Of a stretch of 64,000 bases of DNA, positions 1-64,000 are shown piece after piece. The notes below the pieces were generated by a model. The model was given only the letters and a program-made list of their open reading frames with translations. It searched no databases and was not told the DNA's origin. The stretch is taken from NCBI GenBank assembly GCA_029942545.1, contig GCA_029942545.1_4114.1. One strand, written 5' to 3'. The first letter of the stretch is position 1, and every line of letters starts with the position of its first letter. This DNA is from a phage. The translations under genes were made by a program, and so were the position numbers.

Positions 1-25
1 TCTCCCCGATACTAGGAGAATCAAA

Positions 26-178
26 ATGAAACAATACAACGCTCGGTTTGATGTTACTATCGGCAACGGCAAAGGTCAATTTTCTTTCAGTACTCGTAGG
101 AGTTATACAGAAAACTTCCTGCGTAATTGTGCACTGACAGCCGCACAAATTAAACATTACTTTCAGGCTAAAAAATGA
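26..178 (+). CDS. small hypothetical protein (50 aa)
   Basis: ATG at 26 with AGGAG at 14-18; stop TGA 176-178; below ORF-track cutoff; overlaps next ORF by 4 nt (ATGA). Confidence 0.35.
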   Translation: MKQYNARFDVTIGNGKGQFSFSTRRSYTENFLRNCALTAAQIKHYFQAKK

Positions 179-264
179 AATCATTAGCTTATTACAGTTC
201 GGCCCTGGTCGGTGCATTGATCGCGGCATTGTTAGTAACCTATCTATTCTTTATGGTGATTTAA
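175..264 (+). CDS. small hydrophobic peptide (29 aa), possible membrane peptide
   Basis: ATG 175 overlapping upstream stop; translation MKSLAYYSSALVGALIAALLVTYLFFMVI; stop TAA 262-264. Confidence 0.25.
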   Translation: MKSLAYYSSALVGALIAALLVTYLFFMVI

Positions 265-402
265 ATGAATCCTAACGGTTTAATTTACAGTACTCCTAAA
301 ACGAAAGCAGATAAAGCGAAAGCACGTAAAGCGAAAGTAAAGGAGTACATCAAGCAAGGCATGACGCGAAAGGCGGCGATTCTGAAAGCTAAAAATAAAT
401 GA
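265..402 (+). CDS. small basic hypothetical protein (45 aa)
   Basis: ATG 265 directly after upstream stop; lysine-rich product; stop TGA 400-402. Confidence 0.3.
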   Translation: MNPNGLIYSTPKTKADKAKARKAKVKEYIKQGMTRKAAILKAKNK

Positions 403-605
403 AAAAGTGGTTGACTTCGGTCAGCCATTTTGCTATTATATATTCATTGAGAGATAGCTCACTAGCCCACAGGGTGCAGGAGTGTATCTATTGTATAATG
501 ATTGAGTACAGAAAACTATTTTAAAGTATTTGATAAAAAGTACTTGCATACTATCTCAATAGGCGTATAATGTTTTACATCGCAAGGGGAAACGGTTTCC
601 CCTGG
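401..605 (+). repeat. intergenic cassette R, copy 1 (terminator-like hairpin / promoter-like TTGACT-N17-TATTAT, conserved box AGCCCACAGGGTGCA, second promoter, 5' hairpin)
   Basis: A-run + hairpin TGGTTGAC/GTCAGCCA 408-427 + T-rich tract; box 464-478; near-identical copies at ~2091, 4096, 7238, 9163. Confidence 0.6.
544..571 (+). promoter_or_regulatory. sigma70-type promoter (TTGCAT-N16-TATAAT)
   Basis: -35 544-549, -10 566-571; followed by hairpin 586-602 and RBS AAGGAAA before ATG 623. Confidence 0.55.
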
Positions 606-622
606 TAATAAGGAAACGAATC

Positions 623-964
623 ATGACTATTGCAATTGCTCAATCTAACTTTGAAAACGAAATCATCGCTCAGGTACTGCGTTTAAATGATGGTCGGGCC
701 GAAATCAATTACGGTTTCAATAGTGGTGGATGTGAAAAATATCAGTACTTTATAACTGCTGATGGCGGTGTCCTGGGCATCAATACCGTTATTGTAAACA
801 TTCAGAAAATTAATTTCAATGATCCAGACGATAGCCAGTTTTACATCACGGGCGTAGACGTGAACTATGAGGATGACTCACTAACTGATGATCACACTGG
901 TGAGAAGTTAGAAAGTGCATACGGTGAAGATGATTATCAGTCCGGTCCAGAAGATTTCGAATAA
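623..964 (+). CDS. hypothetical protein (113 aa)
   Basis: ORF track; RBS AAGGAAA 6 nt upstream; own promoter and 5' hairpin. Confidence 0.7.
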   Translation: MTIAIAQSNFENEIIAQVLRLNDGRAEINYGFNSGGCEKYQYFITADGGVLGINTVIVNIQKINFNDPDDSQFYITGVDVNYEDDSLTDDHTGEKLESAYGEDDYQSGPEDFE

Positions 965-978
965 TATTAAAAAATAGT

Positions 979-1006
979 TTGACAATAGTTTTTAGTACTG
1001 TATAAT
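979..1006 (+). promoter_or_regulatory. sigma70-type early promoter (TTGACA-N16-TATAAT)
   Basis: -35 979-984, -10 1001-1006; AGTACTG in spacer; conserved TTTACAT downstream. Confidence 0.6.
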
Positions 1007-1018
1007 AGTTTACATGAA

Positions 1019-1038
1019 GGGGAGAAATGATTCTCCCC
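1019..1038 (+). other. conserved 5'-UTR hairpin (GGGGAGAA-ATGA-TTCTCCCC)
   Basis: perfect 8-bp inverted repeat just downstream of -10; recurs with compensatory changes before many early genes. Confidence 0.55.
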
Positions 1039-1056
1039 ACTAAGAGGAAAAACAAA

Positions 1057-1269
1057 ATGGCTAATATCCGCACTGTACTGAAAAATGCAAAACAAGTTTT
1101 ATTTTCTGATCATGAAAATTTCAACAAGGATATCACAGGTGTTCGGAATATCAAAGATGTAAAAAGTGTTATGGGTATCTATTGCAATATGAAACGTGTT
1201 GGCACGTTCGGCGATAAAGTACTATACCAGGCAGGGGATTACAATTTTACACTGACTATCATTAACTAA
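1057..1269 (+). CDS. hypothetical protein (70 aa)
   Basis: track ORF 1027 starts inside the hairpin loop; ATG 1057 has RBS AAGAGG upstream, so start moved. Confidence 0.6.
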   Translation: MANIRTVLKNAKQVLFSDHENFNKDITGVRNIKDVKSVMGIYCNMKRVGTFGDKVLYQAGDYNFTLTIIN

Positions 1270-1288
1270 AAATATTATCACAGTACTA

Positions 1289-1317
1289 TTGACAACGTTT
1301 GATAGTACTGGCATAAT
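1289..1317 (+). promoter_or_regulatory. sigma70-type promoter (TTGACA-N17-CATAAT)
   Basis: -35 1289-1294, -10 1312-1317. Confidence 0.55.
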
Positions 1318-1360
1318 AACTTTTATCAAGACAACGCATATTAATTTAAGGAATACTAAA

Positions 1361-1540
1361 ATGGCTATTATCGCAAAAACTGAAATCATCGGCCTGGATT
1401 CTATCATCATGACGTTTGAAGATCAAAAAGGGATGTATGTAGTTTCCTATGGTGATTATGTTCGGGAGTATGAAACGGTAGACGAAGCCTTTGAAAGTTA
1501 CATTCGCCAGGTGAATAAAGCATACGACGACTACCGCTAA
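1361..1540 (+). CDS. hypothetical protein (59 aa)
   Basis: in-frame ATG 1361 preceded by AAGGAA; track start 1289 lies in the promoter (non-ATG codon). Confidence 0.55.
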   Translation: MAIIAKTEIIGLDSIIMTFEDQKGMYVVSYGDYVREYETVDEAFESYIRQVNKAYDDYR

Positions 1541-1567
1541 AATATATTACCAGTACTATTAAATCTA

Positions 1568-1595
1568 TTGACAATGATTGATAGTACTGTATAAT
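1568..1595 (+). promoter_or_regulatory. sigma70-type promoter (TTGACA-N16-TATAAT)
   Basis: -35 1568-1573, -10 1590-1595. Confidence 0.6.
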
Positions 1596-1639
1596 AAGTT
1601 TTATAAACAGTAGTTAACTTAACCTAAGAGAGAAACAAA

Positions 1640-1783
1640 ATGATCGCACTGGATTCATTCATCGACGCAGTACTGGCAAAAACTGGCGAGGATCTGACCG
1701 CAGAACAATACGCGATGATCGAGCAATGCCAGCAAAACGGTAAATCGGTGAAAGATACTGTTAAGATTATCCGCAAGATGTAA
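1640..1783 (+). CDS. small hypothetical protein (47 aa)
   Basis: ATG 1640 with AGAGAGAAA upstream; stop TAA 1781-1783; followed by hairpin terminator. Confidence 0.45.
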   Translation: MIALDSFIDAVLAKTGEDLTAEQYAMIEQCQQNGKSVKDTVKIIRKM

Positions 1784-1790
1784 GAATATA

Positions 1791-1820
1791 GCCCACTGGT
1801 TAACGCTGGTGGGCTTTAAT
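1791..1820 (+). terminator. putative intrinsic terminator
   Basis: GCCCAC...GTGGGC stem followed by TTTAATCATTT. Confidence 0.45.
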
Positions 1821-1888
1821 CATTTACCCTATACAATGCCAGTACTAAACCGTTTAACTCGTTAGAATGCATTACAGGACGTTTAACA

Positions 1889-2086
1889 ATGATTAGCATG
1901 AAATCAGTACAAAAACAAATTGATACATTATCAAAAATTAAACGTAAACAGTACTCATTAGAATATACAATCAATGGTAACTATCATCTAATGAAAGAAA
2001 ATAATTTTATAGTCATTGATGAATCATTGCAGATCATTAGTATAGTACTGAAAGCATTAATCAATGACAGAAAAAAGTTAAAATAA
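1889..2086 (+). CDS. hypothetical protein (65 aa)
   Basis: ORF track; weak RBS. Confidence 0.4.
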   Translation: MISMKSVQKQIDTLSKIKRKQYSLEYTINGNYHLMKENNFIVIDESLQIISIVLKALINDRKKLK

Positions 2087-2090
2087 TCTA

Positions 2091-2234
2091 TTGACAAATT
2101 ATGCCAGTACTGGCATAATACTTACATCAAGACGAGAACGTCACTAACCCATAGGGTGCACAAATGTAGCTGTCTAATATTGATCAAAAAATGATCTGAT
2201 CAATACTTGATCAATTTGCGTAAAGTAGTATAAT
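2091..2234 (+). repeat. intergenic cassette R, copy 2 (variant: promoter TTGACA-N17-CATAAT, box AACCCATAGGGTGCA, GATC cluster, second promoter TTGATC-N16-TATAAT)
   Basis: box 2146-2160; four GATC within 2182-2212; second promoter 2207-2234. Confidence 0.5.
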
Positions 2235-2417
2235 TCTATGCAGTTGGTTAGACGAAAGGTTATGATTAGTAGTGGAAGTGTATAAAAATTTTCATGGTGT
2301 GGTGATCCGCACATATGGGGATGAATATGTCGTGTCGTATGGATTGGAAAAAGTAAGAACAAGTAATATACTTGTCGCGTTACAGTACTATAGTATTTTT
2401 ATAATGAGGTTAAAATA

Positions 2418-2675
2418 ATGGCTGTAGGATTCACGAAAGATGGGGCCGAGCAAGACGAGATTAACGCAGTGATTCAGGCCGCTGTTAACCACGCTAGAAC
2501 GCAAATTAACGCACAAATAGAATCACTGATACATTGCCTCGACTGCGGCGATAAAATCCCTGAGAATCGCCGCCAGGCAGTTAAGGGGTGTAAGTACTGC
2601 ATCACTTGCCAGGCTGATCATGATAGCATATTCAAACGCAATCCCCGTAATTGTTGGCATAGATCTATGAGATAA
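2418..2675 (+). CDS. DksA/TraR-family C4 zinc-finger protein
   Basis: CLDCGDKIPENRRQAVKGCKYCITCQ matches the TraR pattern Cx2C-N17-Cx2C with conserved IPExRR; RBS GAGG. Confidence 0.75.
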   Translation: MAVGFTKDGAEQDEINAVIQAAVNHARTQINAQIESLIHCLDCGDKIPENRRQAVKGCKYCITCQADHDSIFKRNPRNCWHRSMR

Positions 2676-2681
2676 AAAGTA

Positions 2682-2709
2682 TTGACAGTGCTGTTAGTTA
2701 GTGTATAAT
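2682..2709 (+). promoter_or_regulatory. sigma70-type promoter (TTGACA-N16-TATAAT)
   Basis: -35 2682-2687, -10 2704-2709. Confidence 0.55.
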
Positions 2710-2738
2710 ATTTTATATCTTAACTGAGGATTGAAATC

Positions 2739-3095
2739 ATGGGTATACAACATATCACGCGTACTACTGACAATGGTGAAATCACTGGTTATCAAGTACA
2801 AGGCAAAGTAGCACAATTGCAGTACTGGTTTGTTAAACGTGGCATTGTCGCACCAGATCTTGATTATGATCGTGTAGCGTTTATTGATTCTCTTTATGTT
2901 GATCCCGATAATCGCGGTAACGGTGAAGGTACTGAATTAATGAATGCCTTTATTGATGCCGCCGATGATTCAGATTGTATCATCTTAGAATGCGATACGG
3001 GAGAAGATAACGCATTTAATCTTAAAGAATGGTATGAAAGTTTTGGTTTTGAAGTACTGATGGACTGCGAATATCCTATAATGATTTTATCCTAG
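2739..3095 (+). CDS. GNAT-like N-acetyltransferase (small)
   Basis: LYVDPDNRGNGEGTELMNAFI fits GNAT motif A (R-x-x-G-x-G after a beta strand); RBS GAGGA. Confidence 0.55.
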   Translation: MGIQHITRTTDNGEITGYQVQGKVAQLQYWFVKRGIVAPDLDYDRVAFIDSLYVDPDNRGNGEGTELMNAFIDAADDSDCIILECDTGEDNAFNLKEWYESFGFEVLMDCEYPIMILS

Positions 3096-3098
3096 TAC

Positions 3099-3126
3099 TT
3101 GCAATTAGTTTTAAGTACTGTATAAT
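3099..3126 (+). promoter_or_regulatory. sigma70-type promoter (TTGCAA-N16-TATAAT)
   Basis: -35 3099-3104, -10 3121-3126; hairpin 3139-3157 follows. Confidence 0.55.
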
Positions 3127-3174
3127 AGTTTACATGAAGGGGAGAATAGTTCTCCCCACTACAAGGAAAGACAA

Positions 3175-3363
3175 ATGCAAAACTTATCAAGTATTTTAGT
3201 ACAAGATGATTTCGGTAATCCTGGAAGTGCTATCATTGTTCGGGGCAATAAGGCAACGTTTGTTATTGCTGGTGGACCTGTACAGCGTAGCATTAAAAAC
3301 AATGCAGTTACAATCAATAATGTTCGCTATCGCTTAGATAAAGAATTGATTCATAAACTTTAA
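3175..3363 (+). CDS. hypothetical protein (62 aa)
   Basis: ORF track; promoter + GGGGAGAA hairpin + RBS AAGGAAAG upstream. Confidence 0.6.
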   Translation: MQNLSSILVQDDFGNPGSAIIVRGNKATFVIAGGPVQRSIKNNAVTINNVRYRLDKELIHKL

Positions 3364-3371
3364 AAAAGTAT

Positions 3372-3399
3372 TTGACAAAGCATTATAGTACTGTATAAT
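3372..3399 (+). promoter_or_regulatory. sigma70-type promoter (TTGACA-N16-TATAAT)
   Basis: -35 3372-3377, -10 3394-3399; hairpin 3412-3431. Confidence 0.6.
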
Positions 3400-3448
3400 A
3401 GTTTACATGAAGGGGAGAAATGATTCTCCCCACTAAGAGGAAAGAAAC

Positions 3449-3661
3449 ATGCAAGGTCAACTAATCGTTCGTAAATGGTCTGATACTAACGAAAAACCGT
3501 GGGATGTTCAATATATCGGACCGGACGGTGTTTCACGTTATCAACCTGGCGTAACGCATAGTACTGAGCAATATGCCGCCGCTCACCGTGAACGCCTGTT
3601 AGAATCTATGAAACAGGGATTCTGTGAAAAATTCATTCAAGATCATTGGCTGAAAGATTAA
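3449..3661 (+). CDS. hypothetical protein (70 aa)
   Basis: ORF track; RBS AAGAGGAAAG. Confidence 0.6.
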   Translation: MQGQLIVRKWSDTNEKPWDVQYIGPDGVSRYQPGVTHSTEQYAAAHRERLLESMKQGFCEKFIQDHWLKD

Positions 3662-3678
3662 TAGAAGGAGTACAGCTT

Positions 3679-3771
3679 ATGCAAATGAATCCGATGATTA
3701 TTGTTTTAGCTGTACTTATGAACATTCATGCAATAGTAGAAGTATTAACGCAATCAGGAGTAATAAAATGA
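3679..3771 (+). CDS. small hydrophobic peptide (30 aa)
   Basis: RBS AGAAGGAG 8 nt upstream of ATG 3679; below track cutoff. Confidence 0.3.
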   Translation: MQMNPMIIVLAVLMNIHAIVEVLTQSGVIK

Positions 3772-3941
3772 TCCAAGTAGAATTATCAGTACTGAAAGAT
3801 CTGTTTTATCGGTTAGGTACTAATGGCGAGTATCCTAAAAGTGATACCGCAAAACTTTTTGTATCACTCGACTTATGGCAACGCGAACAATTAGTAATGT
3901 CCTGGCGTAAAGGTAAAGCAGATAGCGAGGTGAAAGCATGA
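3768..3941 (+). CDS. small hypothetical protein (57 aa)
   Basis: ATGA overlap with upstream ORF; contains RLGTNGEY, reminiscent of the family A motif. Confidence 0.4.
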   Translation: MIQVELSVLKDLFYRLGTNGEYPKSDTAKLFVSLDLWQREQLVMSWRKGKADSEVKA

Positions 3942-4087
3942 AAGAATTCTTATTCGAAGTAGTGTTTCAAGGTGTCGGTAGCAACCAACTGATTCGCTCA
4001 AGTGGTTACAATGTTAACCAGGCATGGAATAACATTAAACAAATGTACCCGAACGCTATCACCTATCGCAACCCGAAACAAGTTTAA
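3938..4087 (+). CDS. small hypothetical protein (49 aa)
   Basis: ATGA overlap; stop TAA 4085-4087; followed by cassette R copy 3. Confidence 0.4.
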   Translation: MKEFLFEVVFQGVGSNQLIRSSGYNVNQAWNNIKQMYPNAITYRNPKQV

Positions 4088-4095
4088 AAATAATT

Positions 4096-4263
4096 GAAAA
4101 AGGGATTGACTCCGGTCAGTCCCTTTGCTATTATATACGCATAGAAACAAATCAGCCCACAGGGTGCATAAATGTATCTATTATATGCTGGTGGCTAGTA
4201 CTATCAAGTACTGAAAACTATTTTATAAAAAGTACTTGCAAAGTATCACGATAAGCGTATAAT
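4096..4263 (+). repeat. intergenic cassette R, copy 3
   Basis: hairpin GGGATTGAC-TCCG-GTCAGTCCC 4102-4123 + T-rich; box AGCCCACAGGGTGCA 4154-4168; promoter TTGCAA-N16-TATAAT 4236-4263. Confidence 0.6.
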
Positions 4264-4351
4264 GTTTTACATCAGGACGGGGAACGAAATAAGTAACCCC
4301 GTTAAGTAGTCCAGGAGTAAGACATACGAAAACCTCCCCTGATAAAATAGT

Positions 4352-4379
4352 TTGACAATAGAAATTAAACGAGTATAAT
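4352..4379 (+). promoter_or_regulatory. sigma70-type promoter (TTGACA-N16-TATAAT)
   Basis: -35 4352-4357, -10 4374-4379. Confidence 0.55.
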
Positions 4380-4409
4380 ACTTACATCAACCACAAAGAG
4401 GAATACAAA

Positions 4410-4610
4410 ATGAAACATTTTACTTTCGGTGTAGTAGGCTTTACAGTATCCAGCGGCGTTTATAAATCAGAACGCGGTGCTAAAAATGCAGCAAGTCGGG
4501 CGTATGGTTCACAGCGTGACTTACAGGTCGGTTATATTAGTAACATTAATAACATGTTTATTCCTGTTGCACAGCGTAAAGCGGGTAACATGAAATGGGA
4601 AACAATTTGA
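4410..4610 (+). CDS. hypothetical protein (66 aa)
   Basis: ORF track; RBS AAGAGGAA. Confidence 0.6.
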   Translation: MKHFTFGVVGFTVSSGVYKSERGAKNAASRAYGSQRDLQVGYISNINNMFIPVAQRKAGNMKWETI

Positions 4611-4619
4611 TAAAATAGT

Positions 4620-4647
4620 TTGACAATAGTTTTTAGTACTGTATAAT
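4620..4647 (+). promoter_or_regulatory. sigma70-type promoter (TTGACA-N16-TATAAT)
   Basis: near-identical to promoter 979-1006. Confidence 0.6.
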
Positions 4648-4677
4648 AGTTTACATCTTAATTAATAAGGAAACATC

Positions 4678-4812
4678 ATGAAAGCAGCAAACAACACTAA
4701 AAAAGCAACCAATCCCCTGGCTGGCTGGAAGTTAGATTTATCCGATGAAGTGGTTTGCACAAATCGTAATGTAGTTGAAGCTGAAAAGAAATTACGAAAA
4801 GAAAACAAATAA
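4678..4812 (+). CDS. small hypothetical protein (44 aa)
   Basis: RBS TAAGGAAA before ATG 4678; promoter upstream; the overlapping minus-strand track ORF 4662-4988 is rejected. Confidence 0.4.
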   Translation: MKAANNTKKATNPLAGWKLDLSDEVVCTNRNVVEAEKKLRKENK

Positions 4813-4815
4813 GTA

Positions 4816-4843
4816 TTGACAAAGTATCTTAGTACTGTATAAT
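4816..4843 (+). promoter_or_regulatory. sigma70-type promoter (TTGACA-N16-TATAAT)
   Basis: -35 4816-4821, -10 4838-4843; hairpin GAGGGGAA/TTCCCCTC 4858-4876. Confidence 0.6.
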
Positions 4844-4899
4844 AGTTTACATCAAGTGAGGGGAATGGTTCCCCTCCTAACAAAAAGAGAGAAATTAAA

Positions 4900-5223
4900 A
4901 TGACTATGTTCCTTACCCAGAAAGTAGAAATGAAAATTGTAACTTCCTTTGACATTAAAGTTAATCGGTGGACTGATAGCCACGGCAATACTTACCACTC
5001 ATGCTACGTGTCTGCATTGATTGGTGACCGCTGGGAAGACCTGGGACATGAAACCTTTACTTACGGTTACGGTACACAAGGCGAATACACGGGCTTGGAG
5101 ATCATTAAAGAAACCGTTATAGGTTTCAACCCGAAAGAGAAAGTACTACACAGAATTGAGAAAGAGATCAACAAAGAAATTACAGTTCGATACTACGATG
5201 TAAAACGTAAGAAAGACATGTAA
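4900..5223 (+). CDS. hypothetical protein (107 aa)
   Basis: ORF track; RBS AAGAGAGAAA. Confidence 0.6.
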   Translation: MTMFLTQKVEMKIVTSFDIKVNRWTDSHGNTYHSCYVSALIGDRWEDLGHETFTYGYGTQGEYTGLEIIKETVIGFNPKEKVLHRIEKEINKEITVRYYDVKRKKDM

Positions 5224-5245
5224 TAGAATCCATTTAAAGTACTAT

Positions 5246-5274
5246 TTGACATTGCCCAGATAGTACTTTATAAT
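5246..5274 (+). promoter_or_regulatory. sigma70-type promoter (TTGACA-N17-TATAAT)
   Basis: -35 5246-5251, -10 5269-5274. Confidence 0.55.
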
Positions 5275-5322
5275 AGACTCTAACTTGTAGTACTAATTAA
5301 CTTAACTAATAGGATGTACACC

Positions 5323-5718
5323 ATGATTACTAAATTCTTCGCTACCCGTGAACAAGCTCGCATCGTTGCCCGTGAAGAAGGTGAAACATTTAAAGACATG
5401 GGCAAAGATGCACCGAAAGGACAACGCTGGGCGGTACAGTTCAAAGAGATCTCTGATATTGTGAATTCACCTGAGCCTGTACTTACAGCAGCAGAACTAA
5501 AGCAAGCTCAAGAACTGGCTGAAGTACTGAACGCTCAAGATGACTTTTTGAAAGGTTCTGATATTGAAGTTACAGTTAACGCAAATGCATGGACTCACGC
5601 GGATCACCTGGCAAACCTTAAGCGTCCAAGTGAACTGATTCGTAACCAGAAAGAGATCCGTCATGACCGTAAAGGAAACCGTGTAACAGTATACAGTAAA
5701 CGCCGCCAGGTTATCTAA
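5323..5718 (+). CDS. hypothetical protein (131 aa)
   Basis: AGGA 5311-5314 is 8 nt upstream of ATG 5323; track ATG 5314 sits too close to the RBS; alternative start 5314. Confidence 0.6.
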   Translation: MITKFFATREQARIVAREEGETFKDMGKDAPKGQRWAVQFKEISDIVNSPEPVLTAAELKQAQELAEVLNAQDDFLKGSDIEVTVNANAWTHADHLANLKRPSELIRNQKEIRHDRKGNRVTVYSKRRQVI

Positions 5719-5741
5719 TAACTTTGCAGTACTAACAACAC

Positions 5742-5766
5742 GGCGGGAACTATTCCCGCCTTTTTT
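5742..5766 (+). terminator. intrinsic terminator
   Basis: GGCGGGAA-CTA-TTCCCGCC followed by TTTTTT. Confidence 0.8.
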
Positions 5767-5780
5767 ATAGGATAAACAAA

Positions 5781-6035
5781 ATGATTAAGGTTCAACTATC
5801 AAACGATAATGTATTACGGGTACACTATAAAGCCCCACAGAGAATCATCACAAAGGCCGTACAGCTTGCTAATGAGTTTATTAATGGTAGTCTATTGCCT
5901 AGGAAGTTAAGCAACGGGAAACTACGTGTTATCGATGTAGACACTAACAATAGAATAGTGATCGAGAGTACTGGAAAAATTAATCTATATGAACACCAAC
6001 AATACAATAAAAAAATAAAACTAATATCACGTTGA
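5781..6035 (+). CDS. hypothetical protein (84 aa)
   Basis: ORF track; weak RBS. Confidence 0.45.
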   Translation: MIKVQLSNDNVLRVHYKAPQRIITKAVQLANEFINGSLLPRKLSNGKLRVIDVDTNNRIVIESTGKINLYEHQQYNKKIKLISR

Positions 6036-6060
6036 CAGTACTCAAATGTTTTAGTATTAT
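6032..6060 (+). promoter_or_regulatory. sigma70-type promoter (TTGACA-N17-TATTAT)
   Basis: -35 6032-6037, -10 6055-6060. Confidence 0.55.
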
Positions 6061-6093
6061 GTATCTATACCAACACAGAGAGAGAGAAACAAA

Positions 6094-6312
6094 ATGAAAT
6101 TATCTAAAATCGAAAAGAAAACTATTGATGAAGCAGTGAAGCACGGTTATACCTTTCGTAATGATTCACACTTCACTAGTTTTCAACAGGGAAACCGTAC
6201 CATCAAAAAACTCATTGATAAAGGTTTACTCACTAAGGTTGATAACGGGAACGGTGTAGAATATCAACCGACAGAAGACGCATTATCACTAAAGAAATAT
6301 TCTATTATCTAA
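6094..6312 (+). CDS. hypothetical protein (72 aa)
   Basis: ORF track; leader duplicated before the next gene. Confidence 0.55.
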   Translation: MKLSKIEKKTIDEAVKHGYTFRNDSHFTSFQQGNRTIKKLIDKGLLTKVDNGNGVEYQPTEDALSLKKYSII

Positions 6313-6341
6313 TTGACAGTACTCAAATGTTTTAGTACTAT
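6313..6341 (+). promoter_or_regulatory. sigma70-type promoter (TTGACA-N17-TACTAT), duplicate of 6032-6060
   Basis: same 17-nt spacer GTACTCAAATGTTTTAG as the upstream promoter. Confidence 0.5.
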
Positions 6342-6369
6342 GAATGCATACCAACACGGGGAAAACAAA

Positions 6370-6597
6370 ATGATTACTTTAGAAAAACGTATCAAAGAGA
6401 CTACCACGCTGGTGGAACTGTTAACCGTTCTTAAATGCCGGGTAACTCCATTCAGTACACCGGACTTTATCAACATGGTGGACGTTAACGGTCGCTATCG
6501 TATTGCGGTCGAACAAGGTACGGCAAAAGTATTCAGTACTAAAAATACGCGTGAAGTATTCCACGCAGTTCAAGTAAAAAAAAGTAGTTGCCATTGA
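6370..6597 (+). CDS. hypothetical protein (75 aa)
   Basis: ATG 6370 with leader CGGGGAAAACAAA; track start 6313 lies inside the promoter. Confidence 0.55.
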   Translation: MITLEKRIKETTTLVELLTVLKCRVTPFSTPDFINMVDVNGRYRIAVEQGTAKVFSTKNTREVFHAVQVKKSSCH

Positions 6598-6644
6598 TAG
6601 TAAAGTACTGTAATATAGTTTCATTAACTCAAGGAGTCAACACA

Positions 6645-7229
6645 ATGCGTAACTATACTAAATTCATCCGTTCACTTCATGCAATGGAAACCAACAAAGA
6701 GATCCTTTCAGCTTGTCGGTTAGCTGGACTGGAGATCGTCGGTGCGGGTTCTTCCCGTATTGTATTCGCTTTAAATGATCGGTTAGTGATTAAGGTCGCG
6801 AATTGTGATGCGGGTGTAGAACAAAATGAAACTGAATGTAAGGTATGGAATTTTTTAGATTATGACCGTCCGCACCTTAAACAGTTCTTTGCTAAAGTGC
6901 ATATGCATTTATGCGATCCTGATAATCTGTTTATTGTTATGGATCGTTTGAGTACTGCAAGCAAAGGCAGTGTAAAGCATGTAAACGCGTGCAATGAGTT
7001 AAAGTACAATATTAAACGTAACACTATTGAACGCCATCACCATTTCGCTGATGCTCTCAATCACGTTGATGATACATTATCCACACTAACGATAAGAGAT
7101 ATCAGAAAACAGAATATCGGCCAGGATCGCAACGGCTTGATTAAAGTACTTGATTACGGTTTAACCCGCAATATCTGGAATCAGTACTATAAAAAACGTG
7201 ATGTTAATGCGATAACTATAACACGATAA
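6645..7229 (+). CDS. protein-kinase-like protein (putative Ser/Thr kinase)
   Basis: Gly-rich loop IVGAGSSRIVF, VIKV lysine, catalytic-loop-like RDIRKQNIG, DYG in place of DFG; RBS AAGGAG before ATG 6645. Confidence 0.55.
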   Translation: MRNYTKFIRSLHAMETNKEILSACRLAGLEIVGAGSSRIVFALNDRLVIKVANCDAGVEQNETECKVWNFLDYDRPHLKQFFAKVHMHLCDPDNLFIVMDRLSTASKGSVKHVNACNELKYNIKRNTIERHHHFADALNHVDDTLSTLTIRDIRKQNIGQDRNGLIKVLDYGLTRNIWNQYYKKRDVNAITITR

Positions 7230-7237
7230 AAAAGATT

Positions 7238-7398
7238 AAAAAAGGGATTGACTCCAGTCAGTCCCTTTGCTATTATATATTCATTGAGAGATAACTCACT
7301 GACCCATAGGGTGCGGAAGTGTATCTATTATATAAGTATTCAGTACTGAAAACTATTTGATAAAAAGTACTTGCAAACTATCTCAATGAGCGTATAAT
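7238..7398 (+). repeat. intergenic cassette R, copy 4
   Basis: hairpin GGGATTGAC-TCCA-GTCAGTCCC 7244-7265; box ACCCATAGGGTGC 7302-7314; promoter TTGCAA-N16-TATAAT 7371-7398. Confidence 0.6.
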
Positions 7399-7453
7399 GT
7401 TTTATATCGAGAGGGGGAAATGGTTCTCCCTGGTACTAAAAGGAATCAAGACG

Positions 7454-7675
7454 ATGACTACTATGACCTGCGTTCACGCTTCAAATCTTCTGAATGATGC
7501 AGCATTTAAAGCAGGTGAAGAATATCAATGCTATCGGGATGAAAATAAAAAAGTTTTCGTCGTTGATGCTAACGGTTTCCATATTGAATTACAATCCGGC
7601 TTCACTGGTGTTGATGGTAAATCAGTATGGGGCGTACAGGATGATAACGGTACATATCATTTTAAACGTAATTAA
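7454..7675 (+). CDS. hypothetical protein (73 aa)
   Basis: ATG 7454 preceded by AAAGGAA; track start 7397 is upstream, before the leader hairpin. Confidence 0.55.
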   Translation: MTTMTCVHASNLLNDAAFKAGEEYQCYRDENKKVFVVDANGFHIELQSGFTGVDGKSVWGVQDDNGTYHFKRN

Positions 7676-7678
7676 GTA

Positions 7679-7706
7679 TTGACAAAGTATATCAGTACTG
7701 TATAAT
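7679..7706 (+). promoter_or_regulatory. sigma70-type promoter (TTGACA-N16-TATAAT)
   Basis: -35 7679-7684, -10 7701-7706; hairpin 7719-7737. Confidence 0.6.
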
Positions 7707-7759
7707 AGTTTACATCAAGGGGAGAATAGCTCTCCCCACCAATAAAAGGAAACAAAATT

Positions 7760-8032
7760 ATGTCCAGCTACTCCGCTACTATGATTATTAAAGATATGAA
7801 CGGTAATCCTACTTCTGCTGGTGGATCATTTGGTAACATTAACTTAGATGGTCGGTTATCAATTGAATCAGCCATCAATGCCGCGAAAGAAGTTTTTAAG
7901 AATGAATGTACTGTAAGCAAGCTGGATTATATGGGCTTCGCTATCGAGAAAACTAATCGTTTTGTGGACTACAAAAAACCACTGATGATTGATACTAACC
8001 TGAAAGCAAACGAAGTGGAATACTTATTATGA
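7760..8032 (+). CDS. hypothetical protein (90 aa)
   Basis: ORF track; RBS AAAGGAAA. Confidence 0.6.
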   Translation: MSSYSATMIIKDMNGNPTSAGGSFGNINLDGRLSIESAINAAKEVFKNECTVSKLDYMGFAIEKTNRFVDYKKPLMIDTNLKANEVEYLL

Positions 8033-8220
8033 CAGTAGAAGAAGTTAAAAAAGTACTGGCAGTACTACGCTATCATAATCATTGTAAGGTGAAGAATGAT
8101 CCTGATTATCTTGATTCATCGCTGGAAGAGGATACACTACAAGCAATAAGCCATATGCAAAAAATGCTTAAGCGTATGACCGAAAAGAACAGGCCGGACT
8201 ATATCGGAAATAAAATTTAA
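8029..8220 (+). CDS. hypothetical protein (63 aa)
   Basis: ATGA overlap with upstream gene. Confidence 0.5.
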   Translation: MTVEEVKKVLAVLRYHNHCKVKNDPDYLDSSLEEDTLQAISHMQKMLKRMTEKNRPDYIGNKI

Positions 8221-8227
8221 AAAGTAC

Positions 8228-8255
8228 TTGCATTGTAAGTAAAACAAAGTATAAT
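8228..8255 (+). promoter_or_regulatory. sigma70-type promoter (TTGCAT-N16-TATAAT)
   Basis: -35 8228-8233, -10 8250-8255. Confidence 0.55.
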
Positions 8256-8303
8256 GTTTTGCATAGGGGGAGATATCCTCCCCCACTAATAAGGAGTACT
8301 AAA

Positions 8304-8528
8304 ATGGCTAACTTTGATGAACTGATGCGGGAAGTAGCTACCCTGGCAGAAGAGAAGAAATCATTTGATTCTATCTATAACACCGCTTACAGTGATTCAG
8401 TACTGGCATGTACTCAGGATCAAAAAGATGAACTGATCGCCACCTATCATGAAGCATGGAAGTACTACCGCCAATGGGAGAAAGAAGAAAGCGAGTCTAC
8501 CATCAACGGCATCAATAATCTAATCTAA
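8304..8528 (+). CDS. hypothetical protein (74 aa)
   Basis: ATG 8304 with RBS AAGGAG; track start 8259 falls in the leader hairpin. Confidence 0.55.
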   Translation: MANFDELMREVATLAEEKKSFDSIYNTAYSDSVLACTQDQKDELIATYHEAWKYYRQWEKEESESTINGINNLI

Positions 8529-8602
8529 AGTTTTATTTCAGTACTATTGACAATGCGTGATAGTACTGATGTGATAACTTTACTAACTAAAGGGGAAACA
8601 TA

Positions 8603-8860
8603 ATGGAACAGTTTAAAACGTATCGGGTAAATCCAATCGCTACAGCCTACGTAGAAGACCATAAAACATTACCAGTACAGACACCAATCAAAGGCCGTAT
8701 CTATCGTGCTATGCAGTGGAATAACGCCTATAATGGCTATAAAGCGGTAGCGGCTGCAATGTACTTAGGGGATGGCGAATGGTTTGATCCAAATAATCCT
8801 GGTGCACTCGATAGTACTGAACAAATGACATGGGCCGACTATATCGAAGATATTTCATAA
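8603..8860 (+). CDS. hypothetical protein (85 aa)
   Basis: ORF track; RBS AAGGGGAAA. Confidence 0.6.
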   Translation: MEQFKTYRVNPIATAYVEDHKTLPVQTPIKGRIYRAMQWNNAYNGYKAVAAAMYLGDGEWFDPNNPGALDSTEQMTWADYIEDIS

Positions 8861-8867
8861 AAACTAT

Positions 8868-8895
8868 TTGACAGTACTACAAGATAATGTATAAT
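8868..8895 (+). promoter_or_regulatory. sigma70-type promoter (TTGACA-N16-TATAAT)
   Basis: -35 8868-8873, -10 8890-8895. Confidence 0.55.
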
Positions 8896-8948
8896 GTTTT
8901 ACATAGAGCGGGGGAATAGTTCTCCCGCACCTTTAGGAGTAAAACATT

Positions 8949-9149
8949 ATGTCAATCGCTAACGAATTGGTTGCAGTACTGAATGAAGCAAAAGCCAACT
9001 GCATCGATGTACAGATCAAAGAGCTTGGCAATGGCTTGATCGGCTGTACTTGTACAGTGCAAACGGCTACCGATTATCGGGAAGTGGAATCACTCGAATC
9101 ACTGGTACGGTATATTAAAATCCTGGTAGAAGATTGGAGAATCATCTAA
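8949..9149 (+). CDS. hypothetical protein (66 aa)
   Basis: ORF track; RBS TAGGAG. Confidence 0.55.
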   Translation: MSIANELVAVLNEAKANCIDVQIKELGNGLIGCTCTVQTATDYREVESLESLVRYIKILVEDWRII

Positions 9150-9162
9150 CAAAAAAGAATAA

Positions 9163-9352
9163 AAAAAAGGGATTGACTCCGGTCAGTCCCTTTGCTATTA
9201 TATACGCATAGACAAAAACTAGCCCACAGGGTGCAGAGAAGTATCTATAAGATAGTTAATAACGGTGAGTAACTATCTGCTGGTGGATGTAATGCCAGTA
9301 CTCAAAACTATTTCAAAAAAGTATTGACAAAGTATATCAGTACTGAGATAAT
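9163..9352 (+). repeat. intergenic cassette R, copy 5
   Basis: hairpin GGGATTGAC-TCCG-GTCAGTCCC 9169-9190; box AGCCCACAGGGTGCA 9221-9235; promoter TTGACA-N17-GATAAT 9324-9352. Confidence 0.6.
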
Positions 9353-9406
9353 GTATCTCGTAGGGCGGCAATAGTGCAGCCCACCTCCAAAAGAGCGAGA
9401 TATAAA

Positions 9407-9622
9407 ATGGCGTTAACCAAACAAGAAATTATCGACCGTATCAAAGAGTCAACTGGCTGGTATGTTGGGGACCGTTTAATTGTTAAAGTTCTCGATTATT
9501 CAAATAATCCTCTTGCACCGGAACCAGTGGCATACAAATTATCCTGGATATCTGCGTTTAGCGGTAAGCGTGAAAGATGTGTGTACTATCCGAACACAGT
9601 CGGGCTACAGTTCTGTAAATAA
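9407..9622 (+). CDS. hypothetical protein (71 aa)
   Basis: ATG 9407 after leader; track start 9374 lies in the leader hairpin. Confidence 0.55.
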   Translation: MALTKQEIIDRIKESTGWYVGDRLIVKVLDYSNNPLAPEPVAYKLSWISAFSGKRERCVYYPNTVGLQFCK

Positions 9623-9640
9623 ATTTTAATAGAAAAAGTA

Positions 9641-9669
9641 TTGACAAAGTATATCAGTACTGCAATAAT
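9641..9669 (+). promoter_or_regulatory. sigma70-type promoter (TTGACA-N17-AATAAT), duplicate of 9324-9352
   Basis: promoter and leader (GTAGGGCGGCAAT...) duplicated for two consecutive genes. Confidence 0.5.
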
Positions 9670-9722
9670 GTATCTCGTAGGGCGGCAATGGTGCGACGGC
9701 CCACAAAGTTAGGAGATTCACC

Positions 9723-10049
9723 ATGAGTACTTCAATCGCTATCGTTAAAGCTTTCATCCGTACCAATTTCGACCGCATTACTGTTGATGGTAATGATCGG
9801 GAAGTAGAATACTCTTTCATTGTTGCACAAACCGCAAACGGTGCACGCTATATCTTAAACGATAGTGAAGCTAACCACTACTTCTATAATAAAGGATTAC
9901 ACTACATCCCTAGCGAAGTAGTCTACAGTAAGATGAATAAGCTGGTAGACAAGATTAACGCTAAAGGTACTATCGATTTACAGTACTGGACCGAAACCGA
10001 TCCAGAATACGGATCACATCGTTACCTGAATCCAGGAATTAAAATGTAA
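9723..10049 (+). CDS. hypothetical protein (108 aa)
   Basis: ORF track; RBS AGGAG. Confidence 0.6.
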   Translation: MSTSIAIVKAFIRTNFDRITVDGNDREVEYSFIVAQTANGARYILNDSEANHYFYNKGLHYIPSEVVYSKMNKLVDKINAKGTIDLQYWTETDPEYGSHRYLNPGIKM

Positions 10050-10056
10050 AAAGTAC

Positions 10057-10084
10057 TTGCATTGTACTTAGAATCAAGTATAAT
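10057..10084 (+). promoter_or_regulatory. sigma70-type promoter (TTGCAT-N16-TATAAT)
   Basis: -35 10057-10062, -10 10079-10084; leader hairpin follows. Confidence 0.55.
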
Positions 10085-10138
10085 GTTTTACATAGAGAGG
10101 GGGAAATGGTTCTCCCTCCTAAATTAAGGAGTTTTATC

Positions 10139-10540
10139 ATGACCTTCTCAATCACTTCCTTCGCTGACGTTTTAGTACTGGCTCGGACTTTTGGTAAAGA
10201 TGCACTGGAGTACGCTGTAAGTAATGGTACTCTCCAACCGGAACAATGCCGCATCATTGGAAACTGCAAACGTTGGGCGGTATCCAATACTATTGCACTA
10301 GAAAACTTCAACGATGGTAACAATGAGTATTCAGTTGATGCAGTATTCGAAGCCGTTGATCTTGGCGGTATCTATAACACTAACCTAAATGATGTGCGTA
10401 TCGTTCGCACGGGGTTCGGTGCTTATGATGTATCTATCCGTGAAGCTATGAACACCGGATACATTAGTAAGGACTTACTTGCTCACATCATGCAGCTATG
10501 GACGGAACGTAACGAAGCACGCACTATCTTAGGACTATAA
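10139..10540 (+). CDS. hypothetical protein (133 aa)
   Basis: ATG 10139 with RBS AAGGAG; track start 10106 is inside the leader hairpin. Confidence 0.6.
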   Translation: MTFSITSFADVLVLARTFGKDALEYAVSNGTLQPEQCRIIGNCKRWAVSNTIALENFNDGNNEYSVDAVFEAVDLGGIYNTNLNDVRIVRTGFGAYDVSIREAMNTGYISKDLLAHIMQLWTERNEARTILGL

Positions 10541-10564
10541 GCATTACACATCACCAAACATCAT

Positions 10565-10584
10565 AGGCCGCTCTCTAGCGGCCT
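10565..10584 (+). terminator. hairpin, possible terminator or 3' stabiliser
   Basis: AGGCCGCT-CTCT-AGCGGCCT perfect 8-bp stem; weak U tract. Confidence 0.4.
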
Positions 10585-10608
10585 TAACTATATCAGGAGG
10601 GCATACAT

Positions 10609-10818
10609 ATGTTCTATACAGTATACAGCGTTCTAGGTACGATTGCTGGCGTACATGATAATGTCAGTGATGCTATGCGTACAGTACTGCAACAGGTTCC
10701 ACTAAAGCCTAAGACCATTAAGCAGATGACAGCACGACTAACCAGGGCGACGGCTGGCGTGGAAGTATGGCAGGACTATGGGGATACACAGATAATCGTA
10801 AGCGTAACGAAGGATTAA
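10609..10818 (+). CDS. hypothetical protein (69 aa)
   Basis: ORF track; RBS AGGAGG. Confidence 0.55.
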   Translation: MFYTVYSVLGTIAGVHDNVSDAMRTVLQQVPLKPKTIKQMTARLTRATAGVEVWQDYGDTQIIVSVTKD

Positions 10819-11067
10819 TGCGTAAAAGGATTTAGTACTGATTCAGAAAAAAGTCAAGGCGTTTTTAAAATTATGCGTTAAAAAAATGCATAGGTAATCC
10901 CTTGACTTTTTTGAAATAAAAGGGATTGGACTATGGCAAAATGCGTAGGGGGCTAAAGGGCGGGTAACCTTAGCGACTTCGATAAAGGGGTATTACGAAT
11001 AAAATGTTATTGACTTTTTATATGAATCGTATAAAATATGATCGATAATAATTTTAAGGGAGTCCCT
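10817..11067 (+). promoter_or_regulatory. non-coding junction with iteron-like ATGCGT(A/T) repeats and a 13-bp inverted repeat
   Basis: ATGCGTA at 10818, 10941, 11068 and ATGCGTT at 10873; AAAAAAGTCAAGG 10847-10859 is the reverse complement of 10900-10912. Confidence 0.4.
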
Positions 11068-11265
11068 ATGCGTATTTTAACTAAAGAACAGCACCACGAA
11101 AGACTTATCAATAACATGGCTATGATAATGTATAAGTCCCATGACCGTGGTATTGCCTATAAGCGTGAATTAATTATGGCACTATTCATTGGAACTAACT
11201 TTCAGGAAAGGTATGTCAACGATTGGATTTGGTATTTAATTGAAGATATAACGAGTAAACTATGA
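11068..11265 (+). CDS. family A small paralog (LGTNYQ-motif protein)
   Basis: motif FIGTNFQERYV; RBS AAGGGA; first member of the tandem array. Confidence 0.65.
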   Translation: MRILTKEQHHERLINNMAMIMYKSHDRGIAYKRELIMALFIGTNFQERYVNDWIWYLIEDITSKL

Positions 11266-11462
11266 AAATGCGTATTTTAAATAAAGAAGAATATCAATCA
11301 CTGTTACGTAAAAACTTCACAAAGATTTATAATACAGACACACACGTAGAACGAATGGAGTTATACCTTTTGATTACATTGGGAACAAACTATCAGGGTA
11401 GATGGGTGTGGCAATATATGGATACATTGAAAAATAAAATATTGTCCACGAGGAAACAATGA
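11262..11462 (+). CDS. family A small paralog
   Basis: motif LGTNYQGRWV; ATGA overlap. Confidence 0.65.
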   Translation: MKMRILNKEEYQSLLRKNFTKIYNTDTHVERMELYLLITLGTNYQGRWVWQYMDTLKNKILSTRKQ

Positions 11463-11668
11463 AAACTATAACACGAACCCAATCATACGGTCTTATCTTG
11501 AAATACATGGACTTAATGGTGGATATCAGCAAAGACCTGCCTAAAACTGAAATTGAAGTTGCAAGAGCAGAGATCCGCATGTTGGCTGTACTGAACACAA
11601 ACCATCAGGAAGATTATGTTGAAGAATGGATTCGATTTTTAATTCAAGATATAAAGAGTAAATTATGA
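11459..11668 (+). CDS. family A small paralog
   Basis: motif LNTNHQEDYV; ATGA overlap. Confidence 0.65.
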   Translation: MKTITRTQSYGLILKYMDLMVDISKDLPKTEIEVARAEIRMLAVLNTNHQEDYVEEWIRFLIQDIKSKL

Positions 11669-11880
11669 TTATTATAGAAAACTCATATCAATATACTGAA
11701 CGCATCGCTGCCAGACAACTTGAAATCCTCATAATATACGAAGAGACTTCTGATTTAAACTTAGCCGAGGTATTGGAAAATGAAATACTTTTGGGTGCAT
11801 TCTTGGGAACAGACTATCAGGAGTATTATGAGGAAAAGTATTTGTCATCTCTTGAGAAATACATCAGGAGCAAATTATGA
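11665..11880 (+). CDS. family A small paralog
   Basis: motif LGTDYQEYYE; ATGA overlap. Confidence 0.65.
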   Translation: MIIIENSYQYTERIAARQLEILIIYEETSDLNLAEVLENEILLGAFLGTDYQEYYEEKYLSSLEKYIRSKL

Positions 11881-12089
11881 TTATATTAACACCTGAAGAA
11901 TATAAGAAACGTTTTAATTCTGTCCAGACTGAAATATTACTTATATACCTTTCAAATGCAGACCTTAACTTATCAAGGGCAATGGAGAAGGATTTACTTA
12001 TGGGTGCATTTTTGGATACAGACTTTCAGGTGTATTATGTAGGGGAATACTTAATTGCACTCCAGAATTACATTAGGAGTAAACTATGA
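11877..12089 (+). CDS. family A small paralog
   Basis: motif LDTDFQVYYV; ATGA overlap. Confidence 0.65.
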   Translation: MIILTPEEYKKRFNSVQTEILLIYLSNADLNLSRAMEKDLLMGAFLDTDFQVYYVGEYLIALQNYIRSKL

Positions 12090-12304
12090 AACATTTAAGT
12101 AATATTGAGAAGATGAGAATTATCATTGATGCATTAAACAAATACGATACCCTTTTACAAATAAAAGGTTTAACTCGATTGGAACACAAGATAAACACCA
12201 CCGATGTACGCATGTTGGCTGTACTGGGGACGAACTTTCAGGAAGAGTATGTTGTTGCACACATAGTTGCCCTCACTGATCTAATAAGGGACAAATGTAA
12301 ATGA
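12086..12304 (+). CDS. family A small paralog
   Basis: motif LGTNFQEEYV; ATGA overlap. Confidence 0.65.
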   Translation: MKHLSNIEKMRIIIDALNKYDTLLQIKGLTRLEHKINTTDVRMLAVLGTNFQEEYVVAHIVALTDLIRDKCK

Positions 12305-12558
12305 AACACTTAACTGATGATGAATTTGAAACTATAATTCGTAAACTAACCCCCATCACAAGGATAGTCTACGGTGACCCCAGCCTTACATGGAACCAAA
12401 TGCGAGCTAAAGTTAATGAGCTATGGTTGCTGTACTTTATGGGGACTCAATATCAAGATAAGTTTTGCACAGAATATATCGAACAATTAACGAATGTTAT
12501 ACAGGATAAACTAGATGATTATTTGCTCACAAAACATGAAGACTTTATCAGGAGTTGA
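12301..12558 (+). CDS. family A small paralog
   Basis: motif MGTQYQDKF; ATGA overlap. Confidence 0.65.
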   Translation: MKHLTDDEFETIIRKLTPITRIVYGDPSLTWNQMRAKVNELWLLYFMGTQYQDKFCTEYIEQLTNVIQDKLDDYLLTKHEDFIRS

Positions 12559-12787
12559 GTATCAAACTGCCCTATTCTCTTTAATCCATACCCTTAGAAA
12601 AAACAATGCCTTACATGGTGCACCTGAAGTGGATGTTATCAACGGTGAACTTTATCTTATGAAATTCATTGGAACAAACTATCAAGATCTGTTCATTCAA
12701 CGATACTTATCCGCATTAAGAAACCAAATCCAATATAAAACCATCAAGGCCAAAAAAGAATGGAATAAACAATGCGACACAGACTAA
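12536..12787 (+). CDS. family A small paralog
   Basis: motif IGTNYQDLF; start uncertain (12515 or 12536), overlaps upstream gene. Confidence 0.55.
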   Translation: MKTLSGVEYQTALFSLIHTLRKNNALHGAPEVDVINGELYLMKFIGTNYQDLFIQRYLSALRNQIQYKTIKAKKEWNKQCDTD

Positions 12788-13020
12788 ATCACAAAATGTA
12801 TTGTAAACTATTGCAGACACTGGCACAGAAACACTATGACACGGTATCTGAAATATTACCCTATGATATCATGCGTTTACTTCACTGTGAGGCCGAGATG
12901 CTTGTACTGATGACAGGCACTGATAAAACAGCAATCGCCAGATCGATAGAGCAATATATTGATGCACACTGCCAACACATGAGAACCGAAATCTGGAGGA
13001 AAGAGAATGATAATTCTTAA
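12772..13020 (+). CDS. family A small paralog (divergent)
   Basis: same size and position in array; motif degenerate (MTGTDKTAIA). Confidence 0.55.
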   Translation: MRHRLNHKMYCKLLQTLAQKHYDTVSEILPYDIMRLLHCEAEMLVLMTGTDKTAIARSIEQYIDAHCQHMRTEIWRKENDNS

Positions 13021-13222
13021 TGAGTATCAGTATCATTGGAGGTTACAAACTATCAAATCAAAAGTGTATAGTATTGTGTTAAACAAATCTATTGCACAAG
13101 AGGACAAATGTGTTATAATAGCTGAAATGAAGTTGGGTGTATTCGTAGGGACAAACTATCAAAACATCTACACTGACGTATTATTAAGTTCCTTACGTAA
13201 CAAGGTGGTATCCAAAATATGA
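13007..13222 (+). CDS. family A small paralog
   Basis: motif VGTNYQNIY. Confidence 0.65.
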   Translation: MIILNEYQYHWRLQTIKSKVYSIVLNKSIAQEDKCVIIAEMKLGVFVGTNYQNIYTDVLLSSLRNKVVSKI

Positions 13223-13437
13223 GAAATTTACAAGGCTTTGAATACATCAGACTCCTGAAAACATGTGGAAGGAGAAGGAGAATGATATCAAGCGATAAGA
13301 GCATCCAAGCTAACCTTAAGCACGCACTAGTAACTGAACTCTATGTAGGTGCACTCTTAGGCACAAACTATCAACAAATGTATGTAGAACTATGGATTGA
13401 CGCTCTACAGAAAGAGGTTAAAAGTAAATGCAAATGA
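13219..13437 (+). CDS. family A small paralog
   Basis: motif LGTNYQQMYV; ATGA overlap. Confidence 0.65.
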   Translation: MRNLQGFEYIRLLKTCGRRRRMISSDKSIQANLKHALVTELYVGALLGTNYQQMYVELWIDALQKEVKSKCK

Positions 13438-13646
13438 TTAATTTAAGTAAAGACGAATTTTATGTTATACTGGCGAAAACTTATCCAGCACGTAAGGCCG
13501 TTTATGATAGTCACATTATTGAACCCTCAAAGAAGTTGATTTTAGTAAATGAGATAAAGATGCTTTCAGTCTTAGGAACAAACTATCAAGAGAATGCTGT
13601 ACTGATGTTAATTGATGCCCTCCAGCGAGAGGTTAAACGTAAATGA
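13428..13646 (+). CDS. family A small paralog
   Basis: motif LGTNYQENAV. Confidence 0.65.
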   Translation: MQMINLSKDEFYVILAKTYPARKAVYDSHIIEPSKKLILVNEIKMLSVLGTNYQENAVLMLIDALQREVKRK

Positions 13647-13873
13647 AAATGATTAATTTAACTTACCATGAATATCAAAAACGTTTAAATGCATCCAGAG
13701 ATATAAGGATTCAAATATTCAATAACAAAAGATTGAAGCCTGATATCAGGAAAATCAAAATCATAGAAGCCGTGTTGTGCAACTTCCTAGGGACTAACTA
13801 TCAGGAAGGTAAGGTAGAAAACTATCTTATAGAACTCATGAATAGTATTGAAAATAAATGTAAGGGTAATTAA
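13643..13873 (+). CDS. family A small paralog
   Basis: motif LGTNYQEGKV; ATGA overlap. Confidence 0.65.
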   Translation: MKMINLTYHEYQKRLNASRDIRIQIFNNKRLKPDIRKIKIIEAVLCNFLGTNYQEGKVENYLIELMNSIENKCKGN

Positions 13874-13874
13874 C

Positions 13875-14114
13875 ATGAAAATGATTAAATTATCTCAAGC
13901 AAAATATAAAGAACGCCTGGTGAAAATTGCACCTGGACTTAATGAAATCCATCACGGAGAAGTCATTAAACACGGAAATAAGATGATTAAGAAACTTGAG
14001 TTAAAGGTGGGTGCATTCATAGGAACAAACTATCAGGAGTATTATGTAGATGAATACATAATCGCACTTAAGAGATACATTGGAAGAAAACTATATCTAC
14101 AAACTAAAGAATAG
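13875..14114 (+). CDS. family A small paralog
   Basis: motif IGTNYQEYYV; ATG 13875 chosen by homology (MKMIKL); track start 13848 is upstream. Confidence 0.6.
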   Translation: MKMIKLSQAKYKERLVKIAPGLNEIHHGEVIKHGNKMIKKLELKVGAFIGTNYQEYYVDEYIIALKRYIGRKLYLQTKE

Positions 14115-14137
14115 TATTGAAAATAAATGTGAGGTTG

Positions 14138-14407
14138 ATGAACATGCAAATGATCAATTTAAGTAAAGATGAATATACCGAGCGTATGACAAAAATTACG
14201 CACAAACGTAATACAATCTATCACAACCCAGAAATTCAACACAGTAAGAAAATGATTATGATGCGTGAGTTAAAGATGGGTGTATTCTTAGGAACAAACT
14301 ATCAAGATACAGAAGTAAATCGCTTAATCGCGGAGTTACTACTGGAAATCAGAGGTAAGCTGTACTTTCATCAAATGACCCAACCACTGAGGTGTACTAA
14401 GAAATGA
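14138..14407 (+). CDS. family A small paralog
   Basis: motif LGTNYQDTEV; GAGGT RBS 8 nt before ATG 14138 (alternative 14144); track start 14117 is TTG. Confidence 0.6.
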   Translation: MNMQMINLSKDEYTERMTKITHKRNTIYHNPEIQHSKKMIMMRELKMGVFLGTNYQDTEVNRLIAELLLEIRGKLYFHQMTQPLRCTKK

Positions 14408-14619
14408 TCAACATCACATTGCAAGAAAGATTCATCCGAATCAACTATGCAATTACCAAATTAGATGCTACTATAGGATTCCAAAGTCTACCATACAAAA
14501 CCAGATTGTTATTAGAGTGTGAAGCTAAGTTGGGTGTACTGTTAGGGACGCAACACCAACAACGATATGTGGAAATCTGGATTGACCTTTTAACCCAAAA
14601 TATATATGAGAGAATGTAA
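14404..14619 (+). CDS. family A small paralog
   Basis: motif LGTQHQQRYV; ATGA overlap. Confidence 0.65.
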   Translation: MINITLQERFIRINYAITKLDATIGFQSLPYKTRLLLECEAKLGVLLGTQHQQRYVEIWIDLLTQNIYERM

Positions 14620-14850
14620 ATGCAAAATGAAATGATATACTTAACGAATGAAGAATTTCAAGAGAAGATGTTAAAAACCAAAAACATTACTCTTAAGTTC
14701 GTTCCAAATCAATCAATATCTGAAGTATCTGCAAATGTATTGTTTCAGAAGCTACCATACGTTCTTGGAACTGATAAACAAGAATTTATGGTTCAAAATA
14801 TGATTGAACATCTTATAATGAGTATTAAGGAAAAAGTTAATGCAAAATGA
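14620..14850 (+). CDS. family A small paralog
   Basis: motif LGTDKQEFMV. Confidence 0.65.
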   Translation: MQNEMIYLTNEEFQEKMLKTKNITLKFVPNQSISEVSANVLFQKLPYVLGTDKQEFMVQNMIEHLIMSIKEKVNAK

Positions 14851-15094
14851 AATGATATACTTAACCTATAATGAATACGTCGAGAGATTAGTTCGTGCCA
14901 AGAGATATACCAATAAACGTCCAATTGACCTAAACCAAACCCCAGCAGAAAGGAGTGCAGAAGTATTATTCCAATCACTACCATATCTTCTGGGAACTGA
15001 TAGACAAGAGGAATATGTTGCACGTATGATTAGATATCTTAAAATCACTATTAAGGAAAAAGTAAATGCAAATGAAATACTTAACAGACGATGA
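14840..15094 (+). CDS. family A small paralog
   Basis: motif LGTDRQEEYV; N-terminus MQNEMIYLT duplicated from the previous gene. Confidence 0.65.
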   Translation: MQNEMIYLTYNEYVERLVRAKRYTNKRPIDLNQTPAERSAEVLFQSLPYLLGTDRQEEYVARMIRYLKITIKEKVNANEILNRR

Positions 15095-15317
15095 GTTAAA
15101 AGAACGACTAATTAAATCAAGAAAACATACAAATCAACTTCCAAACGACACAAACAAGTCTCCAGCGGAAAGGAGTGCAGAAGTTTTATACATTCAACTC
15201 ATGTACTTTCTTGGCACTGACAGACAAGAGTATTACATTGAAAGTATGCTTCGATATCTTAAATTCTCTATAAAGGAAAAGATACATGATCAAGTATTTA
15301 AAAATCCTAACAGTTAA
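15066..15317 (+). CDS. family A small paralog
   Basis: motif LGTDRQEYYI. Confidence 0.65.
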   Translation: MQMKYLTDDELKERLIKSRKHTNQLPNDTNKSPAERSAEVLYIQLMYFLGTDRQEYYIESMLRYLKFSIKEKIHDQVFKNPNS

Positions 15318-15528
15318 TGAATATCATAAGATTGTAATGAAAACTAATAGTGATTACGCTAAAAAATCAAACCCAAAGTACATACTGGAACACACATTTG
15401 AAGAACGTCAATTAGCTTTAGTTGAAGCAAAACTTCTTGCACTATTAGGAACAAACTATCAGGAAGAATACAATAGAAAACTAATATACCTTTTAACTAA
15501 ACATATAAGAAAAAGAAAAAATGCATGA
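15286..15528 (+). CDS. family A small paralog
   Basis: motif LGTNYQEEYN. Confidence 0.65.
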   Translation: MIKYLKILTVNEYHKIVMKTNSDYAKKSNPKYILEHTFEERQLALVEAKLLALLGTNYQEEYNRKLIYLLTKHIRKRKNA

Positions 15529-15755
15529 AACACTTGACAGATGATGAACATGGGCTTATAGTAATGGATGTAATCAACATCGAATACAAAAAGTTGATAC
15601 GCTATCGTTGTTATGAAGATAAGCAACTCGTTCTAGCAGAACAGAAGTTGTTTCGACTCTTAAACACAAACTTCCAAGCACAATACGAAGAATCGTATAT
15701 GTACCTTTTGGCGAGGAAAGCAAAAAGAGATTATGAAAATTTTAAGCAAAGGTGA
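15525..15755 (+). CDS. family A small paralog
   Basis: motif LNTNFQAQYE; ATGA overlap. Confidence 0.65.
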   Translation: MKHLTDDEHGLIVMDVINIEYKKLIRYRCYEDKQLVLAEQKLFRLLNTNFQAQYEESYMYLLARKAKRDYENFKQR

Positions 15756-15954
15756 TTCAGTAATATTACTTATAGAGAGTTCAAGTAAATTCTTAAACAT
15801 AACACTGTCTGATATAGATGAAGATGATAAAGAAGTACTGAGAGCAGATTTAAGAGTACTGTTACATATCGGAACAAACCTACAAGAAGAATATGTAGAG
15901 TGCTACATCAATGAACTTAAAGAATCAGTACTGAGAAAATGCAAATGCAAATGA
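15733..15954 (+). CDS. family A small paralog
   Basis: motif IGTNLQEEYV. Confidence 0.65.
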   Translation: MKILSKGDSVILLIESSSKFLNITLSDIDEDDKEVLRADLRVLLHIGTNLQEEYVECYINELKESVLRKCKCK

Positions 15955-16172
15955 AAATCATTACCGATGTAGAATACCTAACAATCATAAATGGACTGTT
16001 TTTGAAGCTCTTCGTCATTAACACATCAGATATACCAGATATGGATAAAATTATTAAGAGAAATGAAGTCTATGTTCTAGCTACCCTTGGAACGAACTAT
16101 CAAGAACACGACATTAAAGATTATATTAATACACTTAAACGAGCTATTGAACTAAAATGCCAAAACCACTAG
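15939..16172 (+). CDS. family A small paralog
   Basis: motif LGTNYQEHDI. Confidence 0.65.
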   Translation: MQMQMKIITDVEYLTIINGLFLKLFVINTSDIPDMDKIIKRNEVYVLATLGTNYQEHDIKDYINTLKRAIELKCQNH

Positions 16173-16372
16173 GAACAGCAGAATACATTGAACTCATGGG
16201 ATTACACTTCTCATCCTTTCAGAAACTTATGCGAGAATCAAAGAATGATTTAGAATATACCATCAGAGGTTCCGATTTAAGAATGCTTCTCACCCTAGAC
16301 ACAGATTCCCAAGAGCGATTTGTCAATGAGCATATTAGAGCACTTTTAATGGAAATTAAAAGTAAACTATGA
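16157..16372 (+). CDS. family A small paralog
   Basis: motif LDTDSQERFV. Confidence 0.65.
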   Translation: MPKPLGTAEYIELMGLHFSSFQKLMRESKNDLEYTIRGSDLRMLLTLDTDSQERFVNEHIRALLMEIKSKL

Positions 16373-16584
16373 AGATAATATCAAACCAAGAGTACTTGGC
16401 ACTATTCAGGAAGAATAATCACAAATATATGGCACTTGATTCAAGAACTGATATAAGTGAACTTGAAAAAAATCTTTTGCGTTCAGATATGATAGTACTG
16501 ACACTCTTAGGAACACAGCATCAAGAGAGAACTGTTAATTCATACATAGGTATTCTTATACAGATAGTACAGGAAAAGATATGA
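16369..16584 (+). CDS. family A small paralog
   Basis: motif LGTQHQERTV; ATGA overlap. Confidence 0.65.
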   Translation: MKIISNQEYLALFRKNNHKYMALDSRTDISELEKNLLRSDMIVLTLLGTQHQERTVNSYIGILIQIVQEKI

Positions 16585-16802
16585 GAATCATAACACAACA
16601 AGATATTCTTAAGTTCACAAGGGTTCATGCATCTGAATTTGATGCTATATTATCAAAAAGTTACAACAACCCTTATACAGAAGATGTACACTACAATGAA
16701 TTATGGATGTATATACTTTTAGGTACAAATAAGCAAGAGCAAGCCGTACAGAAGTATTTGACAGCTTTACGTGATGCTACAGCTAATGGAGTATGTGTTT
16801 AA
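16581..16802 (+). CDS. family A small paralog
   Basis: motif LGTNKQEQAV; ATGA overlap. Confidence 0.65.
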   Translation: MRIITQQDILKFTRVHASEFDAILSKSYNNPYTEDVHYNELWMYILLGTNKQEQAVQKYLTALRDATANGVCV

Positions 16803-16803
16803 T

Positions 16804-17046
16804 ATGAAAGTACTGACAGAACTAGAAATGTATCATAGATTTAATAAGTACTATCATTTACTTAAACCTATACAGAGGATTAAGTGTCCCTTTGTAGTGA
16901 AACAGGTATTAATTTATGAGCATAAGTTATTTGTATCATTAGGTACGAATGAACAAGAGTATTATTTGAAGTTGTACTTGATTACATTAATAGATTTAAT
17001 TCACTATAAAACCAAACAAGCTAATAAAGAGAAATATGAAAACTAA
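16804..17046 (+). CDS. family A small paralog
   Basis: motif LGTNEQEYYL; ATG 16804 directly after upstream stop; track start 16771 is upstream. Confidence 0.6.
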   Translation: MKVLTELEMYHRFNKYYHLLKPIQRIKCPFVVKQVLIYEHKLFVSLGTNEQEYYLKLYLITLIDLIHYKTKQANKEKYEN

Positions 17047-17377
17047 TATTCAACTCAATGTATACAGTTCAGAAGAACATACATATATAAAATGCAGTCT
17101 ATGTAAAGATGTAATGGACTACAAGGGTAAGCCATTCACAATTACTTATGATTCTTATGTTAATGATTTATATATATCATTTCTTAATTACGAAAAGAAA
17201 ATATACAAGCACGTTGATATTAAAGATTTAAGTACTTTATCAGCAGAGGAATACTTTCAGGAATCGTTAGTATGGGATTTGGAGTTTCCTATGCCATTAG
17301 TACACAAAATGGTGGTCCTAATGAAAGAAGCTAAACCGGAGTTTAATGGTTATGAAGAACACATTATTGAGTACTGA
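17036..17377 (+). CDS. family B paralog (FQxS-motif protein)
   Basis: motif SAEEYFQESLVWD; first member of the array. Confidence 0.65.
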   Translation: MKTNIQLNVYSSEEHTYIKCSLCKDVMDYKGKPFTITYDSYVNDLYISFLNYEKKIYKHVDIKDLSTLSAEEYFQESLVWDLEFPMPLVHKMVVLMKEAKPEFNGYEEHIIEY

Positions 17378-17388
17378 TACAAATTATC

Positions 17389-17417
17389 TTGACAGTACGG
17401 TAAGGTAGTGCTATAGT
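17389..17417 (+). promoter_or_regulatory. sigma70-type promoter (TTGACA-N17-TATAGT)
   Basis: -35 17389-17394, -10 17412-17417. Confidence 0.55.
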
Positions 17418-17457
17418 ACTTTCACATTTAATGTACGTTCAATAAAGGGTAGATATT

Positions 17458-17703
17458 ATGTTAAATTTTTTAAATTTCCTTATCGTCTTGTGTATTGTTC
17501 TTGGAATTGCACCGTTTGTATTAGCGTATCTGGATTCAGATGAAATGCAGAAGATGAATTGCACAAAGACAGGACAGAGTAGAGAAGAGACGGTTATGAT
17601 GCCTGTAACGGTTATTGTGAATAACATACCAATTACGAACATGATTCCTACCCTAACGACAACGTACCAGTACTCTTGTGCAGACGGAGAGAGGTGGAGA
17701 TGA
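17458..17703 (+). CDS. small membrane protein (81 aa)
   Basis: hydrophobic N-terminus LNFLNFLIVLCIVLGIAPFVLAYL; own promoter. Confidence 0.55.
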   Translation: MLNFLNFLIVLCIVLGIAPFVLAYLDSDEMQKMNCTKTGQSREETVMMPVTVIVNNIPITNMIPTLTTTYQYSCADGERWR

Positions 17704-18020
17704 AATTTAATATAGCAAAAACATCTAATGTATGTATATTTGGTTATGCTGATGAGTTAGGTGATCTTGACATTCTATTGTACAAAAAGGATGGTGTTAT
17801 GCATTTCAAGTACCAGGATGAAGAGGCAGACAATTATCCTTTACCTAATTTAGTACAAATGCAGGAAGAGGAATTATTCCAGTACAGCTTAGTATATGAC
17901 ATTGATATTTGCACGATGCCAGTACTAATTAATATTCAAAAAGTGATGCTCGATGTGTTTGATAGGCTAATACAAGGCACACAAGGAAGAACCATATATG
18001 TCAATGTACAAGACAATTAA
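17700..18020 (+). CDS. family B paralog
   Basis: motif QEEELFQYSLVYD; ATG 17700 overlaps upstream stop (ATGA); track start 17676 is upstream. Confidence 0.6.
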   Translation: MKFNIAKTSNVCIFGYADELGDLDILLYKKDGVMHFKYQDEEADNYPLPNLVQMQEEELFQYSLVYDIDICTMPVLINIQKVMLDVFDRLIQGTQGRTIYVNVQDN

Positions 18021-18213
18021 TCAAGAATGGAAGACCCAAAAGTACAGGGAATTCAGTACTAGTTTAACAAAAGATGAATTGAATTTAAAAAGAACAGAGT
18101 TTGATATGTTTATTTTTCTTGGAACACGTTCACAGGAACAATACATTCATTATTATATAAGTTCATTGCGAACGGAGATCGTATGCAAAACACAGGGTAT
18201 TATAAAAAAGTAA
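17998..18213 (+). CDS. family A small paralog (interspersed in family B array)
   Basis: motif FLGTRSQEQYI. Confidence 0.6.
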   Translation: MSMYKTINQEWKTQKYREFSTSLTKDELNLKRTEFDMFIFLGTRSQEQYIHYYISSLRTEIVCKTQGIIKK

Positions 18214-18449
18214 ACCAATATTTGTACGCATCGAAGTACAGGGATTTTTGTTTAAAGGGTGGTGATGAAGATTTTTCTTTGCGATTATCAGAATTTAATC
18301 TGTTATTTTATCTTGGTACATCGGAACAAGAAGAAATGGCACAGAAATTTATCAAGCACCTTGAACAAAAAATTCATATGCAAATTTTGATGCTTAAGGT
18401 ACATAATGAGATAAACAAATATGAACCCAACAATAGTACAGGATCTTAA
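18183..18449 (+). CDS. family A small paralog (interspersed)
   Basis: motif YLGTSEQEEMA. Confidence 0.6.
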   Translation: MQNTGYYKKVNQYLYASKYRDFCLKGGDEDFSLRLSEFNLLFYLGTSEQEEMAQKFIKHLEQKIHMQILMLKVHNEINKYEPNNSTGS

Positions 18450-18810
18450 ACAAGTAATATTCCTTTTGAATACAAGAAGTGAAATGTATACAGAGTTTAA
18501 AGAGATTAATGCATTTTATCAGAATTTTGTAATTCAAGAGTTCAGTGATTTAATTACAGATGCATTATTTGAATTATCGGAAAAATACAAAGGAACAGAG
18601 TTCAGTGTTAAAAATGTATTACGTTCTTTATCAACGCGTATAATAAAATTAGATCATTTTACATTTGACAATAAAGATTTATTCAGTCACAATCCAAGTA
18701 CAGCTTTATATTTTATTCCTGATTCAGACAAAAATCATCCTATTCATTACGGATGGATTTTGTCGTACATAGTACAAGGAAAGGAGTATCCTATTAAATG
18801 GAACGATTAG
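18421..18810 (+). CDS. hypothetical protein (129 aa)
   Basis: ORF track; no family motif. Confidence 0.5.
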   Translation: MNPTIVQDLKQVIFLLNTRSEMYTEFKEINAFYQNFVIQEFSDLITDALFELSEKYKGTEFSVKNVLRSLSTRIIKLDHFTFDNKDLFSHNPSTALYFIPDSDKNHPIHYGWILSYIVQGKEYPIKWND

Positions 18811-18958
18811 GGCGATTAGATTATTACACAATTAATACAAATTATTTGTTGCGTAATATAAAATCCGATTACAAAATATGGATAAAGAACAGAGATAGTA
18901 TGTGTTATGAATTTTATTTAGATTATGCCATCAAACGCTTTTTAAGAGAAGAACATTA

Positions 18959-19150
18959 ATGCACACCACGCACACAGAGCACAAAAATACAAAAACGATA
19001 AATGTTTTAAATGATTCTTTATTGGTGAGTATAAATTTATATTATAAAATTCATTTAAATGGTGGTATTGAAAATTTTAGTTATTATTTGAGTACAATAT
19101 CGCAAGAGCATTTAATATACCAAGATCATTTATTGCACCCGAATCCATAA
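18959..19150 (+). CDS. hypothetical protein (63 aa)
   Basis: ORF track; no RBS seen. Confidence 0.35.
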   Translation: MHTTHTEHKNTKTINVLNDSLLVSINLYYKIHLNGGIENFSYYLSTISQEHLIYQDHLLHPNP

Positions 19151-19158
19151 GGCAAATT

Positions 19159-19710
19159 ATGAATGATATAGAATTATTAGCACACAAGATTAGTACAATA
19201 ATGCTTATCCTCAATAACAACCATCCTATATCGAAGATAGATGGAATCCTGAGTCAGAGGACAGGTGGTAGTTTATATTTGACATTAACAGAGGTTATCG
19301 CAAGGAATTACATTGATATTGAAATCGAGAACAGTGATGCATCAGGAAAGGTTAATGTAGGTGCAGGTGCATTAATCAGTTCAAATCCAGTATCAGCATC
19401 CCCATTAACCAAAGGTGTTAGTACAGGATTCGAAGGGTATTTGTGGTACAATACCAATGATGATTATTTTATATATCAGAAGTCAAATACCAATTACGAT
19501 GAAGATAAGTTTTATTTTATAAACCCCAACGATGAAGCTGAAGTATTTCAAAAATCATTAATTTTAACCCATCATCAGATGTTATATCTAATGTTATTCA
19601 GTACAATGCATTTGAATCCATTAATTAAAGGTTTAAAATTTTATATTCAATTGAAATTAGTCCATGTAGTTTATGATTTATTAATGCAAGGATATAGTTA
19701 TGAAGTATAA
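19159..19710 (+). CDS. family B paralog
   Basis: motif DEAEVFQKSLILT. Confidence 0.65.
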   Translation: MNDIELLAHKISTIMLILNNNHPISKIDGILSQRTGGSLYLTLTEVIARNYIDIEIENSDASGKVNVGAGALISSNPVSASPLTKGVSTGFEGYLWYNTNDDYFIYQKSNTNYDEDKFYFINPNDEAEVFQKSLILTHHQMLYLMLFSTMHLNPLIKGLKFYIQLKLVHVVYDLLMQGYSYEV

Positions 19711-20011
19711 AATGCTGTATACCCCAGATATGATTTATGTTGAATTAGAAGATGATGACGATGGGTGGAATTTGATTTATTCAAGAAGTTCAGGTTGGTA
19801 CATGGCACATTTAAATGATTCGATAGTTACAGATTATTTTTTAGATTTCAATACATTATCCGATGAAGAATTGTTCCAACAGCAATTAGTGATTGACACG
19901 GGTGGTTATGATGTCTTATTATTAAAAAAGATACAGAAAGCTGTTATTGATTTTAAGCCCATGATATGGCAAAGGAAATATTATGACCTCGAAGTACCGT
20001 ACCAGCAATGA
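19700..20011 (+). CDS. family B paralog
   Basis: motif DEELFQQQLVID. Confidence 0.65.
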   Translation: MKYKMLYTPDMIYVELEDDDDGWNLIYSRSSGWYMAHLNDSIVTDYFLDFNTLSDEELFQQQLVIDTGGYDVLLLKKIQKAVIDFKPMIWQRKYYDLEVPYQQ

Positions 20012-20549
20012 AATTCAGTACACCTACGCTAATGCAATCCTTATGGGACAAAAGTTAGCTTGTATTGTTGCAGCCTTATATAATGCCCAGAAATATCACA
20101 AGCGTCATTTCCACAAATGTATTGGTATTATTCCATCGAAGTACAATACATATATTGCGTGCACGAGTCATTTTGATAAACGATTCAATACACCTGATAC
20201 CCCAAATGCCAGTAGTGTTATTGGTCTTTTGGATTTCGCACCTGGTGCTGTTATTGGAAAGAATGATTTAGAGTACACATGGTATAATAAAAATGCCCCG
20301 TTAGTAATGGTAAAATATGATACAGAAACGAATAAAACAATAGAGTACAATACATATAAATCAGAGGAAGAATTTTTCCAAGGTTCATTGCTTGTGCCAG
20401 TGCGTTTGTTGTTTTATAATGTCCTTATTAGTACAGTACACAATAGTCCATTACACAAGAATCACAAAATTAATTTCAATTTTTGTGCTTATGCGATTGA
20501 TGGTGTGTATGAGTGTTTAATGGAGGTATTGAGTTATGAAGCTGAATAA
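19983..20549 (+). CDS. family B paralog
   Basis: motif SEEEFFQGSLLVP. Confidence 0.65.
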   Translation: MTSKYRTSNEIQYTYANAILMGQKLACIVAALYNAQKYHKRHFHKCIGIIPSKYNTYIACTSHFDKRFNTPDTPNASSVIGLLDFAPGAVIGKNDLEYTWYNKNAPLVMVKYDTETNKTIEYNTYKSEEEFFQGSLLVPVRLLFYNVLISTVHNSPLHKNHKINFNFCAYAIDGVYECLMEVLSYEAE

Positions 20550-20877
20550 TACATTTGATATTAATAAGTTAAGAGAATGGTTTTATAGTATTGAAATTGA
20601 AGCCATCCCGTATCATAGATATGAACAATATAATTTAACCAGTATTGATATCAGTGAGTTGTACGCGTATTATCAAAGTGCATTAGAGATGCATAAGTTA
20701 TTTTTGAGTACAGATTTTGTTCTAAATTACAATTTTGAGGAATTTAATAATTATAATTTAGTACAGAAATATGTAGTAGCAAAGTATATGTACCTTCAAG
20801 GAATTACAAGTAATTTGGAATTCAATACAGTCCTTGCTTTAGTTGAGGTAATTTTATGCAGTACATGTATGATTTAG
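20536..20877 (+). CDS. hypothetical protein (113 aa)
   Basis: ORF track; in array but no clear motif. Confidence 0.5.
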   Translation: MKLNNTFDINKLREWFYSIEIEAIPYHRYEQYNLTSIDISELYAYYQSALEMHKLFLSTDFVLNYNFEEFNNYNLVQKYVVAKYMYLQGITSNLEFNTVLALVEVILCSTCMI

Positions 20878-21362
20878 AGTTCAGCTTAGATGCTGCATTT
20901 AAATATGTTCACAAGATAGAAACAATATACAGTACATTATGTGCAATAAAATCAGTAACAGAAGAGCTTGATGTTGGTGAAAAATATCAGGTATGGAATA
21001 ATACATTTCTAAACAAAGAACGTTGCTCTACGGGGTTTAATATTTTAACATTTAATCCCAGCAATTGTTACCCAGAGAAGCATGAACGTTATCCGAATGA
21101 CGACATGTGGTTTGATTACACAAAAGATGGTGATATGTCATCCCTTGTAGTTCCTGATGATTTTAATGCCGAAGATTTAACGGAAGAGTGGTGGTTTCAA
21201 CAGAATTTAGTACACGATGATATTGATTTATTTTTTTATGTAGTATTTAAAATGCTTTACCACAACAATATATTAAAAGATAGTGTGTTTTTTTCATGTC
21301 TATATATTGATGATTTGTACAATGAAATCCAAATCAACATACCCAGAACGCCTGTATCGTAA
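20856..21362 (+). CDS. family B paralog
   Basis: motif TEEWWFQQNLVHD. Confidence 0.65.
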   Translation: MQYMYDLEFSLDAAFKYVHKIETIYSTLCAIKSVTEELDVGEKYQVWNNTFLNKERCSTGFNILTFNPSNCYPEKHERYPNDDMWFDYTKDGDMSSLVVPDDFNAEDLTEEWWFQQNLVHDDIDLFFYVVFKMLYHNNILKDSVFFSCLYIDDLYNEIQINIPRTPVS

Positions 21363-21387
21363 GATATGGGCTTTTTTCGTTTTGGTA

Positions 21388-21416
21388 TTGACAAAGAAGT
21401 GCAAAGCTGTTATCAT
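21388..21416 (+). promoter_or_regulatory. internal sigma70-type promoter (TTGACA-N17-TATCAT)
   Basis: -35 21388-21393, -10 21411-21416; followed by RBS AAGGAG and a GTG start. Confidence 0.5.
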
Positions 21417-21444
21417 GTGTAATCATTTTAAAGGAGAACATATA

Positions 21445-21957
21445 GTGAGTTTCATAATCCCTAGTACATACGAAGATGCATCAAGTGCAGTTCATAAGAT
21501 TCATTATATTTTTAATTTAATTATTAGATCTGCAAAAATTAAAATGTATGCACCTCTTGTGGAATACGATAAAAATGAGGAAATTTTTGTTAGCACAGAC
21601 CAAATTATTTTTCCATATTTCAATGAAGATAGATTGTGGTTCATGCATTTAGCTGCATTACAAAAATATAAAATGTCAATTCGTAATAATTTGGATATAC
21701 CGTTATATCATCCTGATATTGGAGAGGATGAATATTTTCAGTACAGTACAGTACACCGCCATGAAGATATCTTTGTTGCTATGCTTATTGCTAAATTGAA
21801 TACCGTTGATTTGGAGCAGTACAAATACAATAATAAATCATGTAAGATCATAATCCCTGCATTCATAGCTCTTTATGATTATGTGGTGCATAACAAAAAA
21901 GATGATACATATGCTTTCAATGAAGAGTATTTGAATTTTTTTAAGGAGAACATATGA
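21445..21957 (+). CDS. family B paralog (GTG start)
   Basis: motif GEDEYFQYSTVHR; GTG 21445 is 8 nt after AAGGAG; track start 21283 lies upstream of the promoter. Confidence 0.6.
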   Translation: MSFIIPSTYEDASSAVHKIHYIFNLIIRSAKIKMYAPLVEYDKNEEIFVSTDQIIFPYFNEDRLWFMHLAALQKYKMSIRNNLDIPLYHPDIGEDEYFQYSTVHRHEDIFVAMLIAKLNTVDLEQYKYNNKSCKIIIPAFIALYDYVVHNKKDDTYAFNEEYLNFFKENI

Positions 21958-22481
21958 GCAGTGAAGTGCTGAAATCAATGACATTCAATGAAATTGGTAC
22001 ATTTAAAGATAAGATCATTGATTGCATTGAATACATGATTTGTAGTAATATCGAAAGTATCGAGATATTTAACAAGACAAATCGCTCTTACCATATGATG
22101 TACATTGCAAACAATAATGGTATCATTCCATTTATTTCGGATAGTACAATATGGTACGCATGTGATACGAAAAAAACCACAATAGGTTTACATTCATTTG
22201 AGACACATTATGATCTAATTATTCCTGAACATTGTATGCAAGAAGAAGAATATTTTCAAATGCAATGTATACATTCACCATTAGTGTTGTTTAGTTTATA
22301 TATTATACCTTATATCACCAAATGTGTTCATGAGAATAAAGCTCCGTGGAATCATGAATTTGTATCGTTGAAGTTATTGTATAATGTATTAGTAGAATAT
22401 TATGATTACAGGCACAATGGTACAATCAGTGATGTATGGGATTTTGAATCGCTAAGGGTGAAAACATACACAGGTGAATGA
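21954..22481 (+). CDS. family B paralog
   Basis: motif QEEEYFQMQCIHS; RBS AAGGAG. Confidence 0.65.
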   Translation: MSSEVLKSMTFNEIGTFKDKIIDCIEYMICSNIESIEIFNKTNRSYHMMYIANNNGIIPFISDSTIWYACDTKKTTIGLHSFETHYDLIIPEHCMQEEEYFQMQCIHSPLVLFSLYIIPYITKCVHENKAPWNHEFVSLKLLYNVLVEYYDYRHNGTISDVWDFESLRVKTYTGE

Positions 22482-22482
22482 T

Positions 22483-23097
22483 ATGACCAGAATTAAAATG
22501 TATGATTTGATGCTGTACAGTAAAATTGCCATTCCAGTGCTTAATAAAGTGCTGGATGCATTCATTGCCAAATACCCTGAGAATTCAGTGTTATGTATTC
22601 CATTTAGTGTTCCAGATAAAGATGATATATTCCAAGTGAATGTCAGTACACGTGGTATTACATTGCAGCAGAAATATATGGATACGGAATATTATGGAAT
22701 AAAGTTGGATTCAGTACAGGGTTCTAAATCAGCCTATGATTTTTTTGTTCCTAATAACATCGAGTCATGGGAAACAAACATTTCAAAGAAAGATGAAAAT
22801 GATGTTCCTATTAGTGGTGTGTTCAACAATAAAGTTTTTTATTATTACGAAACCGACAAATTCCCTGAAGAGTTATATTACAATTCAGAAATGAATGAAG
22901 ATGTAGATGCATTCATGTTTCAATTATCGTTAGTACATGATATCATTGATGTTCAAGAGTTAAGAGCAGAAATCAATTTAGCTAAAGAGTTATCGGACAT
23001 GCTCCCACCGTTTAGTATGCTTTTTTGTGAAGGAGGTTATTTTTCAAAAGAAGTGTTTGAACATTTCGTAGATGTTGTAAAAGGGTTGGATATATAG
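22483..23097 (+). CDS. family B paralog
   Basis: motif VDAFMFQLSLVHD; ATG 22483 with AGGTGA RBS; track start 22474 is GTG (alternative). Confidence 0.6.
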   Translation: MTRIKMYDLMLYSKIAIPVLNKVLDAFIAKYPENSVLCIPFSVPDKDDIFQVNVSTRGITLQQKYMDTEYYGIKLDSVQGSKSAYDFFVPNNIESWETNISKKDENDVPISGVFNNKVFYYYETDKFPEELYYNSEMNEDVDAFMFQLSLVHDIIDVQELRAEINLAKELSDMLPPFSMLFCEGGYFSKEVFEHFVDVVKGLDI

Positions 23098-23098
23098 T

Positions 23099-23293
23099 AT
23101 GCTTATAATTGATATTAAACAAAAATACCGTAAGTTTGATTGGTTCACCGATAGTTTCCAGCTTGAATTATTACATATGAATATCAGTGAAACATTATGT
23201 GCAGAAACACAAGATGAATTTGATGATAGAGTGATGAACATAGTAATGCTTTCTTGCTTTAAACATTTTGGTTATTTTTTCGGACAGAATTGA
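23099..23293 (+). CDS. hypothetical protein (64 aa)
   Basis: ORF track; degenerate FQLELL. Confidence 0.45.
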   Translation: MLIIDIKQKYRKFDWFTDSFQLELLHMNISETLCAETQDEFDDRVMNIVMLSCFKHFGYFFGQN

Positions 23294-23301
23294 GGTAAAA
23301 A

Positions 23302-23817
23302 ATGCATCAACACAAGCATCATTCATATGATTTTGCAATTAACATTATGAAGTTCATTCGAGCGTTGGAGGATGGGAAGCTTAGTCATAAGTACAGGAAA
23401 GAGGGTAACAATTGGTTCAGAAATGATTCCGAGTTCAGTTGTCATAAAATCGTGTATAGTAATCAGTACAGTGCCAATTACCTACAAGATGTAGTGATGT
23501 GTTTTGAATACGTGTTGCAGTTCAGGGGTTCAATCCAAGATGAGTTGATGGAGAACATGTACATCCGATACCTTCCAATGCTCAAAGATGAAAATGTATT
23601 ATTAAATTCAATATACCAACGAGTTCGTGAAATTGAGTGCAGGGATATATTAGATACAGAAGAATCGTATTTCCAGCAATCCCTGATTTATTCACCTGAT
23701 TTATTACAGGTACATAATTTGTTTAATACATTACGTCAGAACATCAGTACAGACATATTTTTGTCATTATCGGATTATGATACATTTGTCAAAGATTTAG
23801 AGGAAATAGGTTTATGA
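23302..23817 (+). CDS. family B paralog
   Basis: motif TEESYFQQSLIYS. Confidence 0.65.
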   Translation: MHQHKHHSYDFAINIMKFIRALEDGKLSHKYRKEGNNWFRNDSEFSCHKIVYSNQYSANYLQDVVMCFEYVLQFRGSIQDELMENMYIRYLPMLKDENVLLNSIYQRVREIECRDILDTEESYFQQSLIYSPDLLQVHNLFNTLRQNISTDIFLSLSDYDTFVKDLEEIGL

Positions 23818-24155
23818 GTCGATTTTCGGTTTGTGTGGTAAACATAAAAAGTGATGGTAGTTTAATTGAATTAGATGTATATGATGATGATAATGCATAT
23901 GGTATTAAAGTACAGGACAATGATGTGCAGTTCAGTTCAAGAACAAATTTTGAAAATCCAGTCCAAGTTCCTAATTTCATAGAAGATGAAGCAGCACGTT
24001 TCCAATACGAAACGGCATATGACAATGTACATATGCATATTATTATGCAACAAAGTTTAGTTCAATTAGTTCCTTTGTTCAGACAAAATATATATGTACA
24101 TGAATTGTCGATCAATGACGTTCGCAGTTCCGTATTGTTCGATACAAATATGTAA
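23814..24155 (+). CDS. family B paralog
   Basis: motif EAARFQYETAYD; ATGA overlap. Confidence 0.6.
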   Translation: MSRFSVCVVNIKSDGSLIELDVYDDDNAYGIKVQDNDVQFSSRTNFENPVQVPNFIEDEAARFQYETAYDNVHMHIIMQQSLVQLVPLFRQNIYVHELSINDVRSSVLFDTNM

Positions 24156-24165
24156 GGAAAGTACA

Positions 24166-24708
24166 ATGAGTTTATTAGATACATTAGAAAAAGACAGAAG
24201 TGCAATTAAGCGTTTAAAAGAGCAAGTACAAAAGATTGTATACAACGTTGATAAGTTTGAGGTTCCCGGAAGATTTGGTGATATTTCCCATACGGAGATC
24301 AAATCCCTTAAGTCAGATTTGTTGATTAAAAATAAAAATGGGTTGATTTTAGTTTTGAGTTCAGATATGATGGGGGCAACACATAGTTATAATGCCGTAT
24401 CGGTGCGTTCAGAGTGTGAAGGTATATATCTATCACAGGGTTTCAATAGCGAGACACAGGTTTGTTTTTGTGATGCAGTACATGACCCTATGAAGTTCAC
24501 GAGAAGTGAAGCCCAAGCGTTATTAGAGCTATCAGACGAGAGTTTGTTTCAGTACAGTACAATGTATGACAATGATAAGCTTCGTTGTATGTACGCTGTA
24601 AAGCATTATACACAGGAGTTTTCTGGATTTGCATACCTTTTAGTTAGAACCAATACCAGATATATTGATATGTTAGAAGATTACATCGATAAAGTTGTTA
24701 ATGTATGA
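24166..24708 (+). CDS. family B paralog
   Basis: motif SDESLFQYSTMYD; ATG 24166 after RBS TAAGGAAA; track start 24094 is upstream. Confidence 0.6.
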   Translation: MSLLDTLEKDRSAIKRLKEQVQKIVYNVDKFEVPGRFGDISHTEIKSLKSDLLIKNKNGLILVLSSDMMGATHSYNAVSVRSECEGIYLSQGFNSETQVCFCDAVHDPMKFTRSEAQALLELSDESLFQYSTMYDNDKLRCMYAVKHYTQEFSGFAYLLVRTNTRYIDMLEDYIDKVVNV

Positions 24709-24723
24709 TTATGTGATGGGATA

Positions 24724-24891
24724 ATGCTGATGAAAGAGTTATTTGAAGATCAGTTCAATACATATGTGGATAATATTCTTTATTCCAGCCGTGCTAGTCA
24801 ACGAGGAAATCGTGCTTACAATATAGATTACCTATTAGTGGTGCTGAGTTCACAGTACACCTACGCTGTACAGAGGACATATTATGAATAA
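24724..24891 (+). CDS. small hypothetical protein (55 aa)
   Basis: ATG 24724 to TAA 24889-24891; fills a gap; below track cutoff. Confidence 0.3.
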   Translation: MLMKELFEDQFNTYVDNILYSSRASQRGNRAYNIDYLLVVLSSQYTYAVQRTYYE

Positions 24892-25087
24892 TTTTAGAGA
24901 TGTTGCTAAGGAGAAGTTCAAGTGCAGTTTAGATTTTGGGTTAAATGATTTTCTGACATGCACAATGTACAGGAATGATGATTATGAGCAATCCGTAATT
25001 TCGTTGCACAGATATTTCGAAATAATTTACGCAAGATATCTTAGAAGGTTAGAGGGAATAGGGGATTGGAATTATGATTACGTTTGA
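24884..25087 (+). CDS. hypothetical protein (67 aa)
   Basis: ORF track. Confidence 0.45.
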   Translation: MNNFRDVAKEKFKCSLDFGLNDFLTCTMYRNDDYEQSVISLHRYFEIIYARYLRRLEGIGDWNYDYV

Positions 25088-25298
25088 AGAGCCGGAAGTG
25101 GCATATTGCTTTAGTGTGAAAGGTTTTGAATTCATGATGGATTCTATTTTGAAGGATACATATTTGGTTCAGATTGCAGTTGCAGATAATACAGATAATG
25201 CATTACAGCGAGTATTGAATATATACGAGAGGACGAGTCGAAGGCTTTGTGCAATGAAAAGGATTGAAGAAATCAAGGTTTCTAGGCTGAATAAATAG
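25074..25298 (+). CDS. hypothetical protein (74 aa)
   Basis: ORF track. Confidence 0.45.
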   Translation: MITFEEPEVAYCFSVKGFEFMMDSILKDTYLVQIAVADNTDNALQRVLNIYERTSRRLCAMKRIEEIKVSRLNK

Positions 25299-25504
25299 AG
25301 ACGTTTCATTTTGACAGGCCGCAGGGGGGGGTCAAAAAAATTTCCGCTGAAAAACATGCTAAGGTATATGTTTAATATAAAGTTTTATATTGTGTTTTTC
25401 AGAGTACAGTTCATGTTTCCTTAAACAAAAAAATACCCCGCCGCTGCTACGTGCTCCTTATATTGGAGTTTACCTTATTAATTACAGTAGAGATTACAAT
25501 TGAA

Positions 25505-25888
25505 ATGAAGATGCAAATAAAATATAATGAATTTTGTGCAAGGACATTCATGTACACAGGTGAAATGGCGACGCATTGTAATTTGTTTAAAGGTGACTTA
25601 AACTACGCTAGGGACAAGATTTTAAAGTACTGGAATGCTAACTTTTATTTGATGGATTTTAGTACTGGGTTTCATGGGATATCTATCGAGATGCCGGACT
25701 ATACAGTACTTGATGATGCTGCACTGTTTCAGGAGGCATTAGTATTTGATAAGAAGTACATCTGTACATTAGAAGAGATGATTGAATTACAGCGTAGAAT
25801 TAAATGTATTCACAGGGAATGTATAGATATCTGGTGCAGTACTGGTGAAGATGATTTTTGTAATCATTTCAATCTAGGGGAAGAGTGA
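25505..25888 (+). CDS. family B paralog
   Basis: motif MPDYTVLDDAALFQEALVFDKKYICT; ATG 25505 (MKMQIKY); track start 25451 is upstream. Confidence 0.6.
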   Translation: MKMQIKYNEFCARTFMYTGEMATHCNLFKGDLNYARDKILKYWNANFYLMDFSTGFHGISIEMPDYTVLDDAALFQEALVFDKKYICTLEEMIELQRRIKCIHRECIDIWCSTGEDDFCNHFNLGEE

Positions 25889-26112
25889 TGGAATTTGATT
25901 TTTTAATATCAGTACATACGGTCAAGGGTGCACCTCAGTACCTTTGTAATTTAAACAAAGGTGATTTGATTATGGATACAGATACAGAGGTTGTATACAG
26001 TTCTAATGTTCTGTGCAAGGAATTTCAGAATTCGAAAATGCTTGAGTTATTGTGCATTGCTGATTGTAATATTCTGTACAAATTCAGTACTAATCTGAAG
26101 GAGATTTTATGA
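25888..26112 (+). CDS. truncated family B-related protein
   Basis: N-terminus MEFDFLISVH...CNLNKGDL near-identical to gene 26477 but lacks the FQxS half. Confidence 0.5.
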   Translation: MEFDFLISVHTVKGAPQYLCNLNKGDLIMDTDTEVVYSSNVLCKEFQNSKMLELLCIADCNILYKFSTNLKEIL

Positions 26113-26477
26113 AAAAAGAAATTAGAATCCAATTCGGTATGAGGAAAAAAGAGGTCATCTGTACACTGAATCATGCGGACGTGGAAATGGGTGGTGCATT
26201 ACAAAAATTCTCACATTTTGTTCTTGTACTATATGAAAATGGGTCTTTTAAAATCTTCACATATGATGATTCAAAAAATTACCGTAATGATTTTGTAAAT
26301 CTTACAGTACTGTCAGAAGAGGAATTCTTTCAGGAAAGTACTGTCTGGAATTTACAAGGAGCACCAATTGAATACGTCCGTGCTACACAGGTAGAGATGA
26401 TCAAAACAATGCAGAACTATCCAGAAGATTATATGACTAAGTTTCCTGAATCTTTTAATGTAGAGGTTGAGTACTGA
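26109..26477 (+). CDS. family B paralog
   Basis: motif SEEEFFQESTVWN. Confidence 0.65.
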   Translation: MKKEIRIQFGMRKKEVICTLNHADVEMGGALQKFSHFVLVLYENGSFKIFTYDDSKNYRNDFVNLTVLSEEEFFQESTVWNLQGAPIEYVRATQVEMIKTMQNYPEDYMTKFPESFNVEVEY

Positions 26478-26833
26478 TGGAATTTGATTTTTTAATATCA
26501 GTACATTCTTTTAAGCACAGTTTTCAGTACTTTTGTAATTTAAACAAAGGTGATTTAATGCACAGTGCGAATGAGTATATTCATTTTACTGATGGTAAAT
26601 TCTCATTTATTGATTACAGTTCATTAGATTTTCCATACACTGATATGCCGGACTATACATTGATGGATGCTGGTGAACTATTTCAAGCTGAATTAGTATT
26701 TGACAAGAAGTACATCTGTACATTTGAAGAAGTAATTACTATACAAAATGAAATGAAGGTGTATGCATCGTTGAATAAACCTAATGAATGTATTAATCAA
26801 GAATACAAATTCAATATAGGAATTCCAAAATGA
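26477..26833 (+). CDS. family B paralog
   Basis: motif MPDYTLMDAGELFQAELVFDKKYICT. Confidence 0.65.
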   Translation: MEFDFLISVHSFKHSFQYFCNLNKGDLMHSANEYIHFTDGKFSFIDYSSLDFPYTDMPDYTLMDAGELFQAELVFDKKYICTFEEVITIQNEMKVYASLNKPNECINQEYKFNIGIPK

Positions 26834-27189
26834 CATATGATTATTCTATGTACTATTATAAGTTGCCTAAAGGATGGGACTTGTGCTGTAATCTTATTAA
26901 GGGAGACTCGGAACATGAGTTGAGTTTATATATGCACTACAAAGATTCTTGTTTTAAATTTATTCATGTATTACATGATGGCTATGACTATGAATCTGAG
27001 AGTCTTATAGATTATACAGTACTGGACGATGGTGAACTATTTCAGGAAGCATTAGTGTTTGATAAGAATAAGTACTCCTGTACATTTGAAGAAATGGTTT
27101 CTTTGCAAAACGAAATGAAGAGATTTGAAAAAGAAAACGTATTTAATCCATCCCCATCAAGAACGAATAATTATTATTTCAATATATGA
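26830..27189 (+). CDS. family B paralog
   Basis: motif DYTVLDDGELFQEALVFDKNKYSCT. Confidence 0.65.
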   Translation: MTYDYSMYYYKLPKGWDLCCNLIKGDSEHELSLYMHYKDSCFKFIHVLHDGYDYESESLIDYTVLDDGELFQEALVFDKNKYSCTFEEMVSLQNEMKRFEKENVFNPSPSRTNNYYFNI

Positions 27190-27198
27190 GATTATAAA

Positions 27199-27693
27199 AT
27201 GACATTACAGAGTTCATTGGAAAAAGCAAAGAAGATTCATGAGTACATGAATATGGCAAAAGAAGGTTCAGTTTACGGTGTTTTCAAAGACACAAGTACT
27301 CAATATTATGTGCCGGATAACCTCCTTTATAATGACTGCTCAGATACAGAAACGTGCGTACTGGATACAGAAACATGCATACTAGATACCGACCCTAATG
27401 ATTATGAATGTTTCATTGATATGCATAATGAGTACATGGTCTATATTAATGATGCAGATATTACCATATACAGTACTGACAGCGATTCCGATGACATTAT
27501 AATTCCGAGTGAAGTACTAGAAGGTCCGTGGGATAGTGAAGAGTATTACTTCCAACAAAGTACTGTATACGATGATGAAGTACTTGATGTTATTATAATT
27601 ATGTGGTACTTTAAAAGTATTGGTTCTGGGAACTTCTATTTCGATTACAAATACGTAAAGAAAACTGTAGATAACGGTATTAACAGGGGTTGA
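27199..27693 (+). CDS. family B paralog (MSLxxALE subfamily)
   Basis: motif SEEYYFQQSTVYDDEVLDVIIIMWYFKSIG. Confidence 0.7.
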   Translation: MTLQSSLEKAKKIHEYMNMAKEGSVYGVFKDTSTQYYVPDNLLYNDCSDTETCVLDTETCILDTDPNDYECFIDMHNEYMVYINDADITIYSTDSDSDDIIIPSEVLEGPWDSEEYYFQQSTVYDDEVLDVIIIMWYFKSIGSGNFYFDYKYVKKTVDNGINRG

Positions 27694-27694
27694 A

Positions 27695-28165
27695 ATGAGT
27701 TTAGAAAGAGCATTAGAGATTGCGAAGTTAATTGATTTATGCAGCAAAGAAATTGTAGCAAATTGTCTCAATGGATATCTATTCAAGGAAGGTAAATCTT
27801 ATTGTCGAATGAGATACGATGACAGTAGTGAGTACATTCACATGTACGATGAAAACTTAGATTCTTCTGAAACAACACTCAATGGGTGTGATGTTAATTT
27901 GGAAGATAATTACATGTACTTCTGTCGTGATGCTGATATTTTAATACAAGATTCTGACATTCTAACTGGTGGTGAAGAGAAACATCTTCCGTATTCAGTA
28001 CTGGATAATAACTGGGGTAGTGAAGATTACTATTTCCAGCAGAGTACTATATATAATGAAGATATACTTGACAAACTTGTTATTTCTTGGTACTTTCATA
28101 ACACGGATTATAGTAGCTTCTACATAGACTTGGATCTACTAAGAGTACTTAAAGAGGATATATGA
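27695..28165 (+). CDS. family B paralog (MSLxxALE subfamily)
   Basis: motif SEDYYFQQSTIYNEDIL. Confidence 0.7.
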   Translation: MSLERALEIAKLIDLCSKEIVANCLNGYLFKEGKSYCRMRYDDSSEYIHMYDENLDSSETTLNGCDVNLEDNYMYFCRDADILIQDSDILTGGEEKHLPYSVLDNNWGSEDYYFQQSTIYNEDILDKLVISWYFHNTDYSSFYIDLDLLRVLKEDI

Positions 28166-28602
28166 GTTTAGAAAAAGCACTAGAACTAGCCAACAAAATA
28201 CATCAGTACCATGATAAAATAAAAAGTGGGTTCTATGCTGATAAAGTACATGCATATGGGAATGAATATTACCTCACTGGAGTAAAGAGATACTCTAATG
28301 ATATTTTACTTATGGGTCATGATAAAGACAATAATATACAGTACTCTTCATGTAGTCAATATACTAGTTTTATGGTATATATTCCTGGTACTAAGATTAC
28401 TTTTGACACATCAAATACACCTGTTGACTTCGGAGTACTTGATGGCCCGTGGGGTACTGAAGAGTATTACTTCCAACAGAGTCTCATTTTTAACCAAGAA
28501 ATGCTTGATTCCTTGGTTGTGTTGTGGTACTTTAAGGAATTGAATTTTGAACCATTCTTTCTTGACTGGGGATCATGTGAGTATTTAATTTCAGGGGAAT
28601 AA
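28162..28602 (+). CDS. family B paralog (MSLxxALE subfamily)
   Basis: motif TEEYYFQQSLIFNQEML. Confidence 0.7.
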   Translation: MSLEKALELANKIHQYHDKIKSGFYADKVHAYGNEYYLTGVKRYSNDILLMGHDKDNNIQYSSCSQYTSFMVYIPGTKITFDTSNTPVDFGVLDGPWGTEEYYFQQSLIFNQEMLDSLVVLWYFKELNFEPFFLDWGSCEYLISGE

Positions 28603-28604
28603 TA

Positions 28605-29093
28605 ATGTCATTACAAAGTGCGTTGAAAGAAGCAAAGAAGATTCATGAGTACATGATTATGGTACAGGAAGGTTCAGTACCAGGTGTATACAAAACATCA
28701 GATACGGAATTCTTCGTTAAGGATAGAGATGATTATGACGATTCAGAGGTATGTGCAGAAACATTAGTACTGCACACTGATACTGGTGACAGTGATAACT
28801 GTGAATATCATATGTACAATCAGTACATTAGTTATTGCCGTAATGAAGATATTACCATCTACAACACAGATAGTGATGCTGATGACACTATCATTCCTTA
28901 TTCAGTACTGGAAGGTCAGTGGGATAGTGAAGAATATTACTTCCAGAATAGTACTATCTACAATGAAGAAGAACTGGATGTTATTGTGATTATGTGGTAT
29001 TTCAAAAGTATTGACTCCAGTAGTTTCTATTTTGATTATGAATATGTAGAGAATACAGTAGGAGAAGGTAATGTCATTACAAAGTGCTCTTGA
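28605..29093 (+). CDS. family B paralog (MSLxxALE subfamily)
   Basis: motif SEEYYFQNSTIYNEEEL. Confidence 0.7.
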   Translation: MSLQSALKEAKKIHEYMIMVQEGSVPGVYKTSDTEFFVKDRDDYDDSEVCAETLVLHTDTGDSDNCEYHMYNQYISYCRNEDITIYNTDSDADDTIIPYSVLEGQWDSEEYYFQNSTIYNEEELDVIVIMWYFKSIDSSSFYFDYEYVENTVGEGNVITKCS

Positions 29094-29523
29094 AAAAGCA
29101 AAAGAACTACATGGATACTTTGAAGATATAAAGGCCGGAAAGTTCAAAGAAGTGTACAAAGCCGAGAACGGTAACTACTACAAAGATGAAATGTATAATA
29201 ACTCCGTTGGTGTAAGGGTTATTCTTGGGTTGAATTCCAATAGTCCTATATCGTTTTCTGAATACAATAGAGATGCAGAATTTATTAGTTATGTTGAAAA
29301 TGGTAGCATTCGTTTTATTAATAGACAAAAACCATTAATTTTGAATTATGAAGTACTGGATGGTCAGTGGGATAGTGAAGAGTATTACTTCCAAAACAGT
29401 ACTGTATATGATGATGAAGTACTTGAAGCATTAGTTATTATGTGGTACTTCAAGAGTATTAGCTTCCCTCGATTTTATTTGGATTTCGAAGATCTTCGTA
29501 AAGATCCAGAAGGTATAGAATGA
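29071..29523 (+). CDS. family B paralog (MSLxxALE subfamily)
   Basis: motif SEEYYFQNSTVYDDEVL. Confidence 0.7.
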   Translation: MSLQSALEKAKELHGYFEDIKAGKFKEVYKAENGNYYKDEMYNNSVGVRVILGLNSNSPISFSEYNRDAEFISYVENGSIRFINRQKPLILNYEVLDGQWDSEEYYFQNSTVYDDEVLEALVIMWYFKSISFPRFYLDFEDLRKDPEGIE

Positions 29524-29834
29524 AAAACTTATTCAGTGTTCAGTACGTTCCTGGTGAAATTGGTTTATTGTATCTATTTGACCATGATAATTCATTATTA
29601 CTAGTAGTGAAGAAATGCCAAGCTAGTTCGTTTGTTGAATACATTCACGATAGTGAATACATTCCTGATTTCCTAGAGTGTGATTATCACGATGAACATG
29701 AATCATTTATTTTTCAGGAATCACTAGTATGGGATAAATCGATCAACTTCTTTACGTTAATTGAATTACAAAAGCAGGTGAAGTATTATTGGGATTACTT
29801 AATTACACAGGATTACATTGAGATTGAAACATAA
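29520..29834 (+). CDS. family B paralog
   Basis: motif HESFIFQESLVWD. Confidence 0.65.
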   Translation: MKNLFSVQYVPGEIGLLYLFDHDNSLLLVVKKCQASSFVEYIHDSEYIPDFLECDYHDEHESFIFQESLVWDKSINFFTLIELQKQVKYYWDYLITQDYIEIET

Positions 29835-30142
29835 TGACAAAAAATGAATTTGATTCACTTTGTACGGTTTATAATTCATTGACAGAAATACCTGACTTTA
29901 TTAATTACGTTTCAGCTTTAAATCAAATTATGAATAGTTTTGAACAATCGTTTGAAGAGAAATATGCAGGTAGAAAAGTTCTATGTCATATGTCAATGTA
30001 CTTGGGAGATGGTGAGCCTTACACTACCAGTACTACATGTGAAATAAAAAAATATAATATATTATTGGGCACGATAGAATTCACAGTATCCAATGGTGGT
30101 AGTTATATGTACTTTAGAGATGGAGTGGTTGAATTATTATGA
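29834..30142 (+). CDS. hypothetical protein (102 aa)
   Basis: ORF track; no family motif. Confidence 0.5.
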   Translation: MTKNEFDSLCTVYNSLTEIPDFINYVSALNQIMNSFEQSFEEKYAGRKVLCHMSMYLGDGEPYTTSTTCEIKKYNILLGTIEFTVSNGGSYMYFRDGVVELL

Positions 30143-30588
30143 GTTACGAAAGTGCAATCAAGAAAGCAAATGATATTCTAAAAGTTGTTCAGTTCTTCAA
30201 AGAAAATCCTGAATACTTAGCTGATGAAAACCATGATCACGATGAGAGATTGAGACGAAAAATTGTCGCTTTATTTGACACTAATGCGGATAATTATAGT
30301 CTAATTGAGTTAGCATACGATTATATTTCATTGAACCGAAACGGACATTTAGTTAATATAGAAAGACATGCGAGTGAAGAATCTTTTAAAATTTCAGACA
30401 TTTTATCCCTGAGTACTGAAGAAGGGTACTTCCAGGGTAGTACTGTTTATGAACAAGGGACACTTGACAATCTATGCACATTCAGTGTAATATATCAGAA
30501 ATCAGTACTGGATGTATTTTATCTTGACACTGCTGAACTGGATACACTAATCAATTTTGTTACTACTGAAGAGGCCACATTTGAGTGA
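30139..30588 (+). CDS. family B paralog
   Basis: motif TEEGYFQGSTVYE. Confidence 0.65.
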   Translation: MSYESAIKKANDILKVVQFFKENPEYLADENHDHDERLRRKIVALFDTNADNYSLIELAYDYISLNRNGHLVNIERHASEESFKISDILSLSTEEGYFQGSTVYEQGTLDNLCTFSVIYQKSVLDVFYLDTAELDTLINFVTTEEATFE

Positions 30589-31121
30589 TGAAAGTTAACA
30601 TCAATGACTTTGATGCATTACAAGATTTATCAAAAAAGATTCGTATCATCGTACCAGTACTCAAAAAATGTAGTACTGGTTTAATTGATCCTAGTACTGT
30701 TGTTAATGAGAAGTACAATTTTCATCGTGTATTACAGGGTACAGGTGCATTTCAGAAGTGTGATGTACGTGAGAAACACGTAATTGATACCTCATTGTTT
30801 TCTATTGGTGCACCTGTGTCGAATAATTCTATTTTCCTGGATAACGCAGGAAATATTCAACAATTAACATTTAAGAAAAGGAAAAAGAACAATAACATTG
30901 GTGTGTACGCGATGAAGTGGGGTCAACCTGATTTGAAGCGTGAAATTCACATCCCTAAGTACAATTACAATGCATTTGACGAACAGTGTTTTCAACTATC
31001 GTGTACTGACCCTGACTATGCAATCATTCAGTTCTATATGGAATTGCAGATAGCATTTAACAGTAATTTATATATTAACTTGTTGGCAATGAACATCGAT
31101 GAAGTATTCAAAAACATTTAA
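30588..31121 (+). CDS. family B paralog
   Basis: motif FDEQCFQLSCTDP; ATG 30588 overlaps upstream stop; track start 30585 is GTG. Confidence 0.6.
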   Translation: MKVNINDFDALQDLSKKIRIIVPVLKKCSTGLIDPSTVVNEKYNFHRVLQGTGAFQKCDVREKHVIDTSLFSIGAPVSNNSIFLDNAGNIQQLTFKKRKKNNNIGVYAMKWGQPDLKREIHIPKYNYNAFDEQCFQLSCTDPDYAIIQFYMELQIAFNSNLYINLLAMNIDEVFKNI

Positions 31122-31317
31122 TCGAATTGAATACATGAGAACTGTGAGTGCAGTGTGGGATATATGGTTCACTACTAAACCAAAAATGGATTACCATGAC
31201 TTTAAGCTCTTGTTCTTCGTTGGCTCTAACAAACAGGATGTTGCAATGAAGGGTTATATTCAGCACTTACAGGAACTAATTCAGAAGAGGGTTAATGAAA
31301 ATAATAGACCAAGATGA
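31099..31317 (+). CDS. family A small paralog (interspersed)
   Basis: motif FFVGSNKQDVAMKGYI. Confidence 0.6.
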   Translation: MKYSKTFNRIEYMRTVSAVWDIWFTTKPKMDYHDFKLLFFVGSNKQDVAMKGYIQHLQELIQKRVNENNRPR

Positions 31318-31486
31318 TATTGCTAAACTATTCAATATATATTCTACTAGAATGATGCAAACAGACTCATATAGTACTGAATTCAAAGAGTTGAAAGTAT
31401 TGATGTACTTGGGAACCCAATATCAGGAACAAGTTATTTTGGAATATATTAATTCGTTGAAGAAGGATATCCGTTATGTACGATGA
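31295..31486 (+). CDS. family A small paralog (interspersed)
   Basis: motif YLGTQYQEQVI. Confidence 0.6.
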   Translation: MKIIDQDDIAKLFNIYSTRMMQTDSYSTEFKELKVLMYLGTQYQEQVILEYINSLKKDIRYVR

Positions 31487-32036
31487 TTTAGATCTTGCGT
31501 TTGAACGTATGGTAATTTTAATGCAATGTGCAGAAATGCATGAAACAATCCGTCGCACCAAAGGGATTGAATATACAAGTAAACTATTCTCATACGAAAG
31601 TCGTCGAGGGATGGATCATTTTTACTGCACTGATTGTTCAAAGTTTTCAGTACTGAAATATTATCATCCTACTGTTTCCAATAATAGTTTAATATCCACA
31701 TATGACGGTGATCTGTTTAGTGTAATGTATGACACATTACATCCATCAATTTCAATCTATAAAGATTGCGATAGTAGTTTATCGTATATAATTGAAGATT
31801 ACTTATCTCCTAATACTGAAGAGAATATTTTTCAGAACAGTGTGTTGCATGATGAATTAAGTATAAAATGCATCTATATGTTCAATAAGTTAAAAGAGTA
31901 CGCCGATAATAATTACTTCATTGATGATTTAGCGGTATTGTCTGTTTCCGTTTTTAATACAAATGATATTGATATGAAATACTATAATGAGATTTGTAAA
32001 GTACATCATATGTATAAGGAACTATTATGTCAATAA
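31476..32036 (+). CDS. family B paralog
   Basis: motif TEENIFQNSVLHD. Confidence 0.65.
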   Translation: MYDDLDLAFERMVILMQCAEMHETIRRTKGIEYTSKLFSYESRRGMDHFYCTDCSKFSVLKYYHPTVSNNSLISTYDGDLFSVMYDTLHPSISIYKDCDSSLSYIIEDYLSPNTEENIFQNSVLHDELSIKCIYMFNKLKEYADNNYFIDDLAVLSVSVFNTNDIDMKYYNEICKVHHMYKELLCQ

Positions 32037-32629
32037 ATGCAAATAAATGTTGTAGTGCAGATGTGCATTTGTTTTTTAAGAAATTAGCAAATGATATTAT
32101 ATATATGCAGGAAATGATTTATCACAAACGAGCGGATTTAGAAAAAGCATTAGTACAGTTCTCATTTATGCTTGATGGTGATATATTTCTAGAGAGTGAT
32201 GCATTGCGAATAGTATTAGACAAAAATGCTAAAAGATTTTTATTTCATATAGATAATAAATTATGTTCCTCCGTATGTCGTACTTTTTATAATCGTGATT
32301 CGGACTTATATCAATTCCTTTATTCTAAAGGTGCAGTAGAAGCATCATATGGTGATGGTTATGCCCTAGGAAAGAGTATTCCATTTATGAAATCATTTAA
32401 AATAGAACACATCAGTACTGATGAAGATGCAATGTTCACAAATGATATAACTATGGGACGTGAAGATGCAATGCGATATATTACAAATTCTATGTATACA
32501 TTCTTTCAACGAACAGAATTTGATAATGTATATATATCAAATGTAAATATTTTCAATGACCTGTGTCAGTACTTGAGAAGTGTTTGTAATTTCGATGAAA
32601 GCTATTGTAAGCTATATACTGAGGTATAA
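32027..32629 (+). CDS. hypothetical protein (200 aa), possibly divergent family B
   Basis: ORF track; only a weak TFFQRTEF. Confidence 0.5.
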   Translation: MSINANKCCSADVHLFFKKLANDIIYMQEMIYHKRADLEKALVQFSFMLDGDIFLESDALRIVLDKNAKRFLFHIDNKLCSSVCRTFYNRDSDLYQFLYSKGAVEASYGDGYALGKSIPFMKSFKIEHISTDEDAMFTNDITMGREDAMRYITNSMYTFFQRTEFDNVYISNVNIFNDLCQYLRSVCNFDESYCKLYTEV

Positions 32630-32634
32630 AACAA

Positions 32635-32997
32635 ATGAACACATTAAGTATTACATACTATACAACTAAAAAATTAGTTACTTGTTTAATATCTTTGAAG
32701 ACAAACCATGATGATATGTTTGATATGGCTGCATATGAATTAGAATTATCAGAAGATGGCTTCAAGAGCTATGAAGTATATAGCTATGTCCGTGAAGATG
32801 TAATTGACACTACACTAATGCAAGAGGATGAGTTATTCCAAGAAAGTTTAGTATGGGATAATAAGTACGATTGTAACTTTGATTTCTTATGTTTAATCCA
32901 GAAAGAAATGAAAAGAATCTTTGATAATTATCCAATCAAACGTTTCAGTACTGCACCTGAGCAATATAAAAGGATTATATTCACCTATGAAGATTGA
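32635..32997 (+). CDS. family B paralog
   Basis: motif QEDELFQESLVWD. Confidence 0.65.
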   Translation: MNTLSITYYTTKKLVTCLISLKTNHDDMFDMAAYELELSEDGFKSYEVYSYVREDVIDTTLMQEDELFQESLVWDNKYDCNFDFLCLIQKEMKRIFDNYPIKRFSTAPEQYKRIIFTYED

Positions 32998-33364
32998 ATT
33001 TGAAGTTATTACATATAGTATAGGTGATGGTATCCGTTGCTATGTACAAGCAAGGCATATGGTTCCTGATGATAAACTGTCACCCAAAAGCTTCTGTATC
33101 ACACAAGATCTCTTAGATATCAACGGAGAGTACAAGTACATATATTATCTTACTAAGGGTTATTGTAGTACACGCGGTTTTAATATTGTAGCTGTTTCTA
33201 GAGATGAAATTGATGATTTAACTGAGTACGGGGAAGAAGAGATGTTCCAGTACAGTACTGTTTTTAATGAACTGGATGTGTTTCTGTTACGAAAAATACA
33301 ACACATTATGCAAGAATGTTTGCATCATAAGAGAGGTATGGTATGCGACGTGAATCTGAATTAG
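32987..33364 (+). CDS. family B paralog
   Basis: motif GEEEMFQYSTVFN; ATG 32987; track start 32921 is TTG. Confidence 0.6.
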   Translation: MKIEFEVITYSIGDGIRCYVQARHMVPDDKLSPKSFCITQDLLDINGEYKYIYYLTKGYCSTRGFNIVAVSRDEIDDLTEYGEEEMFQYSTVFNELDVFLLRKIQHIMQECLHHKRGMVCDVNLN

Positions 33365-33684
33365 TTAAAGTAATGTACGCTACTCATATTAAACTACTAC
33401 TTGTTAAATTTGATTATAATAAAAAACATAATGATTTCTATACTTTAATTCGTGATGAAAATACATTCTCCTTGCGATGCAACAATATACCCTTGAAGAT
33501 AAATGATTTTACTTCACTTGACGAGGGGGAATTATTTCAAGAATCATTAGTTTTTAATAGTAATATAAAAATTGATATAGAAGTTATTAAAAAATACCAG
33601 ATTCTATTGAACAAAATTATGAATTGTTATCCATGTGAAATAGGTGGTCATATGCAGTTCAAATCAAAAATGTATGAATTATGA
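33343..33684 (+). CDS. family B paralog
   Basis: motif DEGELFQESLVFN. Confidence 0.65.
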   Translation: MRRESELVKVMYATHIKLLLVKFDYNKKHNDFYTLIRDENTFSLRCNNIPLKINDFTSLDEGELFQESLVFNSNIKIDIEVIKKYQILLNKIMNCYPCEIGGHMQFKSKMYEL

Positions 33685-33691
33685 GGTTTAT

Positions 33692-34228
33692 ATGTTAGAT
33701 AAAAAAATGAACTCTGGAACCCAATATAATCATCTTAAGTTGGATACATTCGAATCAGCTATCAGTACAGCACAAGATATAATTGATATTATCAAGTTCA
33801 TTAAAGAAGATAAGTTCAAATGTTTGAAAATACTAAATCGTTCAATGTACCGTGATAAAAATATTCATGTATCAGTACGTAGACCGAAAGATCAAGAAAG
33901 TGGGAGAGATTTCTATAACAACAGTGAGCAGTTCGAATGTGAATATGATCCAGAATTTAGAGGTGGTTTCATGTGTTACAGTATGAAGGATACCTCACAC
34001 ATTGAGATACGTTCATCGAAAGGTGGCATACGTACATTAGAGTTTATTGATATAGTTTTAAATCAGGAATACTACTTTCAACTATCATTATTGTTTCCTG
34101 CATACGATTTAGGAGTTCTATTCATGTATAAGTACTTTCATGAGCACTGGAATGAAGACTTCTATCTGGACTTAGAAGATTACCAATTAGTTTGGAAAGA
34201 AATGGTAGAACTTCGCAACCCATCTTGA
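33692..34228 (+). CDS. family B paralog
   Basis: motif NQEYYFQLSLLFP; ATG 33692 after GAGG; track start 33644 is upstream. Confidence 0.6.
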   Translation: MLDKKMNSGTQYNHLKLDTFESAISTAQDIIDIIKFIKEDKFKCLKILNRSMYRDKNIHVSVRRPKDQESGRDFYNNSEQFECEYDPEFRGGFMCYSMKDTSHIEIRSSKGGIRTLEFIDIVLNQEYYFQLSLLFPAYDLGVLFMYKYFHEHWNEDFYLDLEDYQLVWKEMVELRNPS

Positions 34229-34254
34229 CACCCTCCGATTCTTTGTGATATAAT
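34225..34254 (+). promoter_or_regulatory. internal sigma70-type promoter with extended -10 (TTGACA ... TGnTATAAT)
   Basis: -35 34225-34230, TG 34246-34247, -10 34249-34254. Confidence 0.6.
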
Positions 34255-34287
34255 CTCTTTATATTAATTGTAAAGGGTTATATCACA

Positions 34288-34764
34288 ATGTCCAAAGACC
34301 TATCATTTAGCAATGCACAAAAAATAGCAAAAGACATTATCAGGGTTTATAAATTCCTTACAAATGTTACTGAAGATTTTTCCGTAGGCAAACATACAGT
34401 CAAAAAACGAAATGGATACCTTTCCTTTATGGATGGGTTACTCTATAGTTCAGATGAATCAACTTGTAGTATTAGAGTGCTTGATGAAGTACCAAGTGGT
34501 GATTTTATTTCATACCATTTCCCAAGTTCAGATAATTTCAAATACTACAATCATCATCTTATAAATGAAGGATTTGATACGGCTGAAATTAACACTGAAG
34601 AAGAGTTCTTCCAGTACAGTACTGTGTATCCAGAGAGGATTGTTTTCAGTTCAGTGATTTACACTGCCCTTAAAAATGAACTAAATTCAGATAGTGATCA
34701 TTTCTACTTGGACCTGAACAATCTCGATTGTATTATTGAGTACCTGGAGAAAAATGGTTTATGA
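34288..34764 (+). CDS. family B paralog
   Basis: motif TEEEFFQYSTVYP. Confidence 0.65.
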   Translation: MSKDLSFSNAQKIAKDIIRVYKFLTNVTEDFSVGKHTVKKRNGYLSFMDGLLYSSDESTCSIRVLDEVPSGDFISYHFPSSDNFKYYNHHLINEGFDTAEINTEEEFFQYSTVYPERIVFSSVIYTALKNELNSDSDHFYLDLNNLDCIIEYLEKNGL

Positions 34765-35255
34765 TTACTACAGAATATGATTACGATGGTGTTTTAGAAT
34801 TTGCAGAAAATATCTATCGCATTGCAAAGGAGTTCAGAAGTCCTGACCCATTTGGTGGTATGTTCGAATACGATGAGTTTAGTTCATCCAAAGGAAGACT
34901 TGCGTTTACTAATGAAAGAGGTAATCAAATCTATGCCGAGTACTTTGATGACAATGACTTTCATTACAAAGCCGGATACATTTCATATTGCCCTGGGTCT
35001 GATTTGAAGATTAATATTGACAATTATAGAGAAGCAGTATTTGTTAAGTATGATGATTTAGTGTTCATGTCAGAGGAAATGTACTTTCAGGGTTCTTGTA
35101 TTCATGATGTAAAAGTACTTAATGCTATGTTATTTTATGGTGCACTACTTCATCATTACAAATACAAACAACGATTCTTTTTAGATTTAGTAGTATACTA
35201 TAAATGCGTGGATTATTTGAATGAAAAATACGACAACAATTCAGTACATGACTGA
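34761..35255 (+). CDS. family B paralog
   Basis: motif SEEMYFQGSCIHD; ATGA overlap. Confidence 0.65.
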   Translation: MITTEYDYDGVLEFAENIYRIAKEFRSPDPFGGMFEYDEFSSSKGRLAFTNERGNQIYAEYFDDNDFHYKAGYISYCPGSDLKINIDNYREAVFVKYDDLVFMSEEMYFQGSCIHDVKVLNAMLFYGALLHHYKYKQRFFLDLVVYYKCVDYLNEKYDNNSVHD

Positions 35256-35583
35256 TGGTACTGAATACTTTGTTTCAAGATATGTAATCAACCACAACCA
35301 TTATGTGACCTATATTCCAGAATACAATCAATTTTATATCCAGATTTATCAATATAATGGAAAGATAAATGATATATATTCAGAAATAAAAATCCCTGAT
35401 TATAGTACTTTATCAGAAGAGGAATTGTTTCAGCAGAGCACTATCAGTACTGAAGATGTGTACGAAATAATGGAATACCAGAAGGTACTTAAACATTTTC
35501 ATGAAGCAAATGATATACAAATCGATATTGTTAAACCGTGGTGTTACAATACATATGAGGTAAATTATGTTAGAAATGATTAA
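35221..35583 (+). CDS. family B paralog
   Basis: motif SEEELFQQSTIST. Confidence 0.65.
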   Translation: MKNTTTIQYMTDGTEYFVSRYVINHNHYVTYIPEYNQFYIQIYQYNGKINDIYSEIKIPDYSTLSEEELFQQSTISTEDVYEIMEYQKVLKHFHEANDIQIDIVKPWCYNTYEVNYVRND

Positions 35584-35980
35584 AATTATGCAACGTTGTG
35601 TTGTTGACCAACACGGGATATATGGATATCGTTTAAGTGCTCCTATTGACAAAAATAAAACAACCTATGTAAGCTATAATGCTGTACAAGGATTTGATAT
35701 ATTCATTAGTACTAATTATCAAATCAAACAAGCTAAAGATGTGTCTATAATGACCCCTGATGAGTTATTTCAGTACAGCTTAGTCTTTCCTACATGTATC
35801 GATTTACAACGTCTAGGAGCGATACAGAAGGTTTTACGCGAACATAAAGTACAACCCAATAAAGTCACACACATTCCAGAAACAATCTTCAAAACCATAG
35901 AAGTAGAAACTCCTGATTATATGTTAAGTGATGATGAGTACTACGAGAAACACTTCCCTGGTAAAGTTTGGAGAGACTAA
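35567..35980 (+). CDS. family B paralog
   Basis: motif TPDELFQYSLVFP. Confidence 0.65.
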   Translation: MLEMIKIMQRCVVDQHGIYGYRLSAPIDKNKTTYVSYNAVQGFDIFISTNYQIKQAKDVSIMTPDELFQYSLVFPTCIDLQRLGAIQKVLREHKVQPNKVTHIPETIFKTIEVETPDYMLSDDEYYEKHFPGKVWRD

Positions 35981-36471
35981 TGAACCGAAAGTACAGAGAA
36001 ACTATGAAGTTCGCTAGGGAGTGTTTAGAAGTGTTTGAGTTCATCAATGCTCATAAAGATTTACTCCATAGATACATTGCAATCAGTGAGACAGATGACC
36101 ATAGGTACATATGTTCTCGAATTCAAGATAAGATATATAAGATTGTGTTCTCGGAAACATACACAGATACATCTAATTCACTATATGATTTTGCACGTAC
36201 TGATTACGTTTCATACAAATCTTGGTCTGATAGTATTAAAATTGTGCACAAGCAAAATACATTTTATTCTTTTCTTACGGACATTTCCGAAGAAAGTTAC
36301 TTTCAAAACAGTTTAATTTATACAGAAAAAGAACTCAAAATGTTATATATTATGTCGTACTTTAAAAAGTACTGCAAATTTAATACATTATCTTTTGAGA
36401 TTTCTGCAATGAAAGTATTCATTAAAAATGTAAAAGAATTAAAGAGGGCTTTTAATGTACATAGAAAATGA
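35980..36471 (+). CDS. family B paralog
   Basis: motif SEESYFQNSLIYT; ATG 35980; track start 35968 is TTG. Confidence 0.6.
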   Translation: MNRKYRETMKFARECLEVFEFINAHKDLLHRYIAISETDDHRYICSRIQDKIYKIVFSETYTDTSNSLYDFARTDYVSYKSWSDSIKIVHKQNTFYSFLTDISEESYFQNSLIYTEKELKMLYIMSYFKKYCKFNTLSFEISAMKVFIKNVKELKRAFNVHRK

Positions 36472-36997
36472 GAATGTAAAATGCATTACTGAAATTTGTA
36501 TAAAATTAATGAAAATTTTCATTAACCCAAAATACAAAAAACGTTCATTACATCATAATATTGATGAGCATTGTACCATTAATATACTAGGTAGTATTCT
36601 TGATGTAAAATATGATGGTAGAATGTTATTTGGCATAAGAGAAGAGAAAATAGATGATGCATTCTTTTCCTGTAAAGATAAATTTGAACCTTCTGATTAT
36701 AAAGTAATTATTCGTGATGATAGCATCTACATTAGTAGTGATTATTCAAATTACTTCGATAAAATATACAATGAAAACGTTGACTACCATTATGAAATGA
36801 TAGATTTACCAGTAACAGACATTGATATGGAGAGAATCAAATTTTCATTATCAGATAATGAGTACTTAGGTATACAAACATATTATTCACTACAAGGAAA
36901 GATTCCACCTGCTATGTATATAAGGATTGAGATTGGTAATGTATTCAATGATAAGGTTATATCTATTGCTGATAAAATATTGAGGGTTGAATTATGA
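36455..36997 (+). CDS. hypothetical protein (180 aa), possibly divergent family B
   Basis: ORF track; motif not recognisable. Confidence 0.5.
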   Translation: MYIENENVKCITEICIKLMKIFINPKYKKRSLHHNIDEHCTINILGSILDVKYDGRMLFGIREEKIDDAFFSCKDKFEPSDYKVIIRDDSIYISSDYSNYFDKIYNENVDYHYEMIDLPVTDIDMERIKFSLSDNEYLGIQTYYSLQGKIPPAMYIRIEIGNVFNDKVISIADKILRVEL

Positions 36998-37557
36998 ATA
37001 TCAATGATTACCAATTTCATAGGCTTGAATTTCGTCATTGTGTTGCATTTGCAAAAACATTGATGTGCATCATTGACACTCTTTCATCCAAACAATTTCG
37101 TAAGGATAATGATTTATTTCTGAAAAAAGGTCGTGTAACATCAACCGATATCGGTATTGAACTATTTGTTGATATCAGTGTTGATACCGGAGACAGTACA
37201 AGGGTTGGTTGTATAGGTCATATTGGTACACATTGCTTCACATGGAATCCAAATACAAGTCAAGTACGAATTGATTATAGAAATTCACGTTGGGTTGATC
37301 TTAGTACTGAATCAGATTTAGAATCAGCTATGTTCCAGCTAAGTTTAATTCACAATCCTAATGAACTTCTTTACATTATTACTTTCAGTTATCTGTTACA
37401 AAACTACGATAATCCATCAGGATTTTTCATAGAATCAGATATAGATGAAATTATGGAAGAGATTCCAAGTTTAAAGAATATTCTCGAAGAAAAAGATTTC
37501 TATGAAGACTTCAGAGATTTATACGACATGCACTTGGAGTTATTTAAGAATGGATAA
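36994..37557 (+). CDS. family B paralog
   Basis: motif ESAMFQLSLIHN; ATGA overlap. Confidence 0.65.
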   Translation: MNINDYQFHRLEFRHCVAFAKTLMCIIDTLSSKQFRKDNDLFLKKGRVTSTDIGIELFVDISVDTGDSTRVGCIGHIGTHCFTWNPNTSQVRIDYRNSRWVDLSTESDLESAMFQLSLIHNPNELLYIITFSYLLQNYDNPSGFFIESDIDEIMEEIPSLKNILEEKDFYEDFRDLYDMHLELFKNG

Positions 37558-38068
37558 AGATGATATTCTAATTAGACTAATTAATAGTTTAATAAAGTTC
37601 TCAAATAATGATGTCGATACATACAAAGTGGGGGATATTGAATTTAAATCATTTGGTATGTACGGTGAGGATAAAACATATTATGCGTCAATGAAATTTC
37701 AAGATTTTCACGAGATGTTAATATCGTTATCATATGAAGATGTTGATCCAAGATGGAGTTCCAGTATTTCACTATCGAGAATGGTAATTCGTAGTAAGCA
37801 TCGTTATATTTCGTCAAAGAATACTCCTAACTTGATTAATATTGTGTTGAATGAAAATACAAATCCCCTATCTAAACATGATATCGTACCGTTAACCGAT
37901 GAAGTTATTTTTCAATTGAGTACCATTTGTGATGAAGATGTGATATCATGTATGAAAATTTATGAGAAGGTTGGGAGTGATATTCCCATGAACTATTACC
38001 TAACTATAGATGGAACGTACCTTCGAGATGAGGTTCTAGCGTACATCGACAGTGTTTTACCAAAATAA
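37550..38068 (+). CDS. family B paralog
   Basis: motif TDEVIFQLSTICD; ATG 37550; track start 37502 is upstream. Confidence 0.6.
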   Translation: MDKDDILIRLINSLIKFSNNDVDTYKVGDIEFKSFGMYGEDKTYYASMKFQDFHEMLISLSYEDVDPRWSSSISLSRMVIRSKHRYISSKNTPNLINIVLNENTNPLSKHDIVPLTDEVIFQLSTICDEDVISCMKIYEKVGSDIPMNYYLTIDGTYLRDEVLAYIDSVLPK

Positions 38069-38089
38069 AGACCCGTATGGGTCTTTTTG
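38066..38089 (+). terminator. intrinsic terminator
   Basis: AAAGACCC-GTAT-GGGTCTTT followed by T5. Confidence 0.8.
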
Positions 38090-38155
38090 TGTTTATGGCT
38101 TTACAAGAGCATTCAGGTGTGTTATACTTGATTTTAACTAGAGTTGGAGGAATCT

Positions 38156-38722
38156 ATGAGTACTGAATTAATTAAAGAAGTCACATTACTTCTGAAGCAT
38201 TGTTTTAAGTTCATTCCTGATACTGGCTCACGCCAGTACATTAAAGTTAATGAGAAATATAACATCAATATCCTTGTATCTGAAACTGCGAGCAGTTATG
38301 CAAACATTGAGTTGGATTCTGAAGAAAAATATACAGTATTACAAATCATAGCAGATGTACAACGTAAACAAGATTATCGTTCTTCATTTTACAACGATCA
38401 TCTGTGTGTTTGCTCAAACTTCAGTGAGAATAAAATTGTGTATAAGAATTTATACACACATGAAGTGATTGATACATATAATTATAAAATTTCATCTGAT
38501 GAATACAATGTTCTAATGTTCAACGCAAACCTTTTGTATGATGCCAGTACTGTACGCTGTTTAGAGTTAGCATATAAAATTCCAAAGATCATGGAAAGAA
38601 AAGATTTGATTCACTTTAAAACTATTTTAAAATACAGTACAAAAGAATTAGAGGATTTAGTACAGGCTCTTAAGAATTTCATTAATGAACATGTACCTGT
38701 TAAATTCGAGGATGCACAATGA
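38156..38722 (+). CDS. hypothetical protein (188 aa), possibly divergent family B
   Basis: RBS GGAGGA before ATG 38156; track start 38144 is TTG; degenerate LMFNANLLYD. Confidence 0.55.
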   Translation: MSTELIKEVTLLLKHCFKFIPDTGSRQYIKVNEKYNINILVSETASSYANIELDSEEKYTVLQIIADVQRKQDYRSSFYNDHLCVCSNFSENKIVYKNLYTHEVIDTYNYKISSDEYNVLMFNANLLYDASTVRCLELAYKIPKIMERKDLIHFKTILKYSTKELEDLVQALKNFINEHVPVKFEDAQ

Positions 38723-39303
38723 ACCATATCAGAACTAAAATTTTGAGACTCATGCATGACATTGCAGAACTTTCAGAGATTCATGACATTACAGAAATTG
38801 TTGAATTTGATGATTATCGACTGAAAATTGAAAACAAATCCAAACATCGTTTTGGATCAGTTCAGTTGGATGTATATAAAACTTATGAATTTTCTAAAAA
38901 AATTAAAAGTTCATGGGATACGATTACTATGTACATTCGCACATCCAGAAATCGTGAACGTATTGGTTCTATTTCTTCTAATATGGTATTTGCGAATGCA
39001 TTACATGAAAAAATGAATAAAATTGTAGAATCTAATTTCAGTGAAGATGATGGATTTATTGGGTTGGATGTTCCACCAGAATTAGACCAAAGTGAAGATA
39101 TTCGAGATGCATTCATTTTCCAGAAATCCTTGTTGGACAATTACAAAGAATTCGAGTACTTAATGCTTTGTTACGATACTGCAAAAATTCTTGATTGTGG
39201 TGAACTAGTTATGTACAATGATTTTATCAATTGCAAGACTGATGTTCTGAATACACTACTTCAAAATATAGAATCTGTTAAGGAAAAATATGAACGCTTA
39301 TAG
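38719..39303 (+). CDS. family B paralog
   Basis: motif RDAFIFQKSLLDN; ATGA overlap. Confidence 0.65.
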   Translation: MNHIRTKILRLMHDIAELSEIHDITEIVEFDDYRLKIENKSKHRFGSVQLDVYKTYEFSKKIKSSWDTITMYIRTSRNRERIGSISSNMVFANALHEKMNKIVESNFSEDDGFIGLDVPPELDQSEDIRDAFIFQKSLLDNYKEFEYLMLCYDTAKILDCGELVMYNDFINCKTDVLNTLLQNIESVKEKYERL

Positions 39304-39868
39304 TTATATGACAGAACGCCATCAGTTATTATATGATATCAGTAAAAAAATGCTATCAATTGTTGGTAGTGCGAAAGAAATTGAAAAACAATATCTCATC
39401 CGTGATGTATCAATTTCATCCAAATGTTGGTCAAATGAATATTACGACCACGGTATTCTTACTATTTCTGGGGCCAGAAATATTTGTATTGTAAAAAATA
39501 AAAGTAAAAGTAATGAAGAGTGTGAGATTAGAACCGATATACAAATTAAGGATGATGGAAGTTTTTCACACCACCCATTCCATATTAGTACTGTTGGTGT
39601 TTTATATAATATTAAAGTACTATTCGGTGATGAAGAGTATGTGTTAAAATCTATCAATCCAGATTCAAGTACAGTTGAAGAAGAACTGTTCCAGATGAGC
39701 ACTGTTATACCTGAAGAGGTTCTTAGTACTATTATTTTTTGTAGTTTAATTTATCATGAATACAAAAAGAACCAGTTCGATTTCCACATGTTAGGAACGT
39801 ACATCTTCAATAATTTGAATGTAGATCGTTTAAAAGCATTAAATGCAGCAATGGATAAGGTTATATAA
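39290..39868 (+). CDS. family B paralog
   Basis: motif VEEELFQMSTVIP. Confidence 0.65.
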   Translation: MNAYSYMTERHQLLYDISKKMLSIVGSAKEIEKQYLIRDVSISSKCWSNEYYDHGILTISGARNICIVKNKSKSNEECEIRTDIQIKDDGSFSHHPFHISTVGVLYNIKVLFGDEEYVLKSINPDSSTVEEELFQMSTVIPEEVLSTIIFCSLIYHEYKKNQFDFHMLGTYIFNNLNVDRLKALNAAMDKVI

Positions 39869-40296
39869 TGACAAGAGATGATTGTTTGTACATATGGGAT
39901 ATAATTGAAACTACACTTTCAAATCCAGAAAATTATAAAACAAAAAAAAGACAACGACACAAAATATGGATAGATTTGTTCGTTGAGGGCATACACGCAG
40001 TGACTATTTGGGATTCACCGAGGGCATCAGCATCTACTCTATTGGACAATGAATGCATTGATTGCATTAATTCCACTTTTCATCTCTACGGTACTACATT
40101 TTTCGGTACATTTCTGGATATTGAAAGTAAAGATGATATTGATTCACTTGCGTTACAATACCAAGTACTGTATAATACTAAATTAATTTACGATTTAGTA
40201 CTAGCTTCTTATGTGTATAAATTAATGATGAAATATAATCATATTTCTGTTTCAGTTTATACTAAGGATATTCTTTCATTAAGAGACAAAACATGA
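39868..40296 (+). CDS. hypothetical protein (142 aa)
   Basis: ORF track; no clear motif. Confidence 0.5.
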   Translation: MTRDDCLYIWDIIETTLSNPENYKTKKRQRHKIWIDLFVEGIHAVTIWDSPRASASTLLDNECIDCINSTFHLYGTTFFGTFLDIESKDDIDSLALQYQVLYNTKLIYDLVLASYVYKLMMKYNHISVSVYTKDILSLRDKT

Positions 40297-40802
40297 GTTT
40301 ATTAAATGCACGCGAATTAGTTGAGATGTATGAGATTTTGTCTTCATATAAAAATTCTCATGGAGATGTGATTCTCGACAAAAAGTTCCATGTCAGTGTT
40401 GAACATATATCAAATATAGATATGATTTCTTTGGTGGAAAGTAATAAGTCAGGTCTTGAACGCGATATCATGCGTTTGATTTATATTCCCAAACCATCAT
40501 ATACTAATGATAGTTCAATTAGTAATGAGACATTCATGTATAGTCCTGGTACGGATTCTACTATAGTATCGCTGTCCAATAAATCAATGGGTACTTTCCA
40601 ATTCATCTATACCAGTACTGATAACATTGAAGAAATTGAATTTCAAAACAATACATTAAGTCCATGTAGTAGTGTTATAACCTTTATGTCATATCTATGG
40701 TCAACTAAAACAAGTGCTGTTGTATATAGTTCAAATTATACACAAGATAGTATTGTTGAATCATATAAAGTTCTAAAGGAATACTATGAAAATAACAAAT
40801 GA
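40293..40802 (+). CDS. family B paralog (divergent)
   Basis: motif EEIEFQNNTLSP; ATGA overlap. Confidence 0.55.
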   Translation: MSLLNARELVEMYEILSSYKNSHGDVILDKKFHVSVEHISNIDMISLVESNKSGLERDIMRLIYIPKPSYTNDSSISNETFMYSPGTDSTIVSLSNKSMGTFQFIYTSTDNIEEIEFQNNTLSPCSSVITFMSYLWSTKTSAVVYSSNYTQDSIVESYKVLKEYYENNK

Positions 40803-41367
40803 TTTTATTAAAAGTGTAGTACACCCTATGCTTAGTATTATGAAAAAAATACAGAATCTACCGGAAGATAACGATTACAAGTTTAATCGTTTTGATTCAG
40901 ATGTGTTTTGTATTGAAATTGAAATTAATAACAATCGCAATTTACATTTAAAATTCAAAGAATCGTCAAGTCCGTACTACAACTTTGATATGAATTTTAA
41001 AATAGATACTGACATTGAAGAAAACGTAATATCAAATCATACTAGCAAAAATGGTTTTATGCATAGAACTACTATGTACAATAATAAAAATAGTATTATA
41101 TCTAAATGGAATCATCAATTCACTAAAATTTGTGAAATTGAATATAGTGATTTTGGTGAAGAGAATTACTTTCAGTTAAGTACAATTCATGAACTTCCAC
41201 CGTATGATTATGTTAAAACATGGTTTGATATTCATAATATAATTGATGATGCAATCAAACTTCCATTTGGTGTGTCAATATCATATACTGCTCCTAAAAC
41301 ATTTGTTTTTACTGAAGATATGATTATGAAAAAGATATGGGCAATTATCCCACTTATGATGGATTAA
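40786..41367 (+). CDS. family B paralog
   Basis: motif GEENYFQLSTIHE. Confidence 0.65.
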   Translation: MKITNDFIKSVVHPMLSIMKKIQNLPEDNDYKFNRFDSDVFCIEIEINNNRNLHLKFKESSSPYYNFDMNFKIDTDIEENVISNHTSKNGFMHRTTMYNNKNSIISKWNHQFTKICEIEYSDFGEENYFQLSTIHELPPYDYVKTWFDIHNIIDDAIKLPFGVSISYTAPKTFVFTEDMIMKKIWAIIPLMMD

Positions 41368-41372
41368 ATTCG

Positions 41373-41398
41373 TACCAGGGGTTGACTCTGGTATTTTT
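41373..41398 (+). terminator. intrinsic terminator
   Basis: TACCAG ... CTGGTA stem followed by T5. Confidence 0.7.
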
Positions 41399-41428
41399 GT
41401 ATGATACATTGTCCTAAAGGAGAATTTT

Positions 41429-41980
41429 ATGAACTACAATCATGATCTTTTTACATTATGTGCATCCAAATGTGTTGATGGATGGACAGATAAAATCAAT
41501 ACCATAATTCATCGATATCTGGTCTTTAGTTCTCGTGCACGAAGTGAGGGGGCTATGGATTTCAAATATACACTATCTATTGATGGTGTAACTATCCATG
41601 CAGACGAAGAACGTCTGAGCATTAATTTGTATGATTCCTGTGTATTTGCTATTCACCAAAAGATGGGGAAAGGATGGGGTTGTAATAACATTAACTCAAA
41701 AGCTATCTTTTGGGTTGGTCACCACCAGACAGTACTTGATCCTTCAATCAAATCTAATCTTTTATCCGATAATATGGTTTATGATTTATTGTACTCCGAA
41801 GAACAACATTTTCAGTTAAGTACATTACATGATCTGGCACAGTACGAGGATTGTTACAAAACATTAGAACTATGCCATTCCCTTGAACTTAAAGATAAAT
41901 TGATACAAGTTTACCCTTCATTCTTTCATGAAGAAGTACAAAGTACACTAGATCATATTTTATATGGATACGATAAATGA
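41429..41980 (+). CDS. family B paralog
   Basis: motif SEEQHFQLSTLHD; RBS AAAGGAG. Confidence 0.65.
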   Translation: MNYNHDLFTLCASKCVDGWTDKINTIIHRYLVFSSRARSEGAMDFKYTLSIDGVTIHADEERLSINLYDSCVFAIHQKMGKGWGCNNINSKAIFWVGHHQTVLDPSIKSNLLSDNMVYDLLYSEEQHFQLSTLHDLAQYEDCYKTLELCHSLELKDKLIQVYPSFFHEEVQSTLDHILYGYDK

Positions 41981-42579
41981 GAAAAAGTTATCAAGAAGCT
42001 ATTGACTTAATTCGTGAAGTTATCAAGGTGGCTCCTGCTGCTATTGAGTTCAAGAAGTCCATATACAAGAAGTATGGTTCAATGTCGAGTATGTGCTTTC
42101 AAAAGAAACGTAGAGCATTCACTACCCAGTACTGGAATGATTCTATCATCCTGAGCAATGAGACTCAGCGTATTTTAACACTAGAATCTGAACCTAATGA
42201 GTACGGGGAAGGGAACATTTGTGTACCTGATTATGATGAAATTAACTTCAACTGCGGTGATTTTGAAACAACATTATTACTTCATGAGGGTTATCCAGAA
42301 GGTGATGTATTAGCTGAGTACAATCCAAAAACTAAAATTCTCAAAAGAGGAATCCAGTTCACTATTAATAACAAAGATGATGTTCAAGCAGCACTGATGC
42401 AACTGAGTACAAGTGAACCTATCACTATTAGTGTAGAAGAGTTATGGGGAATTATTTCAGTACTCAATGAGTGCTACAAAGTAAAATCATTGCGTAAACA
42501 CAGCATTATATTACATACCAATATGGCAAATATAAAATGTAAGCACATTCAAGAAATGGTGGTTCCAGATGGACTTTAA
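41977..42579 (+). CDS. family B paralog (divergent)
   Basis: motif QAALMQLSTSEP; ATGA overlap. Confidence 0.55.
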   Translation: MRKSYQEAIDLIREVIKVAPAAIEFKKSIYKKYGSMSSMCFQKKRRAFTTQYWNDSIILSNETQRILTLESEPNEYGEGNICVPDYDEINFNCGDFETTLLLHEGYPEGDVLAEYNPKTKILKRGIQFTINNKDDVQAALMQLSTSEPITISVEELWGIISVLNECYKVKSLRKHSIILHTNMANIKCKHIQEMVVPDGL

Positions 42580-43153
42580 AGAAATTGAAAGTAAATTAAA
42601 GTACTTCAAAGATATCAAACTTCTTTGGAAAAAGTATAAAGTTGATTACAATTTCAGTGATGATGAGACAATAAAATACATTGAGATTAATATCAAAATC
42701 AAGTTCAAGAATAATAATTATGGTGAAGTAACCTTAAATCATACTGGTATATCACTCAAGGACTATGATGGTACAACACTCGCATATTTTGACTTCACAC
42801 CAGAACCAGGTGAAACACTACTTAGTGAGATAAATTCCTATGACATGGAAGTGTTCGGCGGGAATCCGTTACTGTTCCGACTTTCTGAAGAGTGGAGTGA
42901 AGAGTACTATACTTACAAAGATGGTGTAGTACTTGACATTCATGGAGAAGTTGTGAATGACTTGGAAGAACGTTTGTTCCAAGAATTGTGTGTTTCAAAT
43001 ACTTCATATGCATACAATCATATCCTTGACATGTTTGATTTATATAGTAAAATAGATGCTGAAATGAAGGCACATGGTATTCATTACCTTACAATTAACG
43101 ACTATGCTCAACTCGAAACCGCTGTGAAAGCATTGACTAAAGTACTGAAATAG
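42569..43153 (+). CDS. family B paralog
   Basis: motif LEERLFQELCVSN. Confidence 0.6.
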   Translation: MDFKEIESKLKYFKDIKLLWKKYKVDYNFSDDETIKYIEINIKIKFKNNNYGEVTLNHTGISLKDYDGTTLAYFDFTPEPGETLLSEINSYDMEVFGGNPLLFRLSEEWSEEYYTYKDGVVLDIHGEVVNDLEERLFQELCVSNTSYAYNHILDMFDLYSKIDAEMKAHGIHYLTINDYAQLETAVKALTKVLK

Positions 43154-43162
43154 GAATGAAAT

Positions 43163-43576
43163 ATGAAACTGTATCATGCGAGTACTGTAAAAATTGATAA
43201 CTTTTATATCCCGTATGGTGGTCTTCATATGGGAGGTAAACACAGTGCTTTGGAAGCTGCATTACGCAAGCTGAGAAGCCCACTGAACGTAGTAGACGCA
43301 TGTACAGTATACTTGCATACCTTAGAAGTTGATGTTGATAACGTGCTTCTGTGTGAAGATTTAGGCAGTGATGATGAGTGGCGTTCACTTATTGAGAATT
43401 GCACTGCTCAAGGTTATGATGCTGTTCAGTACAAAAATGACTACGAGCCTGATAATGTTCCTAGCTTTATGATTTGGGATGCATCTAAAGTTCGCATCAT
43501 TGAAGTTGATGCTATGCATATGGATGAAGCTGAAATGATTATCGAAGATTTTCTTGATGAATATGAAGGTGTATAA
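43163..43576 (+). CDS. hypothetical protein (137 aa), non-family insert
   Basis: ORF track; LYHAS...GGLHMGGKHSA; no family motif. Confidence 0.5.
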   Translation: MKLYHASTVKIDNFYIPYGGLHMGGKHSALEAALRKLRSPLNVVDACTVYLHTLEVDVDNVLLCEDLGSDDEWRSLIENCTAQGYDAVQYKNDYEPDNVPSFMIWDASKVRIIEVDAMHMDEAEMIIEDFLDEYEGV

Positions 43577-44112
43577 TGACTGACCCGATGGTAGCACTGG
43601 CACGTACTAAGTTACTATTAAAGATTGGTGAGATTTTTACGGTTCTTCTGTCCAATAATATTGATATTACTGAGCTAGATATTAAGCAACCGTGGGAAGT
43701 GACTATGTTCTCGGCGTTCCACCGATTGTCATATAAAGGTGAAAGTGTTCTTGATTTTAACCCTAAAGCAAAATTCATAGATTATGCTGCGTTGTACAGA
43801 GAGTTGCACCGAAATATTTATTCCGGTTGTATAACCAATAACTTCAAAGAAATTAAAGTTCAAACTGCATCACATGAGTTCAATGATTTACTTTATCCAG
43901 AATTTAATCTAACGGAAGAATTACTCTTTCAGTACTCGTTAATTCTCACAAATCTCGAAACACTAGAGTTCTACAAAGAGTTAGTAGATATTTTTATGAA
44001 TACACGACTTTCAAAAGATATTGTGATATTCTGGTATACAGAGCATGTTACGGAGGAATTGCTTACTGAATTTCTTCTAAATATGACAGCTATAAAGGAG
44101 AAGTTATGTTAG
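43576..44112 (+). CDS. family B paralog
   Basis: motif TEELLFQYSLILT. Confidence 0.65.
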   Translation: MTDPMVALARTKLLLKIGEIFTVLLSNNIDITELDIKQPWEVTMFSAFHRLSYKGESVLDFNPKAKFIDYAALYRELHRNIYSGCITNNFKEIKVQTASHEFNDLLYPEFNLTEELLFQYSLILTNLETLEFYKELVDIFMNTRLSKDIVIFWYTEHVTEELLTEFLLNMTAIKEKLC

Positions 44113-44579
44113 ATATTTTAGGAAACATCGATACTGCAAATTATTTTATCCAGGACGCACTGTTCAATACAGTTCAACAAGGATTAGAAGTTCGTCATAA
44201 CGTTTACCAAGGTGATGGTTATTTCGTTGATATTGTTGAGGCACGAAAGAATACGTTTAATGTTAACATTACAACACTGGGTAGACAGAACATTGCACGA
44301 ATTTTAGTAAGTAAAGATGAAATTGTATTGAGATACAGTGCTAAGTTTATGTTGACTTATAAGAAAAAAACTGATATGTTCAGTACTAATTTATTTGATG
44401 AGCCATTTGACCTTGAAGATATTGAAGCTACTTTCTTTACTCAAAGTACTATGGTAAAATACACTGATGTTCAATTTTCTGCTGATGTAATGTCAGAAAC
44501 ATTACAAATGATCAAGGTATTATTTTATGCATTTGAGCAATTTAGAGAAGAAAGAAACAAGGTTAACAACCACAGATGA
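44106..44579 (+). CDS. family B paralog (divergent)
   Basis: motif EATFFTQSTMVK. Confidence 0.55.
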   Translation: MLDILGNIDTANYFIQDALFNTVQQGLEVRHNVYQGDGYFVDIVEARKNTFNVNITTLGRQNIARILVSKDEIVLRYSAKFMLTYKKKTDMFSTNLFDEPFDLEDIEATFFTQSTMVKYTDVQFSADVMSETLQMIKVLFYAFEQFREERNKVNNHR

Positions 44580-44940
44580 ACTAATAGAGGCGATGACTAA
44601 GGAGTCAAAATACCACAAAGGGATTCGTCTATATTTTATAGATATTGGTTCAATGGAAGGCATATACATTTATGGTTCACAATCTTTATCTTATGATGTA
44701 ATGCCAAAAAAACATGTAAAAATCTTTTTAGGTTCAAATAAAAAAACTTTCTTGACAATTAATGATAAAAACGTTATTATGAATTCGTTGGGTCATGATA
44801 AGGTGGAAATTGATCTAAACACACTGGAGGATATTGATTTTTTTCAATACGAGTGTTTAGGTGTTGACTTACATGGCATTAGTAGCGATATGATAAAATC
44901 ATTAATCAAATATTTCGAAGGTGTTCATAAATGTATCTAA
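44527..44940 (+). CDS. family B paralog (divergent)
   Basis: motif EDIDFFQYECLG; start uncertain (ATG 44527 overlaps upstream gene by 53 nt; alternative ATG 44593). Confidence 0.5.
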   Translation: MHLSNLEKKETRLTTTDELIEAMTKESKYHKGIRLYFIDIGSMEGIYIYGSQSLSYDVMPKKHVKIFLGSNKKTFLTINDKNVIMNSLGHDKVEIDLNTLEDIDFFQYECLGVDLHGISSDMIKSLIKYFEGVHKCI

Positions 44941-45428
44941 CTAAATCAATGAAAAATTCATTTGATAAAATCAAGAGTTGTCTTGATGGGGAAAATATTA
45001 CAAGTGTTACACAAACTGCTGACCAAATTCAAAGCAGTTCAAGTGATTGCACTGTTATTTTTGGTTTACATAGTCTGCGTTTATCAATAGTAAATAATAT
45101 TGACAACACTGCTATTGTAATCACACCATGCAATATTCAAAATGAAAATGGTGTATATCTTCATCACATGGGAACAGTATTTCACATTTTCAATTCAAAC
45201 GAAAACATTGTTAAGGAATACAATACTCTTAATATTGATTCAGGTGAATTATTTCAAATGAGTACTTTGTACTCATGTAATTTTACAGATACTTCATGTA
45301 TTTTGCCATTTTTCTTGGAAATTATTAAGAAAATGGAAAATTTAAAACGTGAATACAATAAAGAAATGGTTCCTGAAGCTATATTAAATATTACTAATGC
45401 TATAGAGAAGTATAATGCAGTGACTTAA
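44931..45428 (+). CDS. family B paralog
   Basis: motif DSGELFQMSTLYS. Confidence 0.65.
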   Translation: MYLTKSMKNSFDKIKSCLDGENITSVTQTADQIQSSSSDCTVIFGLHSLRLSIVNNIDNTAIVITPCNIQNENGVYLHHMGTVFHIFNSNENIVKEYNTLNIDSGELFQMSTLYSCNFTDTSCILPFFLEIIKKMENLKREYNKEMVPEAILNITNAIEKYNAVT

Positions 45429-45470
45429 TAAAAACGCACATGGAGTGCATTAGAAGATCAAGGATAGATC

Positions 45471-45944
45471 ATGGAGATTAAAACTGTTGAAAATGGGAAA
45501 ATTGATGACATTTTAGAGTTGGACGCATTCAAAGTTCATGATATAATGTTTAATGTGAAGGACATTATTCAATGTCTATTTTTGTGTAGCAAGACAATGC
45601 ATGATTTTTTTCACAACCCAAATACTAACGTTTTTATACTAACAATCAGTACTGAAAACTCGTTTATCATGGGTATGCCTATGAGTACAAATGAACAATA
45701 TATTGATTGTGTTATTCGTAATAACGATAGTATTACGCCACAATCTGAAGTACGTAAAAAGAAAAACACCTACACAATCAAAGATGATAAAATTATGATG
45801 TGCTGTAGTAAAGGGTTTATATTAGATAATTTTATTGTAAAAGACAGTTATCACGACTTTAAAGTATCTGAAAATCAATCCAATGTAGTTCTTTATGCGA
45901 GTGACATAGAAAGTCTAACAGTTAAAGATCCCAGTTTGGAGTAA
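45471..45944 (+). CDS. hypothetical protein (157 aa)
   Basis: ORF track; RBS AAGGA. Confidence 0.55.
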   Translation: MEIKTVENGKIDDILELDAFKVHDIMFNVKDIIQCLFLCSKTMHDFFHNPNTNVFILTISTENSFIMGMPMSTNEQYIDCVIRNNDSITPQSEVRKKKNTYTIKDDKIMMCCSKGFILDNFIVKDSYHDFKVSENQSNVVLYASDIESLTVKDPSLE

Positions 45945-45946
45945 GT

Positions 45947-46078
45947 ATGGCTAAGAAAGTAAACAATTTCGTACAGAAACACATGAATGAGTTTAACAAG
46001 CCACAGACACATGTGGATCGTAAAAAAGAAATGAAAAATGGTAAAGTAAAACACAAGTCGAGATTTATTCTCGACTAA
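45947..46078 (+). CDS. small basic protein (43 aa)
   Basis: ATG 45947 two nt after upstream stop; K/R-rich; below track cutoff. Confidence 0.3.
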   Translation: MAKKVNNFVQKHMNEFNKPQTHVDRKKEMKNGKVKHKSRFILD

Positions 46079-46107
46079 TTTTTTGTCTAAATTTATGAGG
46101 ATTGTAT

Positions 46108-46956
46108 ATGTTAGACATTTCAGATTTTCTTAATTTTAAAAAGTATTCAGTACTTGAACATATCAACGAATTTCTGAATTCTACTACACCATTTGGTATC
46201 AGTACATCAGATGCATACGATGGATATACAATCTTCCCATACAATGACTTTCAAATTTCCGTCAAAAAAGGTTTTACAAAAGAAGTTGCAATTCGTGATG
46301 TAGTAATGTATAGCGATTCTTCTATTTCTTACTGTCATGACGTGAACAAGTTTGAATCTCTTGCAACACCTAATTGTTCATACTACAAATCCCATGACAC
46401 GATGATGTATAAAGAACAACATATCAATGGTGTTTCGTTCTATAAAACTAGCAGTGATAAATCATATACATCTAGAGATGATTTTGGAAAATACACATGT
46501 ACTATGCACACGGATAATGAAAAAACAAATTACACTCATTCATTCGAGTCCAAATTCCAAGAGAGTGAAGTTTCAAATATCACTATACAAGAACAGGTTT
46601 CAGAAGGCATTGTATATCGTAGCACTGCATTCTTTCGCATGAAAGATATTGTCACAGGCAGACCAATGATGTACAATATTGATATATACATGAAAGGTGA
46701 TATATCCGAAGTAGTGATTAGTACTGGTTATCGTGAAAAATATACAGTTACAATGGAATCACCAGATGCATCATTAGTTCACCTCTTTAACAATTTATAT
46801 ACATTCCAATTCGAACTTAGTTTCGATCCAAATGAATATCAAATATTTGATATATTAAAAAGTAATATTATTAATAAGTTAGAATATTACTACAAGTTAG
46901 GTGGTAAGATGTGCATAGTTAATACTATGTTACATAACATAAAAGAAACATTATAA
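46108..46956 (+). CDS. hypothetical protein (282 aa)
   Basis: RBS GAGGA before ATG 46108; track start 46102 is TTG. Confidence 0.6.
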   Translation: MLDISDFLNFKKYSVLEHINEFLNSTTPFGISTSDAYDGYTIFPYNDFQISVKKGFTKEVAIRDVVMYSDSSISYCHDVNKFESLATPNCSYYKSHDTMMYKEQHINGVSFYKTSSDKSYTSRDDFGKYTCTMHTDNEKTNYTHSFESKFQESEVSNITIQEQVSEGIVYRSTAFFRMKDIVTGRPMMYNIDIYMKGDISEVVISTGYREKYTVTMESPDASLVHLFNNLYTFQFELSFDPNEYQIFDILKSNIINKLEYYYKLGGKMCIVNTMLHNIKETL

Positions 46957-46972
46957 ATCTGGAGGATTTGGT

Positions 46973-47266
46973 ATGGATACTAAATTCAAAATTATTTTTA
47001 AAACTAAGCCGTATATTCCACATACAGCAGAACGTTTTATACCACATGGTGCTGAGGAAATTATTCACCAAGATGGTACTAAGTTATACCTTGTTCCTTG
47101 TTCTTATGAACGTGCAGTAGAAATGTTACTAATGAATGCTAGACTATGCAAAAACAAGTACATTAGTTACCTATACAATGAACATATTTTAGATTTCAAT
47201 GATGAAAATATGTTCATTCTAGCAATTGAGGATTTTGATAACTGGTACAATATTATTAAAATCTAA
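46973..47266 (+). CDS. hypothetical protein (97 aa)
   Basis: ORF track; RBS GGAGGA. Confidence 0.6.
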   Translation: MDTKFKIIFKTKPYIPHTAERFIPHGAEEIIHQDGTKLYLVPCSYERAVEMLLMNARLCKNKYISYLYNEHILDFNDENMFILAIEDFDNWYNIIKI

Positions 47267-47296
47267 TGAAAATAATGTGAACATATTAGATTCTTG

Positions 47297-47305
47297 TGAT
47301 ATAAT
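47297..47305 (+). promoter_or_regulatory. extended -10 promoter element (TGnTATAAT)
   Basis: TG 47297-47298, TATAAT 47300-47305. Confidence 0.4.
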
Positions 47306-47337
47306 GTTCACATCTTTTTTTGATAACGGAGATATAG

Positions 47338-47724
47338 ATGAATACAAGTTCAATCCTAAAAGCAATTGGTGGTGTTTTACTCATTGAAGTAAAAGGTGAG
47401 CCAAAGCTATGCTGTTTAGAAGATATGAAGAATACAAAACACTTCAGTACTGGTCAGATTTTCAATGCCATTCGTATTCTAAATGACAAATCCATTGCTG
47501 ATTATGGTAAAGTTTGGCCTGTATATCAAAATGCTGATGGTGATATCAGTACTGATTGGAAAACAATTGAGGCGGTACGACAAAGTTGTGAGAGTGATTG
47601 GGACTTCATTGTTGAAGTTTGTGATCAACTACAAGAAGATGTTCCAGAAATTGTCGAACGAAAAGAAGTCCTAGCACGACTTGAAAAATTCCGTCACGGA
47701 ACACTACAGTATGACACAATCTAA
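47338..47724 (+). CDS. hypothetical protein (128 aa)
   Basis: ORF track; RBS GGAGA. Confidence 0.6.
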   Translation: MNTSSILKAIGGVLLIEVKGEPKLCCLEDMKNTKHFSTGQIFNAIRILNDKSIADYGKVWPVYQNADGDISTDWKTIEAVRQSCESDWDFIVEVCDQLQEDVPEIVERKEVLARLEKFRHGTLQYDTI

Positions 47725-47773
47725 TCTGCTTATTAAAAATATCTAATTAACATTATATAAAAGGAATTTAAAA

Positions 47774-48079
47774 ATGGAAGACAATGGAATGAAATTTGAT
47801 ATGTTTGAAGGTGTACCAGAGTTCGATTTCAACAAACTTGAAGAAGGTGAGGAATCAGAACTAGTCAGTGTTACACTTAAAGCAGATTCTAAGAAGAAAT
47901 ATTCATCAGCAGTACGTTCACGTTCACAAGAAGAATACGAAACATTTATTGAAAGTATTCATTATGAAACATTCCATCATGCAGATGGAACTCCATATGA
48001 AGTACGTGTAACAGTACTGAAGCCTGAAGTAAATCCAATGGAAAATCTACGTCCTGTTTACTGCTGGGCAAGTCACTAA
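47774..48079 (+). CDS. hypothetical acidic protein (101 aa)
   Basis: ORF track; RBS AAAGGAA; terminator follows. Confidence 0.6.
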   Translation: MEDNGMKFDMFEGVPEFDFNKLEEGEESELVSVTLKADSKKKYSSAVRSRSQEEYETFIESIHYETFHHADGTPYEVRVTVLKPEVNPMENLRPVYCWASH

Positions 48080-48087
48080 TAAACCAA

Positions 48088-48119
48088 AGGACGGGATTTG
48101 TTATCTCGTCCTTTTTTTT
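48088..48119 (+). terminator. intrinsic terminator
   Basis: AGGACGGGA ... TCTCGTCCT stem followed by T8. Confidence 0.8.
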
Positions 48120-48131
48120 GTCTGGAGATGT

Positions 48132-48986
48132 ATGAAACTTTATCTAATCGTTGACTACAATAAGGATTATGCTGGTAACTTCACCGAAGATTCGGATGGA
48201 TATTGCACATCGACTAATGTCAATGTACGTAGCAGTAGTGCTCATGAACATGAATCTTGTAAAAATCTAAAAGATTTTATCGCATACCGAGCATTTGAAA
48301 AGAACTTCTGCCGCAGTAGATATTCGAAGTTTGAGTACCCGTTAATTGATGTTCCTGATGATTTAATGTTCCAGTTAATGCTAACTGGAGTTCAAGATTA
48401 TGATTACATAGCATATAATCATATTACTAAGAAAATTTATATTGGTACATCATCACATGACACTTCTATGTATGCATCATGCCCAGATGATCGAATGAAT
48501 GATAGAAAATCATACTATAGTGGATCAGTTGGTTTAAATGATTCATTAAATAAAAATATATTCTTTGAGTATGTTTATGATTACCATCATGAGAAAAAAG
48601 AACGTGAAGATTACTGTATAGCAATTGATAGTACTAATGGGTATGAAGACGTGAAAGAAGCACTTATGCCGTACATTATTGAAAAGTACTACAAAGATTT
48701 TCAGTACTGTAGTAATTTTCTAATCAGAAATTCTATTATAATCGGTCGCCAATCTAGTGCATACTCTCAGTACTATAATGATTCACCAGTAGCATCGGCA
48801 AATGAAATGTGTGATATTTTACAAATTCCACGTGAAGATATGGCATTCATTTTTACATCTTTTATTGAAGATGATGAATTGTACGTTAAAAATAAACACC
48901 GTTTAATGCCAAGTAAGATTGAAATTATTAGATGCGTAAGCGTTGATATACTGACAAATTTTACTGAAAAAACAGAATATAACTGA
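48132..48986 (+). CDS. hypothetical protein (284 aa), possible distant family B relative
   Basis: ORF track; RBS GGAGA; weak DDLMFQLMLTG. Confidence 0.6.
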   Translation: MKLYLIVDYNKDYAGNFTEDSDGYCTSTNVNVRSSSAHEHESCKNLKDFIAYRAFEKNFCRSRYSKFEYPLIDVPDDLMFQLMLTGVQDYDYIAYNHITKKIYIGTSSHDTSMYASCPDDRMNDRKSYYSGSVGLNDSLNKNIFFEYVYDYHHEKKEREDYCIAIDSTNGYEDVKEALMPYIIEKYYKDFQYCSNFLIRNSIIIGRQSSAYSQYYNDSPVASANEMCDILQIPREDMAFIFTSFIEDDELYVKNKHRLMPSKIEIIRCVSVDILTNFTEKTEYN

Positions 48987-49015
48987 GACAAAGAATAAGT
49001 TAATGATATAATGTA

Positions 49016-49048
49016 AGGTGACAGCAGATGTTGTTGTCACCTTTTTTT
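49016..49048 (+). terminator. intrinsic terminator (or 5' hairpin of a downstream non-coding transcript)
   Basis: AGGTGACA ... TGTCACCT stem followed by T7; an extended -10 (TGATATAAT 49004-49012) sits just upstream. Confidence 0.7.
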
Positions 49049-49588
49049 AATCCTGAAAGGTTCCCATAAGGAAATGATTAAAAGCCTAATCCACTCGAAA
49101 ATGTAGAGGGTAGATGAGTAGTCCTTTCAGTACGAACAGCAGATGAAACCCGTTAGATGATGGCATAGTTTGAACCACTCACGGCAATGCGGCTGTATAA
49201 AGAACTCCAATAGGATAAAGAGAGTTCCTCGATAGACATATAAGGATCGCACCTTACCAATTATCTAAGGGAGATTTCATAAGAAATATGCGGTCGGAAT
49301 TATACAATATAGTTGCGTCCAAATTTTGTGAAATCAAATACAAGTACTGGTCATATGGTATTTGTATTATGTGTCGGGATGTTTAAGACCGACGACCGTT
49401 GCTACAAGAACCGCGATAGAGAGAAACAGAGCAACCCGCTTTCGTCTCGTAAGAGAATTCGTGATATGAACTATGTGAAGGCCACCAGCGTCAAACTTTT
49501 TTGTTCTTTCCCCTGCGGGGGGATGAAATATGCTCAAGCAAACCCCGTCAATATTAATTAAAAGAAAATAGTACTTGTAGAATTAGAC
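49049..49588 (+). other. GC-elevated non-coding island, candidate structured RNA or foreign insert
   Basis: ~540 bp with no convincing ORF, visibly richer in G+C than flanks; several short stems (e.g. GTCGG ... CCGAC); no tRNA T-loop seen. Confidence 0.35.
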
Positions 49589-50209
49589 ATGCGTAGCATG
49601 GTAATTCTACTGATGTTGATGAAATCAACGTCACGTATATTCATTGATGTTTCCATAGGAATAATGATGGCATTTATTAGAAAACAAAAAACTTTTACCT
49701 ATAAGACTTTGGATTTTGTTGATTGTGAAAACCAATTACAAGATGAAGATAACTTTACAGGATTTGTTGTTATTAAAGAAAAAGGATGCATTTCGTACAT
49801 AAAGGAATTACAGAACGGCATTGAAGTTACTTCAGTCAAATTACTTCCTACACAAAAACCAACAATATTAAAAGCACAGTATGGTAATTATTTCGAGGAA
49901 AGATATAGTAATAATTTAATAAGTGTTAAGGCTTATATTATAAAAGGAGAACTAGAAGGAGAATATAGAAAATACAACCCACAAGGAAAATGTGTTTGGG
50001 TTAAATACTTCAATTCAGGAAATGATGTAACATCTGAAATAATTGAGTTTTTAGGTTTAACATGTACCCCTGAAACTCTTCATGATTACAAATTTAATAC
50101 TGAAGAAGAGTTTAATCTGATGATGCGTTATGGTTCACATTTTAAATTTTTGTATGAATATAACATTGACAGTAGTACTTTTGATAAGATAGTACAGAAC
50201 TGTCTATAA
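49589..50209 (+). CDS. hypothetical protein (206 aa)
   Basis: ORF track; alternative start ATG 49664/49667 after AGGA; C-terminal region weakly repeat-like (GEYRKYNPQGKCVWVKYFNSGN). Confidence 0.5.
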   Translation: MRSMVILLMLMKSTSRIFIDVSIGIMMAFIRKQKTFTYKTLDFVDCENQLQDEDNFTGFVVIKEKGCISYIKELQNGIEVTSVKLLPTQKPTILKAQYGNYFEERYSNNLISVKAYIIKGELEGEYRKYNPQGKCVWVKYFNSGNDVTSEIIEFLGLTCTPETLHDYKFNTEEEFNLMMRYGSHFKFLYEYNIDSSTFDKIVQNCL

Positions 50210-50225
50210 CAAAAGGATTTATAAC

Positions 50226-50747
50226 ATGTCGAAGAAGGATACTTCGAACAAACATTCAGTACACTTCAGTACTGGTAAAGATAACTGGACAACTCCAAAA
50301 GATTTCTTTGAAGAGTTAGATGAGTTATGGGGATTTACGCTTGATGCTGCTTGTGTTGATGAGACTGCATTATGTGAGAATTATTTTACACCAAATGATG
50401 ATTCTCTTTCACAGGATTGGGGAAAGAATATAGTTTGGTTGAACCCTCCATATAGTGATTTGAAAACATGGTTATCTAAAGCAGTAGATGCGTATAATAA
50501 AGGGGCAACTGTATTAATTCTTGTACCATCAAGAACGGATACTATAGCTTTTCAGGATTATGCTGCGAAAGTTTGTGATTGTATTTGTTTTATTAAGGGA
50601 AGGTTACGATTTGGTATCCCAGAAGAACCAGAGAAGAAAACAGATTCAGCACCATTTCCTTCGTGTCTGATAGTACTAGATAAGTACTTAACCACTGCTA
50701 AAATCAATTATCTTAAATCTCTTGGATTGGTGATGAAGAATTTATGA
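50226..50747 (+). CDS. phage-type DNA N6-adenine methyltransferase
   Basis: WTTP ... FTLDAAC ... NYFT ... WLNPPYS, with NPPY catalytic motif; typical small phage MTase size. Confidence 0.75.
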   Translation: MSKKDTSNKHSVHFSTGKDNWTTPKDFFEELDELWGFTLDAACVDETALCENYFTPNDDSLSQDWGKNIVWLNPPYSDLKTWLSKAVDAYNKGATVLILVPSRTDTIAFQDYAAKVCDCICFIKGRLRFGIPEEPEKKTDSAPFPSCLIVLDKYLTTAKINYLKSLGLVMKNL

Positions 50748-51277
50748 AAGAAACATGTATATTATCATTTATGAGATGTAACCCAGTCCACAATGGTCAT
50801 GGTTTAGTTTTTGAAAAGGCCAAAACATTACAAGAACAGTACAATGCAGATTTGAAAATATATCTAAGCACCAGTACTGATAATATAAAAAACCCGCTTC
50901 CTCCTGAATTAAAGATGTATTACACTGAGGGTTTCTATCCTTCGGTTCAAGAAAACATTTATACTGAAGATAATCTTTTTGATATAATGCGTGAATTAGA
51001 TGGAAAATATTTAGATGTATTTTTTATATGTGGTTCAGACCGTATTGATTCTTTTCAGAAAACACTTGACAGTTACAATGGGAAGTTGTATAATTTTTGT
51101 AATATAAAAGCAATTCAAGCAGGTATTGACCGCCAATCAAGTCAATATAGCTCAACACAAATGCGTAACTTCGCAAAAAATGAAGATTTTGATAGTTTTC
51201 GTGAGTTTTTACCTGGAAATGACGAGGACTTAAAAATACAATTATTTGAAGACGTTATAAAATACATGAGGAAATAA
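50744..51277 (+). CDS. cytidylyltransferase-like nucleotidyltransferase (possible NMN adenylyltransferase)
   Basis: N-terminal FMRCNPVHNGH (HxGH class) and C-terminal SSTQMR (ISSTxIR-like); ATGA overlap with the methyltransferase. Confidence 0.6.
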   Translation: MKETCILSFMRCNPVHNGHGLVFEKAKTLQEQYNADLKIYLSTSTDNIKNPLPPELKMYYTEGFYPSVQENIYTEDNLFDIMRELDGKYLDVFFICGSDRIDSFQKTLDSYNGKLYNFCNIKAIQAGIDRQSSQYSSTQMRNFAKNEDFDSFREFLPGNDEDLKIQLFEDVIKYMRK

Positions 51278-51279
51278 TT

Positions 51280-51573
51280 ATGTCAGTACTGTTCAAAACC
51301 AATCCAGTACTTTGGGATCAAAATGAGCAATCAGGATTTCGTTCCATCCATGTTGAATACAAAGGTAATACTGTAGTTGCAATTATTGCTAACAAAACTC
51401 TAGGAAACTGGACTGCACAGGTTGTTCCTATGGGATATTCTTACACATCTGATGAGGTTCAATTCCTGGCTGAACTATATCGTCAAGTGCCGTTTATCAT
51501 TAATGTACTAGAAGGTAATGATACATTATCACATGCAGATGTGATTAATTTTCTTGGAAACTTGCATGTGTGA
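51280..51573 (+). CDS. hypothetical protein (97 aa)
   Basis: ORF track; RBS GAGGAAA. Confidence 0.55.
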   Translation: MSVLFKTNPVLWDQNEQSGFRSIHVEYKGNTVVAIIANKTLGNWTAQVVPMGYSYTSDEVQFLAELYRQVPFIINVLEGNDTLSHADVINFLGNLHV

Positions 51574-51853
51574 TGAAATAAATCTTACAGGATATTTTTT
51601 ACAAGAATCAATGATTAAATTTAGTGATAAATTTTCAGTACTGGATGGTATCGAAATGTGGCATGTAAAACCACTGTTCCACACTTTCAGTAAAGAGCAC
51701 AAAATGTTATTGACTGAAGCGAGTAAATCAAATAACATATGTGAAATCAAAATTGGTGTAAATGTCTATAAAGGGATGGTTATCTTTTTTGACAATAACA
51801 GCAACTACTTTTATATTGTTAAGGAGCATTACGTTGACAAATACAAATACTAA
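51566..51853 (+). CDS. hypothetical protein (95 aa)
   Basis: first in-frame ATG 51566; track start 51554 is TTG. Confidence 0.5.
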   Translation: MCDEINLTGYFLQESMIKFSDKFSVLDGIEMWHVKPLFHTFSKEHKMLLTEASKSNNICEIKIGVNVYKGMVIFFDNNSNYFYIVKEHYVDKYKY

Positions 51854-52448
51854 TACATACTTCCGTTATCTTCGCTTAGGTCTTTCCCTACGTCCGATCC
51901 GTGGAAAGTGCGATTCACTCGCTGACCTTGACTATGCATATGCATTACATCATGAAGGTGTACAGTATGTATTGGGTGATTATGGTGAATTTGAAGAAAC
52001 AAATGACAGTACTGGAATTAATGCTGGTGTAGAAAATCTTAACAACATTGCTAACAGTTCTCGCCATGACATTGTGTTACAGATTCAAAACTTTATTGAG
52101 CAACACACAGGCAAACGTGTTTGGTGCTATGTCGGTACTGATGCACAAATGTCAATTTCATTCGGTAACGATGAAGGATATGTTGCACAGCTTATTATGG
52201 ATTTTGAATCTGAAGAGAAGTTTTTAGAATTCAAAGAAAAGATTATTCAGTCACTTGTTGATATGGGTATCCCCGAAGATAAAATGCCAGAAGTCCAAAA
52301 CATTGATGAATTTGTTTTGATTCCATCTGATGAGAAATATGATGCAATGTTTACTGCTCTTAATATTCCAGGAGTTATTGTGGAGTACTTTGATGATGGT
52401 GATGATAGTATCTATATCGATCTAGATGACGATGACGACGATGAATAA
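51834..52448 (+). CDS. hypothetical acidic-tailed protein (204 aa), TTG start
   Basis: AAGGAG 51821-51826 is 7 nt before TTG 51834; C-terminal DDGDDSIYIDLDDDDDDE; track start 51762 overlaps upstream gene. Confidence 0.5.
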   Translation: MTNTNTNTYFRYLRLGLSLRPIRGKCDSLADLDYAYALHHEGVQYVLGDYGEFEETNDSTGINAGVENLNNIANSSRHDIVLQIQNFIEQHTGKRVWCYVGTDAQMSISFGNDEGYVAQLIMDFESEEKFLEFKEKIIQSLVDMGIPEDKMPEVQNIDEFVLIPSDEKYDAMFTALNIPGVIVEYFDDGDDSIYIDLDDDDDDE

Positions 52449-52453
52449 TGTAC

Positions 52454-52482
52454 ATAGCCCGACATAAGTTCGGGCTATTTTT
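52454..52482 (+). terminator. intrinsic terminator
   Basis: ATAGCCCGA-CATAAGT-TCGGGCTAT followed by T5. Confidence 0.8.
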
Positions 52483-52494
52483 GTAAGGGGATAT

Positions 52495-52770
52495 ATGAAT
52501 TATAAAGTTCTACAATATACATACAGTGTTTTGTTTGATTTACATCACAATGGAAGATATCTCAATACAATACGAGAAAACACATTCACTCATACTATCT
52601 GGATTAATCACTTAATAATGATACGTGAATATTTTGTTAATAGTGAGATAATCATTCGTGGTAAAAAACAGAAGATAGAACAAGTTAATAGTTTTGGTGG
52701 TAAATTAGTACTATCATTTATAGATAGTAATACTAATGAAAGATATAGTATAGATTTGGTGGACATATGA
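52495..52770 (+). CDS. family C small paralog
   Basis: N-terminal MNYKVLQYTYSVLFDL; tandem with similar ORFs. Confidence 0.55.
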   Translation: MNYKVLQYTYSVLFDLHHNGRYLNTIRENTFTHTIWINHLIMIREYFVNSEIIIRGKKQKIEQVNSFGGKLVLSFIDSNTNERYSIDLVDI

Positions 52771-53033
52771 ATTATAAAGATTTCCTACTAACATACAAGA
52801 TTATTCGAGATTTAGCACACGACAATGATAGCCCTAGTCTAGAAGACACATGCACTGAAATGATTCATACGATTCGTGGTAAGATTAAAAAAAAATTCAG
52901 TACTGTTATTATTGGTGATGACCATGCAGAATTTTCTGATATAATCATTAGACGTGATGGTAAAGTTGAGGTTCAGTACTACACTGATTTTGGATTTACC
53001 AGTATTCCGTTGGAGATATTCCCTTGGGATTAA
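52767..53033 (+). CDS. family C small paralog
   Basis: MNYKDFLLTYKIIRDL; ATGA overlap. Confidence 0.55.
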   Translation: MNYKDFLLTYKIIRDLAHDNDSPSLEDTCTEMIHTIRGKIKKKFSTVIIGDDHAEFSDIIIRRDGKVEVQYYTDFGFTSIPLEIFPWD

Positions 53034-53335
53034 ATTTAAATGATATACAATTCACTTATAAGATCCTATATGATTTGTATGATGTATACCTTGTTAGTAA
53101 CAACATAGGTTCACATAACCGATCCAAAGAACAACCATTTATTGATTTATATATTGAGTACTTAGATTCAGTAGGTGAATATATAAAAAAGAATTACAGT
53201 ACTTTTATCGATGGAAATGATAAATTCGATTTCTATGGTGTGCAATCATATAATGGTATAATCCATGTTCAATTTCAGGAAATAACCGATAGGGGATTTA
53301 TCGAGATTAAAGTTGTGAAGTTGGTGAATTTATAA
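53024..53335 (+). CDS. family C small paralog (TTG start?)
   Basis: NLNDIQFTYKILYDLYD; no in-frame ATG near the 5' end. Confidence 0.45.
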   Translation: MGLNLNDIQFTYKILYDLYDVYLVSNNIGSHNRSKEQPFIDLYIEYLDSVGEYIKKNYSTFIDGNDKFDFYGVQSYNGIIHVQFQEITDRGFIEIKVVKLVNL

Positions 53336-53345
53336 GAGGTTACAT

Positions 53346-53657
53346 ATGTTATTAAATGATATACAATTCACATACAAATTTTTGTATATCCAATACGCTA
53401 CGGTTGATGCTGGCGAATATCTCTACAGTGAAATCTATCGTTCGGTATGGATAAAGTTTTTGGATGAATTACATGAATATTACCATGATTTGTGTATAGT
53501 TCGTGATAATAAAATATACAAATTCCGCGATATTGTTAGTCATAGCGGTAAGCTACGATTGGAATTAAGTACTGATAGTGATGTTGATTGGATTGGTGTA
53601 AATTTACTGGAGTTGGAGAATGAAAAACAACTTAAAGGAAATACAAGTATTTTATAA
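53346..53657 (+). CDS. family C small paralog
   Basis: MLLNDIQFTYKFLYIQY. Confidence 0.55.
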   Translation: MLLNDIQFTYKFLYIQYATVDAGEYLYSEIYRSVWIKFLDELHEYYHDLCIVRDNKIYKFRDIVSHSGKLRLELSTDSDVDWIGVNLLELENEKQLKGNTSIL

Positions 53658-53904
53658 ATTCTTATACTTATCATATGTAAAAGATGAGTACTATGAAAGT
53701 GTGTATTATTTTTTATGGCAACATTACCGTACTATAGTAAGAGATTTATATATAGGAAAATCTATCATATCCAATGGTGAAAAATGTACCTGTACGGATG
53801 TAGTTAGTTTTAATGGTTCTTTAACACTGTGTTTCAGATGCGATAATAATAGTGGGTCATTTTCATTAAACGTATATCAGTTAGAAGGAATAAATTTTGA
53901 ATAA
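53620..53904 (+). CDS. family C small paralog
   Basis: LKEIQVFYKFLYLSY. Confidence 0.5.
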   Translation: MKNNLKEIQVFYKFLYLSYVKDEYYESVYYFLWQHYRTIVRDLYIGKSIISNGEKCTCTDVVSFNGSLTLCFRCDNNSGSFSLNVYQLEGINFE

Positions 53905-54097
53905 ATGTCCATATTGTAACAGTACTCAATTAGCTCGTTTCCGTTTAGATTCAGACTGGGCGACTGGTGCTGGTGATTTCTTCCCTATTAATGATGATGC
54001 GGAATACACCGAAGAACAGCACAAAGATTTTGATAAATCATGGCGACCTGACATTGAGTGCATTTATTGCCTTAATTGTGAGCGTGTTCATGACTAA
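53897..54097 (+). CDS. zinc-ribbon protein (66 aa), TTG start
   Basis: CPYCNS ... CIYCLNC; AGGAA 7 nt before TTG 53897. Confidence 0.45.
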   Translation: MNKCPYCNSTQLARFRLDSDWATGAGDFFPINDDAEYTEEQHKDFDKSWRPDIECIYCLNCERVHD

Positions 54098-54353
54098 AGC
54101 TGAACTAATAGTTCATACATATAAAATGATATCAAGTACTGAGTTATCATATAGTGCAGATAATCCAGTACTGGATTATTTTGTTGAATTATTGAAAGAG
54201 CATTATATTGGTAAATCACTGAATATTAATAATATTAATTTCACTATAACGGATGTGGGACCAGGAAAAAACGTACTAATTGTATGTATTACTTCAACTG
54301 GTAACCCATTATACCCAATATCAGTAATTTTTGAGGTATTAGGTGATTTATGA
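54090..54353 (+). CDS. hypothetical protein (87 aa)
   Basis: ATG 54090 overlapping upstream stop; track start 53967 overlaps the previous gene. Confidence 0.45.
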   Translation: MTKAELIVHTYKMISSTELSYSADNPVLDYFVELLKEHYIGKSLNINNINFTITDVGPGKNVLIVCITSTGNPLYPISVIFEVLGDL

Positions 54354-54640
54354 ATATCATATTAATACAAAAAACATATACTCTACTGATGAAAGAATAT
54401 ACTAATACTTATGATGAAAAGTGCAGTGCAAATCATAATATGTATGAATTCATTACTCAAGAGTACAGGGATTATATATATGCTGTGTCAGTGGGTAGAT
54501 ATTTCAGTACTAGAAAATACCCAAAACTTCAAATAGTTGATGTTTCTTTTTATTTCAATGGTCATATTACTATTCATAGTTTAGACCAAGATTCAACAAC
54601 GTACTTAAACTTTTCATTTGATGAGGTAATATTTTTATGA
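54350..54640 (+). CDS. family C-like small paralog
   Basis: MNIILIQKTYTLLMKEY; ATGA overlap. Confidence 0.5.
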   Translation: MNIILIQKTYTLLMKEYTNTYDEKCSANHNMYEFITQEYRDYIYAVSVGRYFSTRKYPKLQIVDVSFYFNGHITIHSLDQDSTTYLNFSFDEVIFL

Positions 54641-54813
54641 GAACAGTATTTTTTATCTGGAGTCTTTTATCATTGGCAGTACTGACAGTATGTGGGATTT
54701 GTTTCCTTTCATCAATTAATACTTGGTATATCAATTTACTATTTCCATTTGTCGGTGTTGGTTTAGGGTTTACTTTGCATAGTGTATGTAAGGATTACAA
54801 TGAGAACAAATGA
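54637..54813 (+). CDS. small membrane protein (58 aa, two predicted TM helices)
   Basis: ATGA overlap; FFIWSLLSLAVLTVCGICFL and LLFPFVGVGLGFTL; below track cutoff. Confidence 0.4.
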   Translation: MRTVFFIWSLLSLAVLTVCGICFLSSINTWYINLLFPFVGVGLGFTLHSVCKDYNENK

Positions 54814-55078
54814 AGTACTTATTGCTGAAACAATGAAGATGATTTACAATATCACGTCAGCACAGAATATGCCCTATCCAACTAAGTCTTTATTGAGGAC
54901 TGTGTATCTGGGGATAGTACAGGAGTACTACAAATCCAAGCACAGAAGCATTATTAGTGTTTATCGTGATTATGAAAGGATTCGTATTTTATTCTGGAAC
55001 AAGAATCGAGTACGTTCTGAATGTGACCTAGTGGACTTTAAATTAGAGAATCTTTATTGCTATAAACAGGGACAATAG
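54800..55078 (+). CDS. hypothetical protein (92 aa)
   Basis: ATG 54800 after TAAGGA; track start 54782 is GTG. Confidence 0.5.
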   Translation: MRTNEVLIAETMKMIYNITSAQNMPYPTKSLLRTVYLGIVQEYYKSKHRSIISVYRDYERIRILFWNKNRVRSECDLVDFKLENLYCYKQGQ

Positions 55079-55136
55079 TTTAATTCATGATATAATAATG
55101 GGTAAGGAACAATAATTAACACAAGGAGTGTGTGAA

Positions 55137-55865
55137 ATGCTTGACCGTATCCGTTTCGCTACAGAGATGGCGAATGAATTAAACATGGCAAATTTCCAAA
55201 TGTTAACATCAGTAATGGCTGAACATGCATGTGCTTATTCTGTAAGTGGTGTGCAGTGTGGTCAGGAGAATATGTTAGCAGATGTTTATAGTGAAGTGCA
55301 AAGTAAGCAATATAGTGTAAAGACATATAAGGATAAGTTTGTTAGTCTTTATATGAACGAAGATATTGCCGAAGACCGTAAATTCACTGATTTTATTATT
55401 GAACGACGAGTATCAGGTGTATCTAATCCTAATGCATCAAGCGAGGAAGTTTTTGCAGAAGTACTGAAAGATATATACGAAAATGAATTAAAAAGTAAGA
55501 ATCATTACAATGTACGTGAAACTAACACAGTGCTCTTGGGATATGATGAAGACGAAGAATACTATTATTTTCGTATGACTGAAGTTCCTTTTGAATACAA
55601 ATCTCCATATACAACTACAGTGAAAGAATTTACTGAAAAAAGTAAAAACTTCATGAAGCATGAAGGAAATCGTTGTAGTATAAATGGTTATGACGAAAAT
55701 GGCATTCACATTTATGAATGGGTTCACCCAAATTGTCAGACATACACTCGTTGCTTGAAAAAACGTTATAATTTAGAAGAGCATGAATCATTCTATTTTA
55801 AAGTTAAGAAGCAAGGTTATACTCGCCCCGCCGATTCTGAATTGATGGGTATGATATATTTCTAA
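55137..55865 (+). CDS. hypothetical protein (242 aa)
   Basis: RBS AAGGAG 55123-55128 before ATG 55137; track start 55128 is GTG. Confidence 0.6.
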   Translation: MLDRIRFATEMANELNMANFQMLTSVMAEHACAYSVSGVQCGQENMLADVYSEVQSKQYSVKTYKDKFVSLYMNEDIAEDRKFTDFIIERRVSGVSNPNASSEEVFAEVLKDIYENELKSKNHYNVRETNTVLLGYDEDEEYYYFRMTEVPFEYKSPYTTTVKEFTEKSKNFMKHEGNRCSINGYDENGIHIYEWVHPNCQTYTRCLKKRYNLEEHESFYFKVKKQGYTRPADSELMGMIYF

Positions 55866-55875
55866 GGAAACTTCT

Positions 55876-56157
55876 ATGGATTTTTATCTACACACATGGA
55901 CATACGAACAATATATTACATTATATCTTGAAATTATTAACACAGAACCTAGGTGTGGTTGTAGGTTCGCAGATATCATAAAAGAGTATGCTGACGAGTT
56001 CGAGTTTGTGTATCTTGGGTCTGATATATTTGTAAAAAGTGTAGGTAAAACCGGACGAATCACTGATATAGATTACGACACTGTTAGTGTGAATTTCTAT
56101 GTTGATTTTCCTGATGCTGGCGTTGATGGTGTATATTGTCTTTATGAAATAATTTAA
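55876..56157 (+). CDS. hypothetical protein (93 aa)
   Basis: ORF track; RBS AAGGAAA; terminator follows. Confidence 0.55.
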   Translation: MDFYLHTWTYEQYITLYLEIINTEPRCGCRFADIIKEYADEFEFVYLGSDIFVKSVGKTGRITDIDYDTVSVNFYVDFPDAGVDGVYCLYEII

Positions 56158-56164
56158 ATTCTTA

Positions 56165-56188
56165 GGCCAGCGTTTGCTGGTCTTTTTT
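56165..56188 (+). terminator. intrinsic terminator
   Basis: GGCCAGC-GTTT-GCTGGTC followed by T6. Confidence 0.75.
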
Positions 56189-56201
56189 CGCAGGTACAAA
56201 G

Positions 56202-56504
56202 ATGTTCAGTATAGATTTAATTAACAGTACTATCAAAATGTTGGCTGATTTGGTGAGACAATCCAATGGAACTTTATATCCATCAATGTATAAAATGTTT
56301 GACCGATACATCAAGGATTGTAACATATCATTATATGGACTTGCTGTTGATATAGACGATTACTATGGAATTAATACTTCATATAAAACAGGAATTTTAA
56401 TTGGTATTAATATAAAGATGGGGTATTTACCTTATTACTGTATAGGATTACCAGATAATACTTTTGTAGAATATCCAGCCAGTACTATTAAATTAAGAGG
56501 ATAA
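56202..56504 (+). CDS. hypothetical protein (100 aa)
   Basis: ORF track. Confidence 0.5.
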   Translation: MFSIDLINSTIKMLADLVRQSNGTLYPSMYKMFDRYIKDCNISLYGLAVDIDDYYGINTSYKTGILIGINIKMGYLPYYCIGLPDNTFVEYPASTIKLRG

Positions 56505-56511
56505 AACTAAA

Positions 56512-57090
56512 ATGAATGTATTAGAATTAAGTACTAAGCTGATTAGTATGCGTAATGAGTGGTACGATTGGTTTTATAATGGTACTGATATGGATTTTTC
56601 AAAATATCCATTTATGGAATCAGGATGTGATGCAAGATACCGCTGGTTGAGCAAAGATTGTTCTGGTTTACATATTCTAGTTGACGATAGTGGTCAGGGA
56701 ATTATAAAAGATTTACTTCAAGTTGAACAACTCGTCCATGATAATTGGTGTGATAACGATCCATACCTTGGAAATATGATTTATGTAAGTGAAGATGATT
56801 GCATATTCGTTATCCAGCGTCATGGTAATTCTATGTTTTATGTAGCAGATAGCAGTACTCCAGAAGGTGCAGCAGCCGATGGACTTATGCCTAAGATTGA
56901 TATATTGGAATTTGGATTACCTGAGCACTTCCAGATTAGTACTTTATACGATATTCCACCACTTGAGTTCTTTGAAGAATTTAAATTGTACTACAATGAT
57001 CTTCAAAAATTGAGTACTGATCGACGCATTGAAATAACTGTTAAGTACATGGACGGAACGAAATTAACTGATACGGGGATAGAATTTTGA
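56512..57090 (+). CDS. family B paralog (outlying copy)
   Basis: motif LPEHFQISTLYD; RBS AAGAGG. Confidence 0.6.
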   Translation: MNVLELSTKLISMRNEWYDWFYNGTDMDFSKYPFMESGCDARYRWLSKDCSGLHILVDDSGQGIIKDLLQVEQLVHDNWCDNDPYLGNMIYVSEDDCIFVIQRHGNSMFYVADSSTPEGAAADGLMPKIDILEFGLPEHFQISTLYDIPPLEFFEEFKLYYNDLQKLSTDRRIEITVKYMDGTKLTDTGIEF

Positions 57091-57776
57091 TTAAAGATTT
57101 AGATAGAATTTTATATGTACTAAGGGGTGTAATTACATTACATCCACAAATCAATCGAATTGAAAGTACATTTCAGTTGGAGTCAAGAGAAACTCCATAT
57201 TCACATATATCAAATGTAGTTGGTTCACTCAGTACTGAAGACTCGTCTTACGATATTTGTGTATGTGAAGTACAACCAAGTTCGGATCTTGGATTTGCTA
57301 TTTTTGATAAAGATCAAAATCTCATTAGTATGTTTCAGTGCAATAATCCTTTTTGGAAAACATGCCTGTATCCAGAGTGGGCTATGCTTGATCCAACCAA
57401 GAGTACCATTAAAGTTTATGACTCTAAAAATGATGAAGTCGTTATTGATTTGGATGAGTCAATGTCAGAGGAAGAACACTTTCAGCTAATGATGATGCGT
57501 GCTATGCCGGAATACAATGCAATGATTAACACTGTGCAATACATTAAGGATACCATGCCAGCGTTGCGTACACATGAGTTTTGTCATCCGGTATTGTATG
57601 AACATCTAGATTTAGACTTCAGTACTATTAAATTTAAAGATAGTGTTAAAAAATATATTCAAGAGAATGTTAAATTTGATTTTATTAGTACTATGAACAA
57701 TAATCCAAAAACTAATTTTAGGCATCAGTACAATGAATCTTTGTCTAATGGACGTGATACCAGTTGGTGGAAATAA
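57087..57776 (+). CDS. family B paralog (outlying copy, TTG start?)
   Basis: motif SEEEHFQLMMMRA; only start candidate is TTG 57087 overlapping upstream stop. Confidence 0.5.
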   Translation: MIKDLDRILYVLRGVITLHPQINRIESTFQLESRETPYSHISNVVGSLSTEDSSYDICVCEVQPSSDLGFAIFDKDQNLISMFQCNNPFWKTCLYPEWAMLDPTKSTIKVYDSKNDEVVIDLDESMSEEEHFQLMMMRAMPEYNAMINTVQYIKDTMPALRTHEFCHPVLYEHLDLDFSTIKFKDSVKKYIQENVKFDFISTMNNNPKTNFRHQYNESLSNGRDTSWWK

Positions 57777-57777
57777 T

Positions 57778-58041
57778 ATGAATATTCAAGATAGATTACA
57801 ATTACTGTACACACTTGAACAGGCTGCTTATGATCTTGTTCGAAAAATCTCAGATGAACTACCTAAAGGAACTAAAGTTCGTGTACGTGAGATGAATTAT
57901 TTTTCTGGAGTAATTGAAGAACAAGTACTAACAGTGAATAAAGTAACATACTATGAATCTGAGTTGTCTATTCAGTGTGAATCTGATGATGGATTAATAT
58001 CATATTATGGAACTGATGTAGATATAGAGGTAATAAAATGA
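57778..58041 (+). CDS. family D small paralog (GK-x-V-R motif)
   Basis: LPKGTKVRVREMNYFSG; ATG 57778; track start 57733 is upstream. Confidence 0.5.
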   Translation: MNIQDRLQLLYTLEQAAYDLVRKISDELPKGTKVRVREMNYFSGVIEEQVLTVNKVTYYESELSIQCESDDGLISYYGTDVDIEVIK

Positions 58042-59180
58042 CCCTTTTGCAAATATATGAAGATTTAATGCACTTATGTAATACAAACGATGCATTCTTT
58101 TATGTGGATCATAAAAGTCCTGCTGGTGGCACGTATCGTGTATTCAGTTATCGTCTAGCATCATACACTGATTTCATGCAACCAAATGCGTTGGAAACCC
58201 GTGGCTCTATGTGGGAAATTGATGAAGAAGGTGAAATGATACGTTGTGCAGCACGTACAATGAAAAAGTTCTTCAATGCTTACGAGAATCCTGCTACAAT
58301 GTTCCCTGCTAACACCACATGCGATGACATTGCGGTAGTGATGCCTAAGTTGGATGGTTCGATTATCAGTACTTACCGTGATAATGATGGTGAGATTCGT
58401 TGTAAATCACATACTGCATTGTATTCTGACCATGCGATTAACAGTACTCGACTTATTAACGAGAACCAGAATTTGTATCAGTACATCGACGAAGCGGAAC
58501 GTTTAGGTTACACAGTTAATATGGAGTATACAAGCCCAGAGTACCGAATTGTATTACCATATCAGGTAGAACAACTGTTTGTACTGAACGTTCGTCATCG
58601 TGTGAGTGGTGAGTTGCTATGTGGTAAAGCACTACGTGATAAGTTTCCATGTCTTGCACAGTACAGTACTAATATGACTGGAAAAGATATTCATCACACT
58701 TTTCCGGTACGAAATACCTTCCGTGAAAGCGTGGAGGAAGTTCATAAAATGCTTGATATTGAGGGTTTTGTGTGCATCCTAAATAATGGGACAATGTGTA
58801 AAATAAAGACTGACTGGTACAGTTCATTACATCTTACAAAAGATAGTATTATTATTGATTCTCATTTATATGAAGCAGTATTAAATGGTTCAAGTGATGA
58901 TTTAAAACAATTGTTCAGTACTGATGAATATGCTATGCAAAAGATATTAAGAATGGAACAATTGGTATTTTCGTGCTATAATGCATTACAAGATGAAGTA
59001 GAAAGCTTCGTCAAGGAACACAAGCACTTGGAGCGAAAGGAATTCGCAATGAAGGTTCAGGAGTGTTTAACTAATGAACTGAATCGTCAGGGCTTGGCCT
59101 TTGCAATGTATAACAATAAGAAAGTTGATTACAAAGAGACTCTTATAAAATACATGAAAATTGTACTAAAGGATTTTTAG
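58038..59180 (+). CDS. rnlA: RNA ligase 1 (T4 RnlA-like)
   Basis: 380 aa; N-terminus and nucleotidyltransferase lysine motif VMPKLDGS align with T4 Rnl1 as recalled (from memory, no search); conserved C-terminal WYSSLH-like region. Confidence 0.85.
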   Translation: MTLLQIYEDLMHLCNTNDAFFYVDHKSPAGGTYRVFSYRLASYTDFMQPNALETRGSMWEIDEEGEMIRCAARTMKKFFNAYENPATMFPANTTCDDIAVVMPKLDGSIISTYRDNDGEIRCKSHTALYSDHAINSTRLINENQNLYQYIDEAERLGYTVNMEYTSPEYRIVLPYQVEQLFVLNVRHRVSGELLCGKALRDKFPCLAQYSTNMTGKDIHHTFPVRNTFRESVEEVHKMLDIEGFVCILNNGTMCKIKTDWYSSLHLTKDSIIIDSHLYEAVLNGSSDDLKQLFSTDEYAMQKILRMEQLVFSCYNALQDEVESFVKEHKHLERKEFAMKVQECLTNELNRQGLAFAMYNNKKVDYKETLIKYMKIVLKDF

Positions 59181-59210
59181 TACTATCTAGCCTAAGCACA
59201 AGGAGAAGTG

Positions 59211-59465
59211 ATGGCTAAACCTAAGTATAAAAATGACGGTTCCCTTTCTCCGACTGAGTTCAGGAAAATACAAGAAGAAATCGATGAATTACAGCACAAA
59301 CGCTCAATGAAAGGTGTGAAGATAAGTAAGAAACGAATCGAGAATACCTTCGGATGTAGTAGTACTGAATACAAGAAGAAAAGGAAACCAAAAGGTGTTA
59401 AGCCGAGAATACATGATGTAACTCGCTATACATCGAAACGTGAAAATAAATTTGACCCACTATAA
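59211..59465 (+). CDS. small basic protein (84 aa)
   Basis: RBS AAGGAG before ATG 59211; K/R-rich. Confidence 0.55.
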   Translation: MAKPKYKNDGSLSPTEFRKIQEEIDELQHKRSMKGVKISKKRIENTFGCSSTEYKKKRKPKGVKPRIHDVTRYTSKRENKFDPL

Positions 59466-59474
59466 GGAGTTCAT

Positions 59475-59711
59475 ATGAAAGTTGAAGTTCAGCATAGTAT
59501 TGTTCAGGATATGTCAGTAGTTAAATTTCTTTCCTTGAAAGATTATTTCAGATGTATCAAGTTCCTAGAAGAATCTCAATTACAGTGGACCCCATTAAAG
59601 TACAGTTCATCCAATGATACTGCTAGTATTCGTTGTGATGAATCTGTACTTGTGAAAATCTCCAAGCGATTTGGAGTTGGGAAATATAATGATAAACAAT
59701 GCACAAAGTAA
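59475..59711 (+). CDS. hypothetical protein (78 aa)
   Basis: ORF track; RBS AAGGAG. Confidence 0.55.
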   Translation: MKVEVQHSIVQDMSVVKFLSLKDYFRCIKFLEESQLQWTPLKYSSSNDTASIRCDESVLVKISKRFGVGKYNDKQCTK

Positions 59712-60000
59712 TTTACTATATATAAAGTCAGTAGAAGCTGAAATTAAAAATTCAGTACAAACTATCGTCGATGAAATGATTGACAAATACAAGAGCAATC
59801 TTATTGGGAAGAAAGTCAGATGTTGGGATTACACATTTAAACACTGGTACGATTCCGAGATTGTGAAAGTTGATGTGAATACTGATAGTAATGGTCTAAT
59901 TAATGGTATTGCGTATATTGGTGTTTTAATACGAAAGGGAACACCACAGGAATGGCTCACCTATCATAATATAGAGCATGTTAAATTTTTAGAGGATTAA
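59689..60000 (+). CDS. family D small paralog
   Basis: LIGKKVRCWDYTFKHWYD; ATG 59689. Confidence 0.5.
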   Translation: MINNAQSNLLYIKSVEAEIKNSVQTIVDEMIDKYKSNLIGKKVRCWDYTFKHWYDSEIVKVDVNTDSNGLINGIAYIGVLIRKGTPQEWLTYHNIEHVKFLED

Positions 60001-60003
60001 AGG

Positions 60004-60936
60004 ATGCCAACTATCACACTAACAGTTGGATTGCCTGGGTGTGGTAAAACTACATGGGCAGTGCAAGAGATTAAAAAAGCCAAATCCAAGACTATCAACA
60101 TCAACCGTGATGATATTCGTGAATCTATGGCTGGGTCACATGATGCTTACAAATTCAACGATGCTAATGAGCAGTACGTAGATAATTTACAGTTCAGTGC
60201 AGCAAATTCAGCAGCAGAGAATGGTTGGAACATCATAGTATCCGATACAAACCTTAAACCACATTTCCGTAATCTCTGGAAAGTATGGGCTACAGATAAT
60301 GGTTATGATTACAAAGAAAAGAACTTCTATGATGATTTTGTACCTAATGAAGACCGTGGTGCAGATGTTCATGAATTCTTTAAGATTAAAGAGTTCGTAA
60401 AACTTTGTAAGAAATATAACCTCCAGCGTGAGCGTTCAGTACCAGATGATATCATTGACAAAATGGCAGATACGTACTATTATAGTAAAGCATTACACAT
60501 TGGTTACTATGGTAATTCACGCGAAGCTGCTATCATCGTTGATATCGATGGAACTCTTGCTCATAAATGGGGTCGTAATCCTTACGATGAAAGTACTGTT
60601 CTTCAGGATACACCTGATGAAGAAGTTATTTTGTCTATTATCGCTGAAGCAGTTTTTCATAAACGCAAGATTATCGTCATGAGTGGGCGTACTGAAGGGT
60701 GTCGTGCGGATACCGAACAGTGGCTTAAGAATTGGGGTGTTCCTTACGATGCATTGTTTATGCGAGATATCGATGATAAACGTCCTGATGATGTTGTAAA
60801 ATTCGACCTGTACATGAAAAATGTGGTTGATCATTACGATGTTAAAAAGGTATATGATGACCGCGATCAAGTTGTATTCATGTGGCGTAAGCTACTTGGG
60901 TTGAAAGTTTTCCAAGTGGCTGAAGGAAATTTCTAA
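60004..60936 (+). CDS. pnk: polynucleotide 5'-kinase / 3'-phosphatase (T4 Pnk-like)
   Basis: N-terminal P-loop GLPGCGKTT; C-terminal phosphatase motif VDIDGTLA (DxDGT); 310 aa; directly downstream of RNA ligase. Confidence 0.85.
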   Translation: MPTITLTVGLPGCGKTTWAVQEIKKAKSKTININRDDIRESMAGSHDAYKFNDANEQYVDNLQFSAANSAAENGWNIIVSDTNLKPHFRNLWKVWATDNGYDYKEKNFYDDFVPNEDRGADVHEFFKIKEFVKLCKKYNLQRERSVPDDIIDKMADTYYYSKALHIGYYGNSREAAIIVDIDGTLAHKWGRNPYDESTVLQDTPDEEVILSIIAEAVFHKRKIIVMSGRTEGCRADTEQWLKNWGVPYDALFMRDIDDKRPDDVVKFDLYMKNVVDHYDVKKVYDDRDQVVFMWRKLLGLKVFQVAEGNF

Positions 60937-60940
60937 TACA

Positions 60941-60967
60941 AAAGGGATCATATATTGGTCCCTTTTT
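60941..60967 (+). terminator. intrinsic terminator
   Basis: AAAGGGATCA-TATAT-TGGTCCCTTT with T-rich tail. Confidence 0.75.
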
Positions 60968-61003
60968 CTTTTAAGGTACATTATAGTGAATGTAACAACA
61001 CAG

Positions 61004-61162
61004 ATGTTATTACAAAAAGACTACTTAGAAAATATAGAACGATACTATAGATTGTCTTTGTATGAAAATAAGCATAAAAATTATAGTTTTGATAAACTAC
61101 TAAATTCCAGTACTGATGATTATCTATTTTCATCAATGTTTTATGTGAGAGGTTTATTATAA
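61004..61162 (+). CDS. small hypothetical protein (52 aa)
   Basis: ATG 61004; stop overlaps next start (TAATG); below track cutoff. Confidence 0.3.
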   Translation: MLLQKDYLENIERYYRLSLYENKHKNYSFDKLLNSSTDDYLFSSMFYVRGLL

Positions 61163-61422
61163 TGGATAAATTTCACACAGATATAACACAGATAGGTAAT
61201 CTTATCAATAGTCTAATTACTGATTTAGAAGAAAAGTACTTAGGTCGAAATGTATACGTAGAAATGTATGAAACATATGGTGTTATTGATATGATTTATT
61301 ACAGTGCATTGAAGTGTGAAATACGTTTAACAGTATGTTTGTTTGAAAAAAATACATTCAACAGAAGTACTGCAATTCGCCAAGTTGGAGTTGATGATAT
61401 AGAATTATACGAGGAACAATGA
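61162..61422 (+). CDS. family D small paralog
   Basis: LEEKYLGRNVYVEMYETYG. Confidence 0.5.
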   Translation: MDKFHTDITQIGNLINSLITDLEEKYLGRNVYVEMYETYGVIDMIYYSALKCEIRLTVCLFEKNTFNRSTAIRQVGVDDIELYEEQ

Positions 61423-61673
61423 TGTTTGAGCAGGACTTAGAGATATTCAAAAGTCATATTGATTACTTGACTATATTAGAAAATGATTTAACTACAAAGT
61501 ACAAAGGCATTCGTGTTCTGTGCTGGTATGATGATTGGGATTATAAACGTGAACTCACGATTGATCGAATTTATTTCAGTGACGGTGTACTAAATGTACA
61601 TGGTGTAAATGATTTTGGTCATTCATATACATATTCTAATAATGCTAAATTTAAAAGGATCTACAATGAATGA
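61419..61673 (+). CDS. family D small paralog
   Basis: LTTKYKGIRVLCWYDDWDY; ATGA overlap. Confidence 0.5.
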   Translation: MMFEQDLEIFKSHIDYLTILENDLTTKYKGIRVLCWYDDWDYKRELTIDRIYFSDGVLNVHGVNDFGHSYTYSNNAKFKRIYNE

Positions 61674-61968
61674 ATATTATCATAATTTATTCGATTACAT
61701 AAAACTAATAGATGATCTTTCTTTTGAATTTCTCAGTACTGAAAAAGTTCTTGAACCTCTCTATTATGATTGTATTAGTTCACTATGTTTAGATGAAAAA
61801 GAGATATTAGCAAACAACTTACCATCCACGGTCTGTACAATCAATGGTTCCAAGGCTTTAGTGTGCGAGGTTAATTTTCATAAATCACTTAATACAATTG
61901 TTTACAAGTTCGATAACACTTGGGTAAATCATGTAACCAGTAATATTAAATCTGTGAGATTTTTATGA
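61666..61968 (+). CDS. hypothetical protein (100 aa)
   Basis: ATG 61666 (MNEYYHNLF); track start 61609 is upstream. Confidence 0.5.
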   Translation: MNEYYHNLFDYIKLIDDLSFEFLSTEKVLEPLYYDCISSLCLDEKEILANNLPSTVCTINGSKALVCEVNFHKSLNTIVYKFDNTWVNHVTSNIKSVRFL

Positions 61969-62261
61969 ATATAAAAAAATTATTTGAACAAGTAAATTTA
62001 TTGTACTGGTGTTCAGACGGGTCAGATAAAGAAAATAGTGAAGCTTTTTTAGAATTATTCAGAAATGAAATACACATAATTAGAAGATACTTAATTGATA
62101 ATAAAACTGAAGTAAAAGTTAGATACCATAATGGTACTTTAAAGAATGGTGTAATTATTGGATTGATAGTTACACGAATGTCTAATAATATTAAAGTTGC
62201 AGTTAGATTAATGACTGATGATGGTGTCTACACAATAGAAGCTAGTGAGATTATATATTAA
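61965..62261 (+). CDS. family D-like small paralog
   Basis: NKTEVKVRYHNGTLKNGVIIG; ATGA overlap. Confidence 0.5.
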   Translation: MNIKKLFEQVNLLYWCSDGSDKENSEAFLELFRNEIHIIRRYLIDNKTEVKVRYHNGTLKNGVIIGLIVTRMSNNIKVAVRLMTDDGVYTIEASEIIY

Positions 62262-62567
62262 ATGGATATACAAACATTCAATAAACTTAAGTACTATGAT
62301 GATGGTTTTGCATTAATAATTAACGAACTTGATGGAATACCATACGAATATCATAATCAAGTAATGAAGATAATAAAATGTATATGTGAAGAATTAAAAA
62401 GTATATTTAAAAATGAATATGTTTATGATTTAGGTAATAATAGCAAAAAACTATACATAAAGAAATTCTGGGGAACGCATTGCGGTTTGATGGTCGATTT
62501 AGGTTTAAGTTTAGACGATAATTCTGAATCATGTTCATTATATATAGATGAAATGCGAATATCATGA
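62262..62567 (+). CDS. hypothetical protein (101 aa)
   Basis: ORF track. Confidence 0.5.
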   Translation: MDIQTFNKLKYYDDGFALIINELDGIPYEYHNQVMKIIKCICEELKSIFKNEYVYDLGNNSKKLYIKKFWGTHCGLMVDLGLSLDDNSESCSLYIDEMRIS

Positions 62568-62624
62568 GACGTATCAGAATTCGGTGATATAATTTGATTA
62601 CATCACCAATAGGGAGAAGTTGAA

Positions 62625-62951
62625 GTGAATGGTTCGTTTTTAACAATATTAGAAAAGACAACCGAGATGCTTTCTAGCTCGTTAATGCAGATTTTCAGTA
62701 CTAATAATTTATACAATACCCAGGTGTTAGATTCAATTAATAATAACTATGTGGTAAGTATATCTGATGAAATATGTCCATTTAACGCGTATTCAATTTA
62801 TAGTGTAGAAGAGTTTCATATATCCGAGATTCGATGTGGTTTTGGTGCTTGGTTAGTTCTAAATGAACGTTCAGGGTTGTCTTTATACATCGAAGAAGTT
62901 AGTAAATTTATATACAAAGGAGTAGAATATGTTAACCCCAATTATTCTTAG
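62625..62951 (+). CDS. hypothetical protein (108 aa), GTG start
   Basis: AGGGAG 62611-62616 is 8 nt before GTG 62625; the nearby ATG is out of frame. Confidence 0.5.
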   Translation: MNGSFLTILEKTTEMLSSSLMQIFSTNNLYNTQVLDSINNNYVVSISDEICPFNAYSIYSVEEFHISEIRCGFGAWLVLNERSGLSLYIEEVSKFIYKGVEYVNPNYS

Positions 62952-63570
62952 CAGTGCATATGTAATCGGTATTATTATTTCTGGTATGCTTGCATATAAC
63001 TATAACCGAAGTGTTCTAGGTTATGTAGTACTTGGTACAGTACTAAGTCCAGTGATTGCCATTGGTCTTCTTGTTATGCTAGGTGAGAAAAATACAAGCT
63101 TCTTTATTACTAAAGAACTTGATAAAATCACTCCAGCACCAGAAACAGTTATTCCAGAAGTTAAAGAAGAAGTTAAAGAAGAAGTTAAAGAAGTTGAAGT
63201 TCAAATGCAAGTTAAAGTGTATAATACACTTGAAGAAACTGATTCTAAAGTTGTAGTGAATGTAGTTCCAGTCGTTGAAGATGTGAAACCAAAAGCTCCT
63301 AAAGTACAGAAAAATACTAAAACTGCAAAGAAAGCTCGTTACACTAAAGGTAAGAACAAAGGTAAATCTAAGGATGAACCACAACTAGGTGTTCATGACC
63401 ATACTGCACAAATTGCAACGGCAGCGACCGCAGCAGCAATCGTAACATCACCAATCTACAACAATGATGATTACAGTGATTATAGCCGTCACAGCAGTTC
63501 TTCCTCTGATTCTTGTTCCTATGATAGCTCTAGTTCTGATTCAAGTTCATCGTCTGGAAGTTGTGATTAA
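62929..63570 (+). CDS. membrane protein with EVKEEVKEEVKEVEV repeat and Ser-rich C-terminal tail
   Basis: two N-terminal hydrophobic segments; low-complexity repeat; SSSSSDSCSYDSSSSDSSSSSGSCD tail; RBS AAAGGAG. Confidence 0.6.
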   Translation: MLTPIILSSAYVIGIIISGMLAYNYNRSVLGYVVLGTVLSPVIAIGLLVMLGEKNTSFFITKELDKITPAPETVIPEVKEEVKEEVKEVEVQMQVKVYNTLEETDSKVVVNVVPVVEDVKPKAPKVQKNTKTAKKARYTKGKNKGKSKDEPQLGVHDHTAQIATAATAAAIVTSPIYNNDDYSDYSRHSSSSSDSCSYDSSSSDSSSSSGSCD

Positions 63571-63899
63571 TGTCAATGAAACCACTAATTCAACATAATA
63601 TTTTTTATAGGTCATTATTCAAAATTCAAGATGATTTTTATCAGACGTTGAGTAATGATCTTATAGGTAAAACTGTACGATATTCGGAACAATACATCAA
63701 ACGTATGACAAGTGAGTATATTGACCCTGAATACGAATACGACATTGAACACATTAATCCCAATACTAGAATGAAAATCATTGAGATATTTAAGAATGGG
63801 AGAACTATAGGTGCTGAAATTGAGTACTTGAATTGTGATTGTTACATAGATACCGAGTTAAGTTTGGATTATCTTGTTTTAGTGGATGATGAGGAATAA
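63570..63899 (+). CDS. family D small paralog
   Basis: LIGKTVRYSEQY; ATGA overlap. Confidence 0.5.
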   Translation: MSMKPLIQHNIFYRSLFKIQDDFYQTLSNDLIGKTVRYSEQYIKRMTSEYIDPEYEYDIEHINPNTRMKIIEIFKNGRTIGAEIEYLNCDCYIDTELSLDYLVLVDDEE

Positions 63900-63901
63900 T
63901 T

Positions 63902-64000
63902 ATGATAACATTTTTTGCAATATATGGTTTTGTAGCATTTGTTACATTTATAACCAACTTTCTAGTACTTAATTGGGGTTGTTTTAAAGATGAAATCATG
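63902..64000 (+). CDS. hypothetical membrane protein (5' partial, runs past window end)
   Basis: ATG 63902; hydrophobic MITFFAIYGFVAFVTFITNFLVL; no stop inside the window. Confidence 0.4.
   Translation, partial: MITFFAIYGFVAFVTFITNFLVLNWGCFKDEIM

Follow-up and report, generated by a model that had tools for sequence, protein, structure and literature searches.

AGTACT, a strongly enriched palindromic hexamer under DNA-level selection in an Asteriusvirus jumbo phage

Among the systems described so far, the SlmA site SBS (GTGAGTACTCAC), the Noc site NBS (ATTTCCCGGGAAAT) and matS of MatP are dyad-symmetric sites scattered through the genome, within genes as well as between them, at which a dimeric protein marks the DNA and does not regulate a single gene. 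In this study, the palindrome AGTACT was investigated in a window of 64,000 nucleotides from an Asteriusvirus, an E. coli jumbo phage of the 121Q/PBECO4 group. It is likewise symmetric and scattered, and the SBS shares its core; however, the SlmA, Noc and MatP sites are 12-14 bp long and number tens per multi-megabase chromosome, whereas the phage core has 6 bp and about 900 copies in 350 kb, bends codon and amino-acid usage, and carries flanks that misfit the SBS. The stoperators of cluster A mycobacteriophages, which are asymmetric, transcription-oriented elements of 13-14 bp recognised by the immunity repressor and numbering about 25-35 in 50 kb, are similar in being a short motif repeated across a phage genome, serving as promoter operator and lying in genic and intergenic DNA, for one phage protein. 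AGTACT, in contrast, is a 6-bp palindrome whose 2.6-3.4 copies per kb amount to about 130-170 in 50 kb, and the phage is virulent, with no repressor that we know of. Membership of the stoperators was rejected on account of this palindromic core and because Pfam and PHROG scans brought up no recognisable repressor among the proteins of the early region and of the AGTACT-free blocks (Table 1).

Other repeated words are more distant. Chi (GCTGGTGG), KOPS and DNA uptake sequences are over-represented 'self' words, asymmetric and orientation-biased, by which an enzyme tells genomes apart. AGTACT resembles them as a short word enriched through coding DNA, with even coverage and strong over-representation against the host genome, but it is palindromic and its one-orientation variant AGTACA is found solely in an ACT-free block, so that a Chi-like oriented word was rejected; to our knowledge, no enzyme responds to AGTACT in that manner. 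Chi sites themselves are also enriched here, and are co-oriented in the early region. The promoter words of Marseillevirus (AAATATTT) and Mimivirus (AAAATTGA) are short, sometimes palindromic, and recur hundreds of times over a large viral genome; they are intergenic only, at a set distance from genes, whereas 79% of the AGTACT sites lie within genes and follow no positional rule. Restriction-site avoidance in phages, such as the absence of GATC from Staphylococcus phage K, likewise concerns an exact short palindrome under strong genome-wide selection, and is the best analogue for the complete absence of GCGC from these genomes. Selection on AGTACT has the opposite sign: the word is enriched 9-13-fold, so a Type II target under avoidance was rejected, in agreement with the original prediction that the excess does not reflect restriction avoidance.

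The enrichment is real and far beyond composition. The exact count over the whole window is 216 (mean 3.4 per kb) against about 17 expected, an excess of about 13-fold, well outside the ratio of 1 to 2 at which the original prediction of strong over-representation was to be given up. Base composition predicts 21.4 copies, and first-order and third-order models predict 17.0 and 82, respectively; 100 dinucleotide-preserving shuffles gave 16.7 +/- 3.5 copies with a maximum of 26. AGTACT ranks first by z-score among all hexamers of the window and is the only palindromic hexamer above twofold, ACGCGT being second at 1.8x. An earlier count of 19 copies in the first ~3.1 kb is close to the exact 20 in the first 3,100 bases, while the density of 5-6 per kb then proposed holds for the first 10 kb only and not as the window mean. 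The maximal-order (order-4) Markov model expects 183.5 copies, a ratio of 1.18; this does not refute the enrichment, because the conditioning pentamers come mostly from AGTACT itself, with AGTAC followed by T in 61% of cases and GTACT preceded by A in 75%. The full hexamer stands about threefold above the enrichment predicted by the product of its two halves, and its one-mismatch neighbours reach only 0.6-2.4x in the window, with the exception of AGTACA at 4x.

Table 1. Positions of the AGTACT sites and associated features in the window.
Feature	Position	Strand	Description
AGTACT sites	1..64000	.	216 copies; weak dyad-symmetric extended consensus ttcAGTACTgaa; 170 within genes, 46 intergenic or at gene boundaries
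Early small-gene region	1..10840	+	67 sites: 37 in 2.9 kb of noncoding DNA (12.8 per kb), 30 coding (3.8 per kb)
Main early promoter type, example	979..1006	+	TTGACA-N9-AGTACT-G-TATAAT; AGTACT at 994-999, between -35 and -10
Eleven promoters of TTGACA-N9-AGTACT type	-35 starts at 979, 1289, 1568, 2091, 3372, 4620, 4816, 7679, 9324, 9641 and one more	+	
Intergenic cassette	4187..4263	+	Chi at 4187-4194; AGTACT at 4197, 4207 and 4231; TATAAT at 4258-4263
Similar cassettes	539, 7342-7366, 8223, 10052		
ParE-like toxin domain protein	5781-6035		ParE/RelE superfamily
Desert 1	10841..15833	+	no AGTACT; GTAC 12 observed, 12.6 expected
Desert 2	18061..25595	+	no AGTACT; trinucleotide ACT wholly absent from the coding strand
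Densely packed genes	25596..64000	+	136 sites, 128 coding (3.65 per kb)
Dam-family methyltransferase	50226-50747		PF05869; only methyltransferase in the window

As originally predicted, the word occurs between genes and inside coding sequence in several frames, the coding sites being divided 74/38/58 over the three reading frames. A promoter core element was consequently rejected, as 170 of the 216 sites are genic and in all three frames, and their flanks are symmetric and uninformative beyond +/-1. The sites are unevenly dense: the noncoding DNA of the first 10.8 kb has the most per kb, coding DNA has 3.6-3.8 per kb both in that stretch and from 25.6 kb onwards, and two blocks (deserts 1 and 2) have none. 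The early region probably lies inside the long direct terminal repeat, judging from its coordinates and a published account (PMC13070987). Among the densely packed genes, 14 of 89 are without the word against 25.7 expected under a Poisson model, and the spacing is more even than random (variance/mean 0.64-0.95), the longest gap outside both deserts being 2.1 kb in the 348-kb genome. Outside promoters the sites are single and near-Poisson in spacing, with no obvious cooperative arrays. A packaging or recombination signal, also among the original suggestions, is conceivable but gained no support, and a genome strewn evenly with roughly 900 sites speaks against packaging.

Selection acts on AGTACT as a DNA-level and not a protein-level signal, and has shaped both codon choice and dipeptide content. 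Shuffling synonymous codons gave 50.8 +/- 6.2 coding copies against the 170 observed, a distance of 19 standard deviations, and shuffling codon order gave 22.6. The dipeptides Ser-Thr and Val-Leu are over-used 1.7-1.8x whereas Thr-Ser and Leu-Val are not, and 74 of 129 Ser-Thr pairs are encoded AGTACT (17 expected by codon usage), only 10 of the 74 within the FQxST motif of a paralogous family. In the alignment to phage TH47, which is 85% identical, 146 of 190 sites (77%) are intact, compared with 48% for all hexamers and likewise for composition-matched ones (binomial p = 1e-15); for intergenic sites the figure is 35 of 39 (90%). Per-base identity is 0.92-0.96 within the word and 0.82-0.92, mostly 0.83-0.88, in the flanks. 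This pattern points to purifying selection maintaining the sites. In a cross-genus comparison (73% identity) the positions mostly turn over, 27% against 20%, and the density is retained. The codon shuffles, the site conservation, the symmetric flanks described below and the restriction to one clade together establish the DNA-level selection.

The flanks are weakly but symmetrically biased, with C at -1 (44% of sites) answered by G at +1 (47%), T-rich -3/-4 facing A-rich +3/+4, and A-rich -7 to -9 facing T-rich +7 to +9. All genes of the window lie on one strand, and the symmetry holds despite this one-strand coding. Relative entropy is at most 0.08 bit everywhere except +/-1. These near-uninformative flanks, with only about 38 of the 216 sites coming from promoter cassettes or the FQxST motif, led us to reject a repeat family or paralogue-borne motif. 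The same data bear on the view that AGTACT has no function and is a by-product of codon bias, repeated promoters, paralogues or a biased repair like very-short-patch repair. The order-4 ratio of just 1.18 would suit it, and promoter cassettes and a paralogous family do exist; nevertheless, about 23 copies at promoters and about 15 in the paralogue Ser-Thr motif make up under one fifth of the sites, so that the refuting condition set originally, an excess fully due to promoter copies and one repeated codon pair, does not apply. Flanks with almost no information mean that the sites are not repeat copies, and the synonymous shuffles and above-background conservation add to this. The words that a repair drive would deplete, AGTATT and AATACT, stand at 1.8x and 1.1x, and the AGTACA replacement in the ACT-free block misfits a drive. 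Codon shuffles, mismatch words, conservation and site attribution thus already largely refute this view, which we consider scarcely credible.

The reading we favour, tentatively, is that AGTACT (ttcAGTACTgaa) is positively selected as a site at which a dimeric DNA-binding protein recognises double-stranded DNA, and that it is also an operator in most early promoters. The two conserved AGTACT-free blocks, of 5 and 7.5 kb, weigh against it in suggesting that complete coverage is not needed. Desert 1 belongs to an array in which about 25 diverged paralogues, each about 70 aa long, carry the motif LGTNYQE; it is kept in phage TH47, and is rich in ACT despite its lack of AGTACT. Desert 2 is free of the word because ACT is absent from its coding strand in any frame; there AGTACA reaches 39 copies against 3.4 expected (11x), in three frames and with the same c...g flanks, and AGTAC is followed by A in 39 of 40 cases. 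The tolerance of AGTACA is graded, and its rise in the ACT-free block is a prediction of graded affinity and not of mutational drive.

The sense-strand ban on ACT in the conserved desert 2 would most simply be read as selection on RNA, and it raises the possibility that AGUACU in transcripts is a processing or decay site of a sequence-specific endoribonuclease, similar to T4 RegB at GGAG, the ACU-free block then giving immune transcripts. Genes of either orientation prefer AGTACA on their sense strand, a palindrome is transcribed from either strand, and the early region encodes a protein with a ParE-like toxin domain. The palindrome also means that strand statistics do not separate a role in RNA from one in DNA. 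However, an RNA site needs no palindrome, the flanks keep their dyad symmetry although coding is confined to one strand, many copies sit in promoter spacers upstream of start sites, and desert 1, being ACT-rich yet AGTACT-free, implies that a single ACU-specific nuclease cannot explain both deserts, which makes this decidedly unlikely. The one-strand ban resembles primase specificity as well: the T4 primase uses one cryptic base and a five-base primer template, that is, a hexamer, and AGTACT could be an extended start site of a T4-type phage primase, with ACT as recognition trinucleotide and AGTAC as template for a pentamer primer. An even spacing of about 390 bp would agree. Trinucleotide sites, though, need no enrichment, a palindrome with symmetric flanks has no reason here (prior about 1 in 64), promoter placement is left unexplained and no obvious priming cost justifies a total ban on ACT, and we regard a primase site as extremely improbable.

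The enrichment extends over the whole genome and over one clade. The 348-kb 121Q genome holds 903 copies against about 100 expected, with copies in every 5-kb bin and densities of 2.7 and 2.1 per kb by gene orientation, and the 2.6-3.4 per kb of the phage compares with 0.22 per kb in a 50-kb sample of E. coli K-12. The excess is common to the enterobacterial genera sampled, namely RaK2, Kaldavass (94 against 14.7 in 41 kb) and a Yersinia phage, and was absent from the Vibrio, Pseudomonas-type and more distant relatives sampled. This restriction would fit a co-evolving, phage-encoded reader of the site.

AGTACT is also the ScaI/Eco255I site, a classical methyltransferase-type target, and the phages encode two or three DNA methyltransferases. 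RaK2 DNA was reported to be resistant to many restriction enzymes (PMC3622015). A modification target was among the original suggestions; it would be a base modification at the word (methylation or a larger adduct), more sites giving more protection or signalling. Nanopore comparison of native and amplified DNA (PMC11780129) detected GATC, CCWGG and TGCAT for Kaldavass; for Hallingskeid, likewise a related jumbo phage of that study, it gave GATC and CCWGG only. Of the two, Kaldavass is the one in which AGTACT was counted. AGTACT is thus missing from the Kaldavass methylome despite the shared enrichment, the three motifs found account for the predicted methyltransferases, the methyltransferase of the window is of the Dam family, and protection gives no reason for a tenfold enrichment of targets. 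A ScaI/Eco255I-type methylated site was rejected on this indirect basis, which is the methylome of Kaldavass and not of an Asteriusvirus, and modification in general is disfavoured as quite improbable. A restriction-like phage endonuclease or nickase, transient in the cell and serving, for example, the start of recombination-dependent replication or concatemer processing, would match the strict 6-bp palindrome and the sharp loss at one mismatch, which is the Type II pattern; several endonucleases, HNH and GIY-YIG types among them, figure in the annotation of the 121Q genome, and the density peaks in the terminal-repeat region. About 900 cuts per genome would nonetheless be destructive, restriction patterns of fEgEco12 virion DNA equal those in silico (PMC13070987), and motif-linked nicks were seen by nanopore in a different phage and not in the related jumbo phages (PMC11780129). 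The operator-like promoter placement is also left unexplained, and a nuclease target is in our judgement unlikely.

Hijacking of the host nucleoid-occlusion protein SlmA to block cell division was also weighed, since its sequence is centred on AGTACT. The enriched clade infects Enterobacterales, whereas the Vibrio-phage relative has no enrichment although Vibrio has SlmA, and no SlmA homologue was found in the phage. The central hexamer (A4 G5 Y6 and complement) is identical to the phage word (PMC3020112), and infection by the Asteriusvirus Sharanji yields filaments with DNA spread through the cell, and its genome holds no known inhibitor of division (PMC11895373). In the 12-bp SBS palindrome, GTRAGYRCTYAC, G1, T2, A4 and G5 are strongly required, and position 3 needs a purine (PMC3020112). 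At the phage sites, on the contrary, G at -3 is present in only 15% and C is preferred at -1; GTRAGYRCTYAC has no match in the window or in the 348-kb 121Q genome, and SBS-like half-flanks occur at only 11 and 9 of the 903 sites, the 11 being GT[AG]AGTACT. Recruitment of SlmA is on these counts very improbable.

Returning to the dimeric DNA-binding protein, it is the best fit among the functions listed originally, on the strength of the shuffles, conservation, symmetric flanks and clade restriction. No such protein was identified, as no DNA-binding domain turned up when the early-region and block proteins were scanned against Pfam and PHROG, and a strict 6-bp core with near-zero mismatch tolerance is less in keeping with a typical transcription factor than with an enzyme of restriction or modification. 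The reader would be a dyad-symmetric, probably dimeric and sequence-specific protein, most likely phage-encoded and specific to enterobacterial RaK2/121Q-like jumbo phages. About 900 sites run through the genes of both strands of each genome, at intervals of roughly 390 bp; because they are spread fairly evenly, occupancy by the reader could coat or mark the phage DNA. In the early region, extra copies lie between -35 and -10, or abut the -35, of most sigma-70-type promoters, where the same protein might act as an operator-bound regulator, most simply a repressor that shuts off early transcription.

This placement of the palindrome over the -35/-10 region is that expected, as judged from sequence, of an operator in a sigma-70 promoter, where a bound protein would compete with RNA polymerase. 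The promoter-associated copies comprise 11 TTGACA-N9-AGTACT, in which N1-2 and a TATAAT-like -10 follow, 6 fused to the -35 (AGTACTTGCA), 3 AGTACT-N1-2-TTGACA with a second site just upstream of the -35, and 3 TTGACAGTACT. Two or three sites are often present, with pair spacings of 10 and 20-24 bp; in the cassette at 4187..4263 the spacings are 10 and 24 bp and the last copy is fused to the -35 (AGTACTTGCA). For relatives, RpoD-like, TGAAACG-type and T4-late-like promoters have been described (PMC5259590). The original claim that most early promoters carry AGTACT in the spacer holds for 15 of 23 promoter-like matches in the first 10 kb, 4 of the 8 others being terminator hairpins, while the exact string AGTACTGTATAAT occurs only 8 times in the window.

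The palindromic hexamer AGTACT occurs exactly 216 times in the window, where dinucleotide-preserving shuffles yield 16.7 +/- 3.5 copies (maximum 26) and base composition, a first-order model and a third-order model predict 21, 17 and 82, respectively. It has the highest z-score among hexamers and is the sole palindromic one in more than two-fold excess, so that the over-representation first estimated by eye in the original prediction is borne out. An order-4 (maximal-order) Markov model gives 183.5, but this expectation was dropped as a test, since its conditioning pentamers stem from AGTACT itself; AGTAC is followed by T in 61% of cases, and GTACT is preceded by A in 75%. One-mismatch neighbours are enriched just 0.6-2.4x, with the exception of AGTACA, and the enrichment of the full word lies about 3x above the product of the enrichments of its left and right halves. 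It had been considered at the outset that promoter copies and one repeated codon pair could explain the excess, but these account for only about 38 of the 216 sites; the promoter architectures hold about 23, and the paralogous FQxS(T/L)V motif contributes just 10 Ser-Thr pairs and 5 Gln-Tyr contexts with AGTACT. Apart from C at -1 and G at +1, the flanks are nearly information-free. Neither a repeat family, nor promoter copies, nor a single codon pair is behind the excess.

By its sequence the window is an Asteriusvirus, one of the E. coli jumbo myophages of approximately 350 kb to which 121Q and PBECO4 also belong; bases 26,000-34,000 are 99.3% identical to 121Q, whose annotated genes in the region matching the window all lie on the + strand. 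The whole 121Q genome harbors 903 copies of AGTACT versus about 100 expected, every 5-kb bin has the word, and its density is alike in genes of both orientations. Within the window, 170 of the 216 sites fall in genes and 46 are intergenic or at gene boundaries; the coding density is uniform (3.65-3.8 per kb), and non-coding DNA within the first 10.8 kb carries 12.8 sites per kb. The spacing is slightly evener than random (variance/mean 0.64-0.95), 14 of 89 genes lack the word as against 25.7 expected, and the longest gap in 348 kb, when two AGTACT-free deserts are excluded, is 2.1 kb. Helical phasing or clustering was discarded, as the spacing is near Poisson and a small peak at 20-22 bp comes from promoter pairs, and no position preference within genes was observed, the one exception being a hump between 0.5 and 0.8 of gene length, the usual place of the paralogue motif.

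The 170 coding sites are divided among the three frames as 74, 38 and 58. Permutation of synonymous codons within genes, which keeps the proteins fixed, leaves 50.8 +/- 6.2 coding sites, and permutation of codon order leaves 22.6; codon or amino-acid bias is ruled out as the cause by these shuffles. Ser-Thr dipeptides number 129 versus 70 expected and Val-Leu dipeptides 171 versus 100, with the reverse dipeptides of both at expectation, and 74 of the 129 Ser-Thr pairs are spelled AGT-ACT where codon usage predicts 17. Selection for AGTACT has bent protein sequences too. In 121Q, a tRNA-Ser bearing an unusual ACU anticodon (75464-75555, confirmed by ARAGORN) matches AGU, the commonest Ser codon in the phage (37%), whose use is inflated because of AGTACT. 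A drive resembling very-short-patch repair was rejected, as AGTATT and AATACT, the words that it would deplete, show no depletion. The paralogues mentioned are a very large family, labelled 'unknown' in PHROGs, with an (E/D)(E/D)xxFQxS(T/L)V(Y/H/W)D motif in 37 of 176 predicted genes; its members lie at about 17000-48000 of the window.

Comparison with the related phage TH47 (85% identity across 55 kb, 190 aligned sites) revealed 146 intact sites, or 77%, against a background of 48% for all hexamers and likewise for composition-matched ones, and 47.6% as predicted from how well the local flanks match (p = 1e-15). Within the site, per-base identity is 0.92-0.96, and in the flanks it is 0.82-0.92, mostly 0.83-0.88; conservation is highest among intergenic sites (35 of 39). 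Between genera, where the DNA around the capsid gene is about 73% identical, 27% of sites are shared versus a 20% background, with 20-26 sites per genome versus about 4 expected. Since sites are kept in TH47 and mostly replaced across genera, single sites are under moderate purifying selection with turnover, and it is the density that is maintained. That the word has no function at all is the least probable of the readings weighed here.

Although all genes lie on one strand, the flanks of AGTACT are dyad-symmetric to about +/-9 (ttcAGTACTgaa, a weak extended consensus with phased A and T runs), which speaks for a symmetric reader that recognises double-stranded DNA. Set beside this symmetry, a signal acting at the RNA level is very unlikely, and a primase site has a very slim chance of being the answer.

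The excess is confined to a clade. In the capsid-gene region, AGTACT is enriched 3.2-8x in all relatives with a capsid protein identity of 80% or more, including IMG/VR contigs and, among the enriched relatives, Yersinia phage fHe-Yen9-04; Erwinia phage Kaldavass has 94 copies versus 14.7 expected and Klebsiella phage RaK2 80 versus 10. Vibrio phage 2.275.O, with a 79% identical capsid, is at or near chance, as are about 26 remoter relatives (range 0.3-3x, this Vibrio phage included), and a 50-kb sample of E. coli K-12 has 0.22 per kb. The excess thus persists in several genera infecting Enterobacterales.

Of 23 sigma-70-like matches in the first 10 kb, 15 bear AGTACT, and the prediction that most early promoters contain the word holds true for this region. 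The architectures are listed in the table, and the word is placed as would be expected of an operator. Four of the eight matches without it are really hairpins, namely the AAAAAGGGATTGACTCCGGTCAGTCCCTTTGC cassettes, which look like bidirectional intrinsic terminators.

Features of the window, with positions or copy numbers
Feature	Position or copies	Strand	Remarks
TTGACA-N9-AGTACT-N1-2-TATAAT-like	11 copies		commonest promoter architecture
AGTACT fused to -35 element, AGTACTTGCA	6 copies		
AGTACT overlapping TTGACA	3 copies		
Second or third AGTACT	10 or 20-24 bp upstream		
Hairpin cassette AAAAAGGGATTGACTCCGGTCAGTCCCTTTGC	411-445, 4106-4140, 7248-7282, 9173-9207		A-run, ~10-bp stem, T-run
Chi octamer GCTGGTGG	1805, 3268, 4187, 6408, 7817, 9279, 58122	+	
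Chi octamer GCTGGTGG	49482	-	
Early protein, 84 aa	5781-6035		ParE-like toxin domain PF24732
Desert 1	10,841-15,833		no AGTACT
Paralogue array	11068-17046		~25 members, ~70 aa
ACT-free block	18058-25595	+ (coding)	~21 genes, 7,538 nt
DNA N6-adenine methyltransferase	50226-50747		173 aa; phage Dam family PF05869, NPPY motif

AGTACT is therefore strongly selected at the DNA level, dyad-symmetric, clade-specific, operator-like in early promoters and evenly spread through genes. Our preferred reading, held tentatively and with somewhat less than even confidence, is that a dimeric and probably phage-encoded protein reads the word; it would regulate early promoters, with shut-off as the simplest mode, and would mark or coat phage DNA. 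Searches of Pfam with 20 early proteins and of PHROGs with 10 proteins returned no DNA-binding domain. As for the hairpins, they receive promoter-like scores by chance, and all four lie about 90-130 nt upstream of a promoter with AGTACT. The E. coli Chi octamer is also strongly enriched and co-oriented in the window (+ strand, 7 versus 0.21 expected), with six of the seven + strand copies in the first 9.3 kb, some of them adjoining AGTACT in intergenic cassettes; 121Q has 18 on the + and 11 on the - strand, where 1.1 are expected per strand.

The two deserts differ in character. Within the ACT-free block, which makes up the second desert (18,061-25,595), the + strand has no ACT versus 131 expected. 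The 121Q GenBank record shows 7,511 nt without ACT (161803-169313, 144 expected), by far its most extreme run lacking a trinucleotide; TH47 has a run of 6,976 nt and the related phage CMSTMSU one of 8,461 nt, and the single block protein compared is about 55% and 45% identical in them, respectively. The ban is strand-specific, AGT being of normal frequency, and holds across the three frames; TCT is about 3-fold depleted, and CCT and GCT are not. This suggests that the block's transcripts are kept ACU-free, or some other strand-specific ban. Here AGTACA stands in for AGTACT (39 versus 3.4 expected; 16, 11 and 11 by frame), with the same c...g flanks, and AGTAC is followed by A in 39 of 40 cases; therefore, whatever favours AGTACT tolerates the closest word still allowed. 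The substitution fits graded binding affinity and not a mutational origin. Wholesale conversion of ACT to ACA was rejected as the origin of this desert, as ACA rises by 6.7 per kb and ACT falls by 18.4 per kb. Desert 1, also present in TH47, has no excess of GTAC (AGT 0.63x, ACT 1.5x) and lies within an array of old, diverged paralogues with a conserved LGTNYQE motif; recent duplication was discarded as its cause, the median amino-acid identity among these paralogues being only 35%. Its existence means that the motif need not be present throughout the genome.

It was also proposed that AGTACT is a modification target, which is probably not so and which we hold to be highly improbable: nanopore methylomes list GATC, CCWGG and TGCAT for Kaldavass and only GATC and CCWGG for the related phage Hallingskeid, with no AGTACT (PMC11780129), Kaldavass being the one of the two in which the AGTACT excess was counted and Hallingskeid being known here from its methylome alone. 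Ten enzymes cut the DNA of the related phage fEgEco12 normally (PMC13070987). The methyltransferase of the window belongs to the Dam family and probably accounts for the GATC methylation of the relatives; GATC is under-represented (0.56x), and a search of this enzyme against solved structures gave nothing. A decoy for the host protein SlmA was an attractive lead because infection by the related phage Sharanji makes cells filament (PMC11895373), but it retains only a faint chance. The SlmA site is GTGAGTACTCAC, in which G1 and T2 are required (PMC3020112); no full match exists in 348 kb and such flanks surround about 1% of sites, and this misfit, along with the lack of an SlmA homologue in the phage, led us to reject a hijack of SlmA.

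GCGC is absent from the window (30 expected), from the 348,532-bp genome of 121Q (178 expected) and, in samples of 17-41 kb from the capsid region, from every relative with an excess of AGTACT; its frequency is normal in the Vibrio phage and most remoter relatives, and in E. coli it is about 7 per kb. A literature search on GCGC with jumbo phage found no mention of this absence. Together with the ACT-free genes, it raises the idea that self and host are discriminated by sequence words and not by modified bases, an 'identity code' that would replace T4-type base modification in unmodified jumbo phages by GCGC purging, AGTACT packing and an ACU-free block; we judge this unlikely. Under such a code, a phage nuclease aimed at GCGC would be able to destroy host DNA alone, AGTACT at about one site in 390 bp (against 0.2 per kb in the host) would mark phage DNA, and a phage protein would recognise, coat, regulate or protect the DNA bearing it and not that of the host. 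At the RNA level, as a third layer, transcripts of the 7.5-kb block would survive an ACU-cutting ribonuclease, with AGTACA as the permitted substitute. That AGTACT is itself the target of a restriction-like nuclease or nickase is decidedly unlikely.

Phage genomes are known to avoid short palindromes. Here one is driven up ten-fold over 350 kb, reshaping codon choice, dipeptide frequencies and perhaps the tRNA set of the phage, and its enrichment is not described in the literature found on 121Q/PBECO4/phAPEC6, RaK2, Asteriusvirus or other jumbo phages. The nearest known kinds are the dispersed binding sites of nucleoid proteins, stoperators and Chi-like self words, from which AGTACT differs in length, density, symmetry and penetration of coding sequence. 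Returning to the reader protein, our data point to an unrecognised protein-DNA system central to DNA management in nucleus-less jumbo phages, with early-gene shut-off and genome marking or protection as candidate roles, for which a 6-bp bait, commercial ScaI with the identical site and defined promoters provide an experimental handle.

The first 12 kb of the window are more mosaic relative to 121Q (61% covered, 96.6% identity). The physical ends of fEgEco12 have been determined, with a direct terminal repeat of 20,993 bp (PMC13070987), and the window starts about 3.3-3.6 kb into this repeat in relatives with established ends; hence its first 14-18 kb probably consist of terminal-repeat early genes. 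Short stretches within 1-12000, such as 971-4657, resemble unrelated phages at 84-90% identity, including coliphages of about 140 kb and one Shigella phage, which suggests that small early genes or cassettes are swapped between phage groups. The small early protein with the ParE-like domain (E = 3e-10, over the curated cut-off) may be a toxin belonging to the ParE/RelE superfamily.

Follow-up and report, generated by a model that had tools for sequence, protein, structure and literature searches.

PeSL (promoter-early stem-loop) cassettes are known from T4-type phages (Arbiol et al. 2010; Comeau et al. 2014, PMC4122927). They join a terminator-like stem-loop to an early promoter of near-consensus sigma70 type, recur many times among the small ORFs of a hyperplastic early region, and mark the homology breakpoints of related genomes. 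In these cassettes the promoter comes after the stem-loop and runs directly into an SD and start codon, and no box has been described for them. The put elements of HK022 (putL and putR) form two stem-loops in nascent RNA just downstream of host-polymerase early promoters, and their structure is kept through sequence change; put is about 70 nt long, occurs in two copies per genome and always lies upstream of genes and terminators. The lambdoid nut sites (boxA and boxB) and the rrn antitermination leaders place a short purine-loop hairpin and a conserved linear sequence near early 5' ends, boxB being a 5-bp stem with a GNRA-like pentaloop. The RfaH element ops is a 12-nt invariant element of the early transcribed region in which a mini-hairpin is possible. 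Finally, the Pseudomonas jumbo phage PA5oct expresses two non-coding RNAs, ncRNA001 and ncRNA002, at high levels from its terminal repeat (2-5% of phage reads, PMC7318152).

Here we analysed a 64-kb stretch of DNA (64,000 nucleotides, the window) from a 121Q/PBECO4-type (Rak2-like) jumbo coliphage, a group to which PA5oct is distantly related. We describe a repeated unit in this DNA that shares features with each of these systems and matches no catalogued RNA family, which makes it a promising candidate for a phage non-coding RNA of a new kind.

Results

Five units in the window

The original prediction had proposed that an intergenic module with a conserved box recurs at five sites. This recurrence is real. 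The box RCCCAYAGGGTGCR is present without mismatch at 465, 2147, 4155, 7302 and 9222, all on the + strand, which makes five matches in 64 kb against 0.39 expected, and none of 100 shuffles reached five. A covariance model run on the 64 kb returned the same five units and nothing else (29.8-69.3 bits; next match 9.7 bits). All units of the window lie on the + strand within 442-9253. When the five cassettes were aligned, as had been proposed, the mean column identity was 65%. We also agree that the box goes beyond promoter, terminator and RBS consensus.

Copy 1 illustrates the full arrangement. A terminator-like stem-loop with its A-run and T-run (404..431; 12 pairs and a TTCG loop in the terminator scan) holds the -35 of the unit promoter, TTGACT-N17-TATTAT with a TG before the -10 (411..439). 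The predicted start, A446, rests on a 7-nt spacing and a CAT context. The RNA module (442..496; 59.6 bits, E=2e-17, with a box match) comprises a first hairpin, P1 (448-451/458-461, TGAG/CTCA, loop AGAUAG), a CUA linker, the box hairpin P2 (465-475, G-CCC-ACA-GGG-U) and a tail to about 491. Reading of the sequence and the ORF list placed behind it a second promoter with a weak -35, TTGCAT-N16-TATAAT (544..571), a leader hairpin (586-602) and the ATG at 623 of an ORF spanning 623-964. The compensatory changes noted in the stem of this copy, TGGTTGAC/GTCAGCCA versus GGGATTGAC/GTCAGTCCC, can indeed be read from the sequence.

Copy 4 has the same layout, with the hairpin found by the terminator scan at 7241..7268, the unit promoter TTGACT-N17-TATTAT at 7248..7276, a predicted start at A7283 and the module at 7279..7333 (69.3 bits, E=1e-20). 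Its P1 (7285-7288/7295-7298, UGAG/CUCA, loop AGAUAA) precedes P2 (7302-7312, A-CCC-AUA-GGG-U) and a tail to about 7328, and the second promoter is TTGCAA-N16-TATAAT (7371..7398). Copies 3 and 5 belong to a short class of units in which an A-rich stretch stands in place of P1. In copy 3, the terminator-scan hairpin (4099..4126) again holds the -35 of TTGACT-N17-TATTAT (4106..4134), and the module (4141..4186, predicted start A4141; covariance model 4145-4186, 34.6 bits, with a box match) opens with the A-rich segment AUAGAAACAAAUCA and has no stable P1, followed by P2 (4155-4165), a tail to about 4181 and a second promoter, TTGCAA-N16-TATAAT (4236..4263). Copy 5 carries the hairpin at 9166..9193 (terminator scan), TTGACT-N17-TATTAT at 9173..9201, a module at 9208..9253 (predicted start A9208; covariance model 9210-9253, 39.5 bits) with the 5' segment AUAGACAAAAACUA, P2 at 9222-9232 and a tail to about 9248, and a second promoter TTGACA-N17-GATAAT (9324..9352). 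ARN-like A-rich 5' segments are present in units.

The exception is copy 2, which has no terminator hairpin and whose unit promoter is TTGACA-N17-CATAAT (2091..2119; predicted start A2126). Its module (2125..2178; 29.8 bits, E=3e-7, with a box match) contains P1 (GACG 2131-2134 / CGTC 2139-2142), P2 (2147-2157, A-CCC-AUA-GGG-U) and a tail to about 2173, and its second promoter is TTGATC-N16-TATAAT (2207..2234). The proposed combination of A-run, hairpin and T-run with TTGACT-N17-TATTAT thus holds for copies 1, 3, 4 and 5 only. Similarly, a second sigma70-type promoter is found in all five copies, while the leader hairpin expected behind it is clear in the same four and not in copy 2. The distance to the box, given before as about 25 nt, is corrected to 21-27 nt from the -10 hexamer to the start of the box.

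Occurrence in Rak2-like phages

Absence from related genomes would have spoken against a functional box. We found the opposite, since conservation of the element extends across phage genera. About 117 distinct units were counted among Rak2-like phages, including RaK2, GAP32, CBB, 121Q, Munch, fHe-Yen9-03 and metagenomic contigs, whose hosts are Escherichia, Salmonella, Klebsiella, Cronobacter, Pectobacterium and Yersinia. The units cluster in the terminal-repeat or early region, within the first 9-21 kb of the stretches examined, and lie inside annotated terminal repeats in CBB and other relatives. Each genome or terminal repeat has 5-13 copies. On either genome strand, every box follows a near-consensus sigma70 -10 of the same orientation at a distance of 18-30 nt, and in these phages the box never occurs without such an upstream promoter.

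What lies downstream is less uniform. Of the 117 units, 48 have a further promoter behind them, 42 a convergent twin and 14 a terminator (counted within 120 nt), and only 4 lead straight into SD and ATG. Accordingly, 56 of 117 run toward a twin or terminator without any gene downstream. Twin boxes form inverted repeats at discrete spacings of 45, 56 or 63 nt, and some units are antisense to genes. In the window, each of the five units is directed at a promoter and gene further downstream. The terminator scan found no intrinsic terminator ending the unit RNA before the next promoter in any of these five, so a discrete small RNA would need processing there. The units do not look like the discrete gene, ending in a Rho-independent terminator with a U-tail, that is typical of an Hfq-type trans-acting sRNA: such terminators follow 0 of 5 window units and 14 of 117 overall.

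In marking places where homology between related genomes breaks off, the cassettes (each about 200 bp) resemble the PeSLs of T4-type phages. A terminator-like stem-loop is joined to a sigma70-type promoter in copies 1, 3, 4 and 5 and in 41 of 116 units across phages, and dozens of promoter cassettes lie among ORFs of 40-130 aa in the 1-10 kb region of the window, where nearly every gene has its own strong promoter. Breakpoints of BLAST homology, judged from the ends of joined alignments only, coincide with cassette edges at 390/402, 4085, 7460 and 9248. Several features distinguish the units from PeSLs. Their -35 lies inside the stem, the SD and start codon rarely follow directly, and they insert a conserved RNA module, 55 nt long and with 12 invariant nt in its box, usually together with a second promoter. 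Unlike PeSLs, some of them form convergent twins or run antisense to genes.

Probable structure of the RNA module

The original prediction had called for RNA structure and covariation analysis of the module. We found that P1, a stem of 3-5 bp between the predicted start site and the box, covaries strongly. At each of its four pairs there are 3-5 pair types, 43-57 sequences carry changes in both partners and pairing holds in 94% of cells; these counts come from a model-fitted alignment, and an ungapped alignment gives the same stems. The complementarity is specific to each instance (z=12.5 versus permuted partners). P1 loops are purine- and A-rich, for example GAGAAA, GCGAAA, AGAUAA and AGAACAA. 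P2 is a 4-bp mini-hairpin, R-CCC-AYA-GGG-U, formed by the box itself. RNAalifold independently returned P1 and P2, with the R(-1):U9 pair as A-U in 68 sequences and G-U in 42. The P2 loop has 3 or 4 nt (AYA, UAUA, UAGA, UCAA), and CCU/AGG double changes are present.

The module reads, in order, as a start site in a CAU context, P1, a UAR linker, P2, GC and the tail RGARNU-NYRUCYAU, with the two adjacent hairpins spanning +3 to +31. The unit reaches about 14 nt past the box, and conservation ends about 30 nt after the box start: information content is 2 bits over the box and below 0.5 bits in the flanks, fading after about +30. Because P2 and the tail are almost invariant, their structure is not provable by covariation, and an alternative pairing of GGGUG with YRUCY fits the data about as well as P2. 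Folding of single sequences was weakly better than shuffles (z from -1.0 to -1.75), and neither a pseudoknot nor a closing helix of the module was supported (z from -0.2 to -1.1).

These results bear on the possibility that the box is a signal in DNA, either an operator bound by a protein of phage or host, or a -35-like element (CCCAYA-N17-TATWRT) recognised by a phage-encoded activator or sigma factor. All 12 bp of the box are invariant, a TATWRT resembling a -10 follows CCCAYA by exactly 17 bp, a sigma factor containing regions 3 and 4 is encoded by CBB (PMC5259590), and twin boxes are inverted repeats at discrete spacings, all as such a signal might appear. However, P1 keeps complementarity and not sequence, the gap between CCC and GGG varies between 3 and 4 nt, G-U pairs are valid on the box strand only, and no box lacks its same-orientation sigma70 promoter. 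Furthermore, the final T of the putative -10 is 43% conserved, while U21 and C22 in the supposed spacer reach 83-85%. We consider a DNA signal improbable. Among the three options first offered for the box, an RNA made from the first promoter is favoured by promoter linkage, P1 covariation, G-U pairs and loop-length changes, and the same evidence disfavours a protein-binding site in double-stranded DNA; it speaks neither for nor against a processing site.

The P1 data also address whether the cassettes are mere PeSL-like recombination or regulatory repeats in which the box hitch-hikes, its similarity maintained through gene conversion or recent duplication. The cassettes of one genome share 87-97% identity with their counterparts elsewhere, homology breakpoints coincide with cassette edges and PeSL cassettes are documented in T4-type phages (PMC4122927). 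Yet the box is invariant across genera whose flanks fell to less than 0.5 bits, and P1 stems turned over completely while staying paired. Gene conversion explains neither, leaving this reading with a very small probability.

An RNA from the opposite strand, starting near an ATATAAT antisense to the tail and ending at the hairpin, is less probable still and nearly negligible. Copy 3 has TTGATA-N16-TATAAT on the minus strand, where the + strand A-run becomes a strong U-tract and gives the hairpin its better U-run, but this promoter is not conserved in other copies or other phages. About 65% of all units, copy 2 included, have no terminator hairpin, and the G-U pairs of P1 and P2 would become A-C mismatches on the minus strand. 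Taken together, the data make it very likely that the module functions as RNA on the box strand. In this reading the box is the centre of a transcribed two-hairpin module of about 50-55 nt and not a site in DNA.

Database searches

In Rfam 15, cmscan of window positions 1-10000 (E<=10) found no family covering the box; the only three matches, to snR56, antisense_SR1 (on the terminator) and sR46, were weak and unrelated. Among 185,579 bacterial and archaeal species genomes, the unit had no match in Enterobacterales, and literature searches returned no match for the module. The 64-kb window contains no complementary target site for it. ncRNA001 and ncRNA002 of PA5oct are longer (236-451 nt) and have no sequence match to the unit (best covariance model score 7.4 bits).

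A conserved, structured 5' RNA with invariant nucleotides that is frequent in phage DNA and absent from Rfam could in principle be a small ribozyme or a ligand-sensing leader (riboswitch). However, the module consists of two short hairpins only, the tertiary pairings tried found no support, and it shows no consistent link to an expression platform or gene class, so we give this idea little credence.

Comparison with elements acting on RNA polymerase

A more serious alternative is that the module acts co-transcriptionally in cis, the nascent RNA modifying its own RNA polymerase, either unaided or together with a factor from phage or host. One such mechanism would be processive antitermination, as in HK022 put or lambda nut, allowing polymerases from unit promoters to read through downstream cassette terminators; another would be a programmed pause close to the promoter, stabilised by a hairpin and serving to load a factor, as at ops. 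Like put, the module would place two adjacent hairpins at the very start of early-promoter transcripts, is multicopy and keeps structure through sequence change. In the window, units head gene blocks of 2-3 kb bounded by terminators. P1 loops such as GCGAA(A) and GAGAA(A) presumably resemble boxB-type GNRNA loops. The pause consensus is G(-10)/Y(-1)/G(+1), and G10 and Y19/R20 fit it at a distance of 10 nt from the P2 base. A role in transcription itself could also be indicated by the terminators associated with units and by the fixed spacing of twins.

Other observations do not fit. With a twin or terminator ahead, 56 of the 117 units lack any gene that antitermination could serve, and almost all genes in the region have their own strong promoter; genomic context thus argues against put-like antitermination in cis for about half of the units. 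In contrast to put, which differs in sequence, the units are far more numerous, P1 and P2 are much smaller, and support for P2 comes mainly from loop-length variation. No boxA (CGCUCUUA / UGCUCUUUAACAA) was matched near any unit and the lambda boxB sequence was not found at units. The 3-5 bp stem of P1 and the GNGAA with which many of its 6-8 nt loops begin resemble boxB; the loops are longer than in boxB, some begin with A, and short-class units have no stem. Order and spacing differ from nut, and the phage group is unrelated. The ops sequence GGCGGTAGnnTG, on the non-template strand of the leader, had no match within 2 mismatches at any unit. The box is unrelated to it, is linked to a covarying RNA hairpin upstream and is absent from enterobacterial genomes. 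We therefore regard action in cis as possible but rather unlikely.

Discussion

Roughly one unit in two belongs to a convergent twin or runs into a terminator, and we read the units as a multicopy early RNA that acts as RNA. Since no gene lies behind these units, the module most likely does not depend on a downstream gene for its function, although whether it acts in trans or independently of a gene, as opposed to regulating the gene downstream, stands at roughly even chances as a separate claim. Overall, it is most likely that the unit RNA acts in trans or on RNA polymerase and is carried on PeSL-like terminator-promoter cassettes.

The sequences themselves establish the anatomy and strand of the module, the covariation of P1, the linkage to promoters, the clustered multicopy distribution and conservation between phage genera. 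We infer its start sites, RNA ends and abundance. On this basis, the units would be transcribed heavily by host RNA polymerase right after infection, and the first 55 nt or so would be the functional product, present as an abundant early small RNA or a processed 5' fragment. P1 and the 5' position may give the module stability and presentation, and the invariant surface of P2 and the tail may bind a conserved partner, which could be protein or RNA, from host or phage. We give this explanation as a whole about even odds.

We tentatively suggest, as a minority possibility, that the module represents a class of phage RNA not recognised before, which Rak2-like terminal repeats would supply in many copies during the first minutes after infection. 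It would either reprogram host RNA polymerase without help from a protein or act as a decoy for a conserved host factor through the RCCC-AYA-GGGU hairpin and tail. If the former were true, it would be a miniature put-like element or a pause module; if the latter, it would serve host take-over or anti-defence.

A cassette recurs five times in the early region

The first 10 kb of the window shares 88-97% identity, in patchy blocks, with 121Q, PBECO4 and ~110 further Escherichia/Salmonella jumbo myoviruses (BLAST). It is packed with plus-strand ORFs of 40-130 aa, almost each of which has a near-consensus sigma70 promoter. The original prediction was that an intergenic cassette with a conserved box recurs here, and we found five exact matches to RCCCAYAGGGTGCR in the window, all on the plus strand, where 0.39 were expected. 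The five cassettes (copies 1-5, at ~401, 2091, 4096, 7238 and 9163) align with a mean column identity of 65%. An A-run, hairpin and T-run had been described for every copy; they are present in copies 1, 3, 4 and 5, with hairpins of 9-12 bp, but copy 2 has no hairpin, and its promoter is a plain TTGACA-N17-CATAAT. In the other four, promoter and hairpin overlap, with the -35 TTGACT in the 5' arm and TATTAT 17 nt further on. The base changes in copy 1 indeed preserve the hairpin stem, and a second promoter lies downstream in all five copies. Thus, the recurrence of the cassette is confirmed and the description of copy 2 is corrected.

In copies 1, 3, 4 and 5 the hairpin forms a terminator with an embedded promoter (404-439, 4099-4134, 7241-7276 and 9166-9201), composed of an A-run, a GC stem holding the -35 TTGAC, a UUCG/UCCG loop, a T-run that serves also as promoter spacer, and the -10. 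Across genera, 41 of 116 units (a unit being the sigma70 promoter and the ~55-nt RNA module that follows it) have the -35 enclosed by a terminator-like hairpin, whose loop is mostly UUCG. This compact part could be of use in synthetic biology. BLAST homology ends at 390/402, 4085, 7460 and 9248 of the window. The cassettes resemble the promoter-early stem-loop cassettes (PeSLs) of T4-type phages in being composite stem-loop/promoter repeats of a hyperplastic early region at which homology ends (PMC4122927). Homologous cassettes are found within the annotated direct terminal repeats of several relatives (vB_Ec-M-J, fENko-Kae01, Muenster and CBB).

Several further features of the window were recorded. 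Ordinary early genes (leaders at 1007-1050, 3127-3175, 3400-3448, 4844-4900, 7707-7760 and others) have a common leader, in which CAUGAA/CAUCAA is followed by a GC-rich stem-loop of 8 bp (GGGGAGAAnnnnUUCUCCCC), ACUAAGAGGAAA and AUG; these stem-loops are probably the 5' stabilising hairpins of PeSL-like cassettes. Terminator-like hairpins also occur outside the cassettes, at 1787-1815 (GCCCACTGGTTAACGCTGGTGGGC and TTTAAT) and at 5742-5760 (bidirectional GGCGGGAACTATTCCCGCC and a T-run). The end of a very lysine-rich ORF of 45 aa (265-402; MNPNGLIYSTPKTKADKAKARKAKVKEYIKQGMTRKAAILKAKNK) adjoins the copy 1 terminator, and the product could bind nucleic acid. Directly 5' of copy 4 lies an ORF of 213 aa (6588-7229) whose counterparts are annotated as serine/threonine protein kinase (Turkey5; Munch gp046), and Munch repeats the order kinase, small gene, unit (unit at 18750). 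AGTACT occurs 216 times in 1-64000 compared with 16.7 ± 3.5 expected, a ~13-fold excess, in both coding and non-coding DNA and often in promoter spacers or directly 5' of the -35 (AAAAAGTACTTGCA); stretches at about 10.8-15.8 kb and 18-25.6 kb are free of it.

Distribution of the unit among phages

A 191-bp cassette query matched 74 phage records in 2-20 places each, including Klebsiella RaK2 and K64-1, Cronobacter GAP32, Pectobacterium CBB, Salmonella Munch and 7t3, and Yersinia fHe-Yen9-03, at 67-77% identity. We then defined 93 units by regular expression from loci of Munch, CBB and fHe-Yen9-03 and from IMG/VR pattern hits, after removal of the many that were taken as chance (G+C >0.44, no promoter). 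One box-pattern match, at ~4700-4790 of an unrelated IMG/VR contig (L014), lies in a tRNA-like sequence with a long variable arm (…AAATCCGCACCCTGTGGGTTCGACTCCCAC…) and was likewise rejected as a chance hit. From 34 of the 93 units we built a covariance model, which gave 126 hits, 117 of them distinct. On the window it detected only the five known units, at 29.8-69.3 bits, and everything else scored at most 9.7 bits. In the stretches examined, units are restricted to the beginning of the sequence: the first 9 kb in the window, 21 kb in CBB (terminal repeat 1-22,456), 20 kb in Munch and 16 kb in fHe-Yen9-03.

An Rfam scan at E≤10 returned no family matching the unit. A host origin was rejected: when 185,579 species genomes of bacteria and archaea were scanned with a specific pattern, the 3 hits all fell outside Enterobacterales, and at this stringency the element is phage-specific. 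The box sequence was not found in the phage literature searched, nor is it described in the papers on CBB and phAPEC6; the promoters described for CBB are of RpoD-like, TGAAACG and late types only (PMC5259590). A literature search for a transcriptome from the Rak2-like group found none. In the distant relative PA5oct, two ncRNAs are strongly expressed from the terminal repeat (PMC7318152). These (764-999 and 652-1102 of the comparison sequences L149 and L150) share no motif with the unit and gave no covariance model match; abundant terminal-repeat ncRNAs may recur across the wider phage group that includes PA5oct.

The module is very probably a structured RNA

Positions are numbered from the first C of the box CCC (position 0). 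The distance from the end of the upstream -10 hexamer to this C is 18-30 nt, with modes at 26-27 and 21-22. Transcription is predicted to start at an A in the context CAU, 7 nt past the -10, which in the window falls at 446, 2126, 4141, 7283 and 9208. Between start and box lies a hairpin, P1, whose stems differ wholly among units yet remain complementary (GGAG/CUCC, GCCA/UGGC, AGACA/UGUCU, UCGAA/UUCGA, GACG/CGUC, AGCA/UGCU, UGAG/CUCA and others). Complementarity to the unit's own partner greatly exceeded that to permuted partners (z=12.5). In the alignment fitted to the covariance model, each of the four pairs showed 3-5 pair types, with two-sided changes in 43-57 sequences and 94% of cells paired; shuffles and slid registers all fell far below this. 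P1 loops are purine- and A-rich, with AA at -10 and -9 as their last bases. A short class of units, which includes copies 3 and 5, keeps the A-rich stretch AUAGAAACAAG with little or no stem. The single-sequence fold stability of the window copies is unremarkable (z -1.0 to -1.75).

The box follows a U(-3)A(-2)R(-1) linker. Independently, RNAalifold paired R(-1)-CCC with GGG-U9, as A-U in 68 sequences and G-U in 42. Divergent units have loops of 3 or 4 nt (AYA, AGA, UAUA, UAGA, UCAA, UUUA) and two CCU/AGG double changes in the stem. On the strength of this pairing, the loop-length variation and the double changes, the 12-nt box is best read as a 4-bp mini-hairpin, P2. Beyond it, conservation extends through G10, C11, RGARNU (12-17) and NYRUCYAU (18-25) and is lost by ~+30. 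An alternative helix, GGGUGC/GYRUCY, competes with P2: ~93% of cells are compatible with it, it agrees with the Y19/R20 pattern and one GGGCGG/CCGUCC variant compensates, but 63 of the 117 sequences lack its third pair. Covariation does not separate the two helices, because the G's never vary.

Other candidate structures were rejected. A closing helix of 5' AUAGA/AGAUA with the tail UAUCUAU, although it is drawn in the MFE fold of each of the five window copies, has no instance-specific complementarity (z -0.2 to -0.8), and a pseudoknot between P1 loop and tail is unsupported (z=-1.1). A mutual-information scan of box and tail revealed neighbour effects only. A small ORF inside the unit was dismissed for want of a conserved start codon.

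Together, the constant association with a promoter, the covariation of P1, the G-U pairs and the variable loop length argue that the element has very probably been selected at the RNA level, and the G-U pairs identify the box strand as the RNA strand. A minus-strand sRNA ending at the hairpin was rejected, as it has no conserved promoter, the G-U pairs suit the plus strand only and the hairpin is absent from most units. That the box works as double-stranded DNA, as an operator or as an alternative -35 element, we consider quite improbable. Hitch-hiking on recombination repeats alone is scarcely credible, since conservation across genera and the turnover of P1 stems effectively rule it out.

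Genomic contexts and possible action

Conservation is confined to the first ~55 nt, independent of what lies downstream. Another sigma70 promoter follows within 230 nt in 48 of the 117 distinct units, as in the window, and 42 belong to convergent twins. A hairpin and T-run lie within 120 nt downstream in 14 units, which are mostly antisense to the adjacent gene block, and a Shine-Dalgarno sequence and ATG immediately follow another 4. Convergent twins were located in Munch (L001, ~7415-7470) and in the comparison sequences L032 (6035-6149), L004 (2774-2895 and 8026-8161), L015 (973-1106), L063 (1225-1358) and L003 (281-416). The spacer between twin boxes measures exactly 45 nt in 13 pairs, 56 nt in 3 and 63 nt in 5. 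Spacers of 56 and 63 nt contain a Fur-box-like palindrome, which departs from the 19-bp Fur consensus at 2 positions in Munch (GATAATGATAATCATTTAC) and at 3-6 in other twins; no such site occurs in the 64-kb window, where the closest match (at 15947) has 4 mismatches.

The ~55-nt limit of conservation, the approximately half of units without a downstream gene, the high copy number and the strong promoters suggest that the module itself would be the product, not a regulator of the next gene. The main rival is co-transcriptional action on the module's own RNA polymerase, through antitermination like that of put, nut or ops or through a hairpin-stabilised pause near +19/+20. Its position and two-hairpin form fit such a role, whereas the gene-less units fit it poorly, and no boxA, boxB or ops sequence was found at the units; we regard this action as unlikely. 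From a transcribed structured RNA we infer a trans-acting binder, in which an abundant early RNA would offer the invariant surface of P2 and tail to a conserved partner. That this RNA acts in trans or gene-independently we hold with belief and doubt in equal measure. Targets complementary to the box were not found beyond chance within the 64-kb window.

Significance

The jumbo phages of the Rak2/121Q group rely on the RNA polymerase of their host, and no function is known for >80% of their genes. The element described here, a structured RNA module close to its promoter, is conserved, occurs in many copies, is specific to Rak2-like jumbo phages and is carried on PeSL-like terminator-promoter cassettes. 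By analogy with T5, its home, the terminal-repeat or early region, may enter the cell ahead of the other DNA. With an invariant core, many copies, its own near-consensus sigma70 promoters and this location, the module provides a concrete and cheap experimental handle. An action on RNA polymerase would make the module only the second type of self-acting antiterminator or pause RNA known from phages, and a role as decoy would place it among the few known RNA-based devices of take-over or anti-defence.

Follow-up and report, generated by a model that had tools for sequence, protein, structure and literature searches.

A putative cis-acting RNA hairpin in early-transcript leaders of an Asteriusvirus

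The 64-kb stretch of DNA analysed here (the window) is an early region of an Asteriusvirus (121Q-like jumbo coliphage) and carries a family of short hairpins between its early promoters and the small genes that they serve. These leader hairpins are real and their abundance is far above chance. They belong to a mobile promoter/leader/ORF cassette system common to several phage lineages, and the substitutions among the copies show that selection keeps the leader hairpin paired in the sense-strand RNA, probably as a cis-acting element. We also infer a functional effect on expression. The likeliest of the readings considered, though a tentative one, is that a stem-loop near the 5' end of early transcripts made by host RNA polymerase (sigma70) raises and standardises expression of the next small gene.

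Results

Leader hairpins in the window

The window is 97.7% identical to 121Q over only 61% coverage. A generic hairpin scan of the window gave ten canonical hairpins of 7-9 bp, with one G-rich and one C-rich arm, all on the + strand between 585 and 10118. Besides these, three divergent hairpins and one truncated by the window start were found. The copies are as follows.

1..7, + strand: hairpin 3' arm TCTCCCC, 5' part beyond the window start; SD and gene follow, 26-178
585..603, + strand: hairpin AGGGGAAA-cgg-TTTCCCCT, 13 nt past the -10 box 566-571; -35 TTGCAT 544-549; gene 623-964
1019..1038, + strand: hairpin GGGGAGAA-atga-TTCTCCCC; promoter 979-1006, 12 nt past the -10 box; ATG 1057
3139..3157, + strand: hairpin GGGGAGAA-tag-TTCTCCCC; promoter 3099-3126; gene 3175-3363
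3412..3431, + strand: hairpin GGGGAGAA-atga-TTCTCCCC; promoter 3372-3399; gene 3449-3661
4276..4303 (about), + strand: divergent longer hairpin GACGGGG...CCCCGUU, in the usual post-promoter place; promoter 4236-4263
4858..4876, + strand: hairpin GAGGGGAA-tgg-TTCCCCTC, compensatory variant; promoter 4816-4843; gene 4900-5223
7412..7431, + strand: hairpin AGGGGGAA-atgg-TTCTCCCT, one G·U pair; promoter 7371-7398; ATG about 7454
7719..7737, + strand: hairpin GGGGAGA-atagc-TCTCCCC; promoter 7679-7706; gene 7760-8032
8266..8284, + strand: hairpin GGGGGAG-atatc-CTCCCCC, 10 nt past the -10 box 8250-8255; -35 TTGCAT 8228-8233; ATG 8304
8908..8928, + strand: hairpin GCGGGGGAA-tag-TTCTCCCGC, one G·U pair; promoter 8868-8895; gene 8949-9149
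9363..9382 (about), + strand: divergent hairpin GGGC.GCA-auag-UGC.GCCC; promoter 9324-9352; ATG 9407
9680..9702 (about), + strand: divergent weak hairpin GGGC...GCCC; promoter 9641-9669; gene 9723-10049
10097..10118, + strand: hairpin GAGGGGGAA-atgg-TTCTCCCTC, one G·U pair; -35 10057-10062, -10 10079-10084; ATG 10139

The truncated copy at 1-7 was recognised through its 121Q orthologue, the cassette GGGGGGAA-tgg-TTCTCCCC-gatactaggagaatc. Among the divergent copies, the hairpin at 4276-4303 has no ORF after it and is part of a candidate ncRNA of ~80 nt, the one at 9363 has a related form in phage muut (GGGCGGCA-atag-TGCCGCTC), and that at 9680-9702, with a folding z-score near 0, is the weakest member.

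The original prediction of a conserved stem-loop immediately 3' of at least ten early promoters holds, each of the ten canonical copies lying behind a sigma70-type promoter. Its description of the stem as mostly GGGGAGAA/TTCTCCCC was overstated, as the exact 8-bp form occurs in three of the ten copies, or four when the 7-bp copy at 7719 is counted; even so, the exact pattern GGGGAGAA-N3-12-TTCTCCCC is present three times (1019, 3139, 3412) against 0.00 expected in shuffles. A variant that had been placed at 586-602 cannot form the 8+1+8 pairing proposed for it; its true form is that at 585-603, outside the range 979-10130 once assigned to the family. The variant at 4858-4876 does preserve pairing through compensatory change, as had been claimed.

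A covariance-model scan of the entire 64 kb, run without filters, gave + strand matches at 580-10121 only, with zero + strand leader hairpins between 11 and 64 kb. No Rfam family matched the leader hairpin. The hairpin is absent from roughly half of the early promoters of equal strength in the window, indicating that it is not essential for early expression.

Organisation and exchange of the cassettes

Every copy is preceded by a promoter of the form TTGACA/TTGCAw-16/17-TATAAT, matching 10-12 of the 12 consensus positions and having an AT-rich upstream region. The stem starts 10-14 nt past the -10 hexamer in the window (12.5 +/- 1.1 nt on average), and its end lies 19.9 +/- 2.1 nt ahead of the ATG. 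In nine related phage loci a -10 box was found upstream of 86 of the 87 + strand model matches, and in 83 of those 86 it ends 12-14 nt before the stem. The cassette order appears to be UP/-35/-10, a tACAt start motif, an optional hairpin, 5-9 nt, and a small ORF with its SD and ATG. We infer that transcription starts at the A of tACAt, the 8th nt past the -10 box. With the conserved A as the start, the unpaired 5' leader is predicted to range from 3 nt, in the copy at 8266, to 7 nt, with 5 nt typical. The loop of the hairpin is 3-8 nt long and variable in sequence, the 3' arm is C/U-rich, and the stability is about -13 to -15 kcal/mol. In most copies predicted folding of the leader gave a dominant hairpin and a single-stranded SD; at 1019-1038, for example, the hairpin is the dominant predicted fold (centroid -13.9 kcal/mol), and at 10097-10118 the predicted minimum-energy fold competes with it.

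The same cassette was found in Vequintavirinae, Justusliebigvirus and Salmonella phage 7t3, and three or four phage lineages have retained the hairpin family. Comparison of the window with 121Q revealed one cassette swap, bounded precisely by the tACAt start site (about 4657) on one side and the next promoter (about 4804) on the other. In this mapped swap the hairpin accompanies the ORF module, and the promoter serves as the linker at which recombination occurs. The tight coupling of hairpin and promoter may partly reflect inheritance of the whole cassette rather than a positional requirement.

Selection on pairing in the sense RNA

The proposed covariation was borne out by statistics across the copies, which revealed both compensatory and G·U changes. 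Paired cells amounted to 99.2%, against 93.1% in shuffles (0/500 shuffles as high), 23 cells were changed on both sides when 6.8 were expected (0/500 shuffles), and slid-partner controls were only 58-86% paired. A loop-anchored table contained GC/AU/GU interchange at pairs 3, 4, 7 and 8, and GC/CG interchange at pair 6. Stems in front of the same gene differ between phages, and pairing is always kept. Across orthologues, variation was 4-5% in stem columns, 19% in loops and 21-25% in flanks (p=2e-4 and 2e-9), which shows purifying selection on the stems and not on loops or flanks.

Pairs 1-7 held 16 G·U cells and 4 A·C cells, and the + strand fold was stabler by more than 2 kcal/mol in 14 of the 45 unique hairpins, the - strand fold in one (Wilcoxon p=0.0017). 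The copy at 7412-7431 was missing from the minus-strand hairpin list of the generic scan of the window. The excess of G·U over A·C and the folding energies fit the sense strand only, which points to RNA and not to a DNA operator and bears out the suggestion that selection acts on RNA structure.

The core G-C pairs hardly vary, and the 5' arm consists of purines with few exceptions. This near-constant polarity, together with the invariant core, could instead reflect sequence-specific recognition; the same purine/pyrimidine polarity would also result if all copies had descended from a single ancestor through transitions with G·U pairs as intermediates. The stems have no bulge or any other conserved unpaired nucleotide, and the loops (TAG, ATGA, ATGG, TGG, CGG, AAAC, ACATC, ATATC, CAC, CTG and others) vary even among orthologues.

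Discussion

A proposed role of the leader hairpin in early expression

A hairpin that supports early expression would make the 5' region of the mRNA hard to attack by 5'-end-dependent decay, which involves RppH and the 5' sensor of RNase E. It might also lock the purine-rich, SD-like initial transcribed segment in its own fold, so that this segment would neither pair nor compete with the real ribosome-binding site. As Emory, Bouvet and Belasco reportedly found in 1992, a stabilising stem may be preceded by no more than about 2-4 nt; since the predicted leader of 3-7 nt lies at or past this limit, the role of a 5'-terminal stabiliser is plausible but borderline. B. subtilis RppH requires at least 2-3 unpaired 5' nt (PMC3997798), and the predicted leader, usually 5 nt, would be long enough for RppH. 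Simple orthogonal stem-loops do little to stop RNase E as it scans (PMC9943677), which makes the scanning-barrier version of the proposal weak.

Alternative explanations

The closest described relatives of these cassettes are the PeSLs of the T4-type phages RB49/phi1, PST/T4 and nt-1/KVP40 (Arbiol et al. 2010, PMC2839356; Comeau et al. 2014, PMC4122927), in which a sigma70 early promoter and an adjacent Gn-loop-Cn stem lie between small ORFans in hyperplastic regions (PMC2839356), the stem being upstream of the start site. True PeSL-like stems overlapping the -35 box also occur in the window, at 404-431, 4099-4126, 7241-7268 and 9166-9193. If the leader hairpin were itself of the PeSL type, its stem would attenuate, pause or terminate read-through from the upstream promoter so that its own promoter dominates, and the cassette would be a recombination linker for ORF shuffling. 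We regard this as unlikely, despite the shared architecture, the four stems just listed, the breakpoints of the 121Q swap and the fact that most genes here are without a terminator of their own. One PeSL stem lowered reporter expression as strongly as rrnB T1, and in one PeSL subclass the stem is downstream of the -10 box (PMC2839356). However, the leader stems lie downstream of the predicted +1, neither upstream of nor overlapping the promoter, and inside the predicted transcript of their own cassette, where an efficient terminator would silence the cassette's gene as well. They are not followed by a U-tract (the next 8 nt contain a mean of 1.9 T and are typically ACUAAGAGG), and neither a terminator scan nor ARNold (G17 annotation) called any copy a terminator. 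The RB49 stems are in the -35/-10 spacer rather than in the leader, and model R1, searched against the RB49 locus, gave no match, i.e. no sequence homology. In the swap, moreover, the hairpin goes with the ORF module and is not itself the conserved linker. Intrinsic termination as such was rejected on the missing U-rich tract 3' of the stem and the same two sets of terminator calls.

An operator for a phage or host RNA-binding protein or nuclease that would co-ordinately control how part of the early mRNAs is translated or degraded, for instance at the early-to-middle switch, is less probable again. The hairpin does mark a defined subset (about half of the early transcripts), its G-C core and purine arm are nearly constant, its stem sequence is more conserved than the flanks, and several lineages have retained it. 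On the other hand, loop sequence and length vary freely, the stems change by compensatory substitution and lack a bulge or conserved unpaired nucleotide, and neither a candidate binding protein nor an Rfam family was identified. The freely varying 3-8 nt loops and the unpaired SD of the predicted folds also disfavour the common translational operator once proposed for the hairpin. A broader version, improbable to much the same degree, would make the hairpin the shared tag of a cross-lineage early-mRNA regulon, in which a conserved phage or host factor reads the G-rich helix and either times the shut-off of a defined subset of host-takeover genes or spares their mRNAs from phage-induced bulk decay, the tag spreading with the small ORFs under its control among unrelated coliphages (Asteriusvirus, Vequintavirinae, Justusliebigvirus and 7t3-like).

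We give still less weight to a co-transcriptional role, in which the purine-rich initial sequence would aid promoter escape, and the 3' arm would mask an SD-like tract and/or the nascent hairpin would pause polymerase near +35 for ribosome loading. Purine-rich initial transcribed regions influence escape at strong T5 promoters. The 5' arm here, at roughly +4 to +14, is almost all purines, and in cassettes without a hairpin the purine-rich stretch at about +11 to +18 is the SD itself; yet transitions via G·U from one ancestor would explain the polarity too. A DNA-level inverted repeat (dimeric repressor operator, cruciform or recombination site) is very improbable: although many early promoters have the repeat at about +5 to +25 and most copies are perfect palindromes, which hence score on the minus strand as well, G·T mismatches are tolerated and A·C are not, half-site spacing ranges from 3 to 8 bp, and the half-sites drift by compensatory change instead of staying fixed. 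A boxB/nut antitermination site was rejected, the loops differing in length and sequence and neither a boxA nor an Rfam match being found.

Implications

In jumbo-phage genomes 80-90% of early genes are without known function. Support of early expression by the leader hairpin, if true, would explain how host-takeover ORFs shuffle freely without disturbed expression, and a hairpin that boosts or insulates expression would be a compact natural 5' UTR part that works between a near-consensus promoter and any small gene. The occurrence of the hairpin in several large coliphages that are unrelated to one another marks a shared pool from which early-gene cassettes are exchanged, and the hairpin offers a simple annotation signature by which early-promoter leaders can be told from terminators in jumbo-phage genomes.

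Comparison with known systems

Like intrinsic terminators, the leader hairpins have a G+C-rich stem of 7-9 bp and a short loop, and nearly the same stem occurs in a bona fide terminator at 5742-5760 (GGCGGGAA-cta-TTCCCGCC, then six T); unlike terminators, they have no U-tract. Lambda-type nut/boxB sites are likewise small RNA hairpins close to the promoter in early transcripts, but the leader hairpins precede many single small genes and not the heads of long operons, and no N-like protein was identified.

T7 gene 10 mRNA is stabilised by a 5' stem-loop, and the G-rich 5' arm resembles the T7 leader, GGGAGACC...GGUUUCCC. The ompA and papA mRNAs are likewise stabilised by 5' stem-loops (Emory 1992, Bricker 1999, as cited in PMC3997798). 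In common with these stabilisers, the hairpin is simple, is predicted to lie near the mRNA 5' end with an accessible SD downstream, and, as in the ompA type, is conserved in structure rather than in sequence. It differs from that type in its predicted leader (3-7 nt against the 2-4 nt limit, with the predicted start site) and in being a multi-copy family on dozens of genes, common to several phage lineages.

With PeSLs the cassettes share a near-consensus sigma70 promoter with AT-rich upstream DNA, a stem of G-run/loop/C-run type that includes G·T pairs, and an SD ahead of a small ORFan, as well as many repeats in a hyperplastic early region and borders that coincide with gene replacements between close relatives. 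Unlike in PeSLs, the stem consistently falls within the predicted leader of the transcript, at about +4 to +25, without a U-rich tail, and the hairpin travels with the ORF module, the promoter being the recombining linker. The family is an RNA element that resembles known promoter-plus-stem-loop cassettes and leader hairpins.

The early region and its leader hairpins

The first ~10.5 kb of the window carries an array of small ORFs on the + strand, nearly all annotated as 'hypothetical' in relatives. A near-consensus sigma70 promoter (TTGACA or TTGCAw, a gap of 16-17 nt, TATAAT) stands ahead of most of them, and this stretch is the early region read by the host polymerase. Across 61% of their length, bases 900-10200 were 97.7% identical to Escherichia phage 121Q, an Asteriusvirus and jumbo myovirus of ~350 kb; at 85-93% they also matched ~100 related phages of Escherichia and Salmonella. 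Neither tRNA nor tmRNA genes were found in the window.

The original prediction placed stem-loops immediately behind at least ten early promoters, and this was borne out by a generic hairpin scan of the + strand, which revealed ten stems, G-rich/C-rich and 7-9 bp long, with loops of 3-5 nt, each coupled to a promoter.

Canonical leader hairpins in the window
585-603, + strand
1019-1038, + strand
3139-3157, + strand
3412-3431, + strand
4858-4876, + strand
7412-7431, + strand
7719-7737, + strand
8266-8284, + strand
8908-8928, + strand
10097-10118, + strand

The exact palindrome GGGGAGAA-N3-12-TTCTCCCC occurs 3 times in the window (0.00 expected); the exact consensus, described as the form of most copies, is carried by only 3-4 of the ten. 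The copy reported at 586-602 is indeed a paired variant, with coordinates and pairing to be corrected: it pairs as AGGGGAAA-cgg-TTTCCCCT at 585-603. Three divergent hairpins stand in the equivalent position behind promoters at 4236, 9324 and 9641, and bases 1-7 of the window are the 3' arm of one further copy. A covariance model made from 15 variants and run unfiltered over all 64 kb matched the + strand only within 580-10121. The hairpin is absent behind about half of the promoters of equal strength in the early region, whose leaders are ~20 nt shorter. The hairpin is a real, promoter-coupled element under selection at the RNA level.

In the phage JP4 locus the entire early-gene array, including the hairpins, is present twice (11900-29100 and 32000-47200, offset 20,114 bp), and in the relative vB_Ec-M-J 'Direct Terminal Repeats' are annotated over the region homologous to the array. 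The early region probably sits in the long terminal repeat of these genomes.

The AGTACT palindrome (ScaI site) was found 216 times in the window against 21 expected from base composition, a ~10-fold excess. Enrichment of the next palindromic hexamer was no more than 2.6-fold, and several palindromes that contain GC do not occur in the window at all. AGTACT sites lie throughout all 64 kb, in coding and non-coding DNA, for example in promoter spacers at 1000, 3120 and 7699, and frequently within CAGTACTG (47 times). This excess is possibly a signal for DNA binding, modification or recombination.

Selection on pairing

A plain MAFFT alignment of 68 leaders was dropped for pair counts because 3-nt and 4-nt loops fell out of register, and pairs were counted on alignment A4 (+ strand matches only, 33 distinct rows). 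The claim that variants preserve pairing by covariation was supported: although the pairing figures of A4, which is model-fitted, lean towards structure, an independent loop-anchored table agrees with them, and standard pairs filled 99.2% of the cells against 93.1% in column shuffles (0/500), changes on both sides occurred in 23 cells against 6.8 expected (0/500), and the covariation score was 0.332 against 0.196 (0/500). When the partner was slid by 1-3 columns, pairing in A4 fell to 58-86%. In the loop-anchored table of 53 distinct variants, pairs 1-6 were paired in at least 98% of sequences, GC, AU and GU interchanged at pairs 3, 4, 7 and 8 and GC and CG at pair 6, and from position 9 outward pairing was gone.

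The mismatches tolerated in pairs 1-7 of this table were 16 G·U and 4 A·C cells; on whole-stem scoring, most A·C cases fell in outer extensions of the stem that are themselves doubtful, or came from CMSTMSU, an error-prone record. Folding favoured the sense strand by >2 kcal/mol in 14 of 45 unique hairpins and the antisense strand in 1 of 45 (Wilcoxon p=0.0017). Such strand-specific mismatches and folding advantage are the mark of selection acting on the RNA transcript (formally, single-stranded DNA of the + strand would serve as well), not on a palindrome bound by protein as duplex.

Among 21 orthologous groups (same downstream gene, different phages), 4-5% of stem columns varied, compared with 19% in the loop and 21-25% in the flanks (stem versus loop and flanks, Fisher p=2e-4 and 2e-9). 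One group kept the stem AGCGGGAA/TTCCCGCT with the loop tgg, cac or ctg, and for several genes the stems differ between phages yet are fully paired, as in GCGGGGGAA/TTCTCCCGC versus GAGGGGGAA/TTTCCCCTC. The purine polarity of the 5' arm is the outcome expected if one ancestral stem drifted by compensatory transitions only, passing through G·U, and near-constant polarity alone does not require sequence-specific recognition.

Leader geometry

Distances were measured on unique cassettes from the window and six Asteriusvirus loci (121Q, G17, TH47, JP4, CMSTMSU and Salmonella SD-2_S15), omitting variants unique to CMSTMSU. The first paired base of the stem lies 12.5 +/- 1.1 nt past the -10 hexamer and the last 19.9 +/- 2.1 nt ahead of the ATG; the SD core follows the stem at 5-9 nt. 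The -10 distance was also searched in nine sources (the window, five Asteriusvirus loci without CMSTMSU, and three more distant phage loci), using only the + strand rows of alignment A3, which mixed in minus-strand copies of the palindromes. A -10-like hexamer was present upstream in 86 of 87 + strand model matches and ended 12-14 nt before the stem in 83.

A conserved (a/g)tttACAT(c/g)aa lies between the -10 box and the stem. Transcription usually starts 7-8 nt after the hexamer, with a pyrimidine at -1 and a purine at +1; from these rules we infer a start at the A of ACAT. The unpaired leader would then be shortest, at 3 nt, in the copy at 8266 and reach 7 nt at most, with 5 (AUCAA or AUGAA) as the typical length. 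In predicted leader folds the hairpin is dominant at -13 to -15 kcal/mol and most copies leave the SD unpaired; in the copy at 10097 a predicted fold competes with the hairpin. Masking of the SD through pairing with the 3' arm was rejected as a general feature, being predicted in one copy only (10092-10157).

Terminators and neighbouring elements

The leader hairpins were rejected as intrinsic terminators for lack of a U-tract: the 8 nt past the stem hold a mean of 1.9 T (typically ACUAAGAGG). A terminator scan of the + strand called no leader hairpin copy while calling the real terminator at 5742-5760, and the ARNold-based annotation of phage G17 places terminators at other sites, never at leader hairpins. 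Rfam searches at the gathering threshold and at a permissive E-value yielded no family relevant to the leader hairpin.

Terminator in the window
5742-5760, bona fide, bidirectional-looking, GGCGGGAA-cta-TTCCCGCC then TTTTTT

The stem of this terminator is nearly the same as those of the leader hairpins, suggesting that the two may be evolutionarily interconvertible through gain or loss of a T-run.

Repeated element of ~150-200 nt in the window
395-545
4085-4235
7227-7370
9152-9320
near 2091-2200, variant

This repeat, also present in Salmonella phage 7t3, consists of an A-run followed by the hairpin AAAGGGATTGAC-tccg-GTCAGTCCCTTT, in which the -35 box of its promoter (TTGACT-17-TATTAT) is embedded. 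No obvious ORF is seen in its transcript, in which a AGCCCACAGGGTGCA motif is conserved. ARNold calls its hairpin a terminator in G17. By its layout, the repeat is a true terminator/promoter composite like the promoter-early stem-loop (PeSL) cassettes of T4-type phages.

Candidate small non-coding RNA in the window
4265-4345, from promoter 4236-4263

This consensus promoter drives ~80 nt without an ORF up to the next promoter. These ~80 nt, AUCAGGACGGGGAAC...CCCCGUUAAGUAGUCCAGGAGUAAGACAUACGAAAACCUCCCCUGAU, are conserved across 121Q, G17, TH47, JP4 and SD-2_S15, and likewise in A73 (Vequintavirinae) and muut (Justusliebigvirus). The core UAAGUAG.C..AGUAAG.C..ACGAAA and one covarying pair (UA/AU/CG) recur in a shorter paralogue and in a variant from 7t3. 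No Rfam match was found for this candidate.

Distribution across phages

An 84-nt cassette query detected the element in 60 phage records. Beyond Asteriusvirus, the promoter/hairpin/SD architecture occurs in three groups.

Leader hairpins beyond Asteriusvirus
Vequintavirinae phage A73: GGGGAGAA-tag-TTCTCCCC and GGCGGGGAG-tgt-TTCCCCGCC
Justusliebigvirus muut: GCGGGAA-tag-TTCCCGC and GGCGGGGAA-atgg-TTTCCCGCC
Salmonella jumbo phage 7t3: GGGGGAA-acatc-TTCCCCC; GAGGGAA-acatc-TTCCTTC (two G·U pairs)

This sharing of a cassette across lineages is the most interesting aspect of the element. Neither one Klebsiella Alcyoneusvirus locus nor the true PeSL phage RB49 yielded a member, and our literature search found no description of the leader hairpin in 121Q/PBECO4-, RaK2- or rV5-type phages.

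An IMG/VR scan for the exact consensus yielded 121Q as its only phage genome of interest; the other matches were unrelated contigs with the palindrome in different contexts. Contigs L016 (with 4 copies in 8.6 kb), L019/L021 and L022 carry the palindrome GGGGAGAAC(C/T)GTTCTCCCC scattered between genes and flanked by conserved ACT...AGT or CAG...CTG; in L022, TATAAT-gaac-GGGGAGAA-aaag-TTCTCCCC precedes an SD and ATG. These palindromes suggest that G-rich leader or intergenic hairpins of similar shape recur in other phages.

Possible function and comparison with known systems

We tentatively favour the hairpin as a leader element that would protect and insulate early mRNAs. As a barrier to RNase E scanning its role is weakened by the literature, since a simple stem-loop is a poor obstacle to such scanning (PMC9943677).

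Comparison with 121Q revealed a gene replacement (window 4657-4804, 121Q locus 8046-8356) with breakpoints exactly at the ...TATAATAkTTTACAT start motif (~4657) and the next TAAGTATTGACA promoter (~4804). The replaced module is a hairpin plus a 92-aa ORF in 121Q and a 44-aa ORF without hairpin in the window, indicating that the promoters are recombining linkers and that the hairpin moves with the gene. The closest described system is PeSL, in which a strong sigma70 promoter and an adjacent Gn-loop-Cn stem lie between ORFans in hyperplastic regions, with proposed roles in ending upstream transcription and in modular shuffling (PMC2839356, PMC4122927). Both systems have the cassette logic and the shuffling signature. 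The leader hairpin departs from PeSL in a defining respect, its stem being transcribed as part of its own cassette and lacking a U-rich tail; our scan of RB49 located PeSL stems within the -35/-10 spacer. A PeSL-like attenuator or linker is an unlikely role for the leader hairpin.

An operator for some factor is improbable, and the hairpin is probably not one recognized by a loop-specific protein, since loop length varies between 3 and 8 nt and no fewer than 25 loop sequences occur. A co-transcriptional role is quite improbable. A DNA operator, against which stand the strand asymmetry of mismatches and folding and the variable half-site spacing, is hardly credible.

The other close analogue is the 5'-terminal stabilizing stem-loop of the ompA, papA and T7 gene 10 mRNAs, a type that fits well with conservation of structure, not sequence. 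Stabilizing stem-loops of this type require at most 2-4 unpaired 5' nucleotides, a limit for which the predicted leaders are a borderline case.
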